The translations under genes and the position numbers were made by a program. From Candidatus Omnitrophota bacterium (lineage in GTDB: Bacteria > Omnitrophota > Gorgyraeia > Gorgyraeales > Gorgyraeaceae), in contig JBDRBM010000034.1 in the NCBI GenBank assembly GCA_043822665.1, positions 3,757-67,756 on the forward strand: a stretch of 64,000 nt of DNA, written 5' to 3'. The notes under the pieces were generated by a model, which worked only from the letters and a program-made list of their open reading frames with translations, was not told the DNA's origin and made no database searches. Below are positions 1 through 64,000 of this stretch, piece after piece (positions within the stretch are counted from its first letter, which is position 1; the number at the start of each line of letters is the position of its first letter).

Positions 1-2
1 TA

Positions 3-335
3 AGGGGTTTGTCTGTACCTAAGGCAGAGATTGTACTTGATACAATCAACAAACGCGCGGCCTTTCATATAAAGCAGCTATTGCGGTCCGCGCTTGACAG
101 TGCTGAAAAAAGATTCAAACTCTCAGCAGCGGATCTTTTTATTTCCATGGCAAAGGCAGACAAGGGGCCGATGCTTAAGAGATTTAGGGCCGCCTCTATG
201 GGCCGCGCCACCATGATCAAACACAGGACTACACACATCACGTTGGAGCTGGACAAGATAAAAAAACCGGAGAATAAAACAGTAGAAAAAGAGGTCAAGA
301 AAAAGGTAAAGAGAAAAACGACGGTTAAAAAATAA
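3..335 (+). CDS. rplV: 50S ribosomal protein L22 (N-terminus lies upstream of the window)
   Basis: Frame is open to the window edge. KGPMLKRFRAASMGRATMIKHRTTHITLEL matches the L22 core. It directly precedes rpsC as in S10 operons and has a Lys-rich C-terminal tail. Confidence 0.9.
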   Translation, partial: RGLSVPKAEIVLDTINKRAAFHIKQLLRSALDSAEKRFKLSAADLFISMAKADKGPMLKRFRAASMGRATMIKHRTTHITLELDKIKKPENKTVEKEVKKKVKRKTTVKK

Positions 336-353
336 TAAGAAGCGAGGTCTAAA

Positions 354-1055
354 TTGGGTCAAAAAGTACATCCATATAGTTTCAGGTTAGGGTATATAAG
401 AGATTGGAATTCCAGGTGGTTTGCCAGGAAAAAAGATTTCGGGGTACTGCTGATAGAGGACGCTAAGATCAGGAGTTATGTAAAAAAGAACCTGATGCAG
501 GCCGCGGTGGCAAAGATAGAGATAGAAAGGACAAGTCAAAGGATCCGGGTGATTATACACAGCGGAAGGCCTGGTGTGATAATCGGCAGGAAAGGCGCTG
601 AGATTGATAAACTAAGGGATGAGCTGAGAGATATGGTAAATAAGGAGCTGCAGATTGACATAAAAGAGGTCAAAGATCCAATGATTTCAGCTCAGCTGGT
701 GGCGGAGAACATAGCGTTTCAGCTTGAAAAAAGGATCGCCTTCAGGCGCGCAATGAAGAGAGCCGTACAGCAGGCGATGACTTCCGGCGCGCAGGGCATC
801 AAGATACGCTGTCGTGGAAGGCTTGACGGCGCGGAAATAGCGAGAAAAGAATCTTATAAGCAAGGCAAGGTCCCGCTGCAGACAATAAAGGCTGACGTGG
901 ACTATGGTTTTACAGAGGCGCATACTACGGCAGGCCTTATAGGCATAAAAGTATGGATCTATAAAGGTGATATTATAGTAGGTAAAAAGAACGCGGGAGT
1001 AAAGACCGAAGAGTCAGCGCAAGAGGCGCAGGACCCCTCGCCTAAAATTGGTTAG
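354..1055 (+). CDS. rpsC: 30S ribosomal protein S3
   Basis: 233 aa. [25 protein letters not shown]-terminus and KH-type [15 protein letters not shown] start; operon position fits. Confidence 0.97.
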
Positions 1056-1088
1056 AAATAAAGAGGCCGAGGCAGGAAGGCGTAAACC

Positions 1089-1508
1089 ATGGTTTTAATG
1101 CCAAAGCGTGTCAAGTACAGAAAATATCAAAGAGGCAGCAGGAAAGGGATTGCCACAAGAGGTTCTAATATCTCATTTGGCGATTGTGGATTGCAAGCGC
1201 TTGAAAATGCGTGGCTGACAAATATTCAGATAGAGGCCTGCAGAGTAAGCGTAATGAGGACATTGAAAGGCTCTGGTAAACTCTGGATAAGGGCGTTCCC
1301 TGATAAATCAGTGACAAAAAAACCCGCGGAGACCAGGATGGGCAAGGGCAAAGGCATACCTCTTTACTGGGTTAGCACTGTAAAGAGAGGCAGGGTCATA
1401 TTTGAACTGGGTGGGGTGGACGAATTAATTGCCAAAGAAGCGATGAGATACGCCGCGTCAAAGCTCCCGTTTAGAACAAGGTTTGTTACAAGGAGAGAAC
1501 GCGGTTAA
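1089..1508 (+). CDS. rplP: 50S ribosomal protein L16
   Basis: [13 protein letters not shown] and ETRMGKGKG motifs; follows rpsC. Confidence 0.97.
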
Positions 1509-1547
1509 TGCCGCGGTAAAGACGAGGCGGAAGGAAGATAAAAAACA

Positions 1548-1736
1548 ATGTTAAAAGCGTCGGAATTGCGAAATTTATCAAGGCAGGAATTAAGCGAAAA
1601 GGTCGAGGCGCTTAAAAAATCTCTTTTTCAGATGCGTTCCCAGGGCGCAAGCGGCCGCATTGAAAAGCCAAGCAGGATAAATCAGGCCCGCCGTGATATA
1701 GCTCGAATCTTGACAGTACTTAGTGAGGGTAAATAA
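1548..1736 (+). CDS. rpmC: 50S ribosomal protein L29
   Basis: 62 aa. ASELRNLSRQELSEKVEALKKSLFQMR is the typical L29 pattern. Confidence 0.95.
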   Translation: MLKASELRNLSRQELSEKVEALKKSLFQMRSQGASGRIEKPSRINQARRDIARILTVLSEGK

Positions 1737-1737
1737 T

Positions 1738-1986
1738 ATGGAAACAAGGGGCAGGGTAAAGATGAGGATGGGGACTGTTATAAGTGATAAAATCGATAGG
1801 GCTATAGTAGTCAGGATAGACCGCACTACAAAGCACGCAAAATATAAAAGAGTTGTAAGAAAGGCATCCAATGCTATGGTTCATGATGAGAAAAACGAGG
1901 CAAAGGCCGGAGACAAGGTCATGATACGGGAAACAAGGCCATTGTCAAAGAATAAGAGATGGCGGCTGGTTGAGGTTTTAAAATAA
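1738..1986 (+). CDS. rpsQ: 30S ribosomal protein S17
   Basis: [27 protein letters not shown]...VHDE. ATG at 1738 lies 2 nt after the rpmC stop; the track ORF starts at an upstream GTG at 1723. Confidence 0.93.
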
Positions 1987-1988
1987 TT

Positions 1989-2357
1989 ATGATTACAATG
2001 AGAACGATTTTAGATGTGGCGGATAATACAGGCGCTAAAAGGGCGTCTTGCATAGGTGTTGTAGGGAGACACGGCAAGCGGCATGCGGAAATAGGAGATA
2101 TCATAACCGCTAATATAAAAGAGGCCAGCCCCGACGGAGTTGTTAAAAAGGGCGAGGTAGTAAAGGCTGTTATAGTCAGGAGCGTTAACGCGGTTAGAAG
2201 GCCAGACGGGTCTTATTTGAGATTCGACAGAAACGCTATGGTGGTAATAGACCTGCAACTGAATCCCAGGGGCACAAGGATTTTCGGCCCTGTGGCAAGG
2301 GAACTGAGAGATAAAAATTTTATGAAAATAATTTCTTTAGCCCCAGAGGTGATTTAG
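1989..2357 (+). CDS. rplN: 50S ribosomal protein L14
   Basis: 122 aa; [19 protein letters not shown]-terminus. Confidence 0.97.
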
Positions 2358-2421
2358 AGTAGAGAGCAGTTCCTAGGGGGCGCCTGCCGGCAGGCAGGAA
2401 GCAGCGAGGCGAGTTGTTTAT

Positions 2422-2733
2422 ATGTCTAAGATAAGGAAGGATGACACAGTAATAGTTTTGACCGGAAAGGACAAAGGTAAGTCCGGTAAGGCGCTTAGCG
2501 TCATCCCTAAAAAAGGCAGGGTGCTGGTACAGGGCATTAATTTTATAAAAAAACATACAAGAAGGACAAAAGAAGACCAGCAGGGCGGTATAGTACAAAA
2601 AGAAAGCAGTATTAATATTTCAAATCTGATGGTGGTATGCCAGAAATGCGGAAAACCGACGCGTATTGGTTTTACTATCCTTTCAGACGGGTCAAAGGCC
2701 AGGGTATGCAAGAAGTGCAAGGAGCTGATTTAG
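2422..2733 (+). CDS. rplX: 50S ribosomal protein L24 (Cys4 zinc-ribbon C-terminus)
   Basis: KOW motif [21 protein letters not shown]-terminal CQKCGKPTR...CKKC. Confidence 0.95.
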
Positions 2734-2749
2734 TTTAAGGTTAAAAGTT

Positions 2750-3316
2750 ATGACGCCAAGATTATTAGAGAAATACAAAAAAGAAATAGTCCCTGAAGTT
2801 AGCAAAAAATTCGAGTATAAAAATTCACTGCAGGCGCCACACCTTGAAAAGGTAGTTTTGAATATGGGCGTAGGCAGTGGTAGTCAGGATATAAAGATAC
2901 TTGAGCAGGTAATGGCAGACCTTGCCCTAATCTCCGGACAGAAGCCCGCTATTACAAGGGCAAGAAAATCAATAGCAAATTTTAAGATACGCAAGGGCGT
3001 GCCAGTAGGTTGTAAAGTAACTTTGCGCGGCCATAGGATGTATGAATTTCTTGACAGACTAATTAATGTGGCTTTGCCAAGGATAAGAGATTTTCGCGGG
3101 GTAAGCCCTAATTCATTTGATAAGAAAGGCAATTACGCGCTTGGACTGAAGGAACAGTCAATATTTCCGGAGATAGATGTGGATAAGATCAGTAAGGTAC
3201 AGGGCATGGACGTTATAGTCAATATCAGGTCAGGTTCGAGAGAAGAGTCTTACGAGCTGCTGAAAATGCTTGGCATGCCATTCACTAACAGCCCCAAGAA
3301 AGAGGCGGAAAAATAA
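2750..3316 (+). CDS. rplE: 50S ribosomal protein L5
   Basis: [37 protein letters not shown]; spc-operon position. Confidence 0.96.
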
Positions 3317-3319
3317 TAT

Positions 3320-3505
3320 ATGGCAAAAGAATGTTTGATAGCAAAACAAAAAAAAACACCTAAATTTAAGGCAAGAAAATATAACAGGTGCAAACTATGC
3401 GGTAGGCCCAGGGCTTTTATGAGGAAGTTTCATCTTTGCCGCATATGTTTCAGGGAAATGGCCTCTAGGGGGGATATACCCGGAATTACCAAGGCAAGCT
3501 GGTAG
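3320..3505 (+). CDS. rpsN: 30S ribosomal protein S14, short zinc-binding (type Z) form
   Basis: 61 aa with CKLCGR...CRICFRE, ending in KASW. Confidence 0.95.
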
Positions 3506-3548
3506 AAAAAATAGATCCAAGAATCAAGAACTACAAAAAGGATTATAT

Positions 3549-3947
3549 ATGAGCCTAACAGATCCCATAGCGGACATGCTGACAGTAATAAGAAACGGTA
3601 TAATGTCAAAAAAGACAAAAGTGAATGTGCCGTTTTCAAAGTTGTCTCAGGAGATATTGCATATTCTCAAGAGAGAGAAGTTTATCAAAGATTTTAAGCC
3701 GATAGAGGATAAGAAACAGGGGGTTTTAAGAATTTACCTTAAATTTACCCAGACAGGCGCTCCGGCTATTAAAGGCATCAAGAGGGTCTCAAGCCCAGGC
3801 CTCAGGGTTTACGTAGATAAGGACGAGATTCCGAATGTTTTAGGCGGACTTGGAATAGCCATTCTTACTACATCCAGAGGCGTGGTGACAGATGTCCAGG
3901 CAAAGGAGATGCAGTGCGGGGGAGAAGTTTTGTGTTATGTTTGGTAA
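3549..3947 (+). CDS. rpsH: 30S ribosomal protein S8
   Basis: MSLTDPIADMLTVIRNG N-terminus; 132 aa. Confidence 0.96.
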   Translation: MSLTDPIADMLTVIRNGIMSKKTKVNVPFSKLSQEILHILKREKFIKDFKPIEDKKQGVLRIYLKFTQTGAPAIKGIKRVSSPGLRVYVDKDEIPNVLGGLGIAILTTSRGVVTDVQAKEMQCGGEVLCYVW

Positions 3948-4029
3948 ATGATGACATAAGGCACAGAAGCAAAACAGGAGAGATAGTTATGAAAGTCAAA
4001 AAGATTTTTATAACTACGGTATTCGTTAA

Positions 4030-4566
4030 ATGTCAAGAATAGGAAAAAGGCCGATACAGATCCCCGATAAGGTAAAAGTAAAAATAGAAAGAGGCATGGT
4101 GTTTGCGGAAGGCCCTAAGGGCAAGCTGGATTGGAATCTGCCCAACGGATTGGAAGTCCAAATCAACGGCGCGGAGCTCATAGTAAAGAATCTTAAAGAG
4201 GGCAACGAAAACAACGCTAAGCATGGGCTTGCAAGGGCCTATATTAACAATATAATAAAAGGAGTTAGCGAAGGTTATGTTAAACCGCTTGAGATACACG
4301 GCGTGGGTTATCGCGCGCAGGCGCAGGCAAAGACACTAAACCTGCAGCTTGGGTTTTCTCATCCTGTAGTTTACGACATACCAGAAGGGATTACCATAAA
4401 AACTCCGAAACAGAACCAAATTGTCGTAGAAGGCATTGATAAGGCAAAGGTGGGCAAGGCAGCGGCAGAGATAAGGAATTACCTTAAGCCAGAGCCGTAT
4501 AAAGGCAAAGGCATAAGGTATTTAGGAGAATATGTAAGGAAGAAAGCCGGTAAGGCAGTAGCTTAA
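4030..4566 (+). CDS. rplF: 50S ribosomal protein L6
   Basis: [18 protein letters not shown]-terminus; 178 aa. Confidence 0.96.
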
Positions 4567-4595
4567 AAATCACTGAACTGCGCGGAAAGATAAAT

Positions 4596-4970
4596 ATGAG
4601 AAAGAAGATAAGAAATCAATCAGAATACAGCAGGATTAAAAGGCATTACAGGATAAGGAAAAATGTTTTTGGCACAAAAGAAAAGCCCAGGCTTAGTATA
4701 CACAGGAGCAATAAAAATATTTACGCGCAGCTGATAGATGATTTATCAAACACGACCCTGTTAAGCCTTTCTACCAACGACAAGGACTTTAAAAAGGACA
4801 ATGCCTGGGGCGGAAATGTGGGCGCGGCAAAGAAATTAGGTCTCTATGTATCCGGTGAAGCAAAAAAGAAAGGCATAGAACAGGTTGTTTTTGATAGAGG
4901 CGGGTATTTATATCATGGCAGGGTAAAGGCTTTTGCGGACGCGGCGCGAGAAGCTGGATTAAAGTTTTAA
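4596..4970 (+). CDS. rplR: 50S ribosomal protein L18
   Basis: [19 protein letters not shown] and the C-terminal [26 protein letters not shown]. Confidence 0.96.
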
Positions 4971-4984
4971 CGAGGGGGATTAAA

Positions 4985-5527
4985 TTGGCTGACAAAAATC
5001 GGATAAAAGATAAAATCATAGATAAGATCGAACAAGGCCAGGCAGAGCAGTATATAGAGAAAGTAATAGCCGTTAACAGGGTTGCCAAGGTTGTGAAAGG
5101 CGGGAAGAGATTTTCTTTTACCGCGCTTGTGGCTGTGGGCAACGGACGCGGCAGTGTGGGGTGCGGGTATGGTAAGGCAAATGAAGTCGCTGATGCCATA
5201 CGAAAGGCCCTTTCTGACGCAAAGAAGAATTTTTTCACAGTTTCGTTAAAAGGCAAGACCATACCTCATGAGGTCCTGGGGCATTTTGGCGCGGGAAAGG
5301 TGCTCTTGAAGCCTGCTTCCAAAGGCACAGGTGTTATTGCCGGAGGGACGGTAAGGGCTATATGTGATGTCGTAGGCATAAAAGATATTCTTACTAAATC
5401 ACTTGGCACGCAGAACCCTATTAACGTTACAAAGGCAACGCTTGCCGGCCTAAGGCAGTTAAGGCTGGAGCGGGATAAATCTAGCGACGATAAGGAAGAG
5501 GATCAGGACGAGGAGGATAAAGCCTAG
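4985..5527 (+). CDS. rpsE: 30S ribosomal protein S5 (acidic C-terminal tail)
   Basis: [42 protein letters not shown] start. Confidence 0.95.
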
Positions 5528-5529
5528 AC

Positions 5530-5982
5530 ATGAAGATAGGAGATTTAAGGCCAGCTATAGGCGCAAGAAAAAGAAGAAAGATAATTGGCAGAGGCCCTGG
5601 CTCGGGCCATGGAAAGACTTCCACCAGAGGCCACAAAGGCCAGATGTCACGCACAGGAAAAGGCAAGACGCCTGGTTTCGAGGGCGGCCAGATGCCCATA
5701 ATAAGAAAAATGCCAAAAAGAGGTTTTAACACAATTCCAAGAAAAGATCATGCCATTATAAACCTCGACAGGCTGGCCGCATTGAAAAAAGAGCCTTCCA
5801 TTACTCTTGAATTATTAAAGGAAAAAAGGATTTTAAAGAAGCGCGTGAATTTTTTAAAGGTAGTTGGCGGCGGCGATATCAAGATCCCTTTTAATATAAG
5901 GGCGCATGCTTTTTCGAAGACAGCAATAGAAAAAATCAAGAACGCCGGAGGAAAGTGCGAAGTTATAACTGAAGGCTTATGA
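5530..5982 (+). CDS. rplO: 50S ribosomal protein L15
   Basis: GRGPGSGHGKTSTRGHKGQ. It starts 3 nt after the rpsE stop, which leaves no room for an L30 gene. Confidence 0.95.
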   Translation: MKIGDLRPAIGARKRRKIIGRGPGSGHGKTSTRGHKGQMSRTGKGKTPGFEGGQMPIIRKMPKRGFNTIPRKDHAIINLDRLAALKKEPSITLELLKEKRILKKRVNFLKVVGGGDIKIPFNIRAHAFSKTAIEKIKNAGGKCEVITEGL

Positions 5983-7325
5983 TAAAAGCTCTGGCAAATT
6001 CCTTTAAAATACCGGACCTCAGAAAAAAGCTCTTTATTACCATGATCCTTCTGAGTGTATACAGGATAGGCGCTTATATCCCCACACCTGGCGTAAACGG
6101 CACAGCATTGATGCAATTTTTCCAGAATGTATCCAAGTCTCAGGGCGGCACGCTCTTTGGTATAATGAATATGTTTTCGGGAGGCGCATTGACACGGCTT
6201 ACCATCTTTGCGCTTGGTATAATGCCGTATATATCCGCCTCAATTATTCTACAGCTTTTGACCACAGTTGTCCCGCATCTTGAAAAACTCTCAAAAGAGG
6301 GGGAGGCAGGCAGAAAAAAGATAATTCAATATACGCGTTACGGAACAGTAGCGCTGGCAATTGTCCAGTCATTTTTTATAAGCCTATGGCTGGAAGACCC
6401 ATCCAGGTTTCAGGGGCTTCAGATAGTGGAAAATCCGGGATGGTTTTTTAGGATCATTACCGTTATTACGCTTACTACAGGCACGGCCTTTATAATGTGG
6501 CTGGGGGAACAGATACAGGAACGCGGTATCGGCAATGGCATATCACTTATAATCACGGCCGGTATTATTTCACGGCTGCCTACAGCCTTGTATCAGGTTG
6601 TGGCGTTATTATCGCCGTTTGCCCCGGAGAAGAGACAGATAAGCTTTTTAACCATAGCTTTTATGTCTATTATCGGCATACTGGTTGTAGTCGCTGTTAT
6701 ATTGATTACGCAGGGACAGCGGAAAATACCTGTGCAGTACGCGAAGAGGATTGTTGGCAGGAAGGTGTATGGGGGACAAAGCACTTATATACCGCTTAGG
6801 GTCAATCAGGCAGGGGTCATCCCTATTATATTTGCGCAGTCCATAATATTATTCCCGGCTACTGTGGCTGGTTTTATACCTCATGCGGGACTGCAGAGAA
6901 TGGCAGAATCCCTTACAAGAGGCCAGGTGCTTTACACCATGGTTTACAGCCTTTTAATTATATTTTTCGCGTATTTTTATACAGCTATAAGTTTTAACCC
7001 CAGCGATGTCGCGGATAATATGAAAAAGTACGGCGGTTTTGTTCCCGGAATCAGGCCAGGGAGGCGTACGGCGGAATATTTTGATTTTATTATGACAAGG
7101 ATCACTTTGCCTGGCGCTATATTTCTATCGTTTATAGCTGTTTTTCCTGACATGCTCGGCGCGTGGCTCAAGATCCCTTATTTAATAGCCAGCTTTTTTG
7201 GAGGCACAGCGCTTTTGATAGTCGTGGGCGTCATGCTGGACACCATGAGACAGATAGAATCACAGCTTTTGATGAGGCACTACGAAGGATTTATGAAAAA
7301 AGGCAGGCTCAAGGGGAGAAGATAA
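5979..7325 (+). CDS. secY: Preprotein translocase subunit SecY
   Basis: 448 aa, multi-TM. LGIMPYISASIILQLLT and FFGGTALLIVVGVMLDT. Canonical position after rplO. Confidence 0.97.
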   Translation: MIKALANSFKIPDLRKKLFITMILLSVYRIGAYIPTPGVNGTALMQFFQNVSKSQGGTLFGIMNMFSGGALTRLTIFALGIMPYISASIILQLLTTVVPHLEKLSKEGEAGRKKIIQYTRYGTVALAIVQSFFISLWLEDPSRFQGLQIVENPGWFFRIITVITLTTGTAFIMWLGEQIQERGIGNGISLIITAGIISRLPTALYQVVALLSPFAPEKRQISFLTIAFMSIIGILVVVAVILITQGQRKIPVQYAKRIVGRKVYGGQSTYIPLRVNQAGVIPIIFAQSIILFPATVAGFIPHAGLQRMAESLTRGQVLYTMVYSLLIIFFAYFYTAISFNPSDVADNMKKYGGFVPGIRPGRRTAEYFDFIMTRITLPGAIFLSFIAVFPDMLGAWLKIPYLIASFFGGTALLIVVGVMLDTMRQIESQLLMRHYEGFMKKGRLKGRR

Positions 7326-7334
7326 CATAAGATT

Positions 7335-7991
7335 ATGAGAATGGTATTTTTAGGTCCGCCTGGGGCGGGAAAAGGAACGCAGGCAGTTATGCTTTCAGAA
7401 AGATTGGGCATATTACACCTTTCCACGGGAGACATTCTCAGGGAAAACGTAAAACAAGGCACTGAAATTGGCAAAAAGGCAAAGTCTTTCATGGAGAAAG
7501 GCGAACTAGTCCCCGATGATATGGTAATAGAAATGATGCTGGAGACCATAAAAACAGGCAAAGATAAGAAGAGTTTTGTGCTGGATGGTTTCCCCCGGAC
7601 TTTGTACCAGGCAAAAAAGCTGGACGCCGCGTTGGATAAACTGAATCTGCCGATAGAGATGCTGGTGTATTTTAAAACCAGCATGGATACTGTTATATTC
7701 AGGCTAACTGGCAGAAGGCTTTGCAGGGATTGCGGCGCGAATTACCATGTTATAAATATGCCGCCTAAAAAAGAAGGGGTTTGCGATAAGTGCGGCGGCG
7801 AGCTTTACAGGAGAAAAGACGACAGCGAGGAGACCATAAAAAAGAGGTTGGAAGTTTACAATGACCAGACAAAGGAGCTCATCGATTATTACAGAGAAAA
7901 GGGTATATCAAGAGAGGTCTCCGGAGATCTGGATGCGGACACCGTCTATAAAGAGCTCTTTGAAATTTTAACCAAAGATACCGTTAGATGA
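7335..7991 (+). CDS. adk: Adenylate kinase (Zn-lid type)
   Basis: P-loop GPPGAGKGTQ and LSTGDILRE. Lid CRDCGANYH...CDKCGGEL. Confidence 0.96.
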   Translation: MRMVFLGPPGAGKGTQAVMLSERLGILHLSTGDILRENVKQGTEIGKKAKSFMEKGELVPDDMVIEMMLETIKTGKDKKSFVLDGFPRTLYQAKKLDAALDKLNLPIEMLVYFKTSMDTVIFRLTGRRLCRDCGANYHVINMPPKKEGVCDKCGGELYRRKDDSEETIKKRLEVYNDQTKELIDYYREKGISREVSGDLDADTVYKELFEILTKDTVR

Positions 7992-8734
7992 TAGAAATAA
8001 AATCTGAACGCGAGATTTTGATCATAGAAAGGGCGGGAAAGATAGTGAGAACCGCTCTTGTGGAGGTATCAAAAATCGCCAAACCTGGAGTAACAACCGG
8101 CGAGCTTGATAAAAAGGCCGAGGAGATAATAAAAGGATTTAACGCGCGATCCGCCTTTAAGGGTTATCGAGGTTTTCCAGGTAATATTTGCGCCTCTATT
8201 AACGAAGAGGTAGTGCATGGCATCCCGGGCAAAACCAGGCTTAAGTCAGGCGATATATTAAGTATTGACATAGGCGTTGAAAAAGACGGATTTTATGCCG
8301 ACGCCGCAATTACTATTGAGATAGGTAATACTGTTTCAAAGGCTGCCAAAGACTTGATAAACGCGACAGAAGAAGCCCTGAACGCCGGCATAGAAAAGAC
8401 AGTCCAGGGGAATAGGCTCTTTGATATCTCTCACGCCATACAGGCCTACGTGGAATTACGCGGTTATTCCGTGGTAAGAGATTTTGTAGGCCATGGCATA
8501 GGAAGAAAAATGCACGAGGATCCAGAAATACCGAATTTTGGGAAACCAGGCGCTGGCCCGCGGCTTAAAAGTGGTATGGTACTGGCGATCGAACCCATGG
8601 TGAATCAGGGCGGTTATGAAGTAGATATATTGAGCGACGGGTGGACAGCAGTGACTAAGGATAGAAAGTTATCAGCCCATTTTGAGCATACTGTCTACGT
8701 AACAGATGGGGCGCCAAAAGTACTTACATTGTAA
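7988..8734 (+). CDS. map: Methionine aminopeptidase, type I
   Basis: FKGYRGFPGNICASINEEVVHGIPG and FEHTVYVT; overlaps the adk stop. Confidence 0.95.
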   Translation: MIEIKSEREILIIERAGKIVRTALVEVSKIAKPGVTTGELDKKAEEIIKGFNARSAFKGYRGFPGNICASINEEVVHGIPGKTRLKSGDILSIDIGVEKDGFYADAAITIEIGNTVSKAAKDLINATEEALNAGIEKTVQGNRLFDISHAIQAYVELRGYSVVRDFVGHGIGRKMHEDPEIPNFGKPGAGPRLKSGMVLAIEPMVNQGGYEVDILSDGWTAVTKDRKLSAHFEHTVYVTDGAPKVLTL

Positions 8735-8780
8735 AAATCCGAATCTAGCCAGGGTTGGTTACGCATTAAAGAATCCTGGC

Positions 8781-8964
8781 CATAACTTAACTTTATAGTA
8801 TAGGAAATTCCTTTTATTGTACAAACGTTTGTCATTGCGAGGCCGAAGGCCGAAGCAATCTCAAGAGATCCTTCGGATACTCCTTTTAGTCGTATCCTCA
8901 GGATAAATTCACACTTATAACTTACGCTCCTTACAGTCGCGTAAGTTATGTGCTCATTTAATTT
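8781..8964 (+). repeat. Intergenic structured repeat, long form (copy 1), abutting the infA start codon
   Basis: CATAACTTAAC left end, AGTATAGGAAATTCCTTTT box, ATTGCGAGGCCGAAGGCCGAAGCAAT hairpin and TAAATTC-hairpin-GTGCTCATTTAATTT right end. About 85% identical to 12561-12788 apart from one indel. Confidence 0.8.
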
Positions 8965-9183
8965 ATGGCAAAAGAAGAAGCAATAGAAGTTGAGGGCACG
9001 GTCTCAGAAGCACTGCCTAATGCCATGTTCAGGGTGGAGCTGGAGAATGGGCATAAGGTACTTGCCCATGTTTCAGGTAAGATGAGAATGTATTTTATAA
9101 AGATTCTTCCCGGCGACAAGGTAAAGCTGGAACTCTCGCCCTATGATTTGACGAGAGGGAGAATAACCTACAGGGCTAAGTAA
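8965..9183 (+). CDS. infA: Translation initiation factor IF-1
   Basis: 72 aa. [34 protein letters not shown]. Confidence 0.97.
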
Positions 9184-9204
9184 ACGAGGACATGAGCTAG
9201 TAAT

Positions 9205-9318
9205 ATGAAAGTCAAACCGTCAGTAAAGCCAATTTGCGATAAATGTAAGATTGTGAAGCGCAAGCGCATTATAAGGATAATCTGTATAAATCCTAAGCAT
9301 AAACAGCGTCAAGGATAG
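9205..9318 (+). CDS. rpmJ: 50S ribosomal protein L36
   Basis: Below the ORF-track length cutoff; found by hand translation from ATG 9205. [37 protein letters not shown], stop TAG at 9316-9318. Cys3-His Zn pattern; lies between infA and rpsM as usual. Confidence 0.93.
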
Positions 9319-9441
9319 TATGTCGCGTAGCAAATGAACATGGCGCATCGTACAGAGCATTACCGTGTGTTAAAGATACAATAATATATAGGGCATCACA
9401 AAAGTGCCGCCCTAAAATATAAAATAGAGAGGTGTTGAACC

Positions 9442-9837
9442 ATGGCGCGAATTTCAGGCATAGATTTACCAAAGGAGAAACGTATAGAGATAGCCCTGAC
9501 CCATATTTATGGCCTGGGCCGTCCTTCTTCGAACATGATATTGAAGGCCGCGGGTGTTAATCCTGATACAAGGACAAAGGATCTTAAAGAAGAAGAGATT
9601 TCCAGAATAGCCGCGATAATACAGAAAGAATATAAGGTTGAGGGTGACTTAAGAAGAGACGTCTCTCAGAATATAAAACGCCTTGTAGACATAGGGTCGT
9701 ACCGAGGGTTTAGGCATAGAAGGTCATTACCTGTAAGAGGGCAAAGGACGAAGTCAAATGCCAGGACAAGAAAAGGCCCAAGAAAGACCGTAGGTGTGAC
9801 CAGAAAAGGAAAGACCCAGGCAGCGCCGGAGGCATAG
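9442..9837 (+). CDS. rpsM: 30S ribosomal protein S13
   Basis: [27 protein letters not shown]. Confidence 0.96.
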
Positions 9838-9855
9838 TAACCGGAGGATATAAAA

Positions 9856-10242
9856 ATGGTTGAAAAAAAGAAGACAAAGAAAAAGGCGGCGAAAAACATA
9901 ACGAGCGGAATAGCTCATATCTTTGCCACTTTTAATAATACAATCGTTACGATAACAGACAGACAGGGCAATGCGGTTGTGTGGTCTAGCTGCGGGTCTG
10001 TTGGTTTTAAAGGTTCAAAAAAGTCAACGCCGTTCGCCGCCCAGGTTACAGCAAAAAGCGCCGCGAAGAAGGCGCTTGAACACGGCCTCAAAGAAGTGGA
10101 GGTCTATGTAAAAGGGCCTGGGTCTGGCAGAGAGTCGGCAATAAGAGCAATACAGGCGGCAGGTTTGCGAATCAGTGCGATCAGGGATGTTACACCTATT
10201 CCCCACAATGGCTGCAGGCCGCCGAAGAGACGAAGGGTGTAA
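9856..10242 (+). CDS. rpsK: 30S ribosomal protein S11
   Basis: [22 protein letters not shown]...[14 protein letters not shown]. Confidence 0.96.
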
Positions 10243-10283
10243 GATCGGTTTAACCAACATTGGGAGTATATTAGGGAGAAAAC

Positions 10284-10913
10284 ATGGCTAGATACACGGG
10301 ATCATCATGCAGGGTTTGCAGGAGAGAAGGCCAGAAGATTTTTTTAAAGGGCACAAGGTGCTACACGGATAAATGCGCTTTTGACAGAAGAAGCTATGCT
10401 CCTGGGCAGCACGGCAAGCGTAAGCGCTTCAAAATGTCTAACTATGGGCTGCAGCTTAGGCAGAAACAGAAAGTAAAGAAAATTTATGGAGTGCTGGAGA
10501 GGCAGTTTAGAAAATATTTTTATGTAGCCAACCGCTCGAAGAGCATTACAGGAGAAAAACTTTTGGAGCTCTTGGAGAGAAGACTGGACAATGTTATATT
10601 CAGGGCTTGTTTTGCTTTTTCCAGGACACACGCAAGGCAGATGGTCATGCATGGACATGTCCTTGTAAACAAAAGAAAGGTAGATATCCCTTCCTATTCA
10701 GTCAAGACAGGAGATATTGTGCAGCTTAAACAAAAGGAAAAACTTGTCAAAAACGTGAAGGAGACAATAGATAAAGTAAAAGATAGAAGCGTCTCTGATT
10801 GGTTAAAGAGCGATTTTGAAAATCTCAAGGTCGATATCATTCGCCTTCCAAGAAGAGATGATGTCGGCATGGATATACAGGAGCAGTTAATAGTGGAATT
10901 GTATTCAAAATAA
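10284..10913 (+). CDS. rpsD: 30S ribosomal protein S4
   Basis: MARYTGSSCRVCRREGQKIFLKGTRCYTDKCAF; 209 aa. Confidence 0.96.
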   Translation: MARYTGSSCRVCRREGQKIFLKGTRCYTDKCAFDRRSYAPGQHGKRKRFKMSNYGLQLRQKQKVKKIYGVLERQFRKYFYVANRSKSITGEKLLELLERRLDNVIFRACFAFSRTHARQMVMHGHVLVNKRKVDIPSYSVKTGDIVQLKQKEKLVKNVKETIDKVKDRSVSDWLKSDFENLKVDIIRLPRRDDVGMDIQEQLIVELYSK

Positions 10914-11007
10914 ATTCGCACCTTCATAGAAGTAGAACAGAGAAGATACGGTTACGAAAATCTTTGATTTTTATAACCGTAGTGCTCATTAAAAGGAGGA
11001 TTGACAA

Positions 11008-11994
11008 ATGGGTATCAGTTGGAAGACGTTTGAGATGCCTAAGAAACTAGAGTACGAGGAGAAAAACTATTCGACATTTTATGGAAAATTTATAGCAGAA
11101 CCTTTTGAAAGGGGATTTGGCGTTACCATAGGCAATTCATTAAGGCGAATCCTTATATCTTCAATAGAAGGGGCAGCTGTTACATCCATTAAAATAGATA
11201 GTGTGCTGCACGAATTTTCCACAATACCCGGTGTTCTTGAAGATGTCCCGCAGATAGTATTAAACATAAAACAACTTGTGTTAAGATCTAGCTCCAGGAC
11301 GCCAAAGATACTGCGTTTAAAGGCTTCAAAAAAAGGAGAGGTAACAGGAAAGGACATTAGAACAGATGATACTGTGGAGATTATAAACTCCGATCTTCAC
11401 ATAGCCACTCTGACAAAAGACACTAATCTTAGCATAGAACTCGAGATTGGCAAAGGCAGGGGATATGTGCCGGCAGAGAGGAATAAGAAAGAAGGTCAGT
11501 CCATAGGTGTTATCCCTGTGGATTCTATATTCGCGCCTGTGCGCAGGGTTAATTTTCACGTTGAAGATACCAGGGTTGGCCAGATTACAGATTACGATAA
11601 ACTGATATTGGAGATATGGACAAATGGCAGCGTGGAACCAAAAGAAGCGCTTTTGTACGCCTCACATATATTGAAGAACCATCTTGATGTATTCTCAAGG
11701 CTTGGCGAGGTAGAAGTTGAGGAAGAGGAGAAAGAAGAGACAGAGGCCGACAAGGAATTATTGGAAAAATTAAAATTGCCAGTTTCAGAACTTGAGCTTT
11801 CGGTGAGAAGCAGTAATTGCCTGAGAGAAGCCAATATAAAGGTCATAGGCGACCTGGTAAGGAAGACAGAACAGGATATGCTGCTATATAGAAATTTTGG
11901 AAAAAAATCTCTTAACGAAATAAAAGAAATGCTAAAAAATATGGGGTTATCTTTTGGTATGGAACTATCTAAGGAAGGAAAAGAAGAGAAATGA
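11008..11994 (+). CDS. rpoA: DNA-directed RNA polymerase alpha subunit
   Basis: NTD FIAEPFERGFGVTIGNSLRRILISS and CTD LELSVRSSNCLREANIKVIGDLV. Confidence 0.96.
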   Translation: MGISWKTFEMPKKLEYEEKNYSTFYGKFIAEPFERGFGVTIGNSLRRILISSIEGAAVTSIKIDSVLHEFSTIPGVLEDVPQIVLNIKQLVLRSSSRTPKILRLKASKKGEVTGKDIRTDDTVEIINSDLHIATLTKDTNLSIELEIGKGRGYVPAERNKKEGQSIGVIPVDSIFAPVRRVNFHVEDTRVGQITDYDKLILEIWTNGSVEPKEALLYASHILKNHLDVFSRLGEVEVEEEEKEETEADKELLEKLKLPVSELELSVRSSNCLREANIKVIGDLVRKTEQDMLLYRNFGKKSLNEIKEMLKNMGLSFGMELSKEGKEEK

Positions 11995-12560
11995 GGCACA
12001 AAAGACACGTCGTAAGGTTTGGTAGGCAGAGGAGTCATTATAAGGCTACTATGCGCCATCTGGTATCAGGCCTTATCATTAATAAAAGCATTTGCACTAC
12101 AAAGGTAAAGGCCAAGGAGACTTCCAGGCTTGCCGAAAAATTAGTCACTATAGCGAAAGAAAAAAATGTAAACAACCAAAGAAAGGCCTTTGATGTCTTA
12201 CGCAGCAAGGGCTTGGTTTCCATCCTGTTTAACGAGATCGCCCCGTTATTCAAAGAAAGAAACGGAGGCTATACCAGGGTTTTGCTGACCAGGAGAAGAC
12301 ATGGCGATAACGCGCAAATGGCAATACTCGAGTTTGTAGAAAAGCCAAAATCCGAAACCACCGAAAATAAAGAAAAGAAAAAAGCGGCTATTAAGCCTGT
12401 GCCGAAGGCAGAGCCTGCGCTAAGAGAGGGGCCTATCCAGAAGAAGGAAGAACAGAAAAGACCAATACAGCCGCCAAAGGCTCAGCCTGAGAAACCCAAA
12501 AGGCCTCAGCCAAAACCCGGATTTTTTAGAAAAATATTCGGACAGAAAAAAGGCATGTAA
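11991..12560 (+). CDS. rplQ: 50S ribosomal protein L17 with a long K/P/E-rich C-terminal extension
   Basis: MRHKRHVVRFGRQRSHYKATMRHL and an L17 core. The last ~70 aa are low complexity (KPKSETTENKEKKK...PKRPQPKPG). Confidence 0.93.
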   Translation: MRHKRHVVRFGRQRSHYKATMRHLVSGLIINKSICTTKVKAKETSRLAEKLVTIAKEKNVNNQRKAFDVLRSKGLVSILFNEIAPLFKERNGGYTRVLLTRRRHGDNAQMAILEFVEKPKSETTENKEKKKAAIKPVPKAEPALREGPIQKKEEQKRPIQPPKAQPEKPKRPQPKPGFFRKIFGQKKGM

Positions 12561-12788
12561 CATAACTTGATATAATAGGATTTTCCTTTTGTTGTACAAA
12601 CGCTTGTCATTGCGAGGCCGAAGGCCGAAGCGACCGAGGACGAAATGTCCGAGGAAGTGCCGAGCCCTCCGGGCGAGGCCAATCTCAAGAGATCCTTCAG
12701 TAGCTCCTATTTGTCGCTGCTTCAGGATAAATTCGCACTTATCACTTACGCTCCTTTCAGGAGCGTAAGTGATGTGCTTATTTAACTT
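12561..12788 (+). repeat. Intergenic structured repeat, long form (copy 2), with a 48-nt GC-rich insertion
   Basis: Collinear with 8781-8964. The extra segment 12632-12679 is inserted inside the GC hairpin. Starts 1 nt after the rplQ stop. Confidence 0.8.
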
Positions 12789-12883
12789 GTCGCATGGAAT
12801 ACAATGTTCGATGCTGGATGCCCGTAAAAGATAATCGAGCATCAAGAGAAGAAAGCTGATACACAGAAGCGAGAGATACAAAA

Positions 12884-14050
12884 ATGGAACTTTCTTCACG
12901 TGTAAAAAATGTATCCGCTTCATTGACGCTTGCTATAACGGCCAAGGCCAAGAAGATGAAACAGAACGGCATTGACGTTATAGATTTTGGTTCCGGTGAA
13001 CCAGATTTTGACACGCCGATTCAAATTAAAAACGCCGCCATAAAGGCCATAAAGAAAGGCCTGACAAAATATACACCCGCCTCAGGCACAGATGAATTAA
13101 AACAAGCTATTTGTAATAAACTTCAAAGAGATAACGATTTAAGTTACGCGCCTTCCCAGATAGTTGTTTCCTGCGGCGCAAAGCACTCCATCTATAATAT
13201 TATCCAGGTCATATGCGATAAGGGTGACGAGATTATAATGCCCTCGCCCTACTGGCTCAGCTATCCTGAAATGGTAAGACTGGCCGAAGGCATCCCGGTT
13301 TTTATTGATACAACTGAAAAAAACGGGTTTAAGGTGTCAATAGATAAATTATCCACAGCCATAACAAAAAAAACAAAGGCGCTTATATTAAACAGCCCCT
13401 CGAATCCGACAGGATGCGCCTATAGCCTTAGTGAACTAAAGGGCATAGCGGAAATAGCTGTCAAAAAAAATATCCTGGTTATAAGCGATGAGATCTATGA
13501 AAAGATTATATTCAACGGCAGGCAGCATATTTCAATAGCTTCTATAAATAAAGAGATCTTTAAAAATACAGTCATTGTTAATGGTGTTTCGAAAAGTTTT
13601 GCTATGACAGGCTGGCGCATAGGCTATATCGCATCCTGTAACGACGCGCTGGTTTCCGCAGTAAAAAACTTGCAGAGTCATTCTACGTCTAACCCCTCTT
13701 CTATAAGCCAGGCAGCTGCCCTTGAGGCTGTAATGGGAGGCGATTCAAGTATAAGGGGCATGGTAATGGAATTTGAGAAGAGAAGGGATTATATTGTAAA
13801 AAGGGTCAATGCTGTCAAAGGGTTAACCTGCTTTATGCCTGAGGGCGCGTTTTATGTTTTTTGTAAGATAGGCAAAAGAGGATTGACTGGGATTAGATTA
13901 AGCGAACTGCTTTTAGAAGAGGCCCGGGTCGCTGTTGTGCCTGGCGAACCCTTTGGTTCCGGGATGCATATTAGGCTCAGCTTTGCCACCAGCATGGATA
14001 ATATCCGCGAAGGGATGGATAGAATAGAGGAATGGTTTAGGAAACAATAA
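12884..14050 (+). CDS. Class-I PLP-dependent (aspartate-type) aminotransferase
   Basis: GSGEPDFDTP, LNSPSNPTG, and GVSKSFAMTGWRIGY (PLP lysine motif). 388 aa. Confidence 0.88.
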   Translation: MELSSRVKNVSASLTLAITAKAKKMKQNGIDVIDFGSGEPDFDTPIQIKNAAIKAIKKGLTKYTPASGTDELKQAICNKLQRDNDLSYAPSQIVVSCGAKHSIYNIIQVICDKGDEIIMPSPYWLSYPEMVRLAEGIPVFIDTTEKNGFKVSIDKLSTAITKKTKALILNSPSNPTGCAYSLSELKGIAEIAVKKNILVISDEIYEKIIFNGRQHISIASINKEIFKNTVIVNGVSKSFAMTGWRIGYIASCNDALVSAVKNLQSHSTSNPSSISQAAALEAVMGGDSSIRGMVMEFEKRRDYIVKRVNAVKGLTCFMPEGAFYVFCKIGKRGLTGIRLSELLLEEARVAVVPGEPFGSGMHIRLSFATSMDNIREGMDRIEEWFRKQ

Positions 14051-14088
14051 GCTTTCAGCAGGTGATAACCAAAAGACGAAGACTAAAG

Positions 14089-15381
14089 ATGCCAGGAAAG
14101 ACAATAACCGAAAAAATATTTAGCGCTCATTACGGCAAAGATGTCAAGGCCGGAGATGTAGTTGTATGTGATATAGATTTTTGCTTTGGCCAGGATGGGA
14201 CAAGTTCGCTTATAATAGATTCTTTTGATAAGCTGGAGGTTAAAAAGGTTTTTAATAAGAATAAATTCTGTATGGTGATAGACCATAGCGCGCCAAGTCC
14301 AAACATAGGTGTTTCAGGCGTGCACCAGAAGATGAGAAATTTTGCCCAAAAACACGGTGTTAGGATTTTTGATATTGGCTGTGGGGTGTGTCATCAGGTA
14401 ATACCCGAGTCTGGCCTGGTTTCCCCCGGCGATCTGGTTATTGGCGCGGATTCGCATACCTGCACTTATGGCGCGCTCGGAGCTTTCTCAACCGGCATGG
14501 GTTCAACTGACCTGGCAGTGGCCTTGGCCTCGGGAAAGAATTGGTTTAAGGTCCCTGAGACAATAAAGATTATTCTGAAAGGCAGGACAAAAAAAGGGGT
14601 TTATTCCAAGGACGTCATGCTCCATATCATTGGGGAGCTTGGCGCGGATTATGGCACATATAAGACGGTTGAATTTTCCGGAGAGTATATAAAAAGGCTT
14701 TGCATGGACGCGAGATTTACTATTGCTAACATGGCTATAGAGATGGGCGCAAAGGCCGGCATAATAGAGCCGGATAACATTACGCGAGAATATATCAAAA
14801 AAAGGAAGAACACAAAATCCGATGGCGTGTTTTATAAGAGCGATAAGAACGCGGTTTATTCCGAGGTCTTGGAGTATGACGCTGGCAATATCGAACCGCA
14901 GATCGCAAAACCGCATACCGTAGACAATGTCACGCCCATAAGAAAGATTAAAGGCGTAAGGATAGACGAGGCTTTTATAGGGACATGCACCAACGGAAGG
15001 ATTGAGGATTTAAAGATAGCGGCGTCTATATTAAAGGACAGGCGCGTGCATAGGTATGTCAAATTGATAATCGCGCCAGCATCCAGGTCGATTTTTGAAG
15101 AGGCTGTGAAAAAAGGATTTATCTCTACGTTTATCAAGGCGGGCTCATGCGTTGTTTCTCCTGGCTGCGGCCCGTGCGTTGGGACTCATAATGGAGTATT
15201 GGCAAAAGGAGAAAACGCTATTTCTACAGCCAATAGGAATTTTAAAGGCCGAATGGGCAATCCAGAGGCGTTTATATACTTAGCGTCACCTGCTACAGTC
15301 GCGGCATCAGCGATTGAAGGGAAGATAACAGATCCGAGAAAATATTTAAAAAGTAAGGGGGCAAAATGGACCTCAAAATGA
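14089..15381 (+). CDS. Aconitase-family dehydratase large subunit (LeuC/HacA type)
   Basis: ~430 aa. Fe-S ligand motifs IGTCTNGR and SPGCGPCVG; ends ASPATVAASAIEGKITDPR. ATG at 14089 is preferred over the upstream GTG. Substrate (isopropylmalate, homoaconitate or aconitate) cannot be read from sequence. Confidence 0.85.
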   Translation: MPGKTITEKIFSAHYGKDVKAGDVVVCDIDFCFGQDGTSSLIIDSFDKLEVKKVFNKNKFCMVIDHSAPSPNIGVSGVHQKMRNFAQKHGVRIFDIGCGVCHQVIPESGLVSPGDLVIGADSHTCTYGALGAFSTGMGSTDLAVALASGKNWFKVPETIKIILKGRTKKGVYSKDVMLHIIGELGADYGTYKTVEFSGEYIKRLCMDARFTIANMAIEMGAKAGIIEPDNITREYIKKRKNTKSDGVFYKSDKNAVYSEVLEYDAGNIEPQIAKPHTVDNVTPIRKIKGVRIDEAFIGTCTNGRIEDLKIAASILKDRRVHRYVKLIIAPASRSIFEEAVKKGFISTFIKAGSCVVSPGCGPCVGTHNGVLAKGENAISTANRNFKGRMGNPEAFIYLASPATVAASAIEGKITDPRKYLKSKGAKWTSK

Positions 15382-16418
15382 TTCTTAAAGTCGCGAGCGA
15401 GAAAAAGGCATCTGATTTGCACATAACTACTGACTCGGTGCCTATCGTGAGGATTGACGGCCGCCTTATACCTTTATCAGATTTCCCTGTGCTCAACAAA
15501 GATGACTGCAAGCGCTTGGTGTACAGCATATTAAACGATAAGCAGAAGGCTATTTTTGAAAGAGACCTAGAGCTCGATTTTTCATTAGAGATATCTGGCT
15601 TGAACAGGTTCAGGATAAACGCGCACATGCAGCGGGGCAGTGTAGAAGCCGCGTTTAGAATGGTGTCTCTGCGCATAAAAGAAATAAGTGAATTGGGCCT
15701 GCCGCCTATAGTGCCTGAATTGTGTCATAGGACACAGGGCCTTATTCTTATTACAGGTCCTACGGGCGTGGGAAAAACCACGACTCTGGCAGCCATGGTC
15801 AACCTTATAAATACCGAACGCCAGGCAATAATTATTGTAATAGAGGATCCTATCGAATATGTGCACAGCAATAAGCGCAGCATAATAAAACAAAGAGAAG
15901 TCTATTCGGATACCAGGTCTTTTGCCAATGCCTTGACGCATGCGCTAAGGCAGGATCCAAATATAATAGTAGTAGGCGAACTTAGGGATCTTGAGACAAT
16001 ATCCACTTGCCTTACTGCGGCAGAAACAGGCCACCTTGTTCTGGCAACATTGCATACACCTGATGCCTCACAGACAATAGACAGGATAATAGATGTCTTT
16101 CCGCCATATCAGCAGCAGCAGATCAAGATACAGCTTTCAGGAACGCTTCAGGCTGTTGTCTCGCAGCAACTTTTACCCAGGATAGACAGGCCTGGCAGGG
16201 TTCTCGCTACAGAGGTAATGATTGCTACGCCGGCTATCAAAAATCTTGTACGTGAACATGAGACAGAACAGCTTCTGACGCATATACAGACCGGCTTTCA
16301 GTACGGCATGCATACAATGGATAAGTCTCTAAAAAATTTGTATCAAAAAGGTATTATAAGCGAGGACACGTTCAAGAATTATATAAAAAACCCGGAAGAC
16401 ACAAAGGTTCTAAAATGA
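15366..16418 (+). CDS. pilT: Type IV pilus retraction ATPase PilT
   Basis: 350 aa. ASDLHITTDSVPIVRIDG, Walker A GPTGVGKTTTLAAM, IIVVGELRD and GHLVLATLHT. Overlaps the upstream gene by 16 nt and the downstream gene by 4 nt. Confidence 0.9.
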   Translation: MDLKMILKVASEKKASDLHITTDSVPIVRIDGRLIPLSDFPVLNKDDCKRLVYSILNDKQKAIFERDLELDFSLEISGLNRFRINAHMQRGSVEAAFRMVSLRIKEISELGLPPIVPELCHRTQGLILITGPTGVGKTTTLAAMVNLINTERQAIIIVIEDPIEYVHSNKRSIIKQREVYSDTRSFANALTHALRQDPNIIVVGELRDLETISTCLTAAETGHLVLATLHTPDASQTIDRIIDVFPPYQQQQIKIQLSGTLQAVVSQQLLPRIDRPGRVLATEVMIATPAIKNLVREHETEQLLTHIQTGFQYGMHTMDKSLKNLYQKGIISEDTFKNYIKNPEDTKVLK

Positions 16419-16912
16419 AGGGGATTGCATTTAAGTTTCAGGATGATATCAATACAGATCTTATAATCTCGGGCAGGTACAAGTTTTCAATAACTGACCC
16501 GAACGAACTGGCGAAACACGTGTTTGAGGACGCTGACCCTGATTTTTACAACAGGCTTCAAGGCAGACAGTTTTTTGTCGCGGCAGGCAAAAATTTTGGA
16601 TGCGGTTCATCGAGAGAACAGGCTCCGATAGCCATAAAATACGCAGGCTGCCATGCCGTACTGGCCAAGAGTTTTGCCAGGATATTTTACAGGAACGCGT
16701 TTAATCTTGGATTGCCGCTTATAGAATGTGATACTGATAAAATAGCAAATAATGACGTTATCCAGGTTGACCTTGAAAAAGGCTTAGTAAATGGCGTGGA
16801 CAAGGCTTATTCTTTGAGGATAAAGCCTTTCAATGAACTCCAAAAGACATTGATCAAAGAAGGCGGCCTTGTAAATCTGTATAAAAAATACGGCGGATTG
16901 AGAATAAAATAG
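16415..16912 (+). CDS. Aconitase-family dehydratase small subunit (LeuD/HacB type)
   Basis: 165 aa; swivel-domain motif AGKNFGCGSSREQAP. Confidence 0.86.
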   Translation: MKGIAFKFQDDINTDLIISGRYKFSITDPNELAKHVFEDADPDFYNRLQGRQFFVAAGKNFGCGSSREQAPIAIKYAGCHAVLAKSFARIFYRNAFNLGLPLIECDTDKIANNDVIQVDLEKGLVNGVDKAYSLRIKPFNELQKTLIKEGGLVNLYKKYGGLRIK

Positions 16913-16915
16913 AAT

Positions 16916-17035
16916 CATAACTTAACTTGATATAGTAGGAAATTCCTTTTTGTAGGCACACATTAGTAGGGGACCCTTAAGGGTCCCCTACTAATGTGCT
17001 TAACTTGCATTGTAAGTTTCGTCAAGTTAAGCATG
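16916..17035 (+). repeat. MITE-like intergenic repeat, short form (copy A)
   Basis: Ends CATAACTTAACTTGA ... TCAAGTTAAGCATG are inverted. Internal AGGAAATTCCT box and an 18-bp perfect hairpin (16959-16998, loop TTAA). The first 79 nt are near-identical to 21181-21259. Confidence 0.8.
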
Positions 17036-17069
17036 CTTATAGCATTTTTATAAATTTTGGAGGGTCAAA

Positions 17070-18170
17070 TTGGTTCATAAAGTGACAATAATACCGGGAG
17101 ACGGCATAGGCAAGGAAGTCAGCCTGGCTATGAGAAGGTGTGTGAATGCGACAGGTGTTAAGATTGACTGGGATGAGCAGATAGCTGGCGAAGACGCAAT
17201 GGCAAAGTTTGGTACGGTTTTACCGAGGACGGTGCTGGACTCTATTAGAAAAAATAAAGTTGCTATAAAAGGCCCGATAACTACTCCAGTAGGTAAAGGA
17301 TTTAGGTCTGTGAATGTCCAGTTAAGGATATTGCTTGATCTATACGCTTGTTTGAGGCCGTGCAAACTGTATGAGGGAGTGAAGACAAGATATGAAAACG
17401 TGGATCTTGTGGTAGTGAGAGAAAACACAGAAGATTTATACTCTGGTATTGAGTTTTCCGAAGGGCAAGCCAGGACAAAAGAGATAATAGAATATATTGA
17501 AAAAATGAGCGGTTCAGGCATTAGGTACGATTCCGCGATAGGTATAAAACCTATCTCTGTCACCGCTTCAAAAAGAGTTGTAAAATTTGCCTTTGATTTT
17601 GCGGTCAAAAACAACAGGAAGAAAGTAACCGCGGTGCACAAGGCAAATATAATGAAAGAGACAGACGGACTTTTTCTTAAGGTAGCAAGGGATGTCGCGC
17701 GGGAATATAGCGGCAGGGTTGAGTTCGAAGACAGGATAGTTGATAATATGTGCATGCAGCTGGTGCAAAAGCCGGAGCTATACGACGTATTAGTTCTGCC
17801 AAATTTATACGGGGATATATTGTCGGACTTGTGTTCAGGCCTGGTGGGTGGCCTTGGTATAGCGCCAGGCGCTAATATAGGGGATGATATGGCATTATTC
17901 GAGGCCATACATGGGAGCGCGCCTAAATACGCAGGCATGAATAAGGTTAATCCTACCGCCATGATTCTTTCAGGCGTTTTGATGTTAAGGCATCTTAGTG
18001 AAGTAGAGGCCGCTAACAGGCTTGAAAAAGCAGTTGCCCAGGTTATAAGAGAAGGCAAAGATGTTACTTATGACCTTAAACCTGACAGAAATGATCCATC
18101 AGCAGCAGAGACCAGCCAGATGGCAGATGCGATAATCGCGAGATTAAGGAAATCAATTTCCTCGGTCTAA
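17070..18170 (+). CDS. Isocitrate/isopropylmalate-family dehydrogenase, most like NAD(P) isocitrate dehydrogenase
   Basis: [42 protein letters not shown] resembles the ICDH motif (KGPLTTPVG.G.RS.NV.LR..LDLY.CLRP). TTG start after a GGAGGG SD. Confidence 0.82.
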
Positions 18171-18331
18171 AGGCCGAGGTTTGTTGAAATTGATACTGAG
18201 CGGCCGCTGCCTACCCATACCCTAAAAGGGCGCGGTTTTGCAGCTGCGAATGTATAAATTTTTGTGTATTGGGCAATGAGTGTCGTATCAAGATAACCGA
18301 TCCCCGAAACCCATTCATGAGAGGGGCGACC

Positions 18332-19207
18332 ATGAAAGTTACTGTTATAGGAGCTGGAAACGTTGGCGCAATGGTAGCGGCGCGAGTTATAGACGCAGGC
18401 CTGGCTAGTGCGATCCTTTTGGATGTTGTGCCTGGGCTGGCAAAAGGCAAGGCACTTGATATCTCTGATTCAAGGCCTATAACCGGTTCTTTTTGTGATA
18501 TATCAGGTTCTGAAGATTTTCAAGACATGCAGGCCTCGGATATAGTGGTTGTTACAGCAGGCCTTGCCAGAAAACCCGGGATGTCCAGGGATGACCTCCT
18601 GAAAAAAAATTCCGAGATCATAAAAGACATATCCTGCAAGATTAAAAGATATTGCCCTGCCTCAATAGTTGTAGTAGTTACAAATCCTCTTGATGCAATG
18701 AGCTATCTTGCGATGAAGACAACCGGATTCCCGCCCGCAAAAGTTATAGGCATGGCAGGAGTTCTGGATTCGGCCAGGTTTATAAATATAACATCTTTAG
18801 GCGATTCAAATCACAGGATTTTTATGATGGGCAGCCACGGCGATACCATGGTGGCCATTAACAGGTCAGACGACCTCGACGATACAACTTTTAAAGAAGG
18901 AGCCGATAGGGCCATGCATCGCGGCGCGGAGATAGTAGCGTACCTAAAAACCGGAAGCGCTTATTTTGCGCCTTCCGCGGCTGTATTTTATATGCTCAAG
19001 GCCATCATTAAAAATGAAAAAAAGACCATGTGTTGCAGCGCGTATCTTAATGGAGAATACGGAGAAAGAGATGTATATGTTGGCGTTCCTGTTGTCTTGG
19101 GTTCTTCCGGCGTCGGTGAAATCGTGAAGATAGGCCTTACTGAAGAAGAGAAAAAGGCGTTTAAAAGGTCCATTAACGAGATCAGGAGCACAATAGATAA
19201 ACTTTAG
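18332..19207 (+). CDS. mdh: Malate dehydrogenase (LDH-like family)
   Basis: MKVTVIGAGNVGA, TAGLARKPGMSRDDL, GVLDSARF, GSHGD. ATG at 18332 is preferred over the track start 18269. The segment after GSHGD looks ~10 aa shorter than the MDHs I remember. Confidence 0.86.
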   Translation: MKVTVIGAGNVGAMVAARVIDAGLASAILLDVVPGLAKGKALDISDSRPITGSFCDISGSEDFQDMQASDIVVVTAGLARKPGMSRDDLLKKNSEIIKDISCKIKRYCPASIVVVVTNPLDAMSYLAMKTTGFPPAKVIGMAGVLDSARFINITSLGDSNHRIFMMGSHGDTMVAINRSDDLDDTTFKEGADRAMHRGAEIVAYLKTGSAYFAPSAAVFYMLKAIIKNEKKTMCCSAYLNGEYGERDVYVGVPVVLGSSGVGEIVKIGLTEEEKKAFKRSINEIRSTIDKL

Positions 19208-19213
19208 TTCCCT

Positions 19214-20602
19214 ATGACTAAATACGATCTTGCCATAATAGGTTCTGGGCCCTGCGGCTATGTGGCGGCTATAAGAGCCGCTCAGTCCGACATGAAGGTT
19301 TGTGTTTTTGAAAAAGATAAGATAGGCGGGGTCTGCCTGAATTGGGGCTGTATTCCCACAAAGACGCTTTCAGTATCGAGTCATATCTTGTACAATATCC
19401 AGCGCGCAGGCGAGTTCGGCGTAAATATAAAAGGTTATAGCATTGATTTTGCCAAGGTTAATGCCCGAAAAGACATGGTGATAAAAAAACTTGCGGCAGG
19501 CATAGAGATGCTTTTCAAGGTAAGAAAGATTGAGATAATCAAAGAAAAGGCGGAAATAAAAGATGCCGGCTCTATCCTCGCGGGCAGCCAGGAAATAGCA
19601 GCAAAAAACATACTCATAGCTACAGGCTCTATCCCGCTTGAAATACCAGATATGCCCTTTGACAGTTCTCGCGTATTATCCAGCACAGATATGTTATCTC
19701 TTGACGCTATACCTAAGAGCATACTTGTAGTGGGCGGCGGCGTGATAGGCTGCGAGTTCGCTTCTATATATGGAATTTTCGGCTCAGATATAACAATAGT
19801 TGAAATGATGGAACAGCTTTTGCCAGGAGAGGATGAAGAGGTAGCGGGAAAAATAAGGCAGGGATTCGAGAAAAGAGGTTTCAAGATCTTTACAAAAACA
19901 AAAGTCGAGAGCATAAGAAAAACAGACAATGGCATTAAGGCGGCGCTTTCCAATGGTTTATTCATTGACGCTGAAAAAGTTCTCGTATGCGTAGGCCGAA
20001 GGCCGAATTCAGAAGGGTTTGGCGTTAGAGAGCTGGGTATATGTCATGAAAGGGGTTGGATCAGGGTAGATAAAAATTTCAGGACCAATATAAAAGATAT
20101 ATATGCGGCAGGTGATGTAAAAGGGGGCGTCCTTCTCGCGCATGTCGCGTCAAAGGAAGGCATTTCCAGTGTTGAGTCCATGCTTGGGAAAGAAAGCGCC
20201 GTAGATTACAATGTTGTGCCGAACTGTATTTTTACACAGCCTGAAATAGCAAGTGTAGGCCTTGATGAGAAAAAGGCAAGGGCGCGGGGGTTTAATGTAT
20301 GCTCCAGGAAGTTTTTATTTTCAGCCATAGGCAAGGCGCAAGTCCTTGGCGAGACAGACGGGTTTATAAAACTGGTTGTAAATAACGATAACGACAGGAT
20401 AATAGGAGCCCAGATTATCGGGCCTCATGCAACAGAATTAATAGCAGAGGTTTTGCCTTGTATCCAGTTCGGCATTACATCCGAGAAGCTTGCAAGCGTA
20501 ATACACGCGCATCCGACCCTGTCTGAGATCCTGCAGGAAGTCTCGGAGGCTATTCACGATAGGGCAATACACTCAAGACCAGGTCTTGAGCGCAGTTGTT
20601 GA
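19214..20602 (+). CDS. lpdA: Dihydrolipoyl dehydrogenase
   Basis: IIGSGPCGYVAA, redox-active GGVCLNWGCIPTK, and C-terminal IHAHPTLSE. No E1/E2 genes are nearby. Confidence 0.9.
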   Translation: MTKYDLAIIGSGPCGYVAAIRAAQSDMKVCVFEKDKIGGVCLNWGCIPTKTLSVSSHILYNIQRAGEFGVNIKGYSIDFAKVNARKDMVIKKLAAGIEMLFKVRKIEIIKEKAEIKDAGSILAGSQEIAAKNILIATGSIPLEIPDMPFDSSRVLSSTDMLSLDAIPKSILVVGGGVIGCEFASIYGIFGSDITIVEMMEQLLPGEDEEVAGKIRQGFEKRGFKIFTKTKVESIRKTDNGIKAALSNGLFIDAEKVLVCVGRRPNSEGFGVRELGICHERGWIRVDKNFRTNIKDIYAAGDVKGGVLLAHVASKEGISSVESMLGKESAVDYNVVPNCIFTQPEIASVGLDEKKARARGFNVCSRKFLFSAIGKAQVLGETDGFIKLVVNNDNDRIIGAQIIGPHATELIAEVLPCIQFGITSEKLASVIHAHPTLSEILQEVSEAIHDRAIHSRPGLERSC

Positions 20603-20612
20603 GCATAGGCAT

Positions 20613-21185
20613 ATGAGAGTTGGCATACTCGGCGGCACGTTCGACCCAATACACAATGGGCATTTGTTCCTTGCGAAAAAGGCCCTGAAGAAACTTAAGC
20701 TCGATAAGATAATTTTTATACCCGCTTACCTTGCTCCTCATAAAACAAGGATCAGGGTTACGCCCACGGCGCATAGATACAATATGGTTAAACTTGCTCT
20801 TTTTGGAGAGAAAAAATTTGAGATCTCTGATATTGAAATCAAAAGAAAAGGTAAGTCATATTCTATTGATACACTGCGTCAATTTAAGCGGAGATACGGG
20901 CAGGATACAGAGATATTCTTTATAACAGGCTCTGATTCTTTAAGAGGTATTAATAAATGGAAGGATTTAGGGGGAATCCTGAGGCTTTGCAGGTTTGTCG
21001 TAGCCAAGCGTCCGGACTTCGAGATAAAAAATCTGCCGCGGGACTTTATCGTTATTGATATCGGCGCAAAGAATATTTCAGCATCAGATATACGCGATAA
21101 AGTACACGAAGGCGCTGATATAACAGGACTTGTTCCAAAAAAAGTCCGGGACTACATCAAAAGACACAGTCTTTATCTCGCTTAA
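20613..21185 (+). CDS. nadD: Nicotinate-nucleotide adenylyltransferase
   Basis: GGTFDPIHNGH and ISASDIR. ATG at 20613 gives MRVGILGG. Confidence 0.9.
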   Translation: MRVGILGGTFDPIHNGHLFLAKKALKKLKLDKIIFIPAYLAPHKTRIRVTPTAHRYNMVKLALFGEKKFEISDIEIKRKGKSYSIDTLRQFKRRYGQDTEIFFITGSDSLRGINKWKDLGGILRLCRFVVAKRPDFEIKNLPRDFIVIDIGAKNISASDIRDKVHEGADITGLVPKKVRDYIKRHSLYLA

Positions 21186-21313
21186 CTTGATAGTATAGGA
21201 AATTCCTTTTTGTAGGCACACATTAGTAGGGGACCCTTAAGGGTCCCCTACTAATGTGCATTAACTTGACCCTTCGACGCGGCCTTCGGCCTTGCTCAGG
21301 GTCAAGTTAATGC
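21180..21313 (+). repeat. MITE-like intergenic repeat, short form (copy B)
   Basis: GCTTAACTTGA ... TCAAGTTAATG inverted ends. Same box and same 18-bp hairpin (21219-21258). The left end overlaps the nadD stop codon. Confidence 0.8.
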
Positions 21314-21342
21314 CCTAAGACTGGAGAAAAACTGGAAAATAT

Positions 21343-21371
21343 TTGACAATTTTATGATATTGTGTTACAGT
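21343..21371 (+). promoter_or_regulatory. Sigma70-like promoter upstream of the small Zn-ribbon gene
   Basis: TTGACA (21343-21348), 17-nt spacer, TACAGT (21366-21371). About 90 nt upstream of ATG 21461. Confidence 0.55.
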
Positions 21372-21460
21372 TTATGAAAATGGGATTCAATAAATAATAA
21401 GATTACACAGATTAAAACCTGTTTAGGGTAATCTGGGAATCATTTAAAAGGAGGTGTCTA

Positions 21461-21607
21461 ATGGCACAAGGTTATTGCGTGAAGTGTAAGGCGAAGAAAG
21501 AAATGTCAGATGCAAAAGAAGTTACCATGAAGAACAAGAGAAGGGCAATGAAAGGGAAATGCCCTTCTTGCGGTACTAACATGTTTTGCATACTTGGCAA
21601 TAAATAG
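21461..21607 (+). CDS. Small zinc-ribbon protein (48 aa, DUF5679-like pattern)
   Basis: Not in the ORF track. AAAGGAGGTG SD sits 6 nt before the ATG. MAQGYCVKCKAKKEMSDAKEVTMKNKRRAMKGKCPSCGTNMFCILGNK, with CxxC...CxxC. Confidence 0.7.
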   Translation: MAQGYCVKCKAKKEMSDAKEVTMKNKRRAMKGKCPSCGTNMFCILGNK

Positions 21608-21627
21608 AATTAAATACGGAATCATAA

Positions 21628-22023
21628 GTGAGATCAAGACAAAAAGCGCTTTGCGTAGCAGAATTAGCTAATGTAAAAAAAGCTGAAGGTATTGTGATAT
21701 TAGATATGCGCAAGCTTTCTAATGTTACTGATTTTTTTATAATAATGACCTCTAGCTCTGCTACAAGATCACAGGCAATCGCGGACAATATAAAGGAAGG
21801 CCTGTTTAAGGCAGGCGAACCCATTTCGAGCATCGAAGGGTACAATGACACAGATTGGGTGCTTATAGATGCCCATAATGTCGTTGTTCATATATTCAAT
21901 AGAACAGCGAGATTGTTTTATAGCCTTGAGAGCCTATGGGCTGATGCGCGCAGAGTTAAACTATGTCAAAAAAATCAAAAAGCGACAAAGAAACCCTTGA
22001 AAAAAACCTTAAAAAGAAAATAA
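21628..22023 (+). CDS. rsfS: Ribosomal silencing factor RsfS (Iojap)
   Basis: VILDMRKLSNVTDFFIIMTSSSATRSQAIADNI and WVLIDAHNVVVHIF. GTG start; Lys-rich tail. Confidence 0.88.
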   Translation: MRSRQKALCVAELANVKKAEGIVILDMRKLSNVTDFFIIMTSSSATRSQAIADNIKEGLFKAGEPISSIEGYNDTDWVLIDAHNVVVHIFNRTARLFYSLESLWADARRVKLCQKNQKATKKPLKKTLKRK

Positions 22024-23093
22024 AAGAACTTTTCACCCTATATGATATTGGTAAATCTATAACATCCACTCTTCATCTGGACGAAGTTCTAAAACTCATC
22101 ACCAGAAAAGCCGCGAAGATAATGAACGCCTCTTCCTGTTCAATACGGCTTCTTAACGAAGCAAAGCAGGAGCTGGTCTTGAGGTGCGCCTATGGCCTTG
22201 ACCATGAGTCTCACAGGATTAAAAAGAGCCTTAAAGTTGGAGAGAGCATCGCCGGCAGAGTTGTTAAAAAGGGGAAACACTATATTATTAACGATCTTAG
22301 AAATGAGCGTCATTACAAATATCCTCATCTCGCAAGACAAAAAGGCCTTCGTTCGCTTGTGACCGTGCCTCTTGTGCAAAAGAGCAGGATAGTAGGAGTT
22401 CTCAGTATCTACAGTAAGAAACCAGGCATGTATACAGACGAAGACGCAAGGCTTCTTTCTATGTTTGCCAGCCAGGCGGCAATTGCCATAGAAAATGCGA
22501 GGCTTTATGAGCAGGCAGAGACAAGCTATATCAATACTATCAGGACGCTATCGAATATCATTGATGCCAAGGACAGCCATACTTACGGACATTCAGAGCG
22601 CGTGATGGATCACTCTATGAACATAGCTAAAGAGCTGGGGCTTGATGGCCGTGATATTGAGACATTGAAGTACGCAAGCCTTTTGCACGATATAGGGAAA
22701 ATAGGCATAGATGTCGGCATACTCAGGAAGCCGTCAATGCTTACGGATGAAGAGTGGAAGATAATGATAATGCACCCTGTCCTGGGTTCAAGTATAGTAG
22801 AGCAGATAGGATTTTTAAATGACCTGGCGCCGATTATAATGCGTCACCACGAAAGATATGACGGTAAAGGTTACCCTGGCAGGCTGAAAAAAAATAAGAT
22901 ACCGATAGGGGCCAGGATACTTTCTGTCGCGGATGCCTATGAATCCATGGTCTCGGACAGGCCCTACAGAAAGGCCCTGTCGCTTAAAAAGGCCGAAGAA
23001 GAGCTTTTAAAGAACTCAGGTACTCAATTTGACCCCAAAATAGTCAGGGTATTCGTGAAGATGCTGAACAGGGAGAGAAGACGGGAAAAGTAG
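21963..23093 (+). CDS. GAF-domain / HD-GYP-domain protein (probable c-di-GMP phosphodiesterase)
   Basis: N-terminal GAF-like region, then HSERVMDHS, LLHDIGKIGI and HHERYDGKGYPGRL (HD-GYP signature). Confidence 0.85.
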   Translation: MSKKSKSDKETLEKNLKKKIKELFTLYDIGKSITSTLHLDEVLKLITRKAAKIMNASSCSIRLLNEAKQELVLRCAYGLDHESHRIKKSLKVGESIAGRVVKKGKHYIINDLRNERHYKYPHLARQKGLRSLVTVPLVQKSRIVGVLSIYSKKPGMYTDEDARLLSMFASQAAIAIENARLYEQAETSYINTIRTLSNIIDAKDSHTYGHSERVMDHSMNIAKELGLDGRDIETLKYASLLHDIGKIGIDVGILRKPSMLTDEEWKIMIMHPVLGSSIVEQIGFLNDLAPIIMRHHERYDGKGYPGRLKKNKIPIGARILSVADAYESMVSDRPYRKALSLKKAEEELLKNSGTQFDPKIVRVFVKMLNRERRREK

Positions 23094-23112
23094 CGAGTTA
23101 TTATTGATAACC

Positions 23113-23156
23113 ATCGAATTGCCATGATAGATAATAAGCGGCAATTCGATTTTTTA
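23113..23156 (+). terminator. Intrinsic terminator after the HD-GYP gene
   Basis: 11-bp perfect stem ATCGAATTGCC / GGCAATTCGAT followed by TTTTT. Confidence 0.75.
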
Positions 23157-23163
23157 TGGCAGG

Positions 23164-24840
23164 ATGCCTAGGTTTGGCCTCGACAAGTCTCATATGGCGG
23201 ATCTAAAAAAGAAAATAACATGTCTTGTGCGCGAGAGCGCTATAAAGTCGTTTCCCGGCTGCGAGGAAGGCCTTCTGTCCAGCATATGCCTGGAAAACCC
23301 CAGGGAAAAACGGTTCGGGGACTTTTCTTCCAATATCGCCATGCGTATTACTAAATTCGTGAAAAAACCCCCTGTTGAAATAGCCGCTGCTATAATAGAC
23401 GAAATAAAAAAGGCGCCTAAATGCGACAGCTTGATAAGAGAGATTAAGATAGAAAAACCAGGGTTTATAAATTTTTATATTTTAGATAGCGCCGTAAAGT
23501 CCGCGCTTGGGGATATTTTAAAAGAATCAACGAATTTCGGCAGGTCATTGGCCGGCAAAGGCAGGAAGGTGCAGATAGAGTTCGTAAGCGCGAACCCTAC
23601 AGGGCCGTTGACGGTTGCGCATGGCAGACAGGCGGCAATAGGGGATAGCCTTGCCAGGATCTTGGAATATACGGGATATAAAGTTACGCGCGAGTATTAT
23701 ATAAATGACGAGGGTGTTCAGATGGGTATTCTCGCCAAATCCGTAAAGGCGCGCTTTATGGAGTTATCGGGATTGCCTTCGGAATTTCCCGAAAACGGTT
23801 ACAAAGGCGGATATATACATGATATCGCAAAAGAGATCAAAGGATCGGTAAAGGCCGGCGAACTGCCTAATGACCAATACTTTATGGATTACGCATACAA
23901 GAGAATGATGGACGCCATAAAAAAAGACCTATCCGATTTTGGCGTTGAGTTTGATGTGTGGTTCAGCCAGAAAAAACTTTCAAAGTCGGGCAAGATAAAA
24001 AAAGCGCTGGAAATTTTAAAGAAAAAAAATTTTATATATGAAAAAGACGGGGCTACCTGGTTTAGGTCCACGGCCTTGGGAGATGACAAGGATAGGGTAG
24101 TGATAAAAAATGACGGGAGCTATACTTATCTCGCGCCTGATATCGCCTATCATGAAGAAAAATTCGAGAATGGATACGAGAAAGTGATAAACATCTGGGG
24201 TCCCGATCATCATGGTTATGTAAATAGGGTTAAGGCGGCGTGTCAGGCCCTTGGTTTTGACAAAGGCAGGTTGTCGATATTGATTGCCCAGCTCGTTACT
24301 CTGTACAGGGACAAAAAGCCTGTGCGCATGTCCACCAGGGAAGGCGAATTTATAACATTGCGGCAGGTAATAGACGAGGTCGGAAAAGACGTAGGCAGGT
24401 TCTTTTTTATAATGAGGCGGACAGATAGTCATCTGGATTTTGACCTTGAGCTGGCAAAGGCAAGGACCATGGATAATCCCGTCTATTATATTCAATATGC
24501 GCATGCCCGCATCTCAAGCGCGATAAATTTCTCAGGGAATATAAAACCAGACCCAAGTTGCCTTAGCCTTTTGGACAAAGAAGAAGAGATCGATGTTATC
24601 AAGGCCTTGATAAATTATCCGTATATCATAGAGGCATCGGCTGCAAATCTCGAGCCCTTTATACTCCTATTATACTTGCAGGATCTCGCCAGAGCCTTTC
24701 ACTCCTATTACGATTCTTGTCGCTTTGTGACAGACGATAAGCAAATCACAAAAGCAAGGATCGCGCTTATATACGCCGCAAGATCAGTGTTTTCCAGCGG
24801 CTTAAAACTCTTGGGAGTAGCCGCGCCGGATAAAATGTGA
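23164..24840 (+). CDS. argS: Arginine--tRNA ligase
   Basis: FVSANPTGPLTVAHGR and RMSTREGEF; 558 aa. A start at 23194 is also possible. Confidence 0.93.
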   Translation: MPRFGLDKSHMADLKKKITCLVRESAIKSFPGCEEGLLSSICLENPREKRFGDFSSNIAMRITKFVKKPPVEIAAAIIDEIKKAPKCDSLIREIKIEKPGFINFYILDSAVKSALGDILKESTNFGRSLAGKGRKVQIEFVSANPTGPLTVAHGRQAAIGDSLARILEYTGYKVTREYYINDEGVQMGILAKSVKARFMELSGLPSEFPENGYKGGYIHDIAKEIKGSVKAGELPNDQYFMDYAYKRMMDAIKKDLSDFGVEFDVWFSQKKLSKSGKIKKALEILKKKNFIYEKDGATWFRSTALGDDKDRVVIKNDGSYTYLAPDIAYHEEKFENGYEKVINIWGPDHHGYVNRVKAACQALGFDKGRLSILIAQLVTLYRDKKPVRMSTREGEFITLRQVIDEVGKDVGRFFFIMRRTDSHLDFDLELAKARTMDNPVYYIQYAHARISSAINFSGNIKPDPSCLSLLDKEEEIDVIKALINYPYIIEASAANLEPFILLLYLQDLARAFHSYYDSCRFVTDDKQITKARIALIYAARSVFSSGLKLLGVAAPDKM

Positions 24841-24899
24841 TACACCGAGTGTAGTTCTAAAGCTCGGGTGAATAACCCTACCCACGCGCTTATTTATAA

Positions 24900-26795
24900 A
24901 TGTTTGAATCAATTAAGATTTATAAAGGAGAAGATTTAGATTATAATGCGCTGGCCAGAGACCTTGTCCTGTATGGCTATGAAAGATGCCAGAGGATTTC
25001 TGAGTCAGGTGATTTCAGCATGCGCGGGGGCATCGTAGACATATTCCCGCCAACATTTGACGGCCCGGTGCGCGTTGAGCTGAATGGAAACAAGGTAGAA
25101 TCCATAAGAAGTTTTAGTATTGCCTCTAATGAGCCTCTCGAAGAACACTCCATAGTAATAATACTGCCAAAGCTCGGCCTGTATCCAAAGAAAAAAAGGT
25201 CTAAAGTCTCAGGCCTTGGCGAAAAACTGCCGCTCGGATCATTTATTGACGTAAGCCTTAATGACTATGTAGTGCACGTTGATCATGGCATAGGTATTTT
25301 TAAGGGGTTTGAGAAAATTAAATTCAAGGGAGAGGATAAGGACCATATTGTAATAGAGTACGCGGGCGGCGATAAACTATACGTGCCCATAGAAGAAATG
25401 CATCTTATGCAGAGGTACGTGGGTTTTGATAAAAAACCCCCTAAGATATACAAGCTTGGCGGAAAGGTGTGGAGCAAGGCAAAGGAGAAGGCCAAGAAAG
25501 GTATTTACTCAATGGCATTTGAGTTACTAGAGATAAATGCCATGCGCAGCAAGTTGGATGGATACGCGTTTCCAAAAGATACTGACTGGCAGGTAGAATT
25601 TGAGAAAAAATTTCCGTTTAAAGAGACACCGGACCAGACACGCTCTATGCAAGAGGTAAAAAAAGATATGGAATCAAAAAGGCCCATGGACAGGCTTTTA
25701 TGCGGGGATGTGGGTTACGGCAAGACAGAGGTTGCGCTGCGCGCGGCATTTAAGGCTATAATGAGCAATAAACAGGTTGCGATGCTTGTCCCGACTACAT
25801 TATTGGCCGAACAACACTTTATTACGTTTAGCAGCAGGATGCGGGATTTTCCAGTAAGAGCGGAATTGATCTGCAGGTTCAGGACACGGAAACAGATTGA
25901 CAGGATGCTAAAAGATGTTGAGATCGGCGCGGTAGACATATTAATAGGCACCCATGCTATCTTAAGAAAGGATATAAAGTTTAAAGACATGGGCCTCGTT
26001 ATTATAGACGAAGAACAGAGATTCGGGGTAAAAGATAAGGAAAGACTAAAAAAGATTCGGCTTTTAGTGGATGTGTTGACGCTGACCGCGACACCTATCC
26101 CCAGAACGCTATACATGTCGCTTATGGATATAAAAGACATGTCTATAATAGAGACACCTCCGCAGGACAGACTGCCTGTTGAGGTCTTTGTCGCGGAATA
26201 CCATGATGAACTTGTGAGAAAGGCGATTATTAAGGAAAAAAAGAGGGGAGGACAGGTATTTTTTATCCACAATAGGATTCAAGGCATAGACAAGGTTGCG
26301 TCCAGGATTTCAAAGCTGGTGCCTGAGGCAAGGCTGGACATTGCGCATGGCAAGATGCGGCCCAGAGAACTCGAGAAGGTGATGATGGAATTTATAAAAG
26401 GAAACATTGACGTTCTTGTGTGTACAGTTATAATAGAGTCCGGGATAGACATACCTAACGCTAATACCCTTATTGTGAATCGGGCCGATATGTTCGGGCT
26501 GGCAGATCTATATCAGTTAAAAGGCAGGGTCGGCAGATTTAAAAACAAGGCATATGCCTATTTCCTTGTGCCAAAAGGCAGGGCTATAAGCAGTGAATCA
26601 GAGAGAAGGCTTGAGGCCATCGAACGCTACAGGGAGCTGGGTTCAGGGTTCAAGATTGCAATGGAGGACCTGGAGATAAGGGGCGCGGGGAATCTGCTTG
26701 GCCGTCAGCAGCATGGCTATATATCAGAGATAGGGTTTGATCTTTATTGCAGGATGATGAAAGAAGTGGCGGCAAAAACTACGAGGAGTTTATGA
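24900..26795 (+). CDS. mfd: Transcription-repair coupling factor, compact 631-aa form
   Basis: RGGIVDIFP...VRVELNGNKVESIRSF (UvrB-homology piece). RNAP-interaction DYVVHVDHGIGIFKGF. SF2 motifs GDVGYGKTEVA, IIDEEQRFG and QLKGRVGR. The protein ends just after the TRG-like region. Confidence 0.85.
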   Translation: MFESIKIYKGEDLDYNALARDLVLYGYERCQRISESGDFSMRGGIVDIFPPTFDGPVRVELNGNKVESIRSFSIASNEPLEEHSIVIILPKLGLYPKKKRSKVSGLGEKLPLGSFIDVSLNDYVVHVDHGIGIFKGFEKIKFKGEDKDHIVIEYAGGDKLYVPIEEMHLMQRYVGFDKKPPKIYKLGGKVWSKAKEKAKKGIYSMAFELLEINAMRSKLDGYAFPKDTDWQVEFEKKFPFKETPDQTRSMQEVKKDMESKRPMDRLLCGDVGYGKTEVALRAAFKAIMSNKQVAMLVPTTLLAEQHFITFSSRMRDFPVRAELICRFRTRKQIDRMLKDVEIGAVDILIGTHAILRKDIKFKDMGLVIIDEEQRFGVKDKERLKKIRLLVDVLTLTATPIPRTLYMSLMDIKDMSIIETPPQDRLPVEVFVAEYHDELVRKAIIKEKKRGGQVFFIHNRIQGIDKVASRISKLVPEARLDIAHGKMRPRELEKVMMEFIKGNIDVLVCTVIIESGIDIPNANTLIVNRADMFGLADLYQLKGRVGRFKNKAYAYFLVPKGRAISSESERRLEAIERYRELGSGFKIAMEDLEIRGAGNLLGRQQHGYISEIGFDLYCRMMKEVAAKTTRSL

Positions 26796-27742
26796 GTAAA
26801 TTTACAAAACTCATCTTTTTAATATTATTTATTATAATACCGGCGCAGGCAGGCGCTCAGTTGGTTAATAAGGTAGTCGCTGTGATTAATGACGAAATTA
26901 TAACGCAACAGGATGTCGAACATTTATTGGCTATACTATATGCGCAGTATGTTCAAGGGTATAAAAGCGATGAGCTGATCGCGAAAATGGAAGAGGCAAG
27001 AAAAGACATCCTGAAACAAATGATAGAAGATAAGCTCATACTTAGCCGGGCCAAAGAACTTAATATAAGAGTCAGGGATGAGGAGGTTAAGGACAAACTG
27101 AATTATATAAAAAGCGATTTTCCATCAGAAGAGGCCTTTACTGATACGCTAATGACCCAGGGGATTACTATATCAGACCTCAATAACAGGTATCGAGACC
27201 AGATACTGATGAAAAAGGTTGTTGATTTTGAAGTACGCTCAAAGGTAAATGTCCTGCCTTCAGAAATAACAGAGTATTATGAAAAGCACAGGGAAGATTT
27301 TAAGCTTAATGAAAGGCGCAGGGCAAGGCATATTCTTATCAAAGCTGAAAACGATGTTACCTATGAACTGTCAAAAGTGGAAATAGAGGATATCCGCGAT
27401 AATCTTAAACAGGGCCAGGATTTCGCGGAATTGGCCGCGCGGTATTCGCAGGACCCGAACAGAGAACAAGGCGGCGATATGGGCTATGTTAAGAAAGGCG
27501 AGATGCTCCCCGAATTAGAAAATGTAATATTTAACCTGAAGCCTGGCGAATTTTCAGAGCCAGTAAGAAGCAAAATAGGGTATCATATTTTTAAGGTAGA
27601 GGATATTACGTATTCCGGTTATATGAGCCTTGAAGATGTTCAGGGAGATGTCAGAGCACTGCTTTTTCAGCAGAAGATGAGAAAGAAATTAAATGAATGG
27701 CTGGCTGACCTCAGGTCAAAGGCATATATTGACATAAAATAA
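26792..27742 (+). CDS. SurA-like periplasmic parvulin-type peptidyl-prolyl isomerase
   Basis: Signal peptide MSKFTKLIFLILFIIIPAQAGA. PpiC domain RARHILIKAEN, GGDMGYVKKGEM and IGYHIFKVEDI. The ATG overlaps the mfd stop (ATGA). Confidence 0.85.
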   Translation: MSKFTKLIFLILFIIIPAQAGAQLVNKVVAVINDEIITQQDVEHLLAILYAQYVQGYKSDELIAKMEEARKDILKQMIEDKLILSRAKELNIRVRDEEVKDKLNYIKSDFPSEEAFTDTLMTQGITISDLNNRYRDQILMKKVVDFEVRSKVNVLPSEITEYYEKHREDFKLNERRRARHILIKAENDVTYELSKVEIEDIRDNLKQGQDFAELAARYSQDPNREQGGDMGYVKKGEMLPELENVIFNLKPGEFSEPVRSKIGYHIFKVEDITYSGYMSLEDVQGDVRALLFQQKMRKKLNEWLADLRSKAYIDIK

Positions 27743-27748
27743 CCCGAC

Positions 27749-27833
27749 AGTATAGGAACTTCCTTTTTAAGTCGTTGTAGGGGCGTCATTTATGGCGCCT
27801 GTTGATGCGGGTCGGATGAATCCGACCCCTACA
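27749..27833 (+). repeat. Related intergenic element (box plus nested hairpins)
   Basis: AGTATAGGAACTTCCTTTTT box. TGTAGGGG...CCCCTACA outer stem encloses two inner hairpins (GGCGTCA..TGGCGCC and GGGTCGGA-TGAA-TCCGACCC). Confidence 0.7.
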
Positions 27834-27864
27834 AAGTTCGCCCGGAGGGCGTTAAATTTTTGCT

Positions 27865-28731
27865 ATGAAAAAACCCCTGATACTAATTACCACCGGTGAT
27901 CCCAGGGGGATAGGCCCTGAGATCACTAAAAAAGCGCTTAAGGATCCGCGTATAATAAAAATGGCGGATTTTTTTGTTATAAGATCTACTGACAAGACAG
28001 GGTTCAGCGCCATACAAAAGGCCGTTACTATATTGAAACAAGGCAGGGCACAAGGGCTGGTTACCGGCCCAGTCAATAAAATAGCTATAGCTAGAACAGG
28101 TATATCATTCAAAGGCCACACTGAATATCTTGCGGAGGCAACAAATACCCGTAAATTTGCGATGATGTTTTACTCAAAACCTATGAATGTGACTATAGTG
28201 ACGCGGCATTTGCCGTTAAAGCAGGTTCCAAAGTCTTTGACGCAAGACATTATTGAGACAGCTATTGCTTTAACAAACAGCGCGCTGAAGAAATATTTTA
28301 AAATAAAAAGGCCGCGCATAGGTGTCTGCGGGCTTAACCCTCATTCCGGAGAGCAAGGCTTAATGGGTAGTGAAGAGAGAAAGATAATTACGCCGGCAAT
28401 TAAAAGGGCATTGAGAGATGCGCCGGGTACCCGAGGCCCATTACCCGGAGACATCGCATTCTATATGGCATATCAGGGTATGTTTGACGCGGTTGTGGCC
28501 ATGTATCATGATCAGGGCCTGGCGCCCTTCAAAATGCTCGCCTTTAATAATGGCGTTAATGTGACTCTTGGCTTGCCGTTTGTCAGGACATCTCCGGATC
28601 ACGGCACCGCGTATGACATAGCCGGTAAAGGGATTGCGGATCCTGGCTCCATGAAGGAGGCCATGATATTAGCGGCTCGCATGTGCTTGCGGGATTGCGC
28701 TGCCTGTAAAAAGGAAATTCCTATACCGTGA
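27865..28731 (+). CDS. pdxA: 4-hydroxythreonine-4-phosphate dehydrogenase
   Basis: TTGDPRGIGPEI, KGHTEYLA, GLNPHSGEQG, MYHDQGLAP and RTSPDHGTAYDIAG. Confidence 0.9.
   Translation: MKKPLILITTGDPRGIGPEITKKALKDPRIIKMADFFVIRSTDKTGFSAIQKAVTILKQGRAQGLVTGPVNKIAIARTGISFKGHTEYLAEATNTRKFAMMFYSKPMNVTIVTRHLPLKQVPKSLTQDIIETAIALTNSALKKYFKIKRPRIGVCGLNPHSGEQGLMGSEERKIITPAIKRALRDAPGTRGPLPGDIAFYMAYQGMFDAVVAMYHDQGLAPFKMLAFNNGVNVTLGLPFVRTSPDHGTAYDIAGKGIADPGSMKEAMILAARMCLRDCAACKKEIPIP
28708..28726 (-). repeat. Inverted copy of the AGGAAATTCCT box inside the last codons of pdxA
   Basis: The + strand reads AAAAAGGAAATTCCTATAC, the reverse complement of the GTATAGGAAATTCCTTTTT box seen after six other genes. Confidence 0.6.
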
Positions 28732-29570
28732 ACTTAGGCAGGACAAGATCTGAACTCAGAAAATATAATATCAGGCCCAGCAAAAGACTCGGGCAGAATT
28801 TTCTGATAGACGCGAATATACAGGATAAGATAATCAATGCTATTGGCGTAGACACCGGAGATGTAATACTTGAGATAGGACCCGGGTTTGGGACTTTAAC
28901 AGAAAGGCTTTGTAATAACGCAGAGAAGGTAATAGCGGTAGAAAAAGATAAAAGACTCTGTGATTTTTTGTCGGTAAATAATCCCGCCGGTAATTTAGAA
29001 ATAATCAACGCCGATATACTTGATTACCTCGACGGCATTGACGCGATAAATGAAAATCTCAAGGTTGTCGGAAACCTACCGTATTATATATCCAGCCCAA
29101 TCATAATCCGGCTGATCAAAAAGAGGGGATTCTTTCGCGCTATTTTTGTCACTGTCCAGAAGGAATTTGCTGACAGGCTTGTTGCCGGACCTGGTACAAA
29201 GGAATACGGCTCCATATCATGTTTCGCGCAGTTTTATACAGACCCTGCCATTATGTTCAATATTGGCAGGAAATGCTTTTACCCCGCGCCCAAAGTGGAA
29301 TCCTCATTTGTGCGTTTGGCCGTCAGAGAAAAAGGTCTTTACTTGACGGATGAAGAAAAACTGTTTAAAATAATAAGGACAAGTTTTGGCAAGAGGAGGA
29401 AGACGATACTTAATTCTCTGAAATCATGCGACTTGTTTTCATCCTCGAAAGAGATAATAGAGGCCCTTGGCCGGGCCGGCATATCACATAACAGGCGGCC
29501 TGAAACTGTTTCACTGGAAGAATTCATAAGGCTGACAAAGGAGTCGTCTATATTCGGTCTCGGATCTTAG
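28728..29570 (+). CDS. rsmA: 16S rRNA (adenine1518/1519-N6)-dimethyltransferase
   Basis: RLGQNFLIDANI and SAM motif LEIGPGFGTLT. GTG start overlapping the pdxA stop. Confidence 0.92.
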   Translation: MNLGRTRSELRKYNIRPSKRLGQNFLIDANIQDKIINAIGVDTGDVILEIGPGFGTLTERLCNNAEKVIAVEKDKRLCDFLSVNNPAGNLEIINADILDYLDGIDAINENLKVVGNLPYYISSPIIIRLIKKRGFFRAIFVTVQKEFADRLVAGPGTKEYGSISCFAQFYTDPAIMFNIGRKCFYPAPKVESSFVRLAVREKGLYLTDEEKLFKIIRTSFGKRRKTILNSLKSCDLFSSSKEIIEALGRAGISHNRRPETVSLEEFIRLTKESSIFGLGS

Positions 29571-29596
29571 GCGCGGCTTCTGTAAGGTTGTTAATT

Positions 29597-29887
29597 ATGG
29601 CAATAACCAAAGATACAGTTAAATATGTGGCGAATCTCGCCAGGATAGAATTGTCGGAAAAAGAGATAGAGTATTTTACCGGCCAGTTGGATCGCATACT
29701 CGAATATGTCCATAAGATCAAGACGCTTGATGTGGAGGGGCTTGAGCCTACCAGTCATGTCCTGGAGATAAAGAATGTCTATAGGGATGACAGGATAAAG
29801 GATTCACTGCCTGTTTCAGAGGTCATGAAGAACGCGCCGGCCAAAGAAAATAATTTATTCAAGGTTAAAAAGATTATAGAGGCATAA
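29597..29887 (+). CDS. gatC: Glu/Asp-tRNA amidotransferase subunit C
   Basis: [28 protein letters not shown]; precedes gatA. Confidence 0.9.
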
Positions 29888-31308
29888 TGGAATTAAATAA
29901 ATTAACAGCCCATCGACTCATTGAATTATTAAATAAAAGAGAGATATCGCATATAGAGATATGCGAGAGCATCCTAAAGGCAGTTGAGAAAAAGGACAAA
30001 AAACTCAACGCCATCGTAAATTTTGACAAAGAAAAGGTAATAGAAAGAATTAAAGCGCGTAAAGGCCTGCCTGTTTTTATCAAAGACAATATCTGCGTAA
30101 AAGATGAACTAACCACCTGTTCTTCGAAAATACTTCAGGGTTTTAGGCCCCCCTACAACGCCACTGTAATACAGAAGTTGCTTAAAGAAGACGCGGTGCT
30201 GATGGGAAAGACCAATATGGACGAATTCGCGTTCGGGTCTTCCACAGAGACATCCTGCTATGGCTCTACAAGGAATCCATGGGACCTGGAAAGGATTCCT
30301 GGCGGGTCAAGCGGCGGCTCTGCGGCAAGCGTGGCGGCTGACGAAGCCATATTTGCGCTTGGCTCGGATACGGGCGGCTCGATCAGACAGCCTGCCGCGC
30401 TATGCGGAATCGTTGGCCTAAAACCTACGTATGGAAGAGTTTCTCGGTACGGCCTCATAGCGTTTGCGTCTTCTCTTGACCAGATAGGTACGCTTACCAA
30501 GGACGTTGAGGACGCGGCGATTTTATTGAAGATAATATCAGGCCATGATGAGATGGATTCGACATCCGTTGATATGACAGTCCCTGACTTTCCGGCATTA
30601 ATAAAGAAAGAAATAAAAGGTTTAAAACTGGGAATCCCTAAAGAATATTTTATTGAAGGGATGGACAGGGATGTTAAGGAGTCTCTGTTGAAGGCGATAG
30701 GAAAACTTGAGGAGCTGGGAGCGGTTTGTGAGCATATAAGCCTGCCTCATACAGAATATGCCGTGGCTGTTTATTATTTGGTTGCGACAGCTGAGGCAAG
30801 TTCAAATCTGGCGAGGTTCGACGGCGTACAATATGGCCTGAGGGCTAGCCAGGCAAAGTCGATTCTTGATATGCATAAAAAAACAAGGGGCGAAGGTTTT
30901 GGGGATGAAGCGAAACGCAGGATTATACTTGGGACATTCTCGCTGTCGAGCGGGTATTACGACGCCTATTATTTAAAGGCGTTGAAGGTCAGGACATTGA
31001 TAAAAAAGGATTTTGACCATGTCTTTAATAAATTTGACGCGATAATCACGCCTACTTCTCCGACACCGGCCTTTAAGATAGGCGAAAAGATAAAAGACCC
31101 CCTGACTATGTATCTTTCAGATATATTCACTATATCCGCCAATCTTGCCGGTATACCCGGCATCTCTATACCGTGCGGATTTACTAAAGAAGATTTACCT
31201 ATAGGCCTTCAGATACTCGGACGGCCGTTTGACGAAGAAACGATTTTGAAAATAGCGTATAATTACGAACAGGCTACGGAGTGGCACAAAAGAAAACCAA
31301 ACATATAA
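29887..31308 (+). CDS. gatA: Glu/Asp-tRNA amidotransferase subunit A
   Basis: Amidase signature [14 protein letters not shown]; 473 aa. Confidence 0.95.
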
Positions 31309-31325
31309 AGAGGCCTTAGGAAAAC

Positions 31326-32756
31326 ATGTCTTACGAGATAGTTATAGGTTTAGAAGTTCATCTGCAGCTTAAGACAAAGAGTAAGATGTTTTGCGGCTGC
31401 GCCACTGTTTTTGGGGCTTCACCCAATACGCAGACGTGCCCGGTTTGCCTTGGCTTTCCAGGCAGCCTGCCCGTGTTGAATAGAGACGCGCTTAAACTTG
31501 GGGCAAAGGTCGCAATCGCCCTTGACTGTCAGATCGCGGACGAGATAAGGTTTGACAGAAAAAATTATTTTTACCCAGACCTGCCAAAGGCGTATCAGAT
31601 CTCTCAGTTTAGCCAGCCATTGTCACGATACGGATATCTTGTGATATTGACGGGTGAAAAAGAAAAACGCGTCAGCATAACAAGGGTTCATCTGGAAGAG
31701 GATACAGGTAAGCTTTTGCATGGCCAGGATTCGAGTCTCATAGATTTTAATCGCTCAGGCACTCCGCTCCTGGAAATAGTAAGCGGCCCAGACATGAATT
31801 CTCCGGACGAGGCCTATCTATACCTTACGGCCTTAAAATCTATCCTTGAATACATAGATGTGTCTGACTGCAACATGGAAGAGGGCAGTCTTAGATGCGA
31901 CGCGAATATATCTGTCAGAGAAAAAGGCGCCAAAGAGCTAGGCGTAAAAACAGAGATCAAGAACATGAATTCATTTAAGGCAGTAAAATCAGCGCTTGAA
32001 TATGAGGCCGCCAGGCAGATTGAATTACTCGAAAGCGGGATAAAGATTATGCAGGAGACAAGGCTTTTTGATTCAGCAAGGGGGATCACTGAACCCATGC
32101 GCTCAAAAGAAGAGGCGCATGATTACAGGTATTTTTCTGAGCCGGATCTCGTTCCTTTTGATTTTGAGAGGAGTATTTTAGAGTATATCGAAAAAGAGAT
32201 GCCAGAGCTCCCAGAGCCCAAGAAAAGGAGATTTATAAAAGAATACAGGCTTTCTGAATATGACGCCGCGGTCCTGGTCAGTGATAAGGCTTTAGCCGAT
32301 TATTTTGAAAAATGCGCATCCTCCCACAATAACCCTAAAACAATCTCTAACTGGATTATGGGCGATATCTCAGCTTACATGAAAGAAAATAACCTGACAA
32401 TTGACCTATTAGGCTTGAAAAGCGAATATCTTACAGGTATGCTTGATATGATAGATAAGGGTATTATAAGCGGCAAGATCGCTAAATCTCTTTTGATCGA
32501 TATAATACAAACAGGCAAGGACCCTTACTTGCTTGTAAAGGAAAAAGGCCTTGAGCAGATTGCTGATCCAAGTCAGATTGAGGAAGCGATAGACTATGTC
32601 ATAACAGAGAATCAAAAGATAGTAGATGACTTCAGAGGCGGAAAAGAAAATGCCATGGTGGCTCTTGTTGGAAAGGTAATGGCCAAAACAAAAGGCAAGG
32701 CGAATCCGCAAAAGGTAAACGAGATATTGAGAAAAAAAATGAAAGGAAAACCATGA
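31326..32756 (+). CDS. gatB: Glu/Asp-tRNA amidotransferase subunit B
   Basis: MSYEIVIGLEVHLQLKTKSKMFCGC N-terminus; 476 aa. Confidence 0.95.
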   Translation: MSYEIVIGLEVHLQLKTKSKMFCGCATVFGASPNTQTCPVCLGFPGSLPVLNRDALKLGAKVAIALDCQIADEIRFDRKNYFYPDLPKAYQISQFSQPLSRYGYLVILTGEKEKRVSITRVHLEEDTGKLLHGQDSSLIDFNRSGTPLLEIVSGPDMNSPDEAYLYLTALKSILEYIDVSDCNMEEGSLRCDANISVREKGAKELGVKTEIKNMNSFKAVKSALEYEAARQIELLESGIKIMQETRLFDSARGITEPMRSKEEAHDYRYFSEPDLVPFDFERSILEYIEKEMPELPEPKKRRFIKEYRLSEYDAAVLVSDKALADYFEKCASSHNNPKTISNWIMGDISAYMKENNLTIDLLGLKSEYLTGMLDMIDKGIISGKIAKSLLIDIIQTGKDPYLLVKEKGLEQIADPSQIEEAIDYVITENQKIVDDFRGGKENAMVALVGKVMAKTKGKANPQKVNEILRKKMKGKP

Positions 32757-34027
32757 ACAAGAAATTTGCATTGACTGTAGGCGTGGTATGTTTTGCCTGT
32801 GGCCTTATGATTTCAGGCATAGGCCTTGCTGAAAAAACAAAGAAGACAGGTGACCTGTATAAAGAACTTGAGCTTTTCTCTGACGCGGTCAGTATAATAC
32901 GGTCTGATTATGTGGAAGAACCTCAGGCAAAAGATCTCATATACGGAGCGCTCAAGGGCATGTTGTCCTCACTGGATCCATATAGTCAGTTTATGAACCC
33001 GGATACCTATAACGAGATGAAGATAGAGACAGAAGGCGAATTCGGGGGGATAGGCATAGAGATTACGATACAGGACGACCTCCTGACTATAATATCGCCC
33101 ATAGATGACACACCTGCCTTTGTGGCAGGGTTAAAGGCCGGCGACAAGATAGTTAAAATCGATGGCGAGATAACAAGAGACCTGACGCTTATCGAGGCAG
33201 TAAAAAAATTAAGAGGCTCCCCAGGGACAAATGTTGATATTACAGTTCTCAGGGACTCTGAAAAAAAGCTTCTGGATTTTTCAATCACGAGGTCTATAAT
33301 CAAAATAGACAGCATCAAGAAGGCAGAGATAATAGAGCCGGGCATAGGGCACATAAGGCTTGTGGAGTTCCAGGAAAAGACACAAAGAGATCTGGAGCAA
33401 AGCCTCAGGGATCTGGAAGCCCATGACATGAAAGGCCTTATACTTGACCTGAGAAATAATCCCGGAGGCCTGCTCGACTCTGCTGTAGACGTGGCGGGTA
33501 AATTTTTAGAAGAAGGCAAAACTATCGTCTCTACAAAAGGCCGCGTCGAAAATCAAAATCTTTTATTCAAGTCAAAGAACAAAAATAAACACCTCGACTA
33601 CCCTATAATTGTGCTGGTAAACGGAGGCAGCGCATCGGCTTCAGAGATTGTAGCCGGCGCGATACAGGATAACAAGCGCGGCCTAATAATGGGGACGAAA
33701 AGCTTTGGAAAAGGGTCTGTTCAGACTGTGGTGCCTATGTCGGATGGTTCCGCGGTGCGGCTCACGACGAGTAAATACTTTACGCCGAGCGGCCGCTCCA
33801 TACACGGTGAAGGTATAATGCCTGACATAGTAATAGAATACAAGGATGTTTCGAGCAGGGAAAAGGCAGAAGGCAGGGATACTTTAAATATATTCAAGGA
33901 ATTAACAGAAACCGAAAAGGCCGGGGAAAAAGAAAAGGAAGTCGATAGCAAGAAAAAAGAATACGACAATCAGGTTTTAGGCGCGGTAGATGTATTGAAA
34001 GGGATAATAATTTACGGAGCAAGATAA
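32753..34027 (+). CDS. ctpA: Carboxy-terminal processing protease (S41)
   Basis: TM/signal N-terminus, PDZ region (FGGIGIEI), ILDLRNNPGGLL, NGGSASASEIVAGA and KSFGKGSVQ. Confidence 0.9.
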   Translation: MNKKFALTVGVVCFACGLMISGIGLAEKTKKTGDLYKELELFSDAVSIIRSDYVEEPQAKDLIYGALKGMLSSLDPYSQFMNPDTYNEMKIETEGEFGGIGIEITIQDDLLTIISPIDDTPAFVAGLKAGDKIVKIDGEITRDLTLIEAVKKLRGSPGTNVDITVLRDSEKKLLDFSITRSIIKIDSIKKAEIIEPGIGHIRLVEFQEKTQRDLEQSLRDLEAHDMKGLILDLRNNPGGLLDSAVDVAGKFLEEGKTIVSTKGRVENQNLLFKSKNKNKHLDYPIIVLVNGGSASASEIVAGAIQDNKRGLIMGTKSFGKGSVQTVVPMSDGSAVRLTTSKYFTPSGRSIHGEGIMPDIVIEYKDVSSREKAEGRDTLNIFKELTETEKAGEKEKEVDSKKKEYDNQVLGAVDVLKGIIIYGAR

Positions 34028-34033
34028 ATTAAT

Positions 34034-35020
34034 ATGTTAATACTCGGCATTGAGACTTCATGTGATGAGACAGCGGCAAGCGTTGTAAAAGACGGAAAAA
34101 AAATACTCTCTAATATTGTTTCTTCGAGCCTGAAGTATCATAGGAGGTTCGGCGGAGTTATCCCGGAGATAGCCACAAGGCACCATGCTGAAAACATAGA
34201 CAAAGTAGTCAATGGTTCTTTATATGCGGCCGGTGTCAATATAAAAGATATAGATGCCATTGCCGTAACTCAGGGGCCGGGGCTTATAGGAGCGCTGCTA
34301 GTAGGTATCTCATGCGCTAAGGCTATTGCTTATAGCCTTGATATCCCGCTAGTGGCAGTTGACCATGTAAAAGCGCATGTATACTCAGCCTTGATGAGTT
34401 CTAAGGACATAGAATTTCCTTTTATAGGTCTTGTTATATCAGGGGGACATACCAGGATTTTACTGGTTGAGGGTTTTGACAGATTTAAAGTCTTGGGAGA
34501 CACATTGGATGACGCGATTGGCGAGGCATATGATAAAGTGGCAAAGATATTGGGTATGGGATATCCGGGCGGCCCTGTCATAGATAGCCTTGCTAAAAAA
34601 GGGGACCCTAAGGCGGTAAGGTTTACATGCAGAGGCGTTAACGGCGGTTTGGATTTTAGTTTCAGCGGGATAAAGACAGCGGTTTTGTATTACACAAGAG
34701 AACAAAAATTAAAAGACAGGGGGCAAAAGGCAAATATTGCGGCAAGTTTCCAAGAGGCTGTTTTGAGCGTGGTTGTGAGTAATTGTTTAAAGGCCATTGA
34801 GAAACACAAAATAAACACCTTGGTTATCGGCGGCGGAGTCAGCGCTAATTCAAGGTTTAGGGCAATGATACAAGAAGAGGCGTTTTTTAAAGGGTTCCAT
34901 GCGTTTTTTCCGCCGATAGAGTTATGTTCGGATAACGCGGCGATGGTAGCAGGCCTGGCCTGCAGACTTTATAAAATTGGCATTAAATCAAGACTTGACA
35001 TAACCGCCCAAGCCTTGTAA
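34034..35020 (+). CDS. tsaD: tRNA N6-adenosine threonylcarbamoyltransferase
   Basis: MLILGIETSCDETAASV; 328 aa; Kae1/Gcp family pattern. Confidence 0.93.
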   Translation: MLILGIETSCDETAASVVKDGKKILSNIVSSSLKYHRRFGGVIPEIATRHHAENIDKVVNGSLYAAGVNIKDIDAIAVTQGPGLIGALLVGISCAKAIAYSLDIPLVAVDHVKAHVYSALMSSKDIEFPFIGLVISGGHTRILLVEGFDRFKVLGDTLDDAIGEAYDKVAKILGMGYPGGPVIDSLAKKGDPKAVRFTCRGVNGGLDFSFSGIKTAVLYYTREQKLKDRGQKANIAASFQEAVLSVVVSNCLKAIEKHKINTLVIGGGVSANSRFRAMIQEEAFFKGFHAFFPPIELCSDNAAMVAGLACRLYKIGIKSRLDITAQAL

Positions 35021-35028
35021 GGGGAAGA

Positions 35029-35090
35029 TTAACTTAAGGAGTATAGGAAATACCTCTTTACAAGCAGCGCCTCATGCTGCTTAACTTAAC
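35029..35090 (+). repeat. Related short intergenic element flanked by TTAACTTAA direct repeats
   Basis: TTAACTTAA (35029-35037), GAGTATAGGAAATACCTCTTT box, AAGCAGC..GCTGCTT hairpin and TTAACTTAAC (35081-35090). Confidence 0.65.
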
Positions 35091-35112
35091 ATTAATTCTT
35101 AGGAGGCAAAAC

Positions 35113-35544
35113 ATGCTTACTAATTCCCAGATAATATTAAGGCTTGTCGCAGGGGCAATTTTAGGGGGCCTTATAGGTTTTGAAAGAGAAAAACATAATA
35201 GAAAGATAGCAGGCTTCAGGACCCACATACTTGTATGCGTTGGTTCTACGCTGATTATGCTTACCTCTATCTATGTTTTTGAGATCTATGGGGCTCATGC
35301 GTCTGTTGATCCGTCAAGGATAGCCGCCGGCGTAATAACAGGCATCGGCTTCCTTGGCGCAGGCACAATCATACGGTCCAGCACTACAGTCACTGGCCTT
35401 ACTACAGCGGCAAGCCTGTGGACTGTTTCCGGAATAGGCCTGGCTGTTGGCTGCGGGTTTTATATTGCTGGTTTTGTCACAGTCATGATAGTGCTGGCAG
35501 CTCTGTATTTATTGAGAAAACTCCCTATAATAGAAGAAAAATAG
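35113..35544 (+). CDS. MgtC/SapB family membrane protein
   Basis: GFEREKHNRKIAGFRTHILVCVGS. AGGAGG SD lies 6 nt before ATG 35113; the track ORF starts earlier, inside a repeat element. Confidence 0.85.
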   Translation: MLTNSQIILRLVAGAILGGLIGFEREKHNRKIAGFRTHILVCVGSTLIMLTSIYVFEIYGAHASVDPSRIAAGVITGIGFLGAGTIIRSSTTVTGLTTAASLWTVSGIGLAVGCGFYIAGFVTVMIVLAALYLLRKLPIIEEK

Positions 35545-35560
35545 GGGGAAAGGAGGGCGT

Positions 35561-36079
35561 ATGGCCCGGAGGGACAGAACAGAACAAAAGATACTGGACG
35601 TTGATGCCAGCATGCAGGGTACACTGACCTTTAAAGATCCCGTGAACCTTAGAATAAACGGCAGCTTTGAAGGCAGGCTGGATACCAAAGGAAGCCTTAT
35701 TATAGGCGAAAATGCTGTGATCCGAGCAGATATAAACGGAGAAGAGATAATTATCGGAGGGAGGGTTATTGGCAATATCGCGGCCCAGAAGCAGCTTCAA
35801 GCGCTTTCGCGCGCTCATATTGTTGGGGATATCACGACGCCTATCTTGAGCGTTGAATCAGGAGCTGTTATTCAAGGGAAATGCAATATGCTTGGCAGTC
35901 CTGGCAAGGCAGGTAATATATTTAACGCGGAACAACTTGCCAAATACCTGGAGGTCGAGGTGTCTAATATACTGAACTGGGCTGATTCAGGAAAGATCCC
36001 TGCTTTTAAAGAAGGCAATGACTGGATGTTTGACAGGGGCATGATAGACGAATGGATAGCTAAAGAAAAAGCAAAGTAA
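35561..36079 (+). CDS. Bactofilin-domain protein fused to a C-terminal excisionase-type helix-turn-helix
   Basis: Bactofilin beta-helix repeats GTLTFKDPVNLRINGSFEGRLDTKGSLIIGENAVIRADINGEEIIIGGRVIGNI. The C-terminal AEQLAKYLEVEVSNILNWADSGKIPAFKEGNDWMFDRGMIDEWI fits the HTH_17/MerR-excisionase pattern. Confidence 0.75.
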   Translation: MARRDRTEQKILDVDASMQGTLTFKDPVNLRINGSFEGRLDTKGSLIIGENAVIRADINGEEIIIGGRVIGNIAAQKQLQALSRAHIVGDITTPILSVESGAVIQGKCNMLGSPGKAGNIFNAEQLAKYLEVEVSNILNWADSGKIPAFKEGNDWMFDRGMIDEWIAKEKAK

Positions 36080-36137
36080 GTGATGGCATGATCCGCCGCG
36101 GGTGGATAAAGATATGGAATAGGGATTAGATAACGAT

Positions 36138-36431
36138 ATGATGAAGAAGTTTTTGACCTTAAAAGAGGCGGCGGATTACATGGGCTTAGCCGAGAACGAG
36201 TTAGAAAGGCTGACAAACGAAGATGCTGTCCCATCCTACAAGATCGGCGGGATTTACACCAGGTATAGAATAGACGATTTGAGAACCTATGGCCGCAAGG
36301 CCCTTCGCGGGGTACGCCATAAATATTCAGTTAGTCTGCCAGACAGAATAAAGGACTTTTTTTATTTCAATGATTTTTATATTATCTCCATAGCCGTTAT
36401 TATAGTTATTATATACTTCATTTTTAAGTAA
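36138..36431 (+). CDS. Excisionase-type HTH protein with a C-terminal transmembrane anchor
   Basis: LTLKEAADYMGLAENELERLTNEDAVPSYKIGGIYTRYRIDDL (HTH_17 pattern), then the hydrophobic tail FYIISIAVIIVIIYFIF. Confidence 0.65.
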   Translation: MMKKFLTLKEAADYMGLAENELERLTNEDAVPSYKIGGIYTRYRIDDLRTYGRKALRGVRHKYSVSLPDRIKDFFYFNDFYIISIAVIIVIIYFIFK

Positions 36432-36438
36432 ATTAGAT

Positions 36439-37182
36439 ATGGATTCCCGAAAATCTATAGAGAAGCTGCTTAGAGATTTGAGCGCTAATAAAATTACCCC
36501 GGATAGAGCCTTCAGCGCTTTAAGGGACCTTCCTTATAAGGATTTAAAATTCGCAAAATTAGACCACCACAGATTGCTGCGTAAGGGCTTTGGCGAGGTT
36601 GTTTATTGCGAGGGCAAAGCCCCTGATCACATAAAGAAGATAGTGTTGGATATAACAAAGAGAAACGGACAGGTTTTTTTAACGCGCGCCAGCAAGCCCC
36701 TCTTTGAATACTTAAAAAAAGATTATGATTTTTTGAAATACAATGAATTGGCCAGGATAATCTACACAAAGAAACAAAGGCCAAAGAGTAAAAAGACCGT
36801 CCTTATATTGACAGCGGGTACGAGTGATATACCTGTGGCTGAGGAAGCGAGGATGACCCTTGAAATTATGGGGAACAGAGTAAAGGTGGTCTATGATGTA
36901 GGCGTAGCAGGTATACACAGGCTGTTTGACAGGATTAACGACATTTCAAGGGCAAATGTAATCATAGTAGTTGCCGGCATGGAGGGTGCTCTTGCGAGTG
37001 TTGTGGCCGGCCTTACAGAAAAGCCTGTTATAGCTGTGCCTACAAGCGTAGGCTATGGTTCGAGTTTTAAGGGTATAGCGCCATTATTGACCATGATGAA
37101 CTGCTGTTCGCCAGGAGTTTCAGTGGTAAATATAGATAATGGCTTTGGCGCGGGCTACTTCGCCTCCCTGATCAATAAATAA
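36439..37182 (+). CDS. larB: LarB-type (PurE-like) nickel-pincer cofactor biosynthesis carboxylase
   Basis: LTAGTSDIPVAEEA, VAGMEGALASVVAG and PVIAVPTSVGYG. 247 aa. Confidence 0.78.
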   Translation: MDSRKSIEKLLRDLSANKITPDRAFSALRDLPYKDLKFAKLDHHRLLRKGFGEVVYCEGKAPDHIKKIVLDITKRNGQVFLTRASKPLFEYLKKDYDFLKYNELARIIYTKKQRPKSKKTVLILTAGTSDIPVAEEARMTLEIMGNRVKVVYDVGVAGIHRLFDRINDISRANVIIVVAGMEGALASVVAGLTEKPVIAVPTSVGYGSSFKGIAPLLTMMNCCSPGVSVVNIDNGFGAGYFASLINK

Positions 37183-37199
37183 CCCTAGAGGCTGCTAGA

Positions 37200-38861
37200 T
37201 TGATACGAAAACAGGATATAATAAAAGAACTTGTTAAAAATATCGGGCTCATGGATGACGAGAAGATAAAAAAGGCCCTCGATGAGCAGATAGAAACCAA
37301 AGCCAGTTTTGTAAGTGTCCTGACTAAATTAGGATATATACCAAATCAGAAGGTAGGCAAGACGCTTGTGCCGCAGACAGGTATTTTGCCGGTGTCAGTA
37401 GATCCTAAAGATATAGAAAAGAATCTCTTAAACCTCCTGCCGTCTAATATCGCGCTGACTCACAGGATAGTACCCTTGAAGCAGGAAATTGGCAGACTTA
37501 TTATAGGAACAGATGAGGTGTTAAATTTTCTCGCGGAGGGTAATCTTGAAGCCATGATAGGTTTGCCTATTGAGCTGGAATTAATGCAATCCAAGGCCCT
37601 GGACGCTGTATTGAACGAATTGTATGCCGCCAAAGAAAAATCTAACATGGATATCGAGAAGGTATCTGAAAATATAAAAGAGACAAAGGGCGTAGACGAC
37701 GCGCCCATAATAAAACTGGTAAATATTATAATAAGCGAGGCGGTTAAAAAAAGGGCCAGCGATATACATATCGAGCCGCTGGAAAATAAATTCCGTGTCC
37801 GTTACAGGATAGACGGGATTTTGCATAATGTGCCCGCGCCGCCTAAAAGACTGCAGGGCTCTATTATAAGCAGGGTAAAGATCATGGCAGGCATGGACAT
37901 AGCTGAAAAACGCCTTCCCCAGGACGGCAGGATAAAGATCGCGCTCGATAGAAAAGAACTGGACCTAAGGGTTTCCAGTCTTCCTGGCATACATGGTGAA
38001 AGCATTGTGATGAGGATACTTGACAATTCTAGTTTTCTCGTGGGACTTGAGGATTTGGGATTTATACCTGACCATCGGAAGGAATTTGAGAAGTTGATAA
38101 ATATGCCAAACGGCATGATACTTGTAACAGGGCCGACCGGAAGCGGCAAGACCACAACGCTATACGCGACACTTAGCCACATAAATCAGAAAGAACGTAA
38201 AGTGATTACGATAGAGGATCCCGTTGAATATCAGCTTGACGGTATTAACCAGGTCCAGGTAAAGCCGCAGATCGGGCTTACGTTTGCCAGCGGCCTCAGG
38301 TCCATGTTAAGACAGGCCCCCGACATTATAATGGTTGGAGAAATAAGGGATATGGAGACCGCGCAGATAGCGATACAATCCGCTCTGACAGGGCATTTGA
38401 TATTTAGCACCCTTCATACAAATGACGCTGTGAGCGCGGTCGCAAGGTTGATTGACATGGGTGTAAAGAGTTATCTTGTTGCCTCGACTGTCCAGTGCAT
38501 ACTTGCCCAGAGACTTGTGAGGACTCTGTGCGCTTCGTGCAGGGTGTCTTACAAGCCCACTGACAAAGAGAAGCAAATACTTTCTTTGCCTCAGGAAGAA
38601 GAAAACGACCTGGAGCTTTACGAGGGCAAGGGCTGCCCTGCCTGCAGCAATACAGGATTCAGGGGGCGTATAGGTATATATGAGCTTTTTGTGATGACGG
38701 ATGAAATAAGGGAGATGGTCTTAAGCAGCGCTTCGAGTTCAGATGTATTTAATAAGGCCAGGCAGCTTGGCATGAGGACACTTAAAGAAGATGGCCTTGA
38801 AAAGGTGAAAAGGGGATATACAACTATTCAGGAAGTCATGAGGGTCACGCAAGATGCCTAA
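37200..38861 (+). CDS. GspE/PilB-family secretion ATPase, copy 1
   Basis: N-terminal T2SSE_N/MshEN-like domain. Walker A GPTGSGKTTTLYA, ITIEDPVEYQL, IIMVGEIRD and GHLIFSTLHTND. Tetracysteine CASC...CPAC. TTG start. Confidence 0.9.
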   Translation: MIRKQDIIKELVKNIGLMDDEKIKKALDEQIETKASFVSVLTKLGYIPNQKVGKTLVPQTGILPVSVDPKDIEKNLLNLLPSNIALTHRIVPLKQEIGRLIIGTDEVLNFLAEGNLEAMIGLPIELELMQSKALDAVLNELYAAKEKSNMDIEKVSENIKETKGVDDAPIIKLVNIIISEAVKKRASDIHIEPLENKFRVRYRIDGILHNVPAPPKRLQGSIISRVKIMAGMDIAEKRLPQDGRIKIALDRKELDLRVSSLPGIHGESIVMRILDNSSFLVGLEDLGFIPDHRKEFEKLINMPNGMILVTGPTGSGKTTTLYATLSHINQKERKVITIEDPVEYQLDGINQVQVKPQIGLTFASGLRSMLRQAPDIIMVGEIRDMETAQIAIQSALTGHLIFSTLHTNDAVSAVARLIDMGVKSYLVASTVQCILAQRLVRTLCASCRVSYKPTDKEKQILSLPQEEENDLELYEGKGCPACSNTGFRGRIGIYELFVMTDEIREMVLSSASSSDVFNKARQLGMRTLKEDGLEKVKRGYTTIQEVMRVTQDA

Positions 38862-40563
38862 CAGTACACAATATGACTTGTTGTTAAAAAAGCTGATCGA
38901 TAAAAAATTATTGGGACAGCAGGTTATCGATGACGCAAAAGAGGAAGAGAAAAAGACCGGGAGGAATATATTCAAGATACTCGTTGACGAGGGCCATATC
39001 AAGGAGGTTGTGCTTTTGAGTACCGTTGCTGATTGGCTAAGCATGGAGTTCATTGATCTTTCCCGCGAGAGCATAGAAAGGGACGCGATCAATAAAATCT
39101 CCGCGTCTACGGCAAAGTTTTATAACATTGTCCCGATACAGGTAAAAGGCGACGTCGTCGTTGTTGCCGTATGTGACCCCCTTAATATGAAAGTAGTCGA
39201 TGACCTGAGGTTTGTAACGGGACTTAATATCAGGATGGTTATGGCAAAAGAGGATGATATAAAGAAGGCCATAGAGCGTTATTACGGCGAGGAAGAAGAA
39301 TCTCTTGGAGACGTTATTAGTGAGGCTGAAAAGGTTTCGGGCAAGGCCATTATTTCAGCCAAAGAAGATATTGATAAGCTTAAAGAAATAGCGTCGCAGG
39401 CGCCTGTAGTGAAACTTCTGAATATGGTTCTCTTGCGCGCAATAAGGGAAAAGGCGTCTGATATCCACTTCGAACCTTTTGAAAACGATTACAAGATAAG
39501 GTACAGGATAGATGGTATGTGCTATGATGCCGCTCACCCGCCAAAAGATCTCAGCCTTGCCATAAGCTCAAGGATAAAGGTCATGGCCAACCTGGACGTG
39601 GCTGAGAACAGGCTCCCGCAGGATGGACGCATTATGATGGATATTGGAGGCAGAAGCGTGGATCTCCGCGTATCCACGCTTCCGACACTTTACGGTGAAA
39701 GTATAGTAATGAGGGTCCTGGATAAAAATGTGGTAAGCTTGTCCTTGGACCAGCTTGGCATGAGCCACGACGTAAAATCCAAGCTTAGGCAGTTGATTCA
39801 GCGGCCTAACGGCATTATATTAACAACAGGGCCGACAGGGAGCGGCAAGACCACAACGCTCTATTCATGCCTTAGAGAGGTAAATAAAATAGAATACAAG
39901 ATAATAACTGTAGAAGACCCTGTGGAGTATGACATAGAAGGCATTATACAGGTAGCGATAAACACTAAGATAGACCTGACATTTGCCATGACGCTTAGGC
40001 ACATGCTTAGGCAGGACCCTGACATTCTTATGGTCGGAGAGATAAGAGATACTGAGACTGCCGAAATAGCTATTCAGTCAGCCCTTACAGGCCACTTGGT
40101 ATTGAGTACATTGCATACCAATGACGCGCCCAGCGCCGTGACAAGGCTTATTGATATGAGGGTAGAGCCGTTTTTGATAACCTCGACAATAAGGGCAGTA
40201 ATAGCGCAGCGTCTTGTAAGGATGATCTGTGGAAAATGCAAGAAACCTTATGAACCTCAATGTCAAGAGCTTAAAGAGCTCAATATACCTCTGGCAGAGG
40301 CAAAGGCCATTAAATTTTACAAAGGTGAAGGCTGCTCGGAATGCAATGGCTCGGGTTATAAAGGCAGAACAGGATTGTATGAGCTGCTTGTATTTAATGA
40401 AAAAATAAAGGAGCTTATCGCGAAACGGGCGAGCTCTTCGATTATCAGGAACTTGGCAATGGAAAACGGCATGAATACATTGAGAGAAGACGGGGTCAGA
40501 AAGATCAAGGAAGGGGAGACAACCACAGAAGAGGTATTAAGGGAAACAAAAGAATATGTATAA
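38854..40563 (+). CDS. GspE/PilB-family secretion ATPase, copy 2
   Basis: Same architecture as copy 1: GPTGSGKTTTLYS, ITVEDPVEYDI, ILMVGEIRD, GHLVLSTLHTND and CGKC...CSEC. Overlaps copy 1 by 8 nt. Confidence 0.9.
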   Translation: MPNSTQYDLLLKKLIDKKLLGQQVIDDAKEEEKKTGRNIFKILVDEGHIKEVVLLSTVADWLSMEFIDLSRESIERDAINKISASTAKFYNIVPIQVKGDVVVVAVCDPLNMKVVDDLRFVTGLNIRMVMAKEDDIKKAIERYYGEEEESLGDVISEAEKVSGKAIISAKEDIDKLKEIASQAPVVKLLNMVLLRAIREKASDIHFEPFENDYKIRYRIDGMCYDAAHPPKDLSLAISSRIKVMANLDVAENRLPQDGRIMMDIGGRSVDLRVSTLPTLYGESIVMRVLDKNVVSLSLDQLGMSHDVKSKLRQLIQRPNGIILTTGPTGSGKTTTLYSCLREVNKIEYKIITVEDPVEYDIEGIIQVAINTKIDLTFAMTLRHMLRQDPDILMVGEIRDTETAEIAIQSALTGHLVLSTLHTNDAPSAVTRLIDMRVEPFLITSTIRAVIAQRLVRMICGKCKKPYEPQCQELKELNIPLAEAKAIKFYKGEGCSECNGSGYKGRTGLYELLVFNEKIKELIAKRASSSIIRNLAMENGMNTLREDGVRKIKEGETTTEEVLRETKEYV

Positions 40564-40578
40564 CCTATGGGAGGTTAC

Positions 40579-41016
40579 ATGAGGTTACGAAAAGGATTTA
40601 CTCTTATAGAGCTTTTGGTGGTTATAGCGATTATCACAATTTTGGCTGGCATGGTCGTGAGCGGCGCTCAGCAGGCCAGGAAAAGAGGCGCTATTACAAA
40701 GGTAAACGCGCAGATTGCCACAATTGAGACCGCGATAAGCATGTACGAGACAGATATGGGGATTTACCCGGAATCAGGCAATAAAAATCTGGTCAAGGCG
40801 TTCATGGAAGACCCAGGGGACTCTAATTGGAATGGCCCATACATGAAAATAAAAGAAAAAGAACTTAATGAGAATGGAGAATATCTAGACGCGTGGGGCG
40901 GCCCATTTGTATATGTAGACCCGGGAGAACATAATACATATTCGTATGATTTATATTCACCTGGGCCGGATGGAAAAGGCGACGGAAACGGAAAAGATGA
41001 TGTTACTAACTGGTAA
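40579..41016 (+). CDS. gspG: Major pseudopilin, GspG-like
   Basis: Prepilin leader MRLRKG/FTLIELLVVIAII (Gly-1, Phe+1, Glu+5). GspG-like WNGPYM, DAWGGPFVY and SPGPDGKGDGNGKDDVTNW. Confidence 0.85.
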   Translation: MRLRKGFTLIELLVVIAIITILAGMVVSGAQQARKRGAITKVNAQIATIETAISMYETDMGIYPESGNKNLVKAFMEDPGDSNWNGPYMKIKEKELNENGEYLDAWGGPFVYVDPGEHNTYSYDLYSPGPDGKGDGNGKDDVTNW

Positions 41017-41470
41017 ACGCGGTTTTACACTGGTCGAGATGCTTGTGGTGCTGGCGATTATAGGTATGATGCTGGGTATTTCTATCCCCTTTACAACGGG
41101 GTTTGGAAAAGGTCTCAGGATAAAGACCGCTTCAAGGGCTATTTTGGGGACATTACGAGTGGCAAGGAGCAATGCCATTACTTTCAGGGATAAACAGAAC
41201 GTTGTATTCGATGTCCAGGCCGGAGTATACTGGATGGAAGACCAGAACGGGAATATCTTTGAGAAAAAAAGAAAACTCCCCGGTTCGATAAGATTCGCGT
41301 TACCCAAAGACAGTGAAGCTGATCCCGTGACCTTTGAAGGCGATACAGTTATTTTTGGCCCGACTGGCGCGGTGGAAGGCACGAGCGGCTGCATAACAAT
41401 CAGCGACAGGCAGGGCGAGTCAAAGACGATCTCTATTATCAGTTCCACGGGCAAGATTTCCATACAATAA
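40997..41470 (+). CDS. Minor pseudopilin, GspH/FimT-like
   Basis: Leader MMLLTGKRG/FTLVEMLVVLAII, then LRVARSNAI and C-terminal beta-rich ITISDRQGESKTISIISSTGKISI. The start overlaps the gspG end. Confidence 0.72.
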   Translation: MMLLTGKRGFTLVEMLVVLAIIGMMLGISIPFTTGFGKGLRIKTASRAILGTLRVARSNAITFRDKQNVVFDVQAGVYWMEDQNGNIFEKKRKLPGSIRFALPKDSEADPVTFEGDTVIFGPTGAVEGTSGCITISDRQGESKTISIISSTGKISIQ

Positions 41471-41564
41471 AACATGAAACAGAAGATCACGCGCAGGCAA
41501 AAGGATATATCAAGGCTCTTGCGCGAAAAGAAAAAGGCTTACCGCGATAAGCTTAAGACCAAGC

Positions 41565-42389
41565 ATGGTCAGCATAGTTATACCCACCCTTAACCGCCCT
41601 AATCTTTTAAAAAAGGCTATTGAGTCCGTGCTGTCCCAGACGTATCAGGATTTTGAGCTTATAGTTATTGATGACGGCTCTGTGGATGATATTGCTAAGG
41701 CTATATCTGATTTGGGGCGCAATATCGTGTACATCAGGCAGGAGAATAAAGGGCCAGCCGCGGCCCGTAATGCCGGGATAAAAAAATCAACCAGGCCGTT
41801 TATCGCGTTTCTTGATTCAGATGACTGGTGGGATAAAGATAAACTGGCCGTACAGGTAAAGGCCATGCGGGGAAATCCAGATTATCTTGTTTCGCATACT
41901 GACGAGATATGGTATAAAAACGGCAGTTTACTGAACCAAAAAAAGAAACATAAAAAATATCACGGTTATATTTTTGACAAATGTCTTCCGTTGTGTGTGG
42001 TCAGCATGTCTACGGTAATGATCAGGGCAGGGCTTTTTGATAAAACAGGATTATTTGACGAAGGCCTTCCATGCTGTGAGGACTACGACTTTTGGCTGAG
42101 GGTAAGCGCGAAAAACAGGTTTCTTTTTATCGAAAACCCTTTAACCCTTAAAGACGGCGGCAGGCCGGATCAGGTATCCTGTATTTATAAGACAGGGATA
42201 GACAAGTTCAGGATACTCGCAATTGCGAAAACTCTCGACTCAGGAATACTTGACAATAAACAGAAGTATCTCGCCATCCAAGAGCTTCAGAAGAAATGCC
42301 GCATATACGGCAACGGCTGCATCAAACACGGCAGGCCGCAAGAGGGCGAGTATTATTTGGAGCTAGCGCATAGGACAGGGCACCTTTAA
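41565..42389 (+). CDS. Family 2 glycosyltransferase
   Basis: VSIVIPTLNRPNLLKKAIESVLSQTYQDFELIVIDDGS and FLDSDD (DxD). Confidence 0.85.
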   Translation: MVSIVIPTLNRPNLLKKAIESVLSQTYQDFELIVIDDGSVDDIAKAISDLGRNIVYIRQENKGPAAARNAGIKKSTRPFIAFLDSDDWWDKDKLAVQVKAMRGNPDYLVSHTDEIWYKNGSLLNQKKKHKKYHGYIFDKCLPLCVVSMSTVMIRAGLFDKTGLFDEGLPCCEDYDFWLRVSAKNRFLFIENPLTLKDGGRPDQVSCIYKTGIDKFRILAIAKTLDSGILDNKQKYLAIQELQKKCRIYGNGCIKHGRPQEGEYYLELAHRTGHL

Positions 42390-42568
42390 ACGCACCCTGC
42401 TATTATGGATAACTCTTGCTTCTTCAGGCATTATTTTATGCCTAAGTGTCTATGGCGCCTTTCTTTGTCAGTGTAGTACACTGATCCTATCCGGATAATT
42501 AATCTAACATCTCTCATAGAAAAAATCTTTGAAAGAAATTCATGGGTCTTCGTGTCTATATATTGTAG

Positions 42569-42596
42569 AGTAGGGCACCTTTAAAGGTGCCCTACT
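42569..42596. repeat. Perfect 28-nt palindrome of the TAGGG...CCCTA hairpin family
   Basis: AGTAGGGCACCTTTAAAGGTGCCCTACT, upstream of the accessory cluster. Confidence 0.75.
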
Positions 42597-42658
42597 ATGA
42601 TTAATCAAGGACGGCACTTTTGTGACGCCCTGGGGGAAAACAACAAAGGAGGTGTTTT

Positions 42659-44164
42659 GTGAAGCGTATCATTATTTTGTCAATACTTTTTACTTTTTGT
42701 TTTAGCGGGAGAGCCTTTTCTTATGAAGCGTGGAAGCTGGCCTCTGGAATCAAAGAGGCAAAAATAGAAGAGGTTGCCTCAGACCCAGATAAAGAAGGTG
42801 TTGTCTACACAGCAAGTACAAAAAACCTATACAAGACCGAAGATGATGGCAAGACATGGAGAGCGGTATTTTCCGCTAAAGGAGATGGCGACAAAATTAA
42901 CTTTATCAGTATGTTAAAACAGGGTATTTTTGTATGCACGGAAAAAGGCATGTTTAGAAGCATAGATGGTAAATCAGGATGGAAAAAAATATTTAAAGGA
43001 ATAGGGATGGAAGAAAATAGCGCATCACACATTGCTGTTTTTCAGGACGGCACGATGTATCTTGGGACAAAAGGCGGGCTTTTTATAAGCAGGGATGACG
43101 GAACTGAATGGGTAAAAGATATTGGTGAGGCAGGCAACTTAAGGATAAAGTGGATTGCTTTCCAAGAAAAAGATATATTCCTCGCGGCGGAAGACGGGGT
43201 ATATAGAAGCATAGATAAAGGCTGGAAAAGAGTTTTTGTGGTAACCACTGAGGAAGGAGAGTATGATAGCGATTCACAAGATGAGTATACCAGCGCATCT
43301 AAGCCAGTAAATAGCATTTTTATCGATAAAGAAAGGATATTTTTAGCAACAGATGAAGGGGTGTTTTCCAGCGGCGACAAGGGGGTTAGCTGGAAAAGAT
43401 TTTCATCCAACGGGCTTTTATCGCCAAGGATAAAGAGGATTGTTTCGTTGAATAATAAACTTTACGCCGCTACTGATAAAGGGATATTCTTCTTTGACGA
43501 AGCAGATGGGATATGGGACTCCTCTTATAAGGGCATAAGCACTGACAGAATAAATTCATTTTCAATAAGCAATAAAGGTACAATGTGGGTTGCCACAGAT
43601 AAGGGGCTATATTATTCCAAGTCCGGTCACGTTAAACAAGTGGATTTAGAGGTTGAAAACGTGTTAGGGCTTTTTGGTAATGAACCTGGCATAAGGGAAG
43701 TTCAAGAGATTGCCATTAAATATGCCGAGGTCCATCCCGATAAGATTAAAAAATGGAGAGAATCCGCCAGGAAAAAGGCACTTCTTCCAAATGTTTCAGT
43801 GGGGGTCGATAGATATGTAACTGATTACTACCACTGGGATGCGGGTCAAAATCCTGATGTACTAGTAAAAGGTGACGATGTTGTAAGCTGGGATCTAACA
43901 ATGACGTGGGATCTTGGTGAGCTCATCTGGAACGACGATCAGACAAGCATTGATACCCGTTCCCGCTTGATGGTACAGCTCAGGGATGATGTATTAGGTG
44001 AGATTACAAGGACATATTTTGAACGCCGCAGGCTTCAGATAGAAACACATCTTTCCCAGCCCGATAATCAAAGCAAAAGAATAGAGAAAAGGCTCCGGAT
44101 AGATGAGCTTACCGCAGACCTTGACGCAATGACCGGAGGCTATTTTTCTAAAAGTTTGAATTGA
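42659..44164 (+). CDS. Secreted BNR/Asp-box beta-propeller protein with an unassigned C-terminal domain
   Basis: AAAGGAGGTG SD, GTG start, signal peptide MKRIIILSILFTFCFSGRAFS. Repeated Asp-box-like motifs TEDDGKTW, SIDGKSGW, SRDDGTEW and SGDKGVSW. I do not recognise the last ~150 aa (..WDLGELIWNDDQTSIDTRSRLMVQLRDD..). Confidence 0.7.
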   Translation: MKRIIILSILFTFCFSGRAFSYEAWKLASGIKEAKIEEVASDPDKEGVVYTASTKNLYKTEDDGKTWRAVFSAKGDGDKINFISMLKQGIFVCTEKGMFRSIDGKSGWKKIFKGIGMEENSASHIAVFQDGTMYLGTKGGLFISRDDGTEWVKDIGEAGNLRIKWIAFQEKDIFLAAEDGVYRSIDKGWKRVFVVTTEEGEYDSDSQDEYTSASKPVNSIFIDKERIFLATDEGVFSSGDKGVSWKRFSSNGLLSPRIKRIVSLNNKLYAATDKGIFFFDEADGIWDSSYKGISTDRINSFSISNKGTMWVATDKGLYYSKSGHVKQVDLEVENVLGLFGNEPGIREVQEIAIKYAEVHPDKIKKWRESARKKALLPNVSVGVDRYVTDYYHWDAGQNPDVLVKGDDVVSWDLTMTWDLGELIWNDDQTSIDTRSRLMVQLRDDVLGEITRTYFERRRLQIETHLSQPDNQSKRIEKRLRIDELTADLDAMTGGYFSKSLN

Positions 44165-44189
44165 CAATTAAAAAACAATATGGTACTAT
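44161..44189 (+). promoter_or_regulatory. Candidate sigma70 promoter (distal)
   Basis: TTGACA (44161-44166, overlapping the stop of the upstream gene), 17 nt, TACTAT (44184-44189). Confidence 0.45.
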
Positions 44190-44264
44190 ATCTTTGTATA
44201 TAATAAAGGGTTTTTTAGTAATTTATTCAATACCTAACCCTTGTTATATATATAAGATGCGTGT

Positions 44265-44293
44265 TTGACAATAGCAGATTTATGTGGTATAAT
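44265..44293 (+). promoter_or_regulatory. Consensus sigma70 promoter with extended -10
   Basis: TTGACA (44265-44270), exactly 17 nt, TGgTATAAT (-10 at 44288-44293). About 230 nt upstream of ATG 44526. Confidence 0.7.
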
Positions 44294-44445
44294 TATAGTG
44301 TATAAAGAGATATATTATACTTTAAAAAAATACTTTAAAAGGCATTTTAATTATATATTTTTTAAGAGGTTAGGTATATTAGTAAAACCTTTGGCAGGTG
44401 GGGAGGCCGAAGGCATAAATAGCCTGGTGACTTTTAGAAAGTCAA

Positions 44446-44493
44446 AACCTGAATACCTAAGGGTTGTAACTTTACGGTATATCAGGTTTTTTC
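44446..44493 (+). terminator. Terminator-like hairpin inside the long 5' leader (possible attenuator)
   Basis: AACCTGA (44446-44452) pairs with TCAGGTT (44482-44488). Inner pairing is CCTAAG/CTTA(C)GG, followed by TTTTTTCTGTTT. It lies 33 nt before the start codon. Confidence 0.5.
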
Positions 44494-44525
44494 TGTTTAG
44501 TTATATAATGAGGAGATAAAATATC

Positions 44526-45929
44526 ATGAAGAGAAAATGGAGCCAATATTTATATAGTATAATATTTTTTCTAGGCCTAATCTTGGCGGTAATGCCATTA
44601 GATGCTATTGCTGCTTTTACTCTTAGCGTTACTCCTTATGAAGGCGGTTATGATTTAAGATACGGCAAAGTAAGCTCAGTCATTGGATGGGTCAATAAAG
44701 AAGTGAGTGTTTCGATAAATTCCGATCTTCAAAAACGATATCGTCTTGTTCAAACACTGGCAGAACCCCTTACTAATTCTCAAGGCGAAAATATATCAAT
44801 GGATAGTCTGCGCGTTTATGGTCTGCGAGGATCCAGTAAATATGGCACATTGAGCGTAGAAAATGAGGTCCCGGTAAGACTAGGCAGAACTATTATCTAT
44901 ACGTCAAATCAAACAGGTGACTCGGATTCATTTATATTGGTTTATAAGCTCAGCGTTCCCGGAGATCAGCAAGCGGGTTTTTATCGCGGTAGAATTAGCT
45001 ATGTGCTTGAGCCGGTTGATTCTCTGTCAGAGGCTGTAACAGTACAGCTTAATATTTATGTTGATGTGGAAGTCAACGCTAAAATAGAAATAAGCACTTA
45101 CTTGGGCAGAAAGAGCATAGAGCTTAAAGATTCAGGCGATGAAAACGATAGATACAAGGAGGTTTTGGTTAACATCATAGGCAGTTTTGGTGAACAGTTT
45201 CGCATATCACAGGTAGTCAGCGAGCCTCTGGCAGACGCTATGGGGAAAGAGCTTCCATTTGATTCTGTGAAATTCAGGATACAGGGCGCGAAGAAGGGGG
45301 TCCCCGTAGTTAATGATTTTACATCCTTATCTCTTCAGCCAAAGTTGCTCTATAAATCCAGCGCTAAGGGGGAAACAGACAATTTCTTAATAGCCTATAA
45401 ATTAGACGATTTAACTAAAGCAAGATCAGGCATATACACAACGAAGTTAATGTATGTGATGGAAGGGGGTAATTTTCTGAAACAGGAGCTGATCGATGCT
45501 GTGGAGTTAAAAATAGATATCCCGCAAATTTTTGATTTTATTGTCAAGCCCGAGGTCGGCGGTAAAATAGAATTTAGAGATTTAAAGCCTTTAGCGCCAT
45601 CTAAAATAAACGAGGTGTTAATTGAAATCAGGACAAATATAGGCAAGATGTATCAGGTAAGCCAAAATCTGGTTTCAGAACTGACTAGTCCTGAAGGGAA
45701 CGTTATGCAGCATAAGAATTTTACTCTAAGAGAAGAAGGCGGGACATCAGGCGGAATATTGAACTGCGCTGAAAAGACAATGGTTAAAACAGGAGAAACA
45801 GTTTTATTTGTCTCTAATAAGGAAGGGGCCCCTGATAGCTTTAAGGTGATATATGAATTAGGCGTTCCGCTTAATATAATATCAGGAGATTATTCTACAA
45901 GAATTACTTATTCATTAACCGAAATATAA
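44526..45929 (+). CDS. Secreted protein with three tandem ~145-aa fimbrial-subunit-like repeats
   Basis: GAGGAG SD. Signal peptide MKRKWSQYLYSIIFFLGLILAVMPLDAIAA. Three internal repeats each carry ..EV.V.I....G..[YF][RQ][LIV].Q.[LV]...L....G. Each ends in S....G..D.F.[LIV].Y.L......G.Y...[IL].Y.[LM].E (GFYRGRISYVLEP / GIYTTKLMYVMEG / GDYSTRITYSLTEI). Confidence 0.75.
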   Translation: MKRKWSQYLYSIIFFLGLILAVMPLDAIAAFTLSVTPYEGGYDLRYGKVSSVIGWVNKEVSVSINSDLQKRYRLVQTLAEPLTNSQGENISMDSLRVYGLRGSSKYGTLSVENEVPVRLGRTIIYTSNQTGDSDSFILVYKLSVPGDQQAGFYRGRISYVLEPVDSLSEAVTVQLNIYVDVEVNAKIEISTYLGRKSIELKDSGDENDRYKEVLVNIIGSFGEQFRISQVVSEPLADAMGKELPFDSVKFRIQGAKKGVPVVNDFTSLSLQPKLLYKSSAKGETDNFLIAYKLDDLTKARSGIYTTKLMYVMEGGNFLKQELIDAVELKIDIPQIFDFIVKPEVGGKIEFRDLKPLAPSKINEVLIEIRTNIGKMYQVSQNLVSELTSPEGNVMQHKNFTLREEGGTSGGILNCAEKTMVKTGETVLFVSNKEGAPDSFKVIYELGVPLNIISGDYSTRITYSLTEI

Positions 45930-46018
45930 AGAAAGGAGGGTATACGTAATGTCAAAAATTACACAGAGTTCGAGGGATTTATTTTTAAGTAAAATCAACG
46001 GAAAAGGAGGTGAGAAAG

Positions 46019-46708
46019 ATGAAAAGGTCAATTATTTTTTTAATGATTTTCAGCTTGGCAGTAGTTATGTGTTGCATGAATTTGCAAGCCGCGCCTAGCG
46101 CCAGCAAAAACATCACTGTGAATGCTGTAGTGCCAAATTTGTCAGTTGAGATAGATATTACCATACTTAAATTCACGGATGGTAACGATGATAAAGATCC
46201 TTGGTCAAATTCAACAGAGGTGACAAGCATGAGCTTTGGCGCGCTTACGAATAGATTGGCTGATGGCAAAGGCGCTGGACTATGGTATGCTGAAGCTGGT
46301 TTTTGCGTGAATGTTTATGCGCAAGGTTATGGGCATAAGTATGAGGTAAAAAGCACTTGCACCGGCCTTGCCAGCGGTTCCAACAGATTGCCGGATAATA
46401 GTTTTGGCCTTACGCCAGTTTATTCTGCGGATGATTTGTGGGATATTACAGATCCGACCAGCAGACAAGGTGATATGCCCACAGCCACAGGCGCTCAATT
46501 AGGCTCAAGTGGTTCCGCAGTTGCTACAGACATGCTTATTTACAGGAGCGATAATCCGTCAACAGCAAGGATCATCCAGGCTTATTACGGGCTTCCTCCT
46601 TACGAAATTGGCGGAGCAGACCCGTTTCCTGATTTTGAGCGTATTCCATTGAGTCAGGCATCAGGGACATATACGGGAACAGTGACAATAACTATTGTTG
46701 CTATATAA
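46019..46708 (+). CDS. Secreted single-domain putative fibre subunit
   Basis: AAGGAGG SD. Signal peptide MKRSIIFLMIFSLAVVMCCMNLQAA. N-terminal ITVNAVVPNLSVEIDI...MSFGAL and C-terminal SGTYTGTVTITIVAI resemble the first and last strands of chaperone-usher/SCPU/DUF4402-type subunits. Confidence 0.7.
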   Translation: MKRSIIFLMIFSLAVVMCCMNLQAAPSASKNITVNAVVPNLSVEIDITILKFTDGNDDKDPWSNSTEVTSMSFGALTNRLADGKGAGLWYAEAGFCVNVYAQGYGHKYEVKSTCTGLASGSNRLPDNSFGLTPVYSADDLWDITDPTSRQGDMPTATGAQLGSSGSAVATDMLIYRSDNPSTARIIQAYYGLPPYEIGGADPFPDFERIPLSQASGTYTGTVTITIVAI

Positions 46709-46816
46709 GATATTTAGCGTCAAAGCTATGTAGTAAGAGTTTTATCAAACATTACATTGGTTGGCGATTATCTATTTTTTTGTTTACTCGTACTAAGTGA
46801 GAAATGAAGGTGCAAA

Positions 46817-47659
46817 ATGCGTTTATCCAGAACATTTAAATGTTGGCTTTTAGTGTTTCTGTTTCTTTTTATGCCGTATCTAGTAGAGGCTATTGAGATT
46901 ATACAGATAGATCAGCCTAAAATAAGGCTGAATGTTTTGCCTGGAAGAAAAAAGGCAGGTACAATCATGGTAAGCAATCCTTCTTCTGAAGCAAAACATA
47001 TTAAGGCATATTTAGAAGACTGGGTATATCTTGGTGCAGGGAATGGTTCTAAAGAATTTAAACCAGCAGGCACTACAGAATTATCAGCGGCTAATTGGAT
47101 TAGTTTTTCACCGGCTGAATTTACCGTGTCGCCGTATGGAAATAAAAAAGTAAGTTACACTATCCAGATTCCAGAAGACGCGAGAGGCGGTAATTACGCG
47201 ATTCTTTTCTTTGAGAGTTTATTGGGAGAACCTCCTGAGATAGAAGGCGGAGTGGTTGTTCCTTTGGCTATCAGGATAGGCGCGTTATTTTATATCGAAT
47301 CTGAAGGAACTATAGTTAGAAAAGCCGGCATAGAAAACATTAAAATTGAAAGAAAAGAAGTTAATTCGCCTTTAATGCTGCAGGCAGACTTTACAAATAG
47401 AGGCAATGTGGATATTACAGCAAACGGCACCTTTTATATTATAGACAAAAACGGCATGGTTTATGGCCGCGGTAGATTTAATGATGTTTATACTTTCCCG
47501 GATTATAAAGTAAAACTATACGCGGAGTGCAAGGAAGTAATAACCGCGGGAGAGTATGACTTGGTAATAACTCTTGAAATTGGCGGAGGAGAGACTTTAG
47601 TAGAAGAATTAAGAATCAAGATAACTTCAGACGGTAAAATTATTACATTTACAGATTAA
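46817..47659 (+). CDS. Secreted two-domain Ig-like protein (PapD-/DUF916-like); candidate periplasmic chaperone
   Basis: Signal peptide ..WLLVFLFLFMPYLVEA. Domain 1: IRLNVLPGRKKAGTIMVSNPS...WISFSPAEFTVSPYGNKKVSYTIQIPEDARGGNYAILFFE. Domain 2: LMLQADFTNRGNVDITANGTFYIIDKNG...GEYDLVITLEIG. The function is inference only. Confidence 0.6.
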   Translation: MRLSRTFKCWLLVFLFLFMPYLVEAIEIIQIDQPKIRLNVLPGRKKAGTIMVSNPSSEAKHIKAYLEDWVYLGAGNGSKEFKPAGTTELSAANWISFSPAEFTVSPYGNKKVSYTIQIPEDARGGNYAILFFESLLGEPPEIEGGVVVPLAIRIGALFYIESEGTIVRKAGIENIKIERKEVNSPLMLQADFTNRGNVDITANGTFYIIDKNGMVYGRGRFNDVYTFPDYKVKLYAECKEVITAGEYDLVITLEIGGGETLVEELRIKITSDGKIITFTD

Positions 47660-47686
47660 ACGTGTAATAAAGTGAGGCTGGTTTTT

Positions 47687-50497
47687 ATGAAGAATTTTGC
47701 GAAAAAGGTATTCATAATTTTTTTTATCGCTACTTTTTTAAATCATTTAATAACCCCTTCGTTTTCGTATACTGGGATACCAAATTTTTTATTAGAGTTA
47801 GGAATCAAAGACTATGAGGATGGAAATTACAACGCGGCGCTAAGTGAATTCAATAAAGTTCTTTTAGTTGAACCTGGACATGAATTGGCTAAAGAATATA
47901 TAAAAAAGATTAGAGGGACGGTTGATGACACACAAAAAGAGACTGCGCCTTCTCCGCAACATGAAAAACTTTCCGGAGAGCTTTTAAGAGAACAGGAAGG
48001 TTTTGTCGAAAAGGCTTCTATCACCGTACCCTCTCCTCCTGTAAGCAAGAAAACCCTTTTGCCTCAAACACGCTTTGACCAGCCTAAAGAATATACTACT
48101 GCTGCTGCAGGAAAAGAGGAGAAGAAAAAAGTAATTGATAGGCTATATTTAGACAGGGGGAGCCTTGAATTAATCTTTATGCCTATAAAGATAGAAGAGG
48201 GTCGCAGCATTATTATTGAGGGGAATAATATAATTCGTTTCTTAGAGGTTACGCCAAATATTATTAATGCTGAAAAGATGTCTCGTGATGAAATTCAGAT
48301 CATAGGCAAGAATATAGGTTTTACGTATCTGCATATTTGGGATAAAAATGGGCGTTGGACAGTTTATTTTCAAGGCTTGCTTCCTAAGCCCACAGGCCCA
48401 ACATTAGAAGAAGAAATGCGCTTAGCTGAACAAAGGGCATCTACTTTCAAATTGCGTTATTCCACGGATTGGTTTTTATTTGAGGAAGGCAGGAGATTGA
48501 ATTCTTTGGATAGACAGTCTTATTCCTATGGTCATTCTTTTTCTCTAACAGGCGAGACGCCTTATGGGAATTTTGCAGGGGATGCCCAGATTAGGACTTC
48601 TCAAGAGACCACGGATTTAACCTATTTATCCTTGAGATTAAGAGACGGTAGATTTGGCCCTTTCGAGGATTTTAATCTTAGGGGATTTGATTTTGGCCTG
48701 CCATTTTCCAACCTTGCTTACGGAGGCGCTGGCTTAAGAGGCATTATGCTGGAGTCACCTGCTTTTGACAAAAAAATAAATTATACTGTATTTTGGGGGA
48801 GAGAGGGCGGCGGCAGATATGGCGGACTTTCTCCAGGCTTACTCGAGACAAAAGATTCTTTTTTAAGAGGCCTTGATATTAATTATCTGCCTTCAGAAAA
48901 TCTGGATTATGGATTTTCTTATTTTTATGGCTGGGGAGCTGATAGAGAGGAGTACTTAAATCCTCAATCGTATGATGGGAGAATAAATTACCATTTTCCT
49001 AATCTGGACTTAGGTTATGAAATAAGCAATGATTCAAAGAAATACGCCCATTTGATAAAATCAGCTTATAGTCTCCCAAAACTGAAACTTACCGCTGAAT
49101 TTCGGGATATTGATAAGGACTTTAAAAGCATTACAGGTTTTGGCTGGCATCTAGGGGAGATAGGAGGGCTTTTTACAGCGCATTATCTTCCTTTCGCGAC
49201 TACACGAATCTTTAGCAGGTTGGATGTTTACAAAGACAGGCTATTTCCAAATCCTGACAAAGGGGATAGGCTGAACTTAGATTATAGTGTTGATTTGACC
49301 CAGGACCTAACCTCTTCCAGTGTATTGAGATTAGATTATAACATCCAGGATGAGCAGGGAAATATATCTCCCCGCAGATTTCAAGCCACGGGAGTGTCTT
49401 TAAATAAATCCTATGATTTTATGAAAGGCCTGTCTCTATACCTTGGTTATCGCAATAGCATCAGTACAAACTTTACATCGCCTAGCTTGGATTACAAAAA
49501 CGACAAATTATCCACGGGGTTAAGGCTTAATCTTATAGGCAATCTTTACTATTACCTCAATAAAGAGGTAAATTGGCTGGAAGAGACGTTTACCGGGATA
49601 GGCTCTCGTCCAGAAGCGCTGGAAATGGGATTTGATTGGTATTATCAAGTATTTGACAGCCCTTTTTATAGCACAATGCGGATTGCTTATCGCGATGAAG
49701 AAGACGCGTTTTCTTCTGTTAGTTTTCTAAGCGGGGAAGACTATATAGAAGGATACGGCGAGATTTCTTATCACCCAAATCCAGACACTGAGATGTATTT
49801 TTCTACGCGAGTGCGTAATGTCTGGGCTGATAGCCCTATAATAGACAAGCGCGTGGAATTTGAGTTGAGGACTGGATTGCGGTATCTTTTTGATACAGGG
49901 TGGAGCTGGAGTTCAGTCGGTTCAATAGAAGGATGTGTTTTTAACGACTTGAATAGCGATGCAATAAGACAGAGTAACGAACCCGGCATGGAAGATGTAA
50001 AGTTATATTTAGGTAAAGATATGGTTCAAGTTAGTGATAGCCAGGGGTATTATCAATTCAAGAAAGTGAGAGCAAAAAAAGTATCAATAGCCATAGATCC
50101 CTCAACATTGCCTCCAGGTTTTGTTTTAACTACATCAGAGGTGCGGGAGGTAGATATAATCCACAATAGAACAGCACGATTAGATTTTGGAGTTGTATCG
50201 CGTTCTGATATCACTGGGATTGTATTTGAGGACTTAAATGCAAATGGCAAGTTTGACTTTAATGATAAAGGCATAGGGAAGGTTATTATTACGCTTGACG
50301 ATGGACAGGTCGCGACTACCAACGGTGCCGGGAGTTATATATTTAGAAATGTTGCGGTAGGCGATCATACTCTTTTTCTGGATATAAACAGCGTGCCTCT
50401 CTATCTTCTGCCGCAAGTTCCCCTTATTAAAAAAATCACCCTTTTCGAGGGGTTATCTTACCAGCATAACATTCCCTTGAGAAAGGGTACGGATTAA
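47687..50497 (+). CDS. Large outer-membrane-type protein: TPR, CpaC/RcpA-N-like domain, predicted beta-barrel and two C-terminal SdrD-B/Cna-B-like repeats
   Basis: Signal/TM MKNFAKKVFIIFFIATFLNHLITPSFS. TPR-like YEDGNYNAALSEFNKVLLVEPGH. IKIEEGRSIIIEGNNIIRFLEVTPNIINAEKMSRDEIQIIGKNIGFTYLHIWDKNGRWTVYF (approx 48164-48376) fits the pilus-secretin N-terminal domain pattern. About 500 aa are aromatic/Gly-rich with alternating hydrophobicity. The C-terminal repeats GCVFNDLNSD...EPGMEDVKLYL...SDSQGYYQF and GIVFEDLNANGKFD...IGKVIITL...TNGAGSYIF start at approx 49919. No secretin or usher motifs were recognised. Confidence 0.7.
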   Translation: MKNFAKKVFIIFFIATFLNHLITPSFSYTGIPNFLLELGIKDYEDGNYNAALSEFNKVLLVEPGHELAKEYIKKIRGTVDDTQKETAPSPQHEKLSGELLREQEGFVEKASITVPSPPVSKKTLLPQTRFDQPKEYTTAAAGKEEKKKVIDRLYLDRGSLELIFMPIKIEEGRSIIIEGNNIIRFLEVTPNIINAEKMSRDEIQIIGKNIGFTYLHIWDKNGRWTVYFQGLLPKPTGPTLEEEMRLAEQRASTFKLRYSTDWFLFEEGRRLNSLDRQSYSYGHSFSLTGETPYGNFAGDAQIRTSQETTDLTYLSLRLRDGRFGPFEDFNLRGFDFGLPFSNLAYGGAGLRGIMLESPAFDKKINYTVFWGREGGGRYGGLSPGLLETKDSFLRGLDINYLPSENLDYGFSYFYGWGADREEYLNPQSYDGRINYHFPNLDLGYEISNDSKKYAHLIKSAYSLPKLKLTAEFRDIDKDFKSITGFGWHLGEIGGLFTAHYLPFATTRIFSRLDVYKDRLFPNPDKGDRLNLDYSVDLTQDLTSSSVLRLDYNIQDEQGNISPRRFQATGVSLNKSYDFMKGLSLYLGYRNSISTNFTSPSLDYKNDKLSTGLRLNLIGNLYYYLNKEVNWLEETFTGIGSRPEALEMGFDWYYQVFDSPFYSTMRIAYRDEEDAFSSVSFLSGEDYIEGYGEISYHPNPDTEMYFSTRVRNVWADSPIIDKRVEFELRTGLRYLFDTGWSWSSVGSIEGCVFNDLNSDAIRQSNEPGMEDVKLYLGKDMVQVSDSQGYYQFKKVRAKKVSIAIDPSTLPPGFVLTTSEVREVDIIHNRTARLDFGVVSRSDITGIVFEDLNANGKFDFNDKGIGKVIITLDDGQVATTNGAGSYIFRNVAVGDHTLFLDINSVPLYLLPQVPLIKKITLFEGLSYQHNIPLRKGTD

Positions 50498-50781
50498 CGG
50501 ACGTAGAATGTGTAAAGGTTGTGCCTTGTTTCCTGCTGTACCAATTGAGGTTTTAAGCTAGAGTCTTCTTCTTTTGTTCCTTCCTCAGCTTCTTCCAGGA
50601 TATTTACATCTCGGTAGGTTTGTTCTTCAACGAGCGGCGCGTTTAATCCAGGAATCTCTGGTATGCTGCAAGATACAGGTATGGAATGGCTTGCCTTTCC
50701 CGCATACGAAGCGTTAGCCGTAAAACATAAAACCATCAAACCTATTAGAATCAATAGGGTTATGCGAGGTATTTTTTTCAT
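50494..50781 (-). CDS. Small secreted protein (95-aa precursor), function unknown
   Basis: GAGGTGAG SD before the ATG at 50781. Signal peptide MKKIPRITLLILIGLMVLCFTANASYA. Acidic middle region; ends LYTFYVR. Its stop codon overlaps the stop of the convergent 941-aa gene by 2 nt. Confidence 0.7.
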   Translation of the reverse strand: MKKIPRITLLILIGLMVLCFTANASYAGKASHSIPVSCSIPEIPGLNAPLVEEQTYRDVNILEEAEEGTKEEDSSLKPQLVQQETRHNLYTFYVR

Positions 50782-50837
50782 TGTTCTCACCTCTTTTTTG
50801 AAATCATACTTCAAAAAGGGTGAGAACCTGTTCAAAT

Positions 50838-50867
50838 AAAAAAACCATTCTTTCGAATGGGTTTTTT
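50838..50867. terminator. Bidirectional intrinsic terminator (expression platform of the riboswitch candidate on the - strand; 3' end of the + strand operon)
   Basis: Stem CCATTC (50845-50850) / GAATGG (50855-50860) with loop TTTC, an A-run on the left and a T-run on the right. Both strands therefore read hairpin plus U-tract. Confidence 0.7.
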
Positions 50868-50880
50868 ATTTGTTTACGAA

Positions 50881-50990
50881 GCCCAAGTTTACCTGGACTA
50901 CGGCAGCCTGACAGCCTTATCTTTTTGAGATTTAGGCTCAAGGCTTTGCGCCCTACCCTTTCGAAGTAGTTAGCCTTTCCTGATTTTCAA
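50881..50990 (-). promoter_or_regulatory. Candidate class I c-di-GMP riboswitch (GEMM-I) aptamer
   Basis: The minus strand reads GGAAAGGCUAACUACUUCGAAAGGGUAGGGCGCAAAGCCUUGAGCCUAAAUCUCAAAAAGAUAAGGCUGUCAGGCUGCCGUAG. Features seen: a GAAA-capped hairpin, the GCGCAAAGCC core, a CCUAAA receptor-like element and a 3' GGCUGCCG. These are in the same order as the Vc2-type aptamer I recall from memory. Confidence 0.6.
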
Positions 50991-51007
50991 AGATTTCTCC
51001 TAATTAA

Positions 51008-51036
51008 AGTATACACTATAAACAGTCCACATTCAA
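51008..51036 (-). promoter_or_regulatory. Sigma70-like promoter driving the riboswitch candidate
   Basis: On the minus strand: TTGAAT (51036-51031), 17 nt, TATACT (51013-51008). The predicted start is ~10 nt before the aptamer. Confidence 0.6.
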
Positions 51037-51088
51037 GCAGTTCTGGTAACAGAGAAATCTTTGAGAGAAGCTTTAAATTCAACTTATC

Positions 51089-51126
51089 CACAATGTAGGT
51101 GACCCTTAAGGGTCACCTACATTGTG
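51089..51126. repeat. 17-bp perfect hairpin with TTAA loop, same family as 16959-16998
   Basis: CACAATGTAGGTGACCC-TTAA-GGGTCACCTACATTGTG. Compare CACATTAGTAGGGGACCC-TTAA-GGGTCCCCTACTAATGTG. Confidence 0.75.
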
Positions 51127-51246
51127 TCCTTGCCAGAACAAAAAGACGAACACCTCCCGCTCAGGGTCTGCGAAAAATCGCTCAAAGTTTCGCACAAAGG
51201 CGATTTTTCTTGACGCAACAAGCTTGACATGATACACTTATGAAAA

Positions 51247-52494
51247 ATGGAGCCATTGATGCAGAGATATTTTTCTCGTAGCTTCGTATTAGTATCTATT
51301 ATTATATCAATTGTCTTCCTGATAAATACCAGATATATATATTCTGTATCACTCAAAGACGATGCGGAATCATATCGCGATGAGGGGTATAAAGCCCAGC
51401 AAACAGGGAAAATAGACGAGGCTATTTCATGGTATCAGAAAGCAGCCAGCCTTGATCCTAACTATGCGGCGCCGCACAATGACCTTGGTATTCTTTTTGA
51501 ATCAAAGGGCTGGCTTGATCGCGCGGAGGCTGAGTACACGGAGGCTGTTTCTATAGACAGTAATTACGCAAAGGCACATACTAATCTAGCGCTTCTTTAT
51601 GAAAGAAAGGGAGAGCTTGAAAAGGCCGCCTTTCATTGGATGAGGCGCTATAAGCTCGGCACACCGCAAGACCCATGGACAGAAGAGGCTAAACAGAGGC
51701 TAGAAAAAATCGGTTTATTAAAAAAAGAGGATACTGCTAAAGCGGCTGTAAAACAGCCTTTGCCTAAAGTGGAACAAATAGCCAAAGAAAGCATTTTTAA
51801 AAAACCCGCTAAGGCAGAAAAAACAAAATACGCATCAGGCGAATGGACATTGATTGGTTCAATGCGCGAACCTTCTGAAAAGAAAAAAACAGGAGCAGAA
51901 ACTAAACAGGCGTCGCGCCGGGAGAAATCAGATCTTGACAGAGATTCCCTTGACGAATCCCTTAGGCTGGCAGAAGAGAGATTAAGACAGGAGAAAGAGA
52001 GAGACGTAAAAGTAAAGCTGATAGAAGAAAAACCCTCTACCGCAAAAAGGTTTGCGGGAAGGGAGATAGATGTCGAGCAGGCGGCTAGTAATAAAAAATC
52101 AGACCTTGATAAAGAGCTGCGGGAATCCCTTAGGCTGGCAGAAGAGAGATTAAGACAGGAGAAAAAGAAAGACGTAAAAGCAAAGCCAATAGAAGAAAAA
52201 CCCTATACCGTAAAAAGGCCTGAATCAGAATATAGCGCCGGGCGTTATTACCAAAAAGCCAATAATTATTTTGCAAAAGGAGAGTATTCCAGGGCGCTTG
52301 ACACAATAAGGTCTGCGAAAAAAACTTACCCGGATGATAAGGGCCTGCTGAGCCTGGAAGAATCCGTAAAAAACAAGATGAAAGAAGAGAGGATAAAGGA
52401 TTATTATAACGAAGGCTTGATGCGTTACCGCGAAAATAATTTTTCAGGCGCAAGGAAAGAATTTGAGGCGATATTAAATATATTGCCAGAATAA
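51247..52494 (+). CDS. Membrane-anchored TPR protein with a duplicated charged 56-aa segment
   Basis: N-terminal TM FVLVSIIISIVFLINT. TPR repeats (YRDEGYKAQQTGKIDEAISWYQKAASLDPNYAAPHNDLG..., a further TPR near the C-terminus). Internal repeat SDLD..ESLRLAEERLRQEK..DVK.K.IEEKP.T.KR occurs twice. Confidence 0.75.
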   Translation: MEPLMQRYFSRSFVLVSIIISIVFLINTRYIYSVSLKDDAESYRDEGYKAQQTGKIDEAISWYQKAASLDPNYAAPHNDLGILFESKGWLDRAEAEYTEAVSIDSNYAKAHTNLALLYERKGELEKAAFHWMRRYKLGTPQDPWTEEAKQRLEKIGLLKKEDTAKAAVKQPLPKVEQIAKESIFKKPAKAEKTKYASGEWTLIGSMREPSEKKKTGAETKQASRREKSDLDRDSLDESLRLAEERLRQEKERDVKVKLIEEKPSTAKRFAGREIDVEQAASNKKSDLDKELRESLRLAEERLRQEKKKDVKAKPIEEKPYTVKRPESEYSAGRYYQKANNYFAKGEYSRALDTIRSAKKTYPDDKGLLSLEESVKNKMKEERIKDYYNEGLMRYRENNFSGARKEFEAILNILPE

Positions 52495-52578
52495 TTTCCC
52501 CTTCCAATTTTTACAGATTTTCTGAAAACATCATGTATCCCAATAAAAATCTCAAATGATCGTTACCCCGGACAAACT

Positions 52579-55305
52579 ATGAAAAAAGAAAGACTTTTTT
52601 TGATAGACGGGAATTCCTATTGTTATAGGGCATACTATGCCATAAAAGACCTGAGGAGTTCCAGGGGGCAGCCGACAAACGCCGTGTATGGATTTATCCT
52701 TATGCTGAAGAAATTGTTAAGCGTTGAAAAACCGGATTATATAGGAATAGCCTTTGATCTAAAAGGCCCGACATTCAGGCACAAAAAATTTAAGGAATAC
52801 AAAATAAAGAGAAAACCAATGCCGGATGACCTTGTTTCGCAGATACCTTTAATAAAAGAAGTCGTTACAGCCTACAATATACCTATATTTGAAAAGGAAG
52901 GATTTGAGGCAGATGATGTACTGGCAACAATAGCCAGAAAGATAGCAAAAAAAGGCATAGAAGTTTATGTTGTCACAGGGGACAAGGATGCCCTGCAGTT
53001 TGTAGACGATAATATAAAGGTCTATAGCACTCATAAGGAAGGGCTTGTTTACGATAGAGAGGCTGTAAAGAAAAGGTTTTCAGGCCTTGGCCCTGAAAAC
53101 ATGATAGATCTGATGGCATTATCCGGAGATGCAAGTGACAATATACCCGGCGTCAAGGGCATAGGGGAAAAAACAGCTATAGATCTGATAAAGGATTTCG
53201 GGGATATAGATAATCTGTACAAGAATATTGATAGCATAAAGAGTGAATCAAAAAAGAATATGCTCGCTAGTCAAGAAGATATGGCGCGGTTATCAAAGGA
53301 ACTGGCTACAGTAGACGATTCCGTGCCAGTAGAAATGGAACTTAGTGATATGCGGGTAAAAGGTCCTGACAGGGAGAGATTGCTCAAGATATTCAAGGAC
53401 CTGGATTTTAAGGCCCTGGCGAAGGAAGTTGCGCCGAATAGCTCTGGGTTGCGGTCAGGGGCATGCTACAAGACTATAGTTGATAAGGCAGGTTTCGAGA
53501 GCTTTATCAGTGAGTTAAAAAAACAAAAGGAGTTCGTGCTTGATTTTGAGACAACAAGCGAGAACCCCCTGGAAGCAGTGCCTGTGGGAATATCATTTTG
53601 CTGGGAGCCTGGTAAGGCGTATTACGCGGCTCTGGTAAAAAAAGGGAAAGAGGCGGAAGAGCCTTCGGCCCTTATCAGGACAGGCAGGAAGCAGGGTGTG
53701 GATTTAGGGTATGCCCTTGAATCTTTGAAAGAGATCATGGAAGATAAAGAAATAAAAAAAATAGGGCAAAATATAAAATACGAGAAATTAATTTTGTCTA
53801 ACTACGGCATAAGGTTGAATGGCGTGGAGTTTGATACAATGATAGCGTCTTACTTATTGAATCCTTCAAAGTTCGTCCACAGCCTCGATGACATGGCCTT
53901 TGAGCGGTTGGACCATAAAATGATATCTACGGACGAGCTTTTGGGTACAGGGAAAAACCGCATAACCATGGGGGATGTCCGGCTGGACAGGATTTCAGAG
54001 TATTCCTGCGAAGATAGTGATGTGACATTCAGGTTAAAGCAGATCCTTGAAAAAGAACTGTTCGAGAAAGAATTGGACAGGCTTTTCAGGGAGATAGAAC
54101 TGCCTTTAATAGACGTGCTTTTAGAGATGGAACGCTCTGGCGTGAAAGTGGATATTGAATTGTTAAAAGGCATGTCCATGAGCTTGGATAAAGAACTGAC
54201 GGTTATTGTAAAAAATATCTATGACATGGCAGGTACTGAATTTAACATCAATTCTCCCAAACAGTTGAGCGAGGTTCTTTTTGAAAAGCTAGATCTGCCT
54301 GTGATAAAAAAAACTAAGACAGGGTTTTCCACAGATGTAAATGTCCTGGAGAGGTTAGCTTTTATGCACCCGCTGCCAAAAGAACTCCTTAGATACAGAG
54401 AATTATCAAAATTAAAATCAACTTATATAGATGCCTTGCCTGAACTTGTAAGCAAGAAAACCGGCAGGCTCCATACGTCGTTTAATCAGACAATAACAGC
54501 TACCGGCAGGCTTTCGTCCAGCAAGCCTAATCTGCAAAATATACCGATAAAGACGCGGCATGGCAGGGAAATACGAAAGGCATTTATAGGAGAAAAAGAC
54601 AATTGGATAATATCCGCGGATTACTCACAGATAGAACTGAGAATACTGGCGCACCTGTCAAAAGACGACGAGCTGATAAAGGCATTTGAAGAGGGGCTGG
54701 ATGTCCATACGCACACAGCTTCTTTGATCTTCAATGTCAGGGAAAAAGACGTGACTCAGGAGCAGAGGGCCAGCGCAAAAACAGTAAATTTCGGAATAGT
54801 CTACGGCATAAGCGCTTTTGGCCTTTCAAGAGGCCTTTCTATCGACCCTGCCAGCGCGCAGAAATTCATAGATTCTTACTTTGAGAGATACCCGCGCGTA
54901 AAATTGTATATGGAGGACACAATAGAGGGGGCCAGAGAGACGGGTTACGTAACAACGCTTTTTAACAGGCGCAGGTACATACCAGAGATAAACGCGGGCA
55001 GCGTAAGGGAACAACAGCAGGCTGAAAGGATAGCCATCAATACGCCCGTACAGGGTTCCGCGGCCGACCTTATAAAGATAGCGATGATTGATATACACAA
55101 GGAAATGGCAGGGAAGGGTGTTTCCTCGGAGATGATACTGCAGGTGCACGATGAACTTGTATTTGAAGTCCCGAAAAAAGAAATTAAATTAATGGCGGAC
55201 ATGGTTAAGAAAAAAATGGAAGGCGCTGTAAAATTATGTATACCTGTAAAGGTAAGCGTAAAGGGCGGGAAGAACTGGCTGGAGATGGAGGAGATTAAGC
55301 CTTGA
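52579..55305 (+). CDS. polA: DNA polymerase I
   Basis: 908 aa. 5' nuclease LFLIDGNSYCYRAYYA. Pol motifs ADYSQIELRILAH, RASAKTVNFGIVYG and LQVHDELVFE. Confidence 0.96.
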   Translation: MKKERLFLIDGNSYCYRAYYAIKDLRSSRGQPTNAVYGFILMLKKLLSVEKPDYIGIAFDLKGPTFRHKKFKEYKIKRKPMPDDLVSQIPLIKEVVTAYNIPIFEKEGFEADDVLATIARKIAKKGIEVYVVTGDKDALQFVDDNIKVYSTHKEGLVYDREAVKKRFSGLGPENMIDLMALSGDASDNIPGVKGIGEKTAIDLIKDFGDIDNLYKNIDSIKSESKKNMLASQEDMARLSKELATVDDSVPVEMELSDMRVKGPDRERLLKIFKDLDFKALAKEVAPNSSGLRSGACYKTIVDKAGFESFISELKKQKEFVLDFETTSENPLEAVPVGISFCWEPGKAYYAALVKKGKEAEEPSALIRTGRKQGVDLGYALESLKEIMEDKEIKKIGQNIKYEKLILSNYGIRLNGVEFDTMIASYLLNPSKFVHSLDDMAFERLDHKMISTDELLGTGKNRITMGDVRLDRISEYSCEDSDVTFRLKQILEKELFEKELDRLFREIELPLIDVLLEMERSGVKVDIELLKGMSMSLDKELTVIVKNIYDMAGTEFNINSPKQLSEVLFEKLDLPVIKKTKTGFSTDVNVLERLAFMHPLPKELLRYRELSKLKSTYIDALPELVSKKTGRLHTSFNQTITATGRLSSSKPNLQNIPIKTRHGREIRKAFIGEKDNWIISADYSQIELRILAHLSKDDELIKAFEEGLDVHTHTASLIFNVREKDVTQEQRASAKTVNFGIVYGISAFGLSRGLSIDPASAQKFIDSYFERYPRVKLYMEDTIEGARETGYVTTLFNRRRYIPEINAGSVREQQQAERIAINTPVQGSAADLIKIAMIDIHKEMAGKGVSSEMILQVHDELVFEVPKKEIKLMADMVKKKMEGAVKLCIPVKVSVKGGKNWLEMEEIKP

Positions 55306-55913
55306 GGACGCAGGACAAGGTCATTGGCATTACCGGTAGTTTTGGAAGCGGTAAGACAACTGTGGCGGAGATGTTTGGCGCCTTAGGCGCGTATGTTATT
55401 GACGCGGATATGATTTGCCATGAACTAATGTTACCCGGTAGAATAGTGTATAGAAAAATAATAAGGCATTTTGGTAAAGATATTATCAGTTCGGATAAAA
55501 ACATAGACAGAGGCAGGCTCGCGGATATTGTTTTTAGTAAAACCTCAAAGCTAGCGTTGTTAAATAGGCTGGTTCACCCGGCAGCAATAAGAGAGATAGA
55601 AGGGGCAATACGCCGCGACAAAAACAGGCGCCAGATTGTTGTAGAGGGGGCCTTGCTTGTTGAGTCAGGTTTTTACAGGAAGCTGGACGCCCTGATAGTT
55701 GTTAGGTCAAAGAGGGATAAGCAGGTCTCTAGGTTGATGCGGGCAAAAGGAATAACAAGAAAGGATATATTCAGAAGACTGCGTTCGCAGGCATCAGTTA
55801 AAAAAAAGCTGGCGTTCGCGGACTTTATTATAGATAATAGTGGTTCAAAAAAGGAAACAAGAACCCAGGTTGAAAAAATCTGGGATCAAATCCACACCTT
55901 AAAAAGGTGCTAA
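55302..55913 (+). CDS. coaE: Dephospho-CoA kinase
   Basis: [16 protein letters not shown]-loop; 203 aa; TTG start overlapping the polA stop. Confidence 0.88.
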
Positions 55914-55932
55914 CCGGAGATGGGGGCGGCTT

Positions 55933-57198
55933 ATGACTGTAACTCAAAAACTGGATATTGAAAAATTAAAATCTATTAAAATAGCGGAACTAAACAAAAT
56001 AGCTCGAGAGCTGAATGTGAACGGCGTGAGCAGCTTAAAGAAGCAAGACCTTATATTTAAGATACTTCAGGCTCAGACAGAACGAGCCGGCCTCATATTC
56101 GGTGAAGGCGTGTTAGAAGTACTGCCTGATGGTTTCGGGTTTTTACGCTCCCCTAATTACAATTACCTCCCGTGCCCCGACGATATATATATATCGCCTT
56201 CGCAGATAAAAAAGTTTGCGTTGCGTACCGGAGATACTGTGAGCGGGCAGATAAGGCCTCCCAAGGAAGGCGAAAAGTATTTTGCGCTTCTGAAAGTGGA
56301 GGCCGTGAATTTTGAAAGCCCTGAATCATCCAAGGACAAGGTATTGTTTGATAACCTGACGCCTCTTTATCCGAACCAGAGATACAAGCTTGAAATAAAA
56401 AACAGTGACCTTACAACCCGCGTGATGGATTTATTGACACCTATTGGAAAAGGGCAGAGAGGCATGATAGTAGCCCCGCCTTACAGCGGCAAGACCATTA
56501 TCATGCAAAAGGTAGCAAATAGTATAGCTGAGAATCACCCTGATACTATTATTATAGTGCTTCTCATAGATGAAAGGCCTGAAGAGGTCACAGACATGCA
56601 GAGGACCGTCAAGGGCGAAGTGATTAGTTCCACATTCGACGAACCGGCAGAGAGGCATGTTCAAGTCGCTGAGATGGTGCTTGAAAAAGCAAAAAGACTT
56701 GTTGAACACAAAAAAGATGTGGTAATCCTTTTGGATAGTATAACCCGGCTCGCGCGGGCGTATAATACAGTAGTTCCTCATTCTGGCAAAATACTCTCAG
56801 GCGGCGTGGACTCAAGCGCGCTTCACAAGCCCAAAAGGTTTTTTGGCGCGGCAAGAAATATCGAAGAAGGCGGAAGCCTGACTATCATAGCTACAGCACT
56901 GGTTGATACAGGCAGCCGCATGGACGAAGTTATATTCGAGGAATTTAAAGGTACCGGTAACATGGAAACACAGCTTGACAGGAATCTTTTTCAGAGAAGG
57001 GTATACCCCGCAATTGATATAAAAAGGTCCAATACCAGAAAAGAAGAACTTCTTCTGGAAGAAAAAGAGCTGCAAAGGATATGGATATTAAGGAAGGTCT
57101 TGAATGAGCTTAACAGCGTAGAGGCAATGGAGCTCTTGCTCGAAAAACTTCGCAAGACAAAAACAAACGAAGAATTCCTGGAGAGCATGAATCATTAA
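55933..57198 (+). CDS. rho: Transcription termination factor Rho
   Basis: N-terminal [30 protein letters not shown] and [13 protein letters not shown]; 421 aa. Confidence 0.96.
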
Positions 57199-57206
57199 GT
57201 GAGGAC

Positions 57207-57241
57207 ATATTTTATGTCAATCAAAGATTGACATAAAATAT
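57207..57241 (+). terminator. Perfect 16-bp hairpin directly after rho (terminator-like, no U-tract)
   Basis: ATATTTTATGTCAATC-AAA-GATTGACATAAAATAT. Confidence 0.5.
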
Positions 57242-57424
57242 AAGTCCGAACTTACCCCGAGCCGCTATGATTCTGGATAACATGCGGCGAGGGATTGCAG
57301 AATAAAAGATCACCCCTCGTAACTCAATAAAAAAATTATGGTTACTCGGGGTTAATTCGCGCGTGACTTATGTTCGCTCGTTTCACTCGCTCCATAAGTC
57401 ACGCGCTCATTAAAGGAGGCTGAC

Positions 57425-57631
57425 ATGAAACCAAAGATTCATCCTGATTACAAAGAGGCGACAATTATCTGCGCGTGCGGGGAGGTCATACATACCCGCT
57501 CAACAAAACAGAATATACGCGTGGAGATTTGTTCAAAATGCCACCCGTTTTTTACAGGCAAACAGAAATTTATAGATTCGGCTGGCAGGGTGGAGAAATT
57601 CCTTAAGAAATATAAAAAAAAGGATACATAA
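57425..57631 (+). CDS. rpmE: 50S ribosomal protein L31 (Zn-binding type)
   Basis: [27 protein letters not shown]...[13 protein letters not shown]. Confidence 0.95.
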
Positions 57632-57731
57632 AACCGCATGTCGCATAGCGCCCTTCGACGTTACTCAGGGCAGGCAAATCGCATAGCGCATGGCGTAAAG
57701 GTAAATACCATACAGTTCACTCTTAAAAACT

Positions 57732-58799
57732 ATGTTTAAAAAGCTTGAAACCCTTTTAAAGCGTTACGAAGAGATACAGAGGCTTCTTTCCGATAATGAT
57801 GTGGCCTCAGATGTTGACAAATCTTATAGGCTCGCAAAGGAACTTTCTTCAATAGAAGATCGCGTCAGCTCTTACAAAGAATACAAAAGGCTTTCCGCGG
57901 AAATAAGCGTTACTAAAAAGCTTATTGAGGACGAATCACATCCCGAGCTTATTGAATTAGCCGAGAAAGAGCTCGAAGAATTAGAATCAAAAATGGCGCA
58001 ACTGTTATTAGAGATGGAGGATGCTGTTATCGAGGAAGACCCTGATGCCGGCAAGGATATAATTATGGAAATAAGGGCGGGCACTGGAGGCCAGGAGGCC
58101 TCTCTTTTTGCGGGAGATCTCTTTCGTATGTATTCCAAGTACGCCGCTAGTCAAGGCTGGAAAATAGAGATAATGGATAGTCATGGCGCTGAACGGGGTG
58201 GTTTTAAGGAAATAGTCTTTTCCGTTAAGGGCAAAGGTGTTTACAAAATGCTGAAACATGAAAGAGGCGCGCACAGGGTGCAGAGGGTTCCTGTAACAGA
58301 ATCTTCGGGCAGGATTCATACCTCAGCCGTTACTGTAGCGGTTTTACCCGAGGCAGAAGATGTTGAAGTCGAGATCAATCCGCAGGACCTGAAGATAGAT
58401 ACCTATCGTTCGAGCGGCGCGGGGGGTCAGCATGTGAACGTAACAGATTCCGCTGTAAGGATTACGCATGTGCCTACCGGAATGGTTGTGCAGTGCCAGA
58501 ACGAAAGATCTCAATATAAAAACAAGGCCGCTGCCATGAAGGTTTTAAAGGCCAGGCTTTTGGAAAACCTCAGGATTCAACAGCAGAAAAAGACAGCGAA
58601 CGACAGGAAAAGTCAGGTAGGGACAGGAGATCGAAGCGAAAAGATACGGACATATAATTTTCCAGACAGGCGCGTGACCGACCACAGGATAGGTTTCACC
58701 ATACATAAGCTTGACAGGGTTATGGAAGGCGAGATAGGTGAGATTATAGACGCCCTTCTTCAGGCTGAAAGAAAACTTAAACTCGGTCATGGCGGGTAA
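57732..58799 (+). CDS. prfA: Peptide chain release factor 1
   Basis: RVPVTES (PxT-type tripeptide) and SGAGGQHVN (GGQ); 355 aa. Confidence 0.95.
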   Translation: MFKKLETLLKRYEEIQRLLSDNDVASDVDKSYRLAKELSSIEDRVSSYKEYKRLSAEISVTKKLIEDESHPELIELAEKELEELESKMAQLLLEMEDAVIEEDPDAGKDIIMEIRAGTGGQEASLFAGDLFRMYSKYAASQGWKIEIMDSHGAERGGFKEIVFSVKGKGVYKMLKHERGAHRVQRVPVTESSGRIHTSAVTVAVLPEAEDVEVEINPQDLKIDTYRSSGAGGQHVNVTDSAVRITHVPTGMVVQCQNERSQYKNKAAAMKVLKARLLENLRIQQQKKTANDRKSQVGTGDRSEKIRTYNFPDRRVTDHRIGFTIHKLDRVMEGEIGEIIDALLQAERKLKLGHGG

Positions 58800-58821
58800 C
58801 TTACGGGTGGGATTGAGTTAA

Positions 58822-59694
58822 GTGACCATGAGAAACACAGTGACTTTACAAAAAAGGCCGATGAATCTAATAAACAAATATGCCGAAGTTATACCTCGGT
58901 TTGAAATAGAGGAATTGTTGGCGTATTTATTTAATTGCGATAAAACAGATTTGTATACAAAAGATTTACCTGTGGATAGGGAGATTGAGTTGTTATTTGA
59001 TTCTTTGGTTCTAAAGCGCCTGGCAGGTGAGCCTTTGCAGTATATTATTGGCCGCACCGACTTTATGGGGCTGGATTTTAGGGTGCAAACGGGAGTTTTT
59101 ATACCTCGTCCTGAGACAGAGCTGCTTGTAGCTAATGCGCTATCAGCTATCAGTTGTCAGTTATCACAAAAAACTTCGGTTAGAATTCTGGACCTATGCA
59201 CAGGTTCTGGATGTATCGCTATAAGTCTGGCGAAAAACATTCCCGCGGCGGAAATAATTGCTATAGACATTTCAGAGAGAGCGTTGGATACAGCGAGAGA
59301 AAATGCCGTCATTCACAATGTGGCTGAAAGGATAAAGTTTTATAAAGGCGATCTTTTTGAAGGTTTAGTGTTCGATAAAAAGGATAAATTTGATATAATA
59401 GTGTGCAATCCGCCATATATTAAGAATAGCGATATAGGACTGTTGCAGCTAGAAGTCAGGCAGGAGCCTGAGAGCGCGCTAGGCGGCGGGACTGACGGAT
59501 TAGAATTTTACAGGCAGGTATCTGATCACGCCCCGCGGTATTTGAAACAGGGATGTTCGATATTTTTAGAAATAGGCGCTGATCAATTTCAGGATGTAAA
59601 AGATATTTTTCGCACCAAGAGTTTCTATTGTCTAAAAGGAGTAAAAGAAGATTTCGCGGGCATTAAGAGGGTTATATGGATAGATTTATTATAG
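58822..59694 (+). CDS. prmC: Release factor glutamine methyltransferase
   Basis: VCNPPYI motif; follows prfA. The start is either GTG 58822 or ATG 58828. Confidence 0.9.
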   Translation: MTMRNTVTLQKRPMNLINKYAEVIPRFEIEELLAYLFNCDKTDLYTKDLPVDREIELLFDSLVLKRLAGEPLQYIIGRTDFMGLDFRVQTGVFIPRPETELLVANALSAISCQLSQKTSVRILDLCTGSGCIAISLAKNIPAAEIIAIDISERALDTARENAVIHNVAERIKFYKGDLFEGLVFDKKDKFDIIVCNPPYIKNSDIGLLQLEVRQEPESALGGGTDGLEFYRQVSDHAPRYLKQGCSIFLEIGADQFQDVKDIFRTKSFYCLKGVKEDFAGIKRVIWIDLL

Positions 59695-60941
59695 AAGGCG
59701 GAGAGAAGCTGAGAGGGACCGTGGAATTGAGCGGCGCCAAGAATGCCGCGTTGCCGATACTCGCGGCTACGCTTCTGACAGATTCCAAATCCATTATAAA
59801 AAACGTGCCGCCCTTGCGTGATGTATACACAATGCTTAGGATCATGCGTGTCCTTGGGGTTAAGGTAGGCATGGAAGACGGCATAATTACAGTAGAACCC
59901 CGAGGTTATTCTAATTGCACGGCACCCTATAAGCTTGTCAGCACCATGAGAGCGTCTATATGCGTCTTAGGGCCTGTACTTGCCAGGCTGAAACGAGCGG
60001 AAGTTTCTATGCCTGGAGGCTGTGTTATTGGGCCAAGGCCTATTGATTTGCATATTAAAGGTCTGCGCTCCATAGGAGCAGACATAAAAATAGAACGCGG
60101 CTATATCATAGCCAAAACCAAACAGTTGAGAGGGGCAAGGGTGTATCTTGGCGGAAATTTTGGTTCAAGTGTGCTGGCGACAGCAAACCTGATGATGGCC
60201 GCCACCCTTGCGAAAGGGAAGACAATTATAGAAAACGCTGCCTGCGAACCAGAGGTCTGCGACTTAGCGGATTTTCTAATAAAGATGGGGGCTAAGATAA
60301 AAGGACATGGAACGCCTGTTATAGAGATTGAGGGTGTAAAGGCCCTTCACGGCGCGGAATATTCCATAATAAATGACAGGATAGAGGCTGGGACTTTTAT
60401 GATCGCCTCGGCTATTACAGGAGGAGATATTATTATAAAACATGCCAGAGTGGAGGATTTAGGCGCGGTTATAGACAAACTGCAAAATACAGGGACAAAA
60501 ATAACCAGGATAAAGGATGGCCTGCGGGTAAGGGCGGCGAATTACTTGAAGCCTGTAGATGTAGCGACTTTACCGTATCCTGGATTTCCAACAGATATGC
60601 AGGCGCAGATGATGGCGCTGATGAGTGTAACAAAAGGTATAAGCGTGATAACAGAAAAAATTTACCCTGAAAGATTTATGCATATTAGTGAACTTGCAAG
60701 GATGGGCGGGCAGATTATGCTGGAGGGGCCAAGCGCAATAGTCAAAGGCGTGCCCAGATTAAGCGGCGCGCCGGTAATGGCATCTGATTTAAGGGCCTCT
60801 GCCGCGTTGATACTTGCCGGCCTTGTGGCCAAAGGCCGAACAGAAATATCAAGGATATATCATTTGGATAGGGGGTATCACAAGATAGAGGAAAAACTGG
60901 AAAAATTAGGCGCAAAGATCAGGCGCGAAAAAGAAGATTAA
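59676..60941 (+). CDS. murA: UDP-N-acetylglucosamine 1-carboxyvinyltransferase
   Basis: MDRFIIEGGEKLRGTVELSGAKNAALP; catalytic loop MPGGCVIGPRPIDLH. Confidence 0.95.
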   Translation: MDRFIIEGGEKLRGTVELSGAKNAALPILAATLLTDSKSIIKNVPPLRDVYTMLRIMRVLGVKVGMEDGIITVEPRGYSNCTAPYKLVSTMRASICVLGPVLARLKRAEVSMPGGCVIGPRPIDLHIKGLRSIGADIKIERGYIIAKTKQLRGARVYLGGNFGSSVLATANLMMAATLAKGKTIIENAACEPEVCDLADFLIKMGAKIKGHGTPVIEIEGVKALHGAEYSIINDRIEAGTFMIASAITGGDIIIKHARVEDLGAVIDKLQNTGTKITRIKDGLRVRAANYLKPVDVATLPYPGFPTDMQAQMMALMSVTKGISVITEKIYPERFMHISELARMGGQIMLEGPSAIVKGVPRLSGAPVMASDLRASAALILAGLVAKGRTEISRIYHLDRGYHKIEEKLEKLGAKIRREKED

Positions 60942-60975
60942 TTTGGGTATCAAGTGCTCATTAAAGGAGGTTTAA

Positions 60976-61215
60976 ATGTCGGTAAGGATAAGGTTAAAAA
61001 GATTTGGCACAAAAAAGAAACCACATCAAAGGATTGTGGTGTGTGATAAAAAACGCGCCAGGGATGGTAAGACAATAGATGAAATAGGTTATTATGACCC
61101 GTCTAAAAACCCTCCCTTAGTATTAGTTGATAAAGATAGGGCCAAGTATTGGTTGTCAAAAGGCGCGCAGCCTTCGGAAATAGTCCACAGTATATTTAAA
61201 AAACAAGGTATATAG
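60976..61215 (+). CDS. rpsP: 30S ribosomal protein S16
   Basis: MSVRIRLKRFGTKKKPHQRIVV; 79 aa. Confidence 0.95.
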   Translation: MSVRIRLKRFGTKKKPHQRIVVCDKKRARDGKTIDEIGYYDPSKNPPLVLVDKDRAKYWLSKGAQPSEIVHSIFKKQGI

Positions 61216-61321
61216 AGAATTGTTTGGAGATCCCTCGTCCGCCTATGGCGGACTCGGGATTAAATTCGCGCCATACCTTACACTCCCTTCGGTCGTGTAA
61301 GTTATGAGCTCATTTAACTTT

Positions 61322-62032
61322 ATGCGTATCGATGTAGTTACTATTTTTACTAAGATGTTTGATGCTGTAATGAGCGAGTCTATAATAAAATTGGCTCAGA
61401 AAAAAGGCGTTGTCGATATCAATATTTTAAATCTGAGGGTTTTCTCCAAGGATAAGCACAGGAAGGTTGATGATAAGCCTTTTGGAGGGGGGCCTGGCAT
61501 GGTGATGAGTGTTGAGCCATTTTTTGAGGCAATAAATTATATCCGGCGCAAGACAAAAGACCTCAGGCTTAAAACCAGGGTAATTCTCTTGACGCCAAAA
61601 GGCGTTACATTTAATCATGGCCTGGCGGAGAAATTTTCACACTATGAGCACATAGTGCTATTATGCGGGCACTATGAGGGGGTTGATGAGAGGGTCAGGG
61701 AAGCCGTGGATGAAGAGATATCAATAGGTGATTTTGTATTAACTGGGGGCGAGCTGCCCGCGATGACCATTATTGATGCTGTGGTCAGGCTCTTGCCGGG
61801 CGCGCTCGGCAATGAAGACTCACAGCAAGATGAATCATTTTATAGAGGCGTGCTTGAGTATCCGCATTATACAAGGCCCGCTCAATACAAGGGCATGAAA
61901 GTGCCGGAAATTCTTCTCTCAGGAGACCATGGAAAGATAAAAAAGTGGAGAAAAAAAGAATCTATAAAAATAACAAAAGAAAAAAGACCGGATTTATTAA
62001 TGTCAAATGACAAAGCACAAAATTCAAAATAA
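61322..62032 (+). CDS. trmD: tRNA (guanine37-N1)-methyltransferase
   Basis: MRIDVVTIF, GGGPGMVM and SIGDFVLTGGELPA. ATG at 61322 is preferred because the track start 61304 lies inside a conserved leader repeat. Confidence 0.92.
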   Translation: MRIDVVTIFTKMFDAVMSESIIKLAQKKGVVDINILNLRVFSKDKHRKVDDKPFGGGPGMVMSVEPFFEAINYIRRKTKDLRLKTRVILLTPKGVTFNHGLAEKFSHYEHIVLLCGHYEGVDERVREAVDEEISIGDFVLTGGELPAMTIIDAVVRLLPGALGNEDSQQDESFYRGVLEYPHYTRPAQYKGMKVPEILLSGDHGKIKKWRKKESIKITKEKRPDLLMSNDKAQNSK

Positions 62033-62117
62033 ATCCAAAGCACAAAACCAAATAACGAAACTGTTTTAATATTTGGTTTTGAGATTATTTTGTGCTTTGA
62101 ATTTTGTCATTTGTCAT
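62007..62117 (+). promoter_or_regulatory. Nested inverted repeats spanning the trmD 3' end and the rplS leader
   Basis: Inner 12-bp stem CAAAACCAAATA (62043-62054) / TATTTGGTTTTG (62070-62081). Outer CAAAGCAC / GTGCTTTG. Outermost ATGACAAAGCACAAAATTCAAA versus TTTGAATTTTGTCATTTGTCAT. The structure ends 4 nt before the rplS SD. Confidence 0.55.
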
Positions 62118-62130
62118 ACCAGGAGGTATT

Positions 62131-62520
62131 ATGAACAAGATAAAAGAACTGGAAAAAAGTTTCATGAAAAAGGAAATACCGAAGTTCAGCGTCGGAGACA
62201 CGGTAAAGGTGTCTGTCAGGATAAAAGAGGGCGACAAGACCCGTCTTCAGGCCTTTGAAGGAATAGTGATAGCAAAAAAAGGCTCTGGTATAAATGAGAC
62301 ATTTGCGGTGAGACGTATATCCTACGGCGAAGGAGTAGAAAGGGTGTTTCAGCTGCATTCGCCGACCGTGGACTCCGTATCTATTATAAAGAAAGGCAAG
62401 GTCAAAAGGGCCAAGCTTTATTATCTGCGAGGTAAGATTGGTAAACACACGAAAGTCGAAGAAAAGCGCGAATCAGAAGAAAAAACAGATGTTTTTATGG
62501 GAGAAGAGGGTCTTTCTTGA
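62131..62520 (+). CDS. rplS: 50S ribosomal protein L19
   Basis: AGGAGG SD. FSVGDTVKVSVRIKEGDKTRLQAFEGIVIAKKGSG and KRAKLYYLRG. Acidic C-terminal extension. Confidence 0.93.
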   Translation: MNKIKELEKSFMKKEIPKFSVGDTVKVSVRIKEGDKTRLQAFEGIVIAKKGSGINETFAVRRISYGEGVERVFQLHSPTVDSVSIIKKGKVKRAKLYYLRGKIGKHTKVEEKRESEEKTDVFMGEEGLS

Positions 62521-63145
62521 AGGCGCTTCTTTAATAGTAGGTCTCGATGAGGCAGGCCGTGGCCCTCTTGCGGGGCCTGTGGTGGCAGCGGCGGTAATGC
62601 TTACGCAAAGGCCTATGGTTAAATTTAGGATGCCAATGTTCAAGGAAAGGATAGACGATTCAAAAAAATTATTGCCTAGAGAGAGACAAAGGGCCTTTGC
62701 GGAGATTGCGGAAAAATCCATATTCGCGACCGGTCTAAAAGGCCACAACTTTATAGACAAAAAAAATATTCTTAAGGCAACGACTGCGGCGATGGAGCTG
62801 GCTGTGCGCCGCATCATAAAGCAATTCTGCCGCATGAACAATAAAGGCAGTCAAGGAATAGAAAAAAAGGTGTGCATACTGGTCGATGGCAATATTCGAT
62901 TGAACCTGCCGTACAAAACAGTACAGATAGTCCGCGGGGATTCAAAGAGCTTTACAATCGCGGCGGCTTCAATAGTAGCGAAGGTAACGCGGGACAGCAT
63001 AATGGATTCGTACGACAAGAGATATCCGGCCTATGGGTTTTTAAGGCATAAAGGGTATGGCACGAGATTTCATTTTGATGCGATAAAAAGATACGGACCA
63101 TGCCCTATACACAGAAAGACCTTCGCGCCTATCAGGGAAGCATGA
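62489..63145 (+). CDS. rnhB: Ribonuclease HII
   Basis: VGLDEAGRGPLAGPVVAAAV and DSKKL. The start is uncertain (62438 or 62489). Confidence 0.9.
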   Translation: MFLWEKRVFLEGASLIVGLDEAGRGPLAGPVVAAAVMLTQRPMVKFRMPMFKERIDDSKKLLPRERQRAFAEIAEKSIFATGLKGHNFIDKKNILKATTAAMELAVRRIIKQFCRMNNKGSQGIEKKVCILVDGNIRLNLPYKTVQIVRGDSKSFTIAAASIVAKVTRDSIMDSYDKRYPAYGFLRHKGYGTRFHFDAIKRYGPCPIHRKTFAPIREA

Positions 63146-63525
63146 CGTTCGAAAGATTAAAAACAGGTAAAAGAGGAGAAAATTTAGCGCGGATTTTTTT
63201 GGAACAACAGGGATACAGGATAATCGAGAGAAATTACAGGACAAGATGCGGCGAGATAGATATAATAGGCATAGATAAAGACTGCGTTTCCTTTGTGGAG
63301 GTTAGAACTGGTAACGCAAAAAGATTTGCTTTGCCGGAAGATTCTATCAATAAAAGGAAGCAGAATCAGATCGCGAAAAGCGCTTTGCTGTATATTAAAA
63401 GAAAACAGATAGAAGATCAAGATTGCAGGTTTGACGTTGTGTGCGTTGAAGGCGTAAACAGCGATTCTCCAAAAATAAGGCTTATCAAGAACGCGTTTGA
63501 ATTAGATACGTGGTATAGATATTGA
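63142..63525 (+). CDS. yraN: YraN-family (UPF0102) endonuclease-like protein
   Basis: GENLARIFLEQQGYRIIERNYRTRCGEIDIIG...FVEVRT. The ATG overlaps the rnhB stop (ATGA). Confidence 0.85.
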   Translation: MTFERLKTGKRGENLARIFLEQQGYRIIERNYRTRCGEIDIIGIDKDCVSFVEVRTGNAKRFALPEDSINKRKQNQIAKSALLYIKRKQIEDQDCRFDVVCVEGVNSDSPKIRLIKNAFELDTWYRY

Positions 63526-63632
63526 TTTAGTTCTTTGTTCTACCGCGTGTCAGCAGGCATAGAAGTATTATTGCGATGAGGAGAACAACCCCGGACAAAG
63601 TCCATGCTTATATAAATAACGGAGGTGGAAAA

Positions 63633-64000
63633 TTGACAAAAGTTCCGACTGATCTTGAGATAGCGCAGGCCGCCAAACTAAAACCCATCACTGAAATAGC
63701 CAGCCAGATCGGGATTAACGATGATGAGCTTGAATTATACGGTAAATACAAAGCAAAGATATCCCTTTCCATACTCAACCGCCTAAAAGATAAAAAACAA
63801 GGAAAATACATCGATGTTACCGCCATTACGCCAACCCCGCTTGGCGAGGGAAAGACCGTAACTACAATAGGCCTGAGCCTTGGCCTGGCAAAACTGGGCA
63901 AAAAAGTGATAACGACTTTGAGGCAGCCTTCCATGGGGCCTGTTTTCGGCATAAAAGGAGGCGCTGCTGGCGGCGGATATTCACAGGTCCTTCCAATGGA
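63633..64000 (+). CDS. fhs: Formate--tetrahydrofolate ligase (5' part; continues past the window)
   Basis: Not in the ORF track (open-ended). GGAGGTGG SD then TTG. The translation is [27 protein letters not shown]...[17 protein letters not shown]...[18 protein letters not shown]. Confidence 0.88.

Follow-up and report, generated by a model that had tools for sequence, protein, structure and literature searches.

Several gene boundaries in a 64-kb stretch of Candidatus Omnitrophota DNA (the window) carry a hairpin cassette that ends close to the ribosome-binding site or start codon of the next gene. What is this cassette? A sequence-only reading took it for a conserved leader of translation genes, selected as an RNA structure and acting as a 5' stabiliser, a processing hairpin or a shared translational operator. 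Omnitrophota is an uncultured, widespread phylum with mostly ultra-small cells, and to our knowledge nothing is known of how it controls gene expression. The earlier interpretation as a whole is partly supported by the analysis reported here. There is indeed a structured cassette with covarying stems, whose 3' end lies directly on the next gene's Shine-Dalgarno sequence (SD) or start codon. Its best reading is a new phylum-wide palindromic mosaic repeat that also sets hairpins at mRNA gene boundaries.

Repeat copies at gene boundaries of the window

The window holds about 70 genes, all on one strand and separated by tiny spacers. All four copies that had been described are real and lie on the + strand where they were placed, and the combined cassette pattern gave 0 matches in 100 shuffles. 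Single short motifs occur at chance level: GCTCATTTAA (≤1 mismatch) was observed 9 times against 8.5 expected, and TAAATTCGC alone 28 times against 27. A covariance model found five full copies (51–77 bits, E 1e-10 to 1e-17) and two remnants (Table 1), in S10-spc-alpha, rho-rpmE and rpsP-trmD contexts. The hairpin had been recognised correctly, but the cassette was drawn too short: a further hairpin, P1, lies directly 5' of the main hairpin, P2, in all four copies, and the flanks of P2 are themselves paired.

Abutment on a start codon was confirmed for infA and trmD, both without an SD; the gap of 0–3 nt claimed for the pair is 3 nt at infA and 4 nt at trmD. Copy 2 does not adjoin a start codon, the aminotransferase ATG (12884) lying 98 nt past it. 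Copy 3, whose outer stem UUAAU/AUUAA is one pair shorter on either side, runs immediately into the SD AGGAGG (57414–57419), with the rpmE ATG at 57425. The fifth copy is inverted and has the rho stop codon TAA (57196–57198) inside its outer stem, at the TTAAGT end. The string noted before rpoA and rpsP as the source of the SD is not an independent motif and belongs to a degenerate and a collapsed copy, respectively. At rpoA the interior has been swapped for a different hairpin, and a full copy is present at the orthologous site in L111; at rpsP the preceding gene's stop codon lies inside the remnant and the SD adjoins it. The window also contains canonical GTAG...CTAC palindromes, which are a separate family.

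Table 1. Repeat elements and remnants in the window, in window coordinates
Feature	Position	Strand	Details
Companion repeat modules A and B, accompanying copy 1	8781..8862	+	
P1, copy 1	8868..8904	+	AUCCU-UC-GGAUAC..GUAUCC-UC-AGGAU
P2 subtype A, copy 1	8901..8961	+	76.1 bits; infA ATG 8965 after 3 nt, without SD
Degenerate copy 5' of rpoA	10910..10999	+	termini kept: TAAATTCGC at 10911, GTGCTCATTAAAAGGAGG at 10982
Modules A and B again, ahead of copy 2	12556-12690		
P1, copy 2	12692..12728	+	
P2 subtype A, copy 2	12725..12785	+	77.1 bits; 21-codon uORF next
P2 subtype B, inverted fifth copy	57195..57257	-	GGGUAAGUUCGGAC..GUCCUCACUUAA; 53.3 bits
P1, inverted fifth copy	57254..57294	-	+ strand reads CCC-GA-GCCGC..GCGGC-GA-GGG
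P1, copy 3	57312..57352	+	ACCCC-UC-GUAAC..GUUAC-UC-GGGGU
P2 subtype A, copy 3	57349..57414	+	53.1 bits
Collapsed remnant 5' of rpsP	60935..60965	+	GATTAATT..GTGCTCATTAAA; inner stem deleted; 13 bits, E 1.3
P1, copy 4	61240..61260	+	AUCCC-UC-GUCCGCC..GGCGGAC-UC-GGGAU
P2 subtype A, copy 4	61257..61317	+	51.1 bits; trmD ATG 61322, 4 nt on, without SD

A modular unit of two hairpins

Each copy consists of two adjacent hairpins, P1 and P2, and forms a modular palindromic repeat of about 100–130 nt. The structure was derived with a covariance model and a gap-free seed anchored by hand; an unanchored MAFFT alignment with RNAalifold gave a poor consensus of 7 pairs and was replaced by the anchored seed. 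The closing pairs of P1 are AUCCY/RGGAU. P2 is 59–63 nt long, with the layout AAAU-UC-GCNN-bulge-10 bp-UC-apex-UC-10 bp-NNGC-UC-AUUUAA, the consensus GGATAAATTCGC...GCTCATTTAA and the termini TTAAAT/ATTTAA. In its flanks TAAAT pairs with ATTTA and GC(N)N with (N)NGC, and TC/TC forms a conserved 2x2 internal loop; what had been described as a TCCYTNCNG loop resolves into a second TC/TC loop plus a mini-apex. The folds are stable (z-scores of -5.4 to -7.9) and leave the SD unpaired. Two other ideas about P2 were dropped. Its CUCC loops are not anti-SD mimics, because they are merely the UC bubble with its closing C, and P2 is not coding sequence, as the length variation of 59–63 nt shifts the reading frame, which is not conserved.

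P2 comes in two subtypes: A, which adjoins an SD or start codon, and B, which is inverted and holds the upstream gene's stop codon. In the full mosaic, an inverted subtype B unit, P1 and a subtype A unit follow one another and occupy the entire spacer between two genes, P1 being built from the GGAU heads of both P2 units. Mosaics with a single P1 shared between the subtypes were found at L010, L012, L072, L081 and L085. The rho-rpmE spacer of the window (57195–57414) likewise combines inverted B with A, but has one P1 per P2.

Covariation and the choice of base pairs

The sequence-only reading had claimed compensatory changes in the stems and named covariation as its own check, and both were borne out in 136 aligned copies. 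There, 96.4% of cells were paired, compared with 15–44% in slid controls, and double changes were found in 16 of 18 pairs and in 370 cells, where shuffles gave 82 ± 7.5. The outer stem covaries too, AAAU/AUUU being replaced by AAGU/ACUU or CAAU/AUUG.

These changes had been called the signature of a selected RNA structure, and that claim was not supported by a count of base pairs. A structure selected in RNA is expected to show an excess of G·U over A·C, and none was seen in P2, in sense copies or in P1. For P2 the counts were 2265 Watson-Crick, 20 G·U (0.8%) and 28 A·C (1.2%), A·C thus being at least as common as G·U. Start-flush copies, sense to the downstream gene, had 6 G·U and 8 A·C; stop-flush copies had 8 of each; and P1 had 77 G·U and 86 A·C. 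As a control, tRNA stems at the same loci had 5.6% G·U. Watson-Crick-only pairing is therefore a poor fit to ordinary RNA-level selection, and the base-pair spectrum points to maintenance of the hairpin at the DNA level. The argument is a statistical one, in that an RNA bound by a wobble-rejecting protein could give the same numbers. Since the spectrum favours DNA-level maintenance even with pairing as strongly covarying as this, covariation by itself should not be taken as proof of RNA structure.

Distribution and placement across the phylum

A strict pattern scan found at least 118 loci, of which 115 are in about 90 Omnitrophota-type genomes (species-level); the three matches from other phyla were not recovered by the covariance model, which found 155 copies in total in the window and the 118 loci. 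A single weak pattern match in IMG/VR (23.8 bits) was taken as chance, and a viral origin was rejected.

Placement relative to genes is flush and polar. By crude ORF calls at the loci, subtype A lies at gene starts 59 times and at stops 18 times, and subtype B lies at gene stops in 9 of 11 cases. The SD begins ≤3 nt from the end of the element in 50 copies, and an ATG follows at 0–3 nt in 35. About one quarter to one third of copies are antisense to the adjoining gene, and these are equally conserved. The supposed link to translation genes was not supported: 68 downstream proteins match 112 Pfam families, acpP, ferredoxins, glyA, tpiA, dnaB and htpX among them, and inverted copies follow groEL, tRNAs and 16S rRNA. 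A repeat that lies flush at gene starts and stops throughout the phylum is no leader reserved for translation genes, and the notion of a gene-specific or shared translational operator gives way to a dispersed modular repeat.

The copies show both retention and copying. Orthologous sites are retained at acpP (five times), infA (three times) and rpmE, rplX, rplS and htpX (twice each), and species differ in presence or absence at rplW-rplB and rplN-rplX. Modules have been copied between unrelated loci. In MAG CAZFPS01, P2 copies between unrelated flanks match at 100% over the span GGGAT to TTTAA; JACRLT01 has identical P1 and P2 at three loci; in L074, P1 is unchanged while P2 differs by at least four compensated pairs; and L043 and L054 have tandem duplications. 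Pairs with ≥95% identity make up 7% within genomes versus 0.02% between genomes. Most copies of one genome nevertheless differ from each other as much as copies of different genomes do, with an identity of 0.66 within versus 0.61 between genomes. The family is therefore no recent mobile amplification, and long-term selection, locus by locus, is required.

What the element may do

The account we prefer, and to which we give roughly even chances, is that the cassette is a modular palindromic intergenic DNA repeat family across Candidatus Omnitrophota, built like the E. coli BIME mosaics and outside the REP family. The hairpin potential would be kept in DNA, with both strands forming a hairpin or cruciform, or through strand-symmetric repair or conversion. 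A conserved structure-specific host protein may recognise the element by its T·C/C·T bubbles, which do not vary, by the bulge in the 5' arm and by the constant length of 59–63 nt. No partner protein was found; the one RAYT-like gene seen (below) has a different inverted repeat at its flanks, and the 30 window proteins scanned include no recombinase or transposase. We assume from the gene arrangement that the element is co-transcribed. Because of this it would also put stable hairpins right 5' of ribosome-binding sites and 3' of stop codons, at the gene boundaries of the mRNA. Such punctuation, combining end protection with insulation of the ribosome-binding site where genes stand in long arrays on one strand, would probably explain the conserved placement and orientation. 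A function at the RNA or translation level would itself predict this polarity with respect to genes, and this counts against the DNA-level reading.

It is possible, though doubtful, that P1 and P2 form a transcribed intercistronic or 5'-UTR RNA element that is cut by a ribonuclease, or blocks one, in the manner of a phage T7 RNase III site. What then remained would be a protective hairpin together with a short leader, rich in A and U, that exposes the SD or AUG. The flush and constant position next to the SD or start codon, the preference of subtype A for gene starts, the position before highly expressed housekeeping genes, the retained orthologous sites and the stable folds with an unpaired SD all speak for it. 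The element is a rod of 22–25 bp with internal loops, and RNase III substrates are of this size. Several observations oppose it: G·U is not above A·C even in sense copies, when the tRNAs reach 5.6%; the antisense copies are just as conserved; the conserved loops would be destabilising U·C/C·U pairs in sense RNA; and no Rfam family matches. The proposed role as a 5' stabiliser or processing hairpin is live but secondary.

Rather unlikely is a reading in which a conserved enzyme or binding protein, specific for nucleic-acid structure, recognises P1/P2 and so punctuates very long same-strand gene arrays. It would do so either by an organelle-like processing of polycistronic RNA into units with defined ends or through a system of attC-like ssDNA sites in the core chromosome. 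If true, either would mark gene boundaries across the whole phylum in a way that has no described bacterial counterpart.

We regard it as quite unlikely that the element is a non-autonomous transposon now spreading, whether a MITE with terminal inverted repeats or one mobilised by IS200/IS605 or RAYT enzymes, with any function incidental. Identical modules at unrelated loci, the tandem duplications, the presence/absence differences at rplW-rplB and rplN-rplX and the hairpin-rich build would suit such an origin, as would a RAYT-like gene in one Omnitrophota MAG. This gene (L061, NF047646, 86.7 bits) was the only one found in a tblastn search with HUH queries. On its two sides it has an unrelated 20-nt inverted repeat of its own, not P1/P2, which gives no support to a REP-RAYT link. 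Flank matches of the kind left by MITE-type target-site duplication were distributed as in shuffled partners, and a conserved target sequence was not found. The GTAG and CGTC tags are absent, most copies are old and diverged, and phylum-wide conservation and orthologous-site retention also tell against current spread.

Very improbable is a promoter cassette, in which double-stranded P2 would supply a -35-like ACTTAC/TTGACG and a -10-like TAAGTN, with A/T-rich GGATAAATT upstream, and transcription would begin in the 3' arm to give a fixed short leader. The spacing of the hexamers peaks at 16–17 nt, the SD or ATG lies at a constant distance, the downstream genes are highly expressed and DNA-type conservation is also compatible. 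Position 6 of TAAGTN, however, is T in only about half of copies, as it lies inside a covarying stem; spacing is 13–15 nt in a GC-rich clade; and rrn promoters in L116 are canonical TTGACA/TATACT. A promoter scan around the copies gave shuffle-level results. Full sigma-70 motifs ≤250 nt upstream numbered 8 versus 1.6 expected, a weak signal with 6 also on the opposite strand. Arm covariation, P1 and the copies at stop codons would be left unexplained.

A Nus-factor antitermination cassette of the boxB-boxA type, or an autoregulatory operator of ribosomal-protein or initiation-factor genes, is already contradicted and has next to no chance of being right: GTGCTCATTTAA resembles boxA (TGCTCTTTAACAA) and several copies precede infA, rpmE, rpoA and rpsP, but the motif is paired and covarying (GCNC/GNGC, AAAU/AUUU) rather than a fixed single-stranded site, a canonical boxA, TGCTCTTTTGACAA, stands separately in the Omnitrophota rrn leader of L116, and the range of downstream families and the lack of a match to Rfam leader families are also hard to reconcile with it.

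Whatever it does, this phylum-wide repeat is a concrete handle on gene-expression control in Omnitrophota, because it has invariant bubbles, a fixed length and an exact position at gene boundaries in about 90 genomes, and is absent from Rfam and the searched literature. It can serve as a phylum marker in binning, it marks true start codons, SD-less ones included, and in the form of ssDNA or RNA it is a defined bait with which its reading factor could be sought.

Comparison with known elements

An Rfam scan of the window gave c-di-GMP-I, elsewhere in the window, as the sole match above the gathering score, and two copies searched on both strands with E up to 10 gave nothing relevant, including the ribosomal-protein leaders that had been suggested. 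Literature searches with 12-mers and for Omnitrophota repeats or hairpins also gave nothing relevant. The element does not look like an intrinsic terminator, a G+C-rich hairpin with a U-tract immediately after it: only copy 2 passes a scan, through TGCTTATTTA, the consensus tail is UCAUUUAA, and scans around the copies were at shuffle level.

Phage T7 RNase III signals are a family of intercistronic hairpins that span some two turns of the helix and share a conserved internal loop. Like them, the element has internal-loop hairpins between cistrons, right upstream of the next ribosome-binding site, and its geometry seems compatible; unlike these RNA-level signals of one phage, its pairing is DNA-like and it occurs in both orientations.

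ERIC/IRU, Correia (NEMIS) and the mycobacterial MIRU are intergenic repeats of 50–150 bp that lie in operons and fold in the mRNA. MIRU may overlap flanking stop and start codons, and ERIC and Correia alter mRNA stability according to orientation. These families have TA target duplications or are direct repeats, and are limited to a genus or family. The Omnitrophota element shares the intergenic, intra-operon position and the folding, and resembles MIRU in its position at flanking stop and start codons, but differs in having no target-site duplication, a build of two hairpins whose T·C bubbles are invariant, and a whole-phylum range.

The attC site of integrons is a single DNA strand folded into a hairpin: it has a short, conserved stem at the base, then an unpaired bubble in the middle, another short stem, extrahelical bases and, at the far end, a long stem-loop of variable sequence. 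It is conserved in structure and not in sequence, and in same-strand arrays by intI such sites separate the stop codon of each ORF from the start of the following one. Compared by description, the element shares this plan of stems and bubble, the conservation of structure over sequence and the stop-to-start placement. It lacks the attC core GTTRRRY/RYYYAAC (R'' RYYYAAC, R' GTTRRRY), having the termini TTAAAT/ATTTAA, it has two or three hairpins to the one of attC, and its copies are scattered in essential syntenic housekeeping operons, not in a cassette array beside intI.

REP units of Proteobacteria are 20–40 bp long and end on one side in a GTAG or CGTC tag that is unpaired (PMC3733652), and BIMEs are mosaics of such units in alternating orientation (PMC2817692). 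Like the REP/BIME elements (PMC2817692, PMC3733652), the Omnitrophota element consists of high-copy imperfect palindromes in extragenic, presumably transcribed spacers between same-direction genes, with two subtypes that alternate in orientation and are joined by linker motifs into a mosaic, with copying within genomes and with possible roles at both the DNA and the mRNA level. Its P2 is longer, 59–63 nt, and has neither tag on either strand. Further, it lies mostly upstream of genes, flush with the SD or start codon, whereas REP lies predominantly downstream of genes, and in about 90 species-level genomes it spans a phylum, whereas REP is species- or genus-specific.

Element copies in the window

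The sequence-only reading had described four hairpin cassettes, before infA, an aminotransferase gene, rpmE and trmD, as a leader common to translation genes. The positions of all four were confirmed, and Pfam backed the gene names infA, rpsD, rpoA, rplQ, class I/II aminotransferase, rho, rpmE, rpsP and trmD. Taken singly, the two short motifs flanking the hairpin occurred at chance frequency (9 matches vs 8.5 expected, and 28 vs 27); the joint cassette pattern occurred 0 times in shuffled sequence, and z-scores of -5.4 to -7.9 show that the region of each copy folds far more stably than its shuffled counterparts. The hairpin itself, here P2, is real, but the unit had been drawn too short: reading the spacers revealed a further hairpin, P1, directly 5' of P2. 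When a covariance model of P2 was run on the window, the four copies scored 51-77 bits and a fifth complete copy came to light (see table), with the rho stop codon inside its TTAAGT end. The GTGCTCATTAAAGGAGG strings noted at rpoA and rpsP are present but do not form an independent motif, the former being a degenerate copy and the latter an internally deleted copy of the element. At L111, one of the ~8-kb loci (L numbers) taken around pattern matches in other genomes, a full copy precedes rpoA. The trmD start lies at 61322. The proposed abutment to start codons fails at the aminotransferase gene, whose start is separated from copy 2 by 98 nt; ahead of the gene, 9 nt past P2 of that copy, begins an SD-less uORF of 21 codons (12795-12860).

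Structure and covariation of P1 and P2

P1 is closed by the stem AUCCY/RGGAU. Of 153 copies, 102 have an exact complement of the closing 5 nt no more than 110 nt away, against a chance expectation of ~10%. P1 lengths fall mainly into two groups, 31-42 and 53-62 nt, and a UC/UC loop is present in P1 of 43 of the 102 copies with a closing complement. The base of P2 consists of an outer stem, AAAU/AUUU, then a 2x2 loop, UC/UC, and a stem, GCNN/NNGC, after which the 5' arm carries a bulge of 1-2 nt; the upper part is a 9-11 bp stem with ACUUAYG/CRUAAGU and another UC/UC loop, topped by a small apex. It follows from this fixed design that TAAATTCGC and GTGCTCATTTAA, formerly read as flanks of the hairpin, belong to the basal part of P2, one on each side.

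Covariation was assessed in 136 model-aligned copies, with column shuffles and partner sliding as controls. The earlier observation that the stems differ yet stay paired was borne out, with standard pairs in 96.4% of cells and two-sided changes in 16 of 18 pairs. Double-change cells numbered 370, compared to 82 +/- 7.5 in the column shuffles, and pairing was 15-44% when the partner was slid by 1-3 columns. In copies outside the search pattern the outer stem covaries as well (UAAGU/ACUUA, UCAAU/AUUGA), and the UC/UC loops are constant; in DNA these are invariant T·C bubbles, which a putative factor would read.

These compensatory changes had been taken as the signature of a selected RNA structure, but the pair spectrum is not RNA-like, there being no excess of G·U over A·C even in sense copies. 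For P2 the counts were 2265 Watson-Crick, 20 G·U and 28 A·C pairs; a separate symmetric alignment of the arms gave 47 G·U vs 49 A·C, and P1 gave 77 vs 86. As a control, the tRNA stems of the same loci contained 5.6% G·U. Splitting the copies by context left the balance unchanged, with 6 G·U and 8 A·C in copies sense to the next gene, and 8 of each in copies on a stop codon. When one arm undergoes a transition, one strand gains a G·T and its complement an A·C, and equal frequencies are therefore predicted by a strand-symmetric constraint at the DNA level. We infer that the observed equality is what such a constraint would produce, and that it would be unexpected under selection on a sense transcript. 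The base-pair spectrum thus speaks for maintenance of the element as DNA, not as RNA.

Placement at gene boundaries

A same-strand ORF started no more than 18 nt away in 77 of the 117 pattern matches listed. Such starts fall into two classes. In the first there is no SD, and the ATG overlaps TTTAA or follows it by 0-3 nt; in the second AGGAGG begins at base 1-3 past the element, with the ATG 8-18 nt downstream. The supposed link to translation genes was not supported, as the 68 downstream proteins scanned matched 112 Pfam families. Recurrent downstream genes were acpP (5), ferredoxin-type genes (4), and those for IF-1, L19, L24 and M48 peptidase (2 each); further products include SHMT, ValRS, DnaB, TIM and S2, and the set is dominated by highly expressed housekeeping genes.

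Between a quarter and a third of the copies are in reverse orientation, and a convergent gene has its stop codon within TTAAAT(GA); this is the case for groEL in L007 and, in L014 and L030, for an orthologous gene. Other reversed copies follow a 16S gene or the 3' end of a tRNA. P2 occurs as two variants: subtype A (AAAUUCGC...GCUCAUUUAA) lies at starts in 59 copies and at stops in 18, and subtype B (UAAGUUCGG...CCUCACUUA) lies at stops in 9 of 11 copies. When together, A and B are mutually inverted. At five loci (L010, L012, L072, L081 and L085) they have one common P1, built from both GGAU heads; in the rho-rpmE spacer of the window each P2 has its own P1. The most likely consequence of the element's position is that stable hairpins stand at cistron ends in long same-strand arrays.

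Distribution and age of copies

An exact-pattern scan of species-representative genomes gave at least 118 loci. Of these, 115 listed loci lie in ~90 assemblies, most of them labelled Candidatus Omnitrophota or Omnitrophica and the remainder third-party MAGs labelled uncultured Planctomycetia, Planctomycetales or bacterium; three matches in other phyla, among the loci listed, were not recovered by the covariance model. In the window and listed loci together the model identified 155 copies, ~35 of them outside the search pattern. The element was essentially absent from the viral contigs searched, matched no Rfam covariance model, and was not found in the literature searched. The original observation is real, and its scope is a phylum, not a regulon.

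Copying of modules was evident in several genomes. In the MAG CAZFPS01, loci with unrelated flanks and P1 have P2 sequences that are 100% identical from GGGAT to TTTAA, and in JACRLT01 identical P1 and P2 occur at three unrelated loci. Two copies in L074 have a common P1, with P2 differing by at least 4 fully compensated pairs. Tandem arrays in L043, L054 and L024 show local duplication of modules. Pairs at least 95% identical made up 7% within genomes vs 0.02% between genomes; the mean identity of the variable core was 0.66 within vs 0.61 between genomes. Given these similar means, most copies are old, and module copying or conversion is only occasional. The flanks showed neither a target-site duplication nor a conserved target. 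The element lies upstream of acpP, infA, rpmE, rplX, rplS and htpX in several species; at rplW-rplB and rplN-rplX it is absent in the window and present in L094, L071 and L087.

Companion modules and other features

Window copies 1 and 2 have two further upstream modules in common. Module A contains stop codons in several frames, together with a TGnTATAAT-like extended -10 that is perfect at 12570 (TGATATAAT), and may be a promoter or stop module. Module B lies 5' of P1 in several Omnitrophota genomes, and its second window copy has a 44-nt insertion. The genome also has another, distinct repeat family, the GTAG...CTAC palindromes, which are canonical REP-like units bearing a GTAG tag.

About 70 genes of the window (1-64000) lie on the plus strand, in the order S10-spc-alpha ribosomal operons, TCA-type enzymes, polA-coaE-rho-rpmE, and GC and AT skew are positive throughout. 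The only convincing minus-strand gene, ORF 50494-50835, has no Pfam match and lies downstream of the c-di-GMP-I riboswitch. The 269-nt spacer ahead of the lower-GC stretch contains another palindrome.

Coordinates of features in the window and in loci of other genomes
Feature	Location	Strand	Remarks
Fifth complete copy, P2	57195-57257	-	own P1; found by covariance model
Tandem arrays of element or fragments	L043 1927-2086; L054 7183-7401; L024 170-392		periods 98 nt, 158 nt, ~57 nt
Module A, 35 nt	8781, 12556, 16916, 21176, 27733	+	CATAACTTAACTTGATATAGTAGGAAATTCCTTTT; directly after five stop codons
Module B hairpin	8831-8862, 12606-12690; also L008, L074, L112		GTCATTGCGAGGCCGAAGGCCGAAGCAATCTC; GA/GA 2x2 loop
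GTAG...CTAC palindromes	16966, 21226, 42570, 51095		GTAGGGGACCCTTAAGGGTCCCCTAC; GTAG start, CTAC end
c-di-GMP-I riboswitch	50899-50985	-	67 bits
96-nt direct repeat	51955-52050 / 52123-52218		93% identical, 168-nt spacing; within TPR-protein ORF 51247-52494
PilT/T2SSE-type ATPase ORF	15366-16418		between, and overlapping, aconitase-family large-subunit (14062-15381) and small-subunit (16415-16912) ORFs
Lower-GC stretch (0.38)	42659-47659		four ORFs without Pfam match
16S rRNA gene	L116 2900-5500	-	inverted P2 ~95 nt past 16S 3' end; 23S not directly next
RAYT-like gene, two copies	L061 7-396 and 2693-3655	-	NCBIfam REP-associated tyrosine transposase, 86.7 bits

Comparison with known systems

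A promoter identity was not convincing: the base at position 6 of the supposed -10 changes with the stem, and the spacing in GC-rich genomes is 13-15 nt; the spacing from ACTTAC to TAAGTN peaks at 16-17 nt. An rrn boxA was ruled out, the 16S leader of L116 having a canonical TGCTCTTTTGACAA; that leader also contains two TTGACA-type promoters and a GA/GA hairpin. The element is not a terminator, because it has no U-tract.

REP units carry a GTAG or CGTC tag and are 20-40 nt long (PMC3733652, PMC2817692). The element, in contrast, is 60 nt, untagged, located upstream of genes and phylum-wide, and a strict REP identity was ruled out on these grounds. The only RAYT-like gene seen, in L061, has flanking repeats that differ from P1 and P2; its complete copy has its own 20-nt flanking inverted repeat, GGGTCAAACCTTGACATTAG, unrelated to either hairpin. 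As in BIMEs, inverted subtypes, here A and B, are assembled by a mosaic logic (PMC2817692). We file the element as a new form of interspersed palindromic mosaic repeat, with an unusual, conserved and polar position at gene boundaries.

Follow-up and report, generated by a model that had tools for sequence, protein, structure and literature searches.

A c-di-GMP-I riboswitch, likely an OFF switch, in the leader of a small secreted-protein gene of Candidatus Omnitrophota

Which signal is sensed by a structured minus-strand leader in Candidatus Omnitrophota, in which direction that signal would act, and on which gene, are the questions raised by the locus described here. The initial annotation of this DNA had read the leader as resembling a class I c-di-GMP riboswitch, equipped with a promoter and a terminator of its own and placed upstream of a small secreted protein gene. 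Within the window (the whole 64-kb stretch of DNA that was analyzed), the following features were identified, given in the order in which minus-strand transcription meets them.

51031..51036, minus strand: −35 hexamer TTGAAT (sequence; conserved in relatives)
51008..51013, minus strand: −10 hexamer TATACT, with a 17-nt spacer (sequence; conserved in relatives)
50986..51001, minus strand: short 5' leader AGGAGAAAUCUUUGAA
50899..50985, minus strand: c-di-GMP-I (GEMM-I) aptamer, 87 nt (RF01051)
50948..50974, minus strand: P2 hairpin, GC base pairs, CUACUUC / GGGUAG and a GAAA tetraloop (Rfam alignment, compensatory changes)
50905..50945, minus strand: P3 hairpin with a tetraloop-receptor-like internal loop, CCUAAA / UAAGG (Rfam alignment, compensatory changes)
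50877..50902, minus strand: extra hairpin CG-U-AGUCCAGG-UAAA-CUUGGGCU-U-CG, covarying, between aptamer and terminator (minimum-free-energy folds)
50833..50872, both strands: symmetrical intrinsic terminator with 18-nt arms (terminator call, inverted repeat I2)
50872-62, minus strand: A-tract upstream of the terminator core (sequence)
50861-50845, minus strand: terminator core stem-loop CCCAUUC-GAAA-GAAUGG (sequence)
50844-50838, minus strand: U7 of the terminator (sequence)
50783..50827, minus strand: 20-bp hairpin sequestering the Shine-Dalgarno (SD) sequence, with the anti-SD arm GUUCUCACCCUUUUUGAAGU (folding, −21.9 kcal/mol)
50786..50793, minus strand: SD sequence GAGGUGAG, 4 nt upstream of the ATG (sequence)
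50494..50781, minus strand: gene for a 95-aa secreted protein with a signal peptide, the motif VSCSIPEIPGLNAPLVEE, an acidic linker and the C-terminal residues ..YTFYVR

The extra hairpin, the SD-burying hairpin, the separation of aptamer and terminator, and a convergent overlap of the small gene with a 941-aa gene on the opposite strand are observations that go beyond the initial annotation.

The identity of the aptamer was assessed with Infernal. An Rfam scan of the full 64 kb at gathering thresholds returned a single match, the RF01051 (c-di-GMP-I) aptamer at 50985-50899 on the minus strand, which scored 67.2 bits (gathering score, 35; E of 5.5e-11 for the whole window) and covered model positions 1-87 of 87. 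In the interval 50600-51250, the c-di-GMP-II model (RF01786), included as a control, gave no match even at an E of ≤10, and a permissive Rfam scan brought no other family close to threshold. The class first proposed was thus borne out, with the block-by-block comparison with Vc2 now superseded by the covariance model; the element is real, and the aptamer measures 87 nt, the ~110 nt quoted earlier having counted its flanks. The GAAA-capped hairpin and the CCUAAA receptor-like element described at that time both appear in the Rfam alignment, as P2 with its GAAA loop at 50962-50959 and as P3, whose CCUAAA / UAAGG internal loop falls, at the sequence level, on the RF01051 receptor columns CUAA / AuG. 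RNAalifold applied to 22 aptamers (that of the window and 21 homologous ones) recovered P2 and P3, with compensatory changes at 16 of the 21 consensus pairs, and most P3 pairs showed such changes among relatives. The element also lies where a leader riboswitch is placed, with a promoter upstream and an intrinsic terminator, an SD sequence and an ATG downstream on one strand. We regard the window element as a genuine c-di-GMP-I aptamer with near certainty.

The positions that determine the ligand were read from the Rfam alignment. The equivalent of G20 is 50975, an unpaired G just 5' of the basal GC pairs of P2, as had been claimed; the equivalent of A47 is 50947, the first A past the closing GC; and the equivalent of C92 is 50903, the C within UGCC. 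All three identities were kept in 22/22 aligned aptamers. In Vc2 of Vibrio cholerae, the P2 tetraloop docks into the P3 receptor and G20, A47 and C92 contact the ligand; the window aptamer resembles it in its P2 GNRA tetraloop, its P3 receptor and its canonical residues at all three positions. Since these residues are canonical, c-di-GMP rather than cGAMP is the expected ligand, and the window aptamer would be predicted from its sequence to bind it. Moreover, the motif HHERYDGKGYP and matches to GAF_2 (92.7 bits) and HD_5 (133 bits) confirm the GAF/HD-GYP protein previously assigned to 21963-23093, and because the window encodes an HD-GYP phosphodiesterase, the organism can be taken to handle c-di-GMP; a motif search for other c-di-GMP domains in the window returned only this HD-GYP protein. 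Another ligand, such as 3'3'-cGAMP or a different dinucleotide, is conceivable in that specificity is changed in some GEMM-I variants (GEMM-Ib, and those covered by the Rfam GGC and UAU models) and that several relatives scored best with RF03167 instead of RF01051. However, the A20 hallmark of the 3'3'-cGAMP-binding GEMM-Ib is absent, position 20 being G; position 47 is A and not G in 22/22 aptamers; and the top-scoring model for the window is RF01051, so we consider such a ligand highly improbable. For the relatives, the RF03167 'GGC' variant label was dropped, as all of them retain A47, where a G is expected (consensus GCGAAG), and read, like the window, CGCAAAG or CACAAAG around this position; because none has A47G, their best RF03167 scores are explained by the shorter P3 and the explicit P1 of that model.

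The promoter TTGAAT-17-TATACT was present where the initial annotation had placed it. By itself the consensus is not significant (3 sites found versus 2.4 expected), and the promoter call therefore rests on conservation, TTGAAN-16..18-TATAYT occurring ≤90 nt upstream of the aptamer in 19/24 related leaders. From this sequence, transcription probably starts near 51001, ~16 nt upstream of the aptamer. The promoter is bracketed by the arms of a perfect 13-nt inverted repeat, one in the 5' leader (50999-50987) and one upstream of the −35 hexamer (51064-51052); 0/2,000 shuffles reached 13 nt, and the repeat was found in no relative. Downstream, the hairpin followed by seven U residues and the SD sequence with the ATG at 50781 were likewise recovered as first described. 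The 18-nt arms of the terminator are built from the upstream A-tract and the downstream U-tract, making it terminator-like on both strands, and it stands ~40 nt downstream of the aptamer without overlapping it, the 26-nt hairpin and the A-tract lying between the two. Beyond it, the SD hairpin pairs 12 of the 13 positions from −16 to −4, equivalent SD-burying hairpins were found in L024 and L012, and the whole leader was more stable than shuffled sequences (z of −5.9). These folds suggest that the SD hairpin may act as a second barrier to expression; because it is strong, read-through RNA may be poorly translated, so that something is missing from the model.

The gene below this leader (50781-50494) comes from a Candidatus Omnitrophota MAG, in which its product is annotated as hypothetical, and it encodes a real signal-peptide protein, in line with the secreted product first proposed. 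The family to which its product belongs comprised 24 distinct sequences of 73-122 aa, each with a signal peptide, in which the conserved motif S-x-[ST]-[IV]-x-VSC-[ST]-IP-x-[IV]-PG-[LV]-N-x-P-LIEE is followed by a variable acidic linker and a likewise conserved C terminus, [IV]VKT-x-Y-S-R. Sequence searches of Pfam, NCBIfam and PDB gave nothing significant for the small protein and no significant match for the 90-aa protein of relatives. With the small protein and the convergent 941-aa protein as queries, 36 loci were collected from Omnitrophota-type MAGs and metagenomes, and in 24 of these Rfam called a GEMM-I-clan aptamer at the matching place and in the matching orientation. L007 and L013, which have full flanks and at first seemed to lack it, do contain the aptamer, split by hairpin insertions; such insertions, 45-90 nt long and located between the P2 3' strand and GCAAAG, were present in L007, L013, L001, L008 and L028. 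The aptamer thus holds the identical position upstream of the small-protein gene in ~26 related Omnitrophota loci, and aptamer and small gene are convergent on the large gene in every related locus whose sequence extends far enough. Two leader subtypes were distinguished. The window-type leaders (those of the window, L024, L012, L004 and L019) share the tetraloop/receptor aptamer, the 3' end CCGUA, the extra hairpin, YCGUAAA and a conserved terminator stem (ACCCAUUC/GAAUGGGU), while the L002-type leaders have a terminator of the form ACCCUAAAG-n-UGC-CUUUAGGGU and usually a second terminator-like hairpin ahead of the SD sequence.

The gene on which the small gene converges closes a cluster of secreted-protein genes on the plus strand.

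44526-50497, plus strand: cluster, with a perfect consensus promoter at 44265-44293
47672..50497, plus strand: convergent 941-aa gene with T2SS-T3SS_pil_N and SdrD_B domains, the last gene of the cluster

Apart from these two domain matches, sequence searches of the 941-aa protein (Pfam, NCBIfam and PDB) returned nothing significant. A confident structural model of the 280-aa cluster protein (pLDDT of 92.4) matched the two-domain pilus chaperones CfaA, FimC, Caf1M, PapD and CsuC (probability of 1.00; TM on target of 0.5-0.6) and also WxL-interacting proteins, and two relatives of this protein carry the JGI name 'PapD'. The 467-aa cluster protein gave a sub-threshold match to the C-terminal domain of the Pam pilin (Pam pili are described in bioRxiv 10.64898/2026.03.03.709456), and a fold search with the 232-aa beta-rich cluster protein produced no significant match. 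It is a reasonable inference from these models that the cluster may specify a chaperone-usher-like fibre system. In L004 and L022, a second GEMM-I element is present at the opposite end of the cluster, and there the 5' arm of the terminator is the aptamer's own P3 3' strand, which is a classic ON layout. No second GEMM-I was found upstream of the window's own cluster, even at an E of ≤5. In 11 relatives, a further leader element (model R1) takes the slot at the cluster's 5' end that an ON-type GEMM-I has in L004 and L022; the leader of the window's cluster was dropped as a member of it, since it scored 11.2 bits and matched in the terminator part only.

The direction of the switch was assessed by folding, with the second GEMM-I of L004/L022 (e.g., L004b) as the ON-type control. 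At equilibrium, full leaders had a P(terminator) of ~1 whether or not P2 and P3 were enforced, compared with a change from 1.00 to 0.00 for L004b. This result is uninformative but expected, because the full-length RNA of an OFF switch relaxes to the terminator fold (PMC9262584). The fold that discriminated began at the inferred start and took in the terminator stem up to its final base; the U-tract was left out because, when the decision is made, it is part of the RNA:DNA hybrid. In this fold, enforcing the aptamer changed P(terminator) as follows.

Window: 0.75 free, 0.98 with the aptamer enforced
L019: 0.12 free, 0.99 with the aptamer enforced
L002: 0.34 free, 0.99 with the aptamer enforced
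L011: 0.57 free, 0.99 with the aptamer enforced
L022: 0.10 free, 0.93 with the aptamer enforced
L034: 0.00 free, 0.99 with the aptamer enforced
L033: 0.07 free, 0.99 with the aptamer enforced
L016: 0.46 free, 0.91 with the aptamer enforced

The remaining leaders were near 1 in both states, so that OFF behavior was seen in about half of the leaders. An ON-like fall occurred in none of the 19 convergent-side leaders, the largest drop being 0.02 (L004) versus 1.00 to 0.00 in L004b.

The folds that compete with the terminator draw on strands of the aptamer. In the window, CUUCGA.AGGG (P2 loop and 3' strand) pairs with CCCA.UUCGAA (terminator 5' arm and loop) and GGAAAGGCUA pairs with UGGUUUUUUU; this fold was the minimum-free-energy structure (−45.6 kcal/mol) of the RNA from 51001 to the U-tract, for which P(terminator) was 0.47-0.63 free versus 1.00 enforced. 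The competitor is about isoenergetic with the terminator (unconstrained P(terminator) of 0.47-0.75), the competition vanishes once 5 further 3' bases may pair, and the palindrome UUCGAA, which the loops of P2 and of the terminator share, partly accounts for the complementarity. Truncated transcripts showed two partners for the terminator 5' arm, namely the P2 3' strand (window, L012 and L019) and the P1 3' strand (many L002-type leaders). A competing fold was predicted in the window, L019 and six L002-type leaders and was not predicted in L004, L024 or L012. A single antiterminator shared by the five window-type leaders was not found; the pairing of P2 3' strand with terminator 5' arm was seen in 3/5 and is partly due to UUCGAA. 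In L002-type leaders, the terminator loop UGCC extends an 8-bp complement, UGCCUUUA, to the aptamer 5' strand, UAAAGGCA, which explains the conserved UGCC loop and terminator stem sequence of this subtype; in the L034 competitor, UAAAGGCA pairs with UGCCUUUA in the terminator loop and 3' arm, and the P1 3' strand GGGG pairs with CCCU of the terminator 5' arm.

ON logic is common among the GEMM-I switches that control adhesin or pilin genes. That of pilM is an example (PMC9262584), and an ON switch here, with c-di-GMP promoting read-through and the small protein made together with the fibre/adhesin-like cluster at high c-di-GMP, would make sense as coexpression of partners, given the ON-type GEMM-I that precedes the clusters of L004 and L022. 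The window leader shares its aptamer fold and its association with fibre/pilus-type genes with the ON-type elements of L004/L022 and with pilM (a cGAMP-responsive GEMM-Ib of Geobacter, which has A where the window has G at position 20). However, those elements put the terminator 5' arm inside the aptamer 3' strand, whereas in the window this arm lies outside the aptamer, behind the 26-nt hairpin and the A-tract; no ligand-stabilized helix able to compete with the terminator was found; and the ON-like fall shown by the controls upon aptamer enforcement did not occur in the 19 convergent-side leaders. An ON mechanism through an overlapping terminator was rejected for this side of the cluster, where terminator and aptamer are separate, and ON control in general appears unlikely. 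OFF logic is favored because aptamer enforcement raised P(terminator), never with an ON-like effect, and because the terminator does not overlap the aptamer. These folding models lead us to lean moderately toward c-di-GMP promoting termination.

The equilibrium folds bear on a further reading, that of a small RNA which always terminates and binds c-di-GMP, serving as a sponge or as a trans-acting regulator, while other means would account for expression of the small gene. The full-length leader would fit this, as its P(terminator) stayed at ~1 with or without the enforced aptamer, and so would the strength of the terminator (18-nt arms and U7) and the second barrier behind it (in the window the SD hairpin, in many relatives another terminator). 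Yet characterized OFF switches likewise relax to the terminator fold (PMC9262584), the 64 nt from terminator to ATG are mostly hairpin and contain no promoter-like site, and aptamer and gene are strictly adjacent and co-oriented in ~26 loci, which argues for cis control; such a small RNA therefore seems very unlikely. That the small gene is controlled in cis through the terminator is a conclusion we hold with good confidence. As a whole, the leader is likely to be a functional GEMM-I switch, most readily an OFF switch, of a monocistronic gene for a small secreted protein.

In the mechanism that we propose, transcription would start at the sigma-70-type promoter some 16 nt upstream of the aptamer, which would fold into P2, with its GAAA tetraloop, and P3, with the receptor, and bind c-di-GMP at the junction by means of the equivalents of G20, A47 and C92. 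The stand-alone terminator ~40 nt further downstream would serve as the expression platform. With c-di-GMP bound, the 5' half of the aptamer would be locked, the terminator would form and transcription would stop; with no ligand, this 5' half (the P2 3' strand and the junction) would pair with the terminator arms and permit read-through, and the resulting transcripts would then face the SD-burying hairpin as a second barrier. Functionally, the leader most resembles Cd1, the OFF switch of the Clostridioides difficile flgB leader, although the direction is here predicted from folding models. In Cd1, the aptamer extends to nt 87, the antiterminator starts at nt 134, the decision falls at nt 148 and the RNA, once full-length, settles into the terminator fold (PMC9262584). 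The two leaders have in common the aptamer class, an aptamer of ~87 nt, a spacer, a stand-alone terminator, a competing fold that draws on aptamer strands and a decision point ~150 nt from the aptamer start. Unlike Cd1, which precedes a flagellar operon, the window leader precedes a small secreted protein gene, its antiterminator is predicted to be much weaker, an SD-sequestering hairpin follows the terminator, and a covarying hairpin occupies the site of the P1 3' strand, with no evident 5'/3' P1.

This last difference concerns the closure of the junction. The CG that follows C92 (50902-50901) pairs with a downstream CG as the foot of the extra hairpin, whose basal CG/CG pairs thus occupy the usual site of the P1 3' strand, and no 5'/3' complement for a canonical P1 was found in the window. 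In Vc2, by contrast, a short P1 is formed from the 5' and 3' ends, whereas in the window the bases after C92 join the downstream hairpin. The extra hairpin was present in 5/5 window-type leaders with differing stems (GUCC/GGAC, UUCCAA/UUGGAA, GC(U)CG/CGGC and AUCC/GGGAU); these stems are the evidence that it covaries, as the arms did not stay in register in a MAFFT alignment of this short segment. L002-type relatives have a covarying 5'/3' P1 (CCU/AGG, ACU/AGU, CUU/AAG and ACG/CGU). It is possible that in the window the extra hairpin replaces P1 from the 3' side.

The convergent arrangement raises the question of whether the riboswitch acts mainly on the opposite strand. The stop codons of the 941-aa gene and the small gene overlap by 4 nt; among 19 loci, the stops of the convergent genes lay −3..+26 nt apart in 12 and 56-209 nt apart in seven. 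On the plus strand, the symmetrical terminator (50845-50860) is the sole good one to follow the 941-aa gene, and on the minus strand no strong terminator was found after the small gene. Overlapping convergent transcripts are therefore likely, there being no terminator between the stops. Read-through from the riboswitch would cross the small gene and enter the 941-aa gene at its 3' end, the opposing transcript would return to the shared symmetrical terminator, and c-di-GMP-dependent termination could then gate interference or duplex formation with the convergent cluster mRNA, possibly alongside cis control. A stop spacing of −3..+26 nt in 12/19 loci, which leaves no room for a terminator, speaks for such a role, and an OFF switch here combined with an ON switch at the 5' end of the cluster (L004 and L022) would push in one direction. 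Of all riboswitch classes, that for c-di-GMP shows the strongest enrichment in antisense positions (152 cases; P of 4.6e-62), and OFF logic in antisense riboswitches would relieve interference when the ligand is present (PMC9943018). The window resembles the antisense riboswitches SAM/ubiG of C. acetobutylicum and B12/AspocR/pocR of Listeria in having a controlled terminator opposite a convergent gene. In contrast to these, a conserved protein gene lies between the window riboswitch and the opposing gene, and the 56- to 209-nt gap in seven loci also argues against a mainly antisense function, which we consider rather unlikely. Because the intervening small open reading frame is a conserved, selected protein gene, ordinary sense regulation suffices; an additional antisense role is nevertheless a live possibility, because the class is enriched in antisense positions and the convergent transcripts likely overlap.

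The riboswitch itself is unsurprising, being a known kind of RNA that any routine Rfam scan finds. Its interest comes from its context, that is, the Omnitrophota host, the small-protein family, the chaperone-fold cluster, the conserved and unusual overlap of convergent genes and the possible replacement of P1. Preferring, as above, an OFF switch acting in cis, we raise as a speculation of low probability that c-di-GMP gates a chaperone-usher-like fibre cluster from both ends and that the 3' hairpin replaces P1 in a permuted junction. If this two-ended gate were true, the OFF-type GEMM-I at the 3' end would halt antisense transcription into the cluster at high c-di-GMP, the 5' end of the cluster would be under an ON-type GEMM-I, as in L004 and L022, and the leader element found in 11 relatives would be a candidate for a similar action at the 5' end. 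More broadly, the locus offers a c-di-GMP RNA sensor from Omnitrophota, which as a phylum is known almost wholly through metagenomes, and ties this signal to two previously unannotated components, a family of small secreted proteins and a cluster with a chaperone fold, providing a handle for giving the cluster a role in surface attachment. The convergent overlap makes it a natural test case for antisense c-di-GMP riboswitches, which have so far been predicted mainly statistically.

In 11 relatives, the fibre-like cluster was preceded at its 5' end by a structured leader of an unrecognised kind, of which seven copies were clearer and four weaker (coordinates are those of each related locus).

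L007:2523-2610, L008:266-354, L015:1877-1973 and L016:1124-1214, clearer copies
L020:1029-1115, L023:2674-2755 and L010:2730-2816, clearer copies
L005:181-269, L022:2559-2649, L011:2552-2637 and L009:2065-2152, weaker copies
L004:324-418 and L022:2017-2119, second GEMM-I aptamers at the cluster 5' end

From 5' to 3', the leader consisted of (U)CCGG(C/U)A, a covarying hairpin with a loop that was frequently UGGAGG, UGCCACGGA, a linker, and AGCCGG, and had no match in Rfam (top score, 18.8 bits versus 47). Its 3' strand was also the terminator 5' arm, by which its predicted layout is of the ON type. The second GEMM-I aptamers of L004 and L022 had this layout as well, with the terminator 5' arm contained in the P3 3' strand, and in L004 enforcing the aptamer changed the terminator probability from 1.00 to 0.00. 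Since the unrecognised leader occupies the same genomic slot as these ON-type GEMM-I aptamers, we consider it a candidate orphan riboswitch.

In the window, the cluster had a perfect consensus promoter (12/12 consensus positions), a 5' UTR of ~230 nt (fold z, −2.95), and a terminator-like hairpin in front of the first gene, which starts at 44526.

44265-44293, promoter TTGACA-17-(TG)TATAAT
~44446-44494, terminator-like hairpin AAAACCUGAAUACC..GGUAUAUCAGGUUUUUU within the 5' UTR

No Rfam match was obtained in this leader (44265-44525), and the window had no equivalent of the cluster-5'-end GEMM-I. Membership of the window leader in the relatives' unrecognised element was rejected, and no copy of that element was found in the window (11.2 bits).

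In many relatives, the riboswitch was separated from the gene for the small secreted protein by the coding sequence of a 90-aa nonsecreted protein (L002:302-574; equivalents in ~14 loci) with the conserved stretch RVVTFLNR-EVDFLDKLGKDALFS. This 90-aa protein had no match in Pfam, NCBIfam, or PDB and was absent from the window by tblastn. In leaders of the L002 subtype, the first terminator was followed, ahead of the SD, by a second terminator-like hairpin, so that these leaders are predicted to comprise one aptamer followed by tandem terminators.

L002:240-290 (equivalents in L008, L015, L028, L032, and L033), second terminator-like hairpin with U-run

Five GEMM-I aptamers carried one or two extra hairpins (45 to 95 nt) between the P2 3' strand (GGGGC) and GCAAAG, which read as an additional domain in the P2 internal loop and because of which these aptamers score at or under the Rfam gathering score.

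L001:7411-7561, L008:8684-8802 and L028:3447-3562, aptamers with insertions
L007 ~9650-9830 and L013 ~9620-9800 (both approximate), minus strand, aptamers with insertions

Two repeats lay around the riboswitch promoter of the window.

51052-51064 and 50987-50999, perfect 13-nt inverted repeat, arms TCAAAGATTTCTC / GAGAAATCTTTGA
51089-51126, 38-bp perfect palindrome, two 19-nt arms CACAATGTAGGTGACCCTT / AAGGGTCACCTACATTGTG

The inverted repeat flanks the promoter on both sides (arm spacing, 52 nt); its length was attained in 0 of 2,000 shuffles, and it was found in none of the relatives. The repeat may mark a regulator site or be left over from a rearrangement. The palindrome, between the promoter and the divergent TPR gene, occurred once in the window and had no U-tract on either strand.

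For one product of the cluster, modelling gave two beta-sandwich domains with high confidence (pLDDT, 92.4), and the model matched chaperone-usher pilus chaperones and WxL-interacting proteins. This protein had >110 relatives, and all those named by taxon came from Omnitrophota/Omnitrophica or unclassified bacterial MAGs.

46817-47659, 280-aa secreted protein
21963-23093, GAF and HD-GYP protein

No further c-di-GMP-turnover motifs were found in the window beyond the GAF/HD-GYP protein reported in the initial annotation, for which both domains were confirmed (motif HHERYDGKGYP) and which is likely a c-di-GMP phosphodiesterase.
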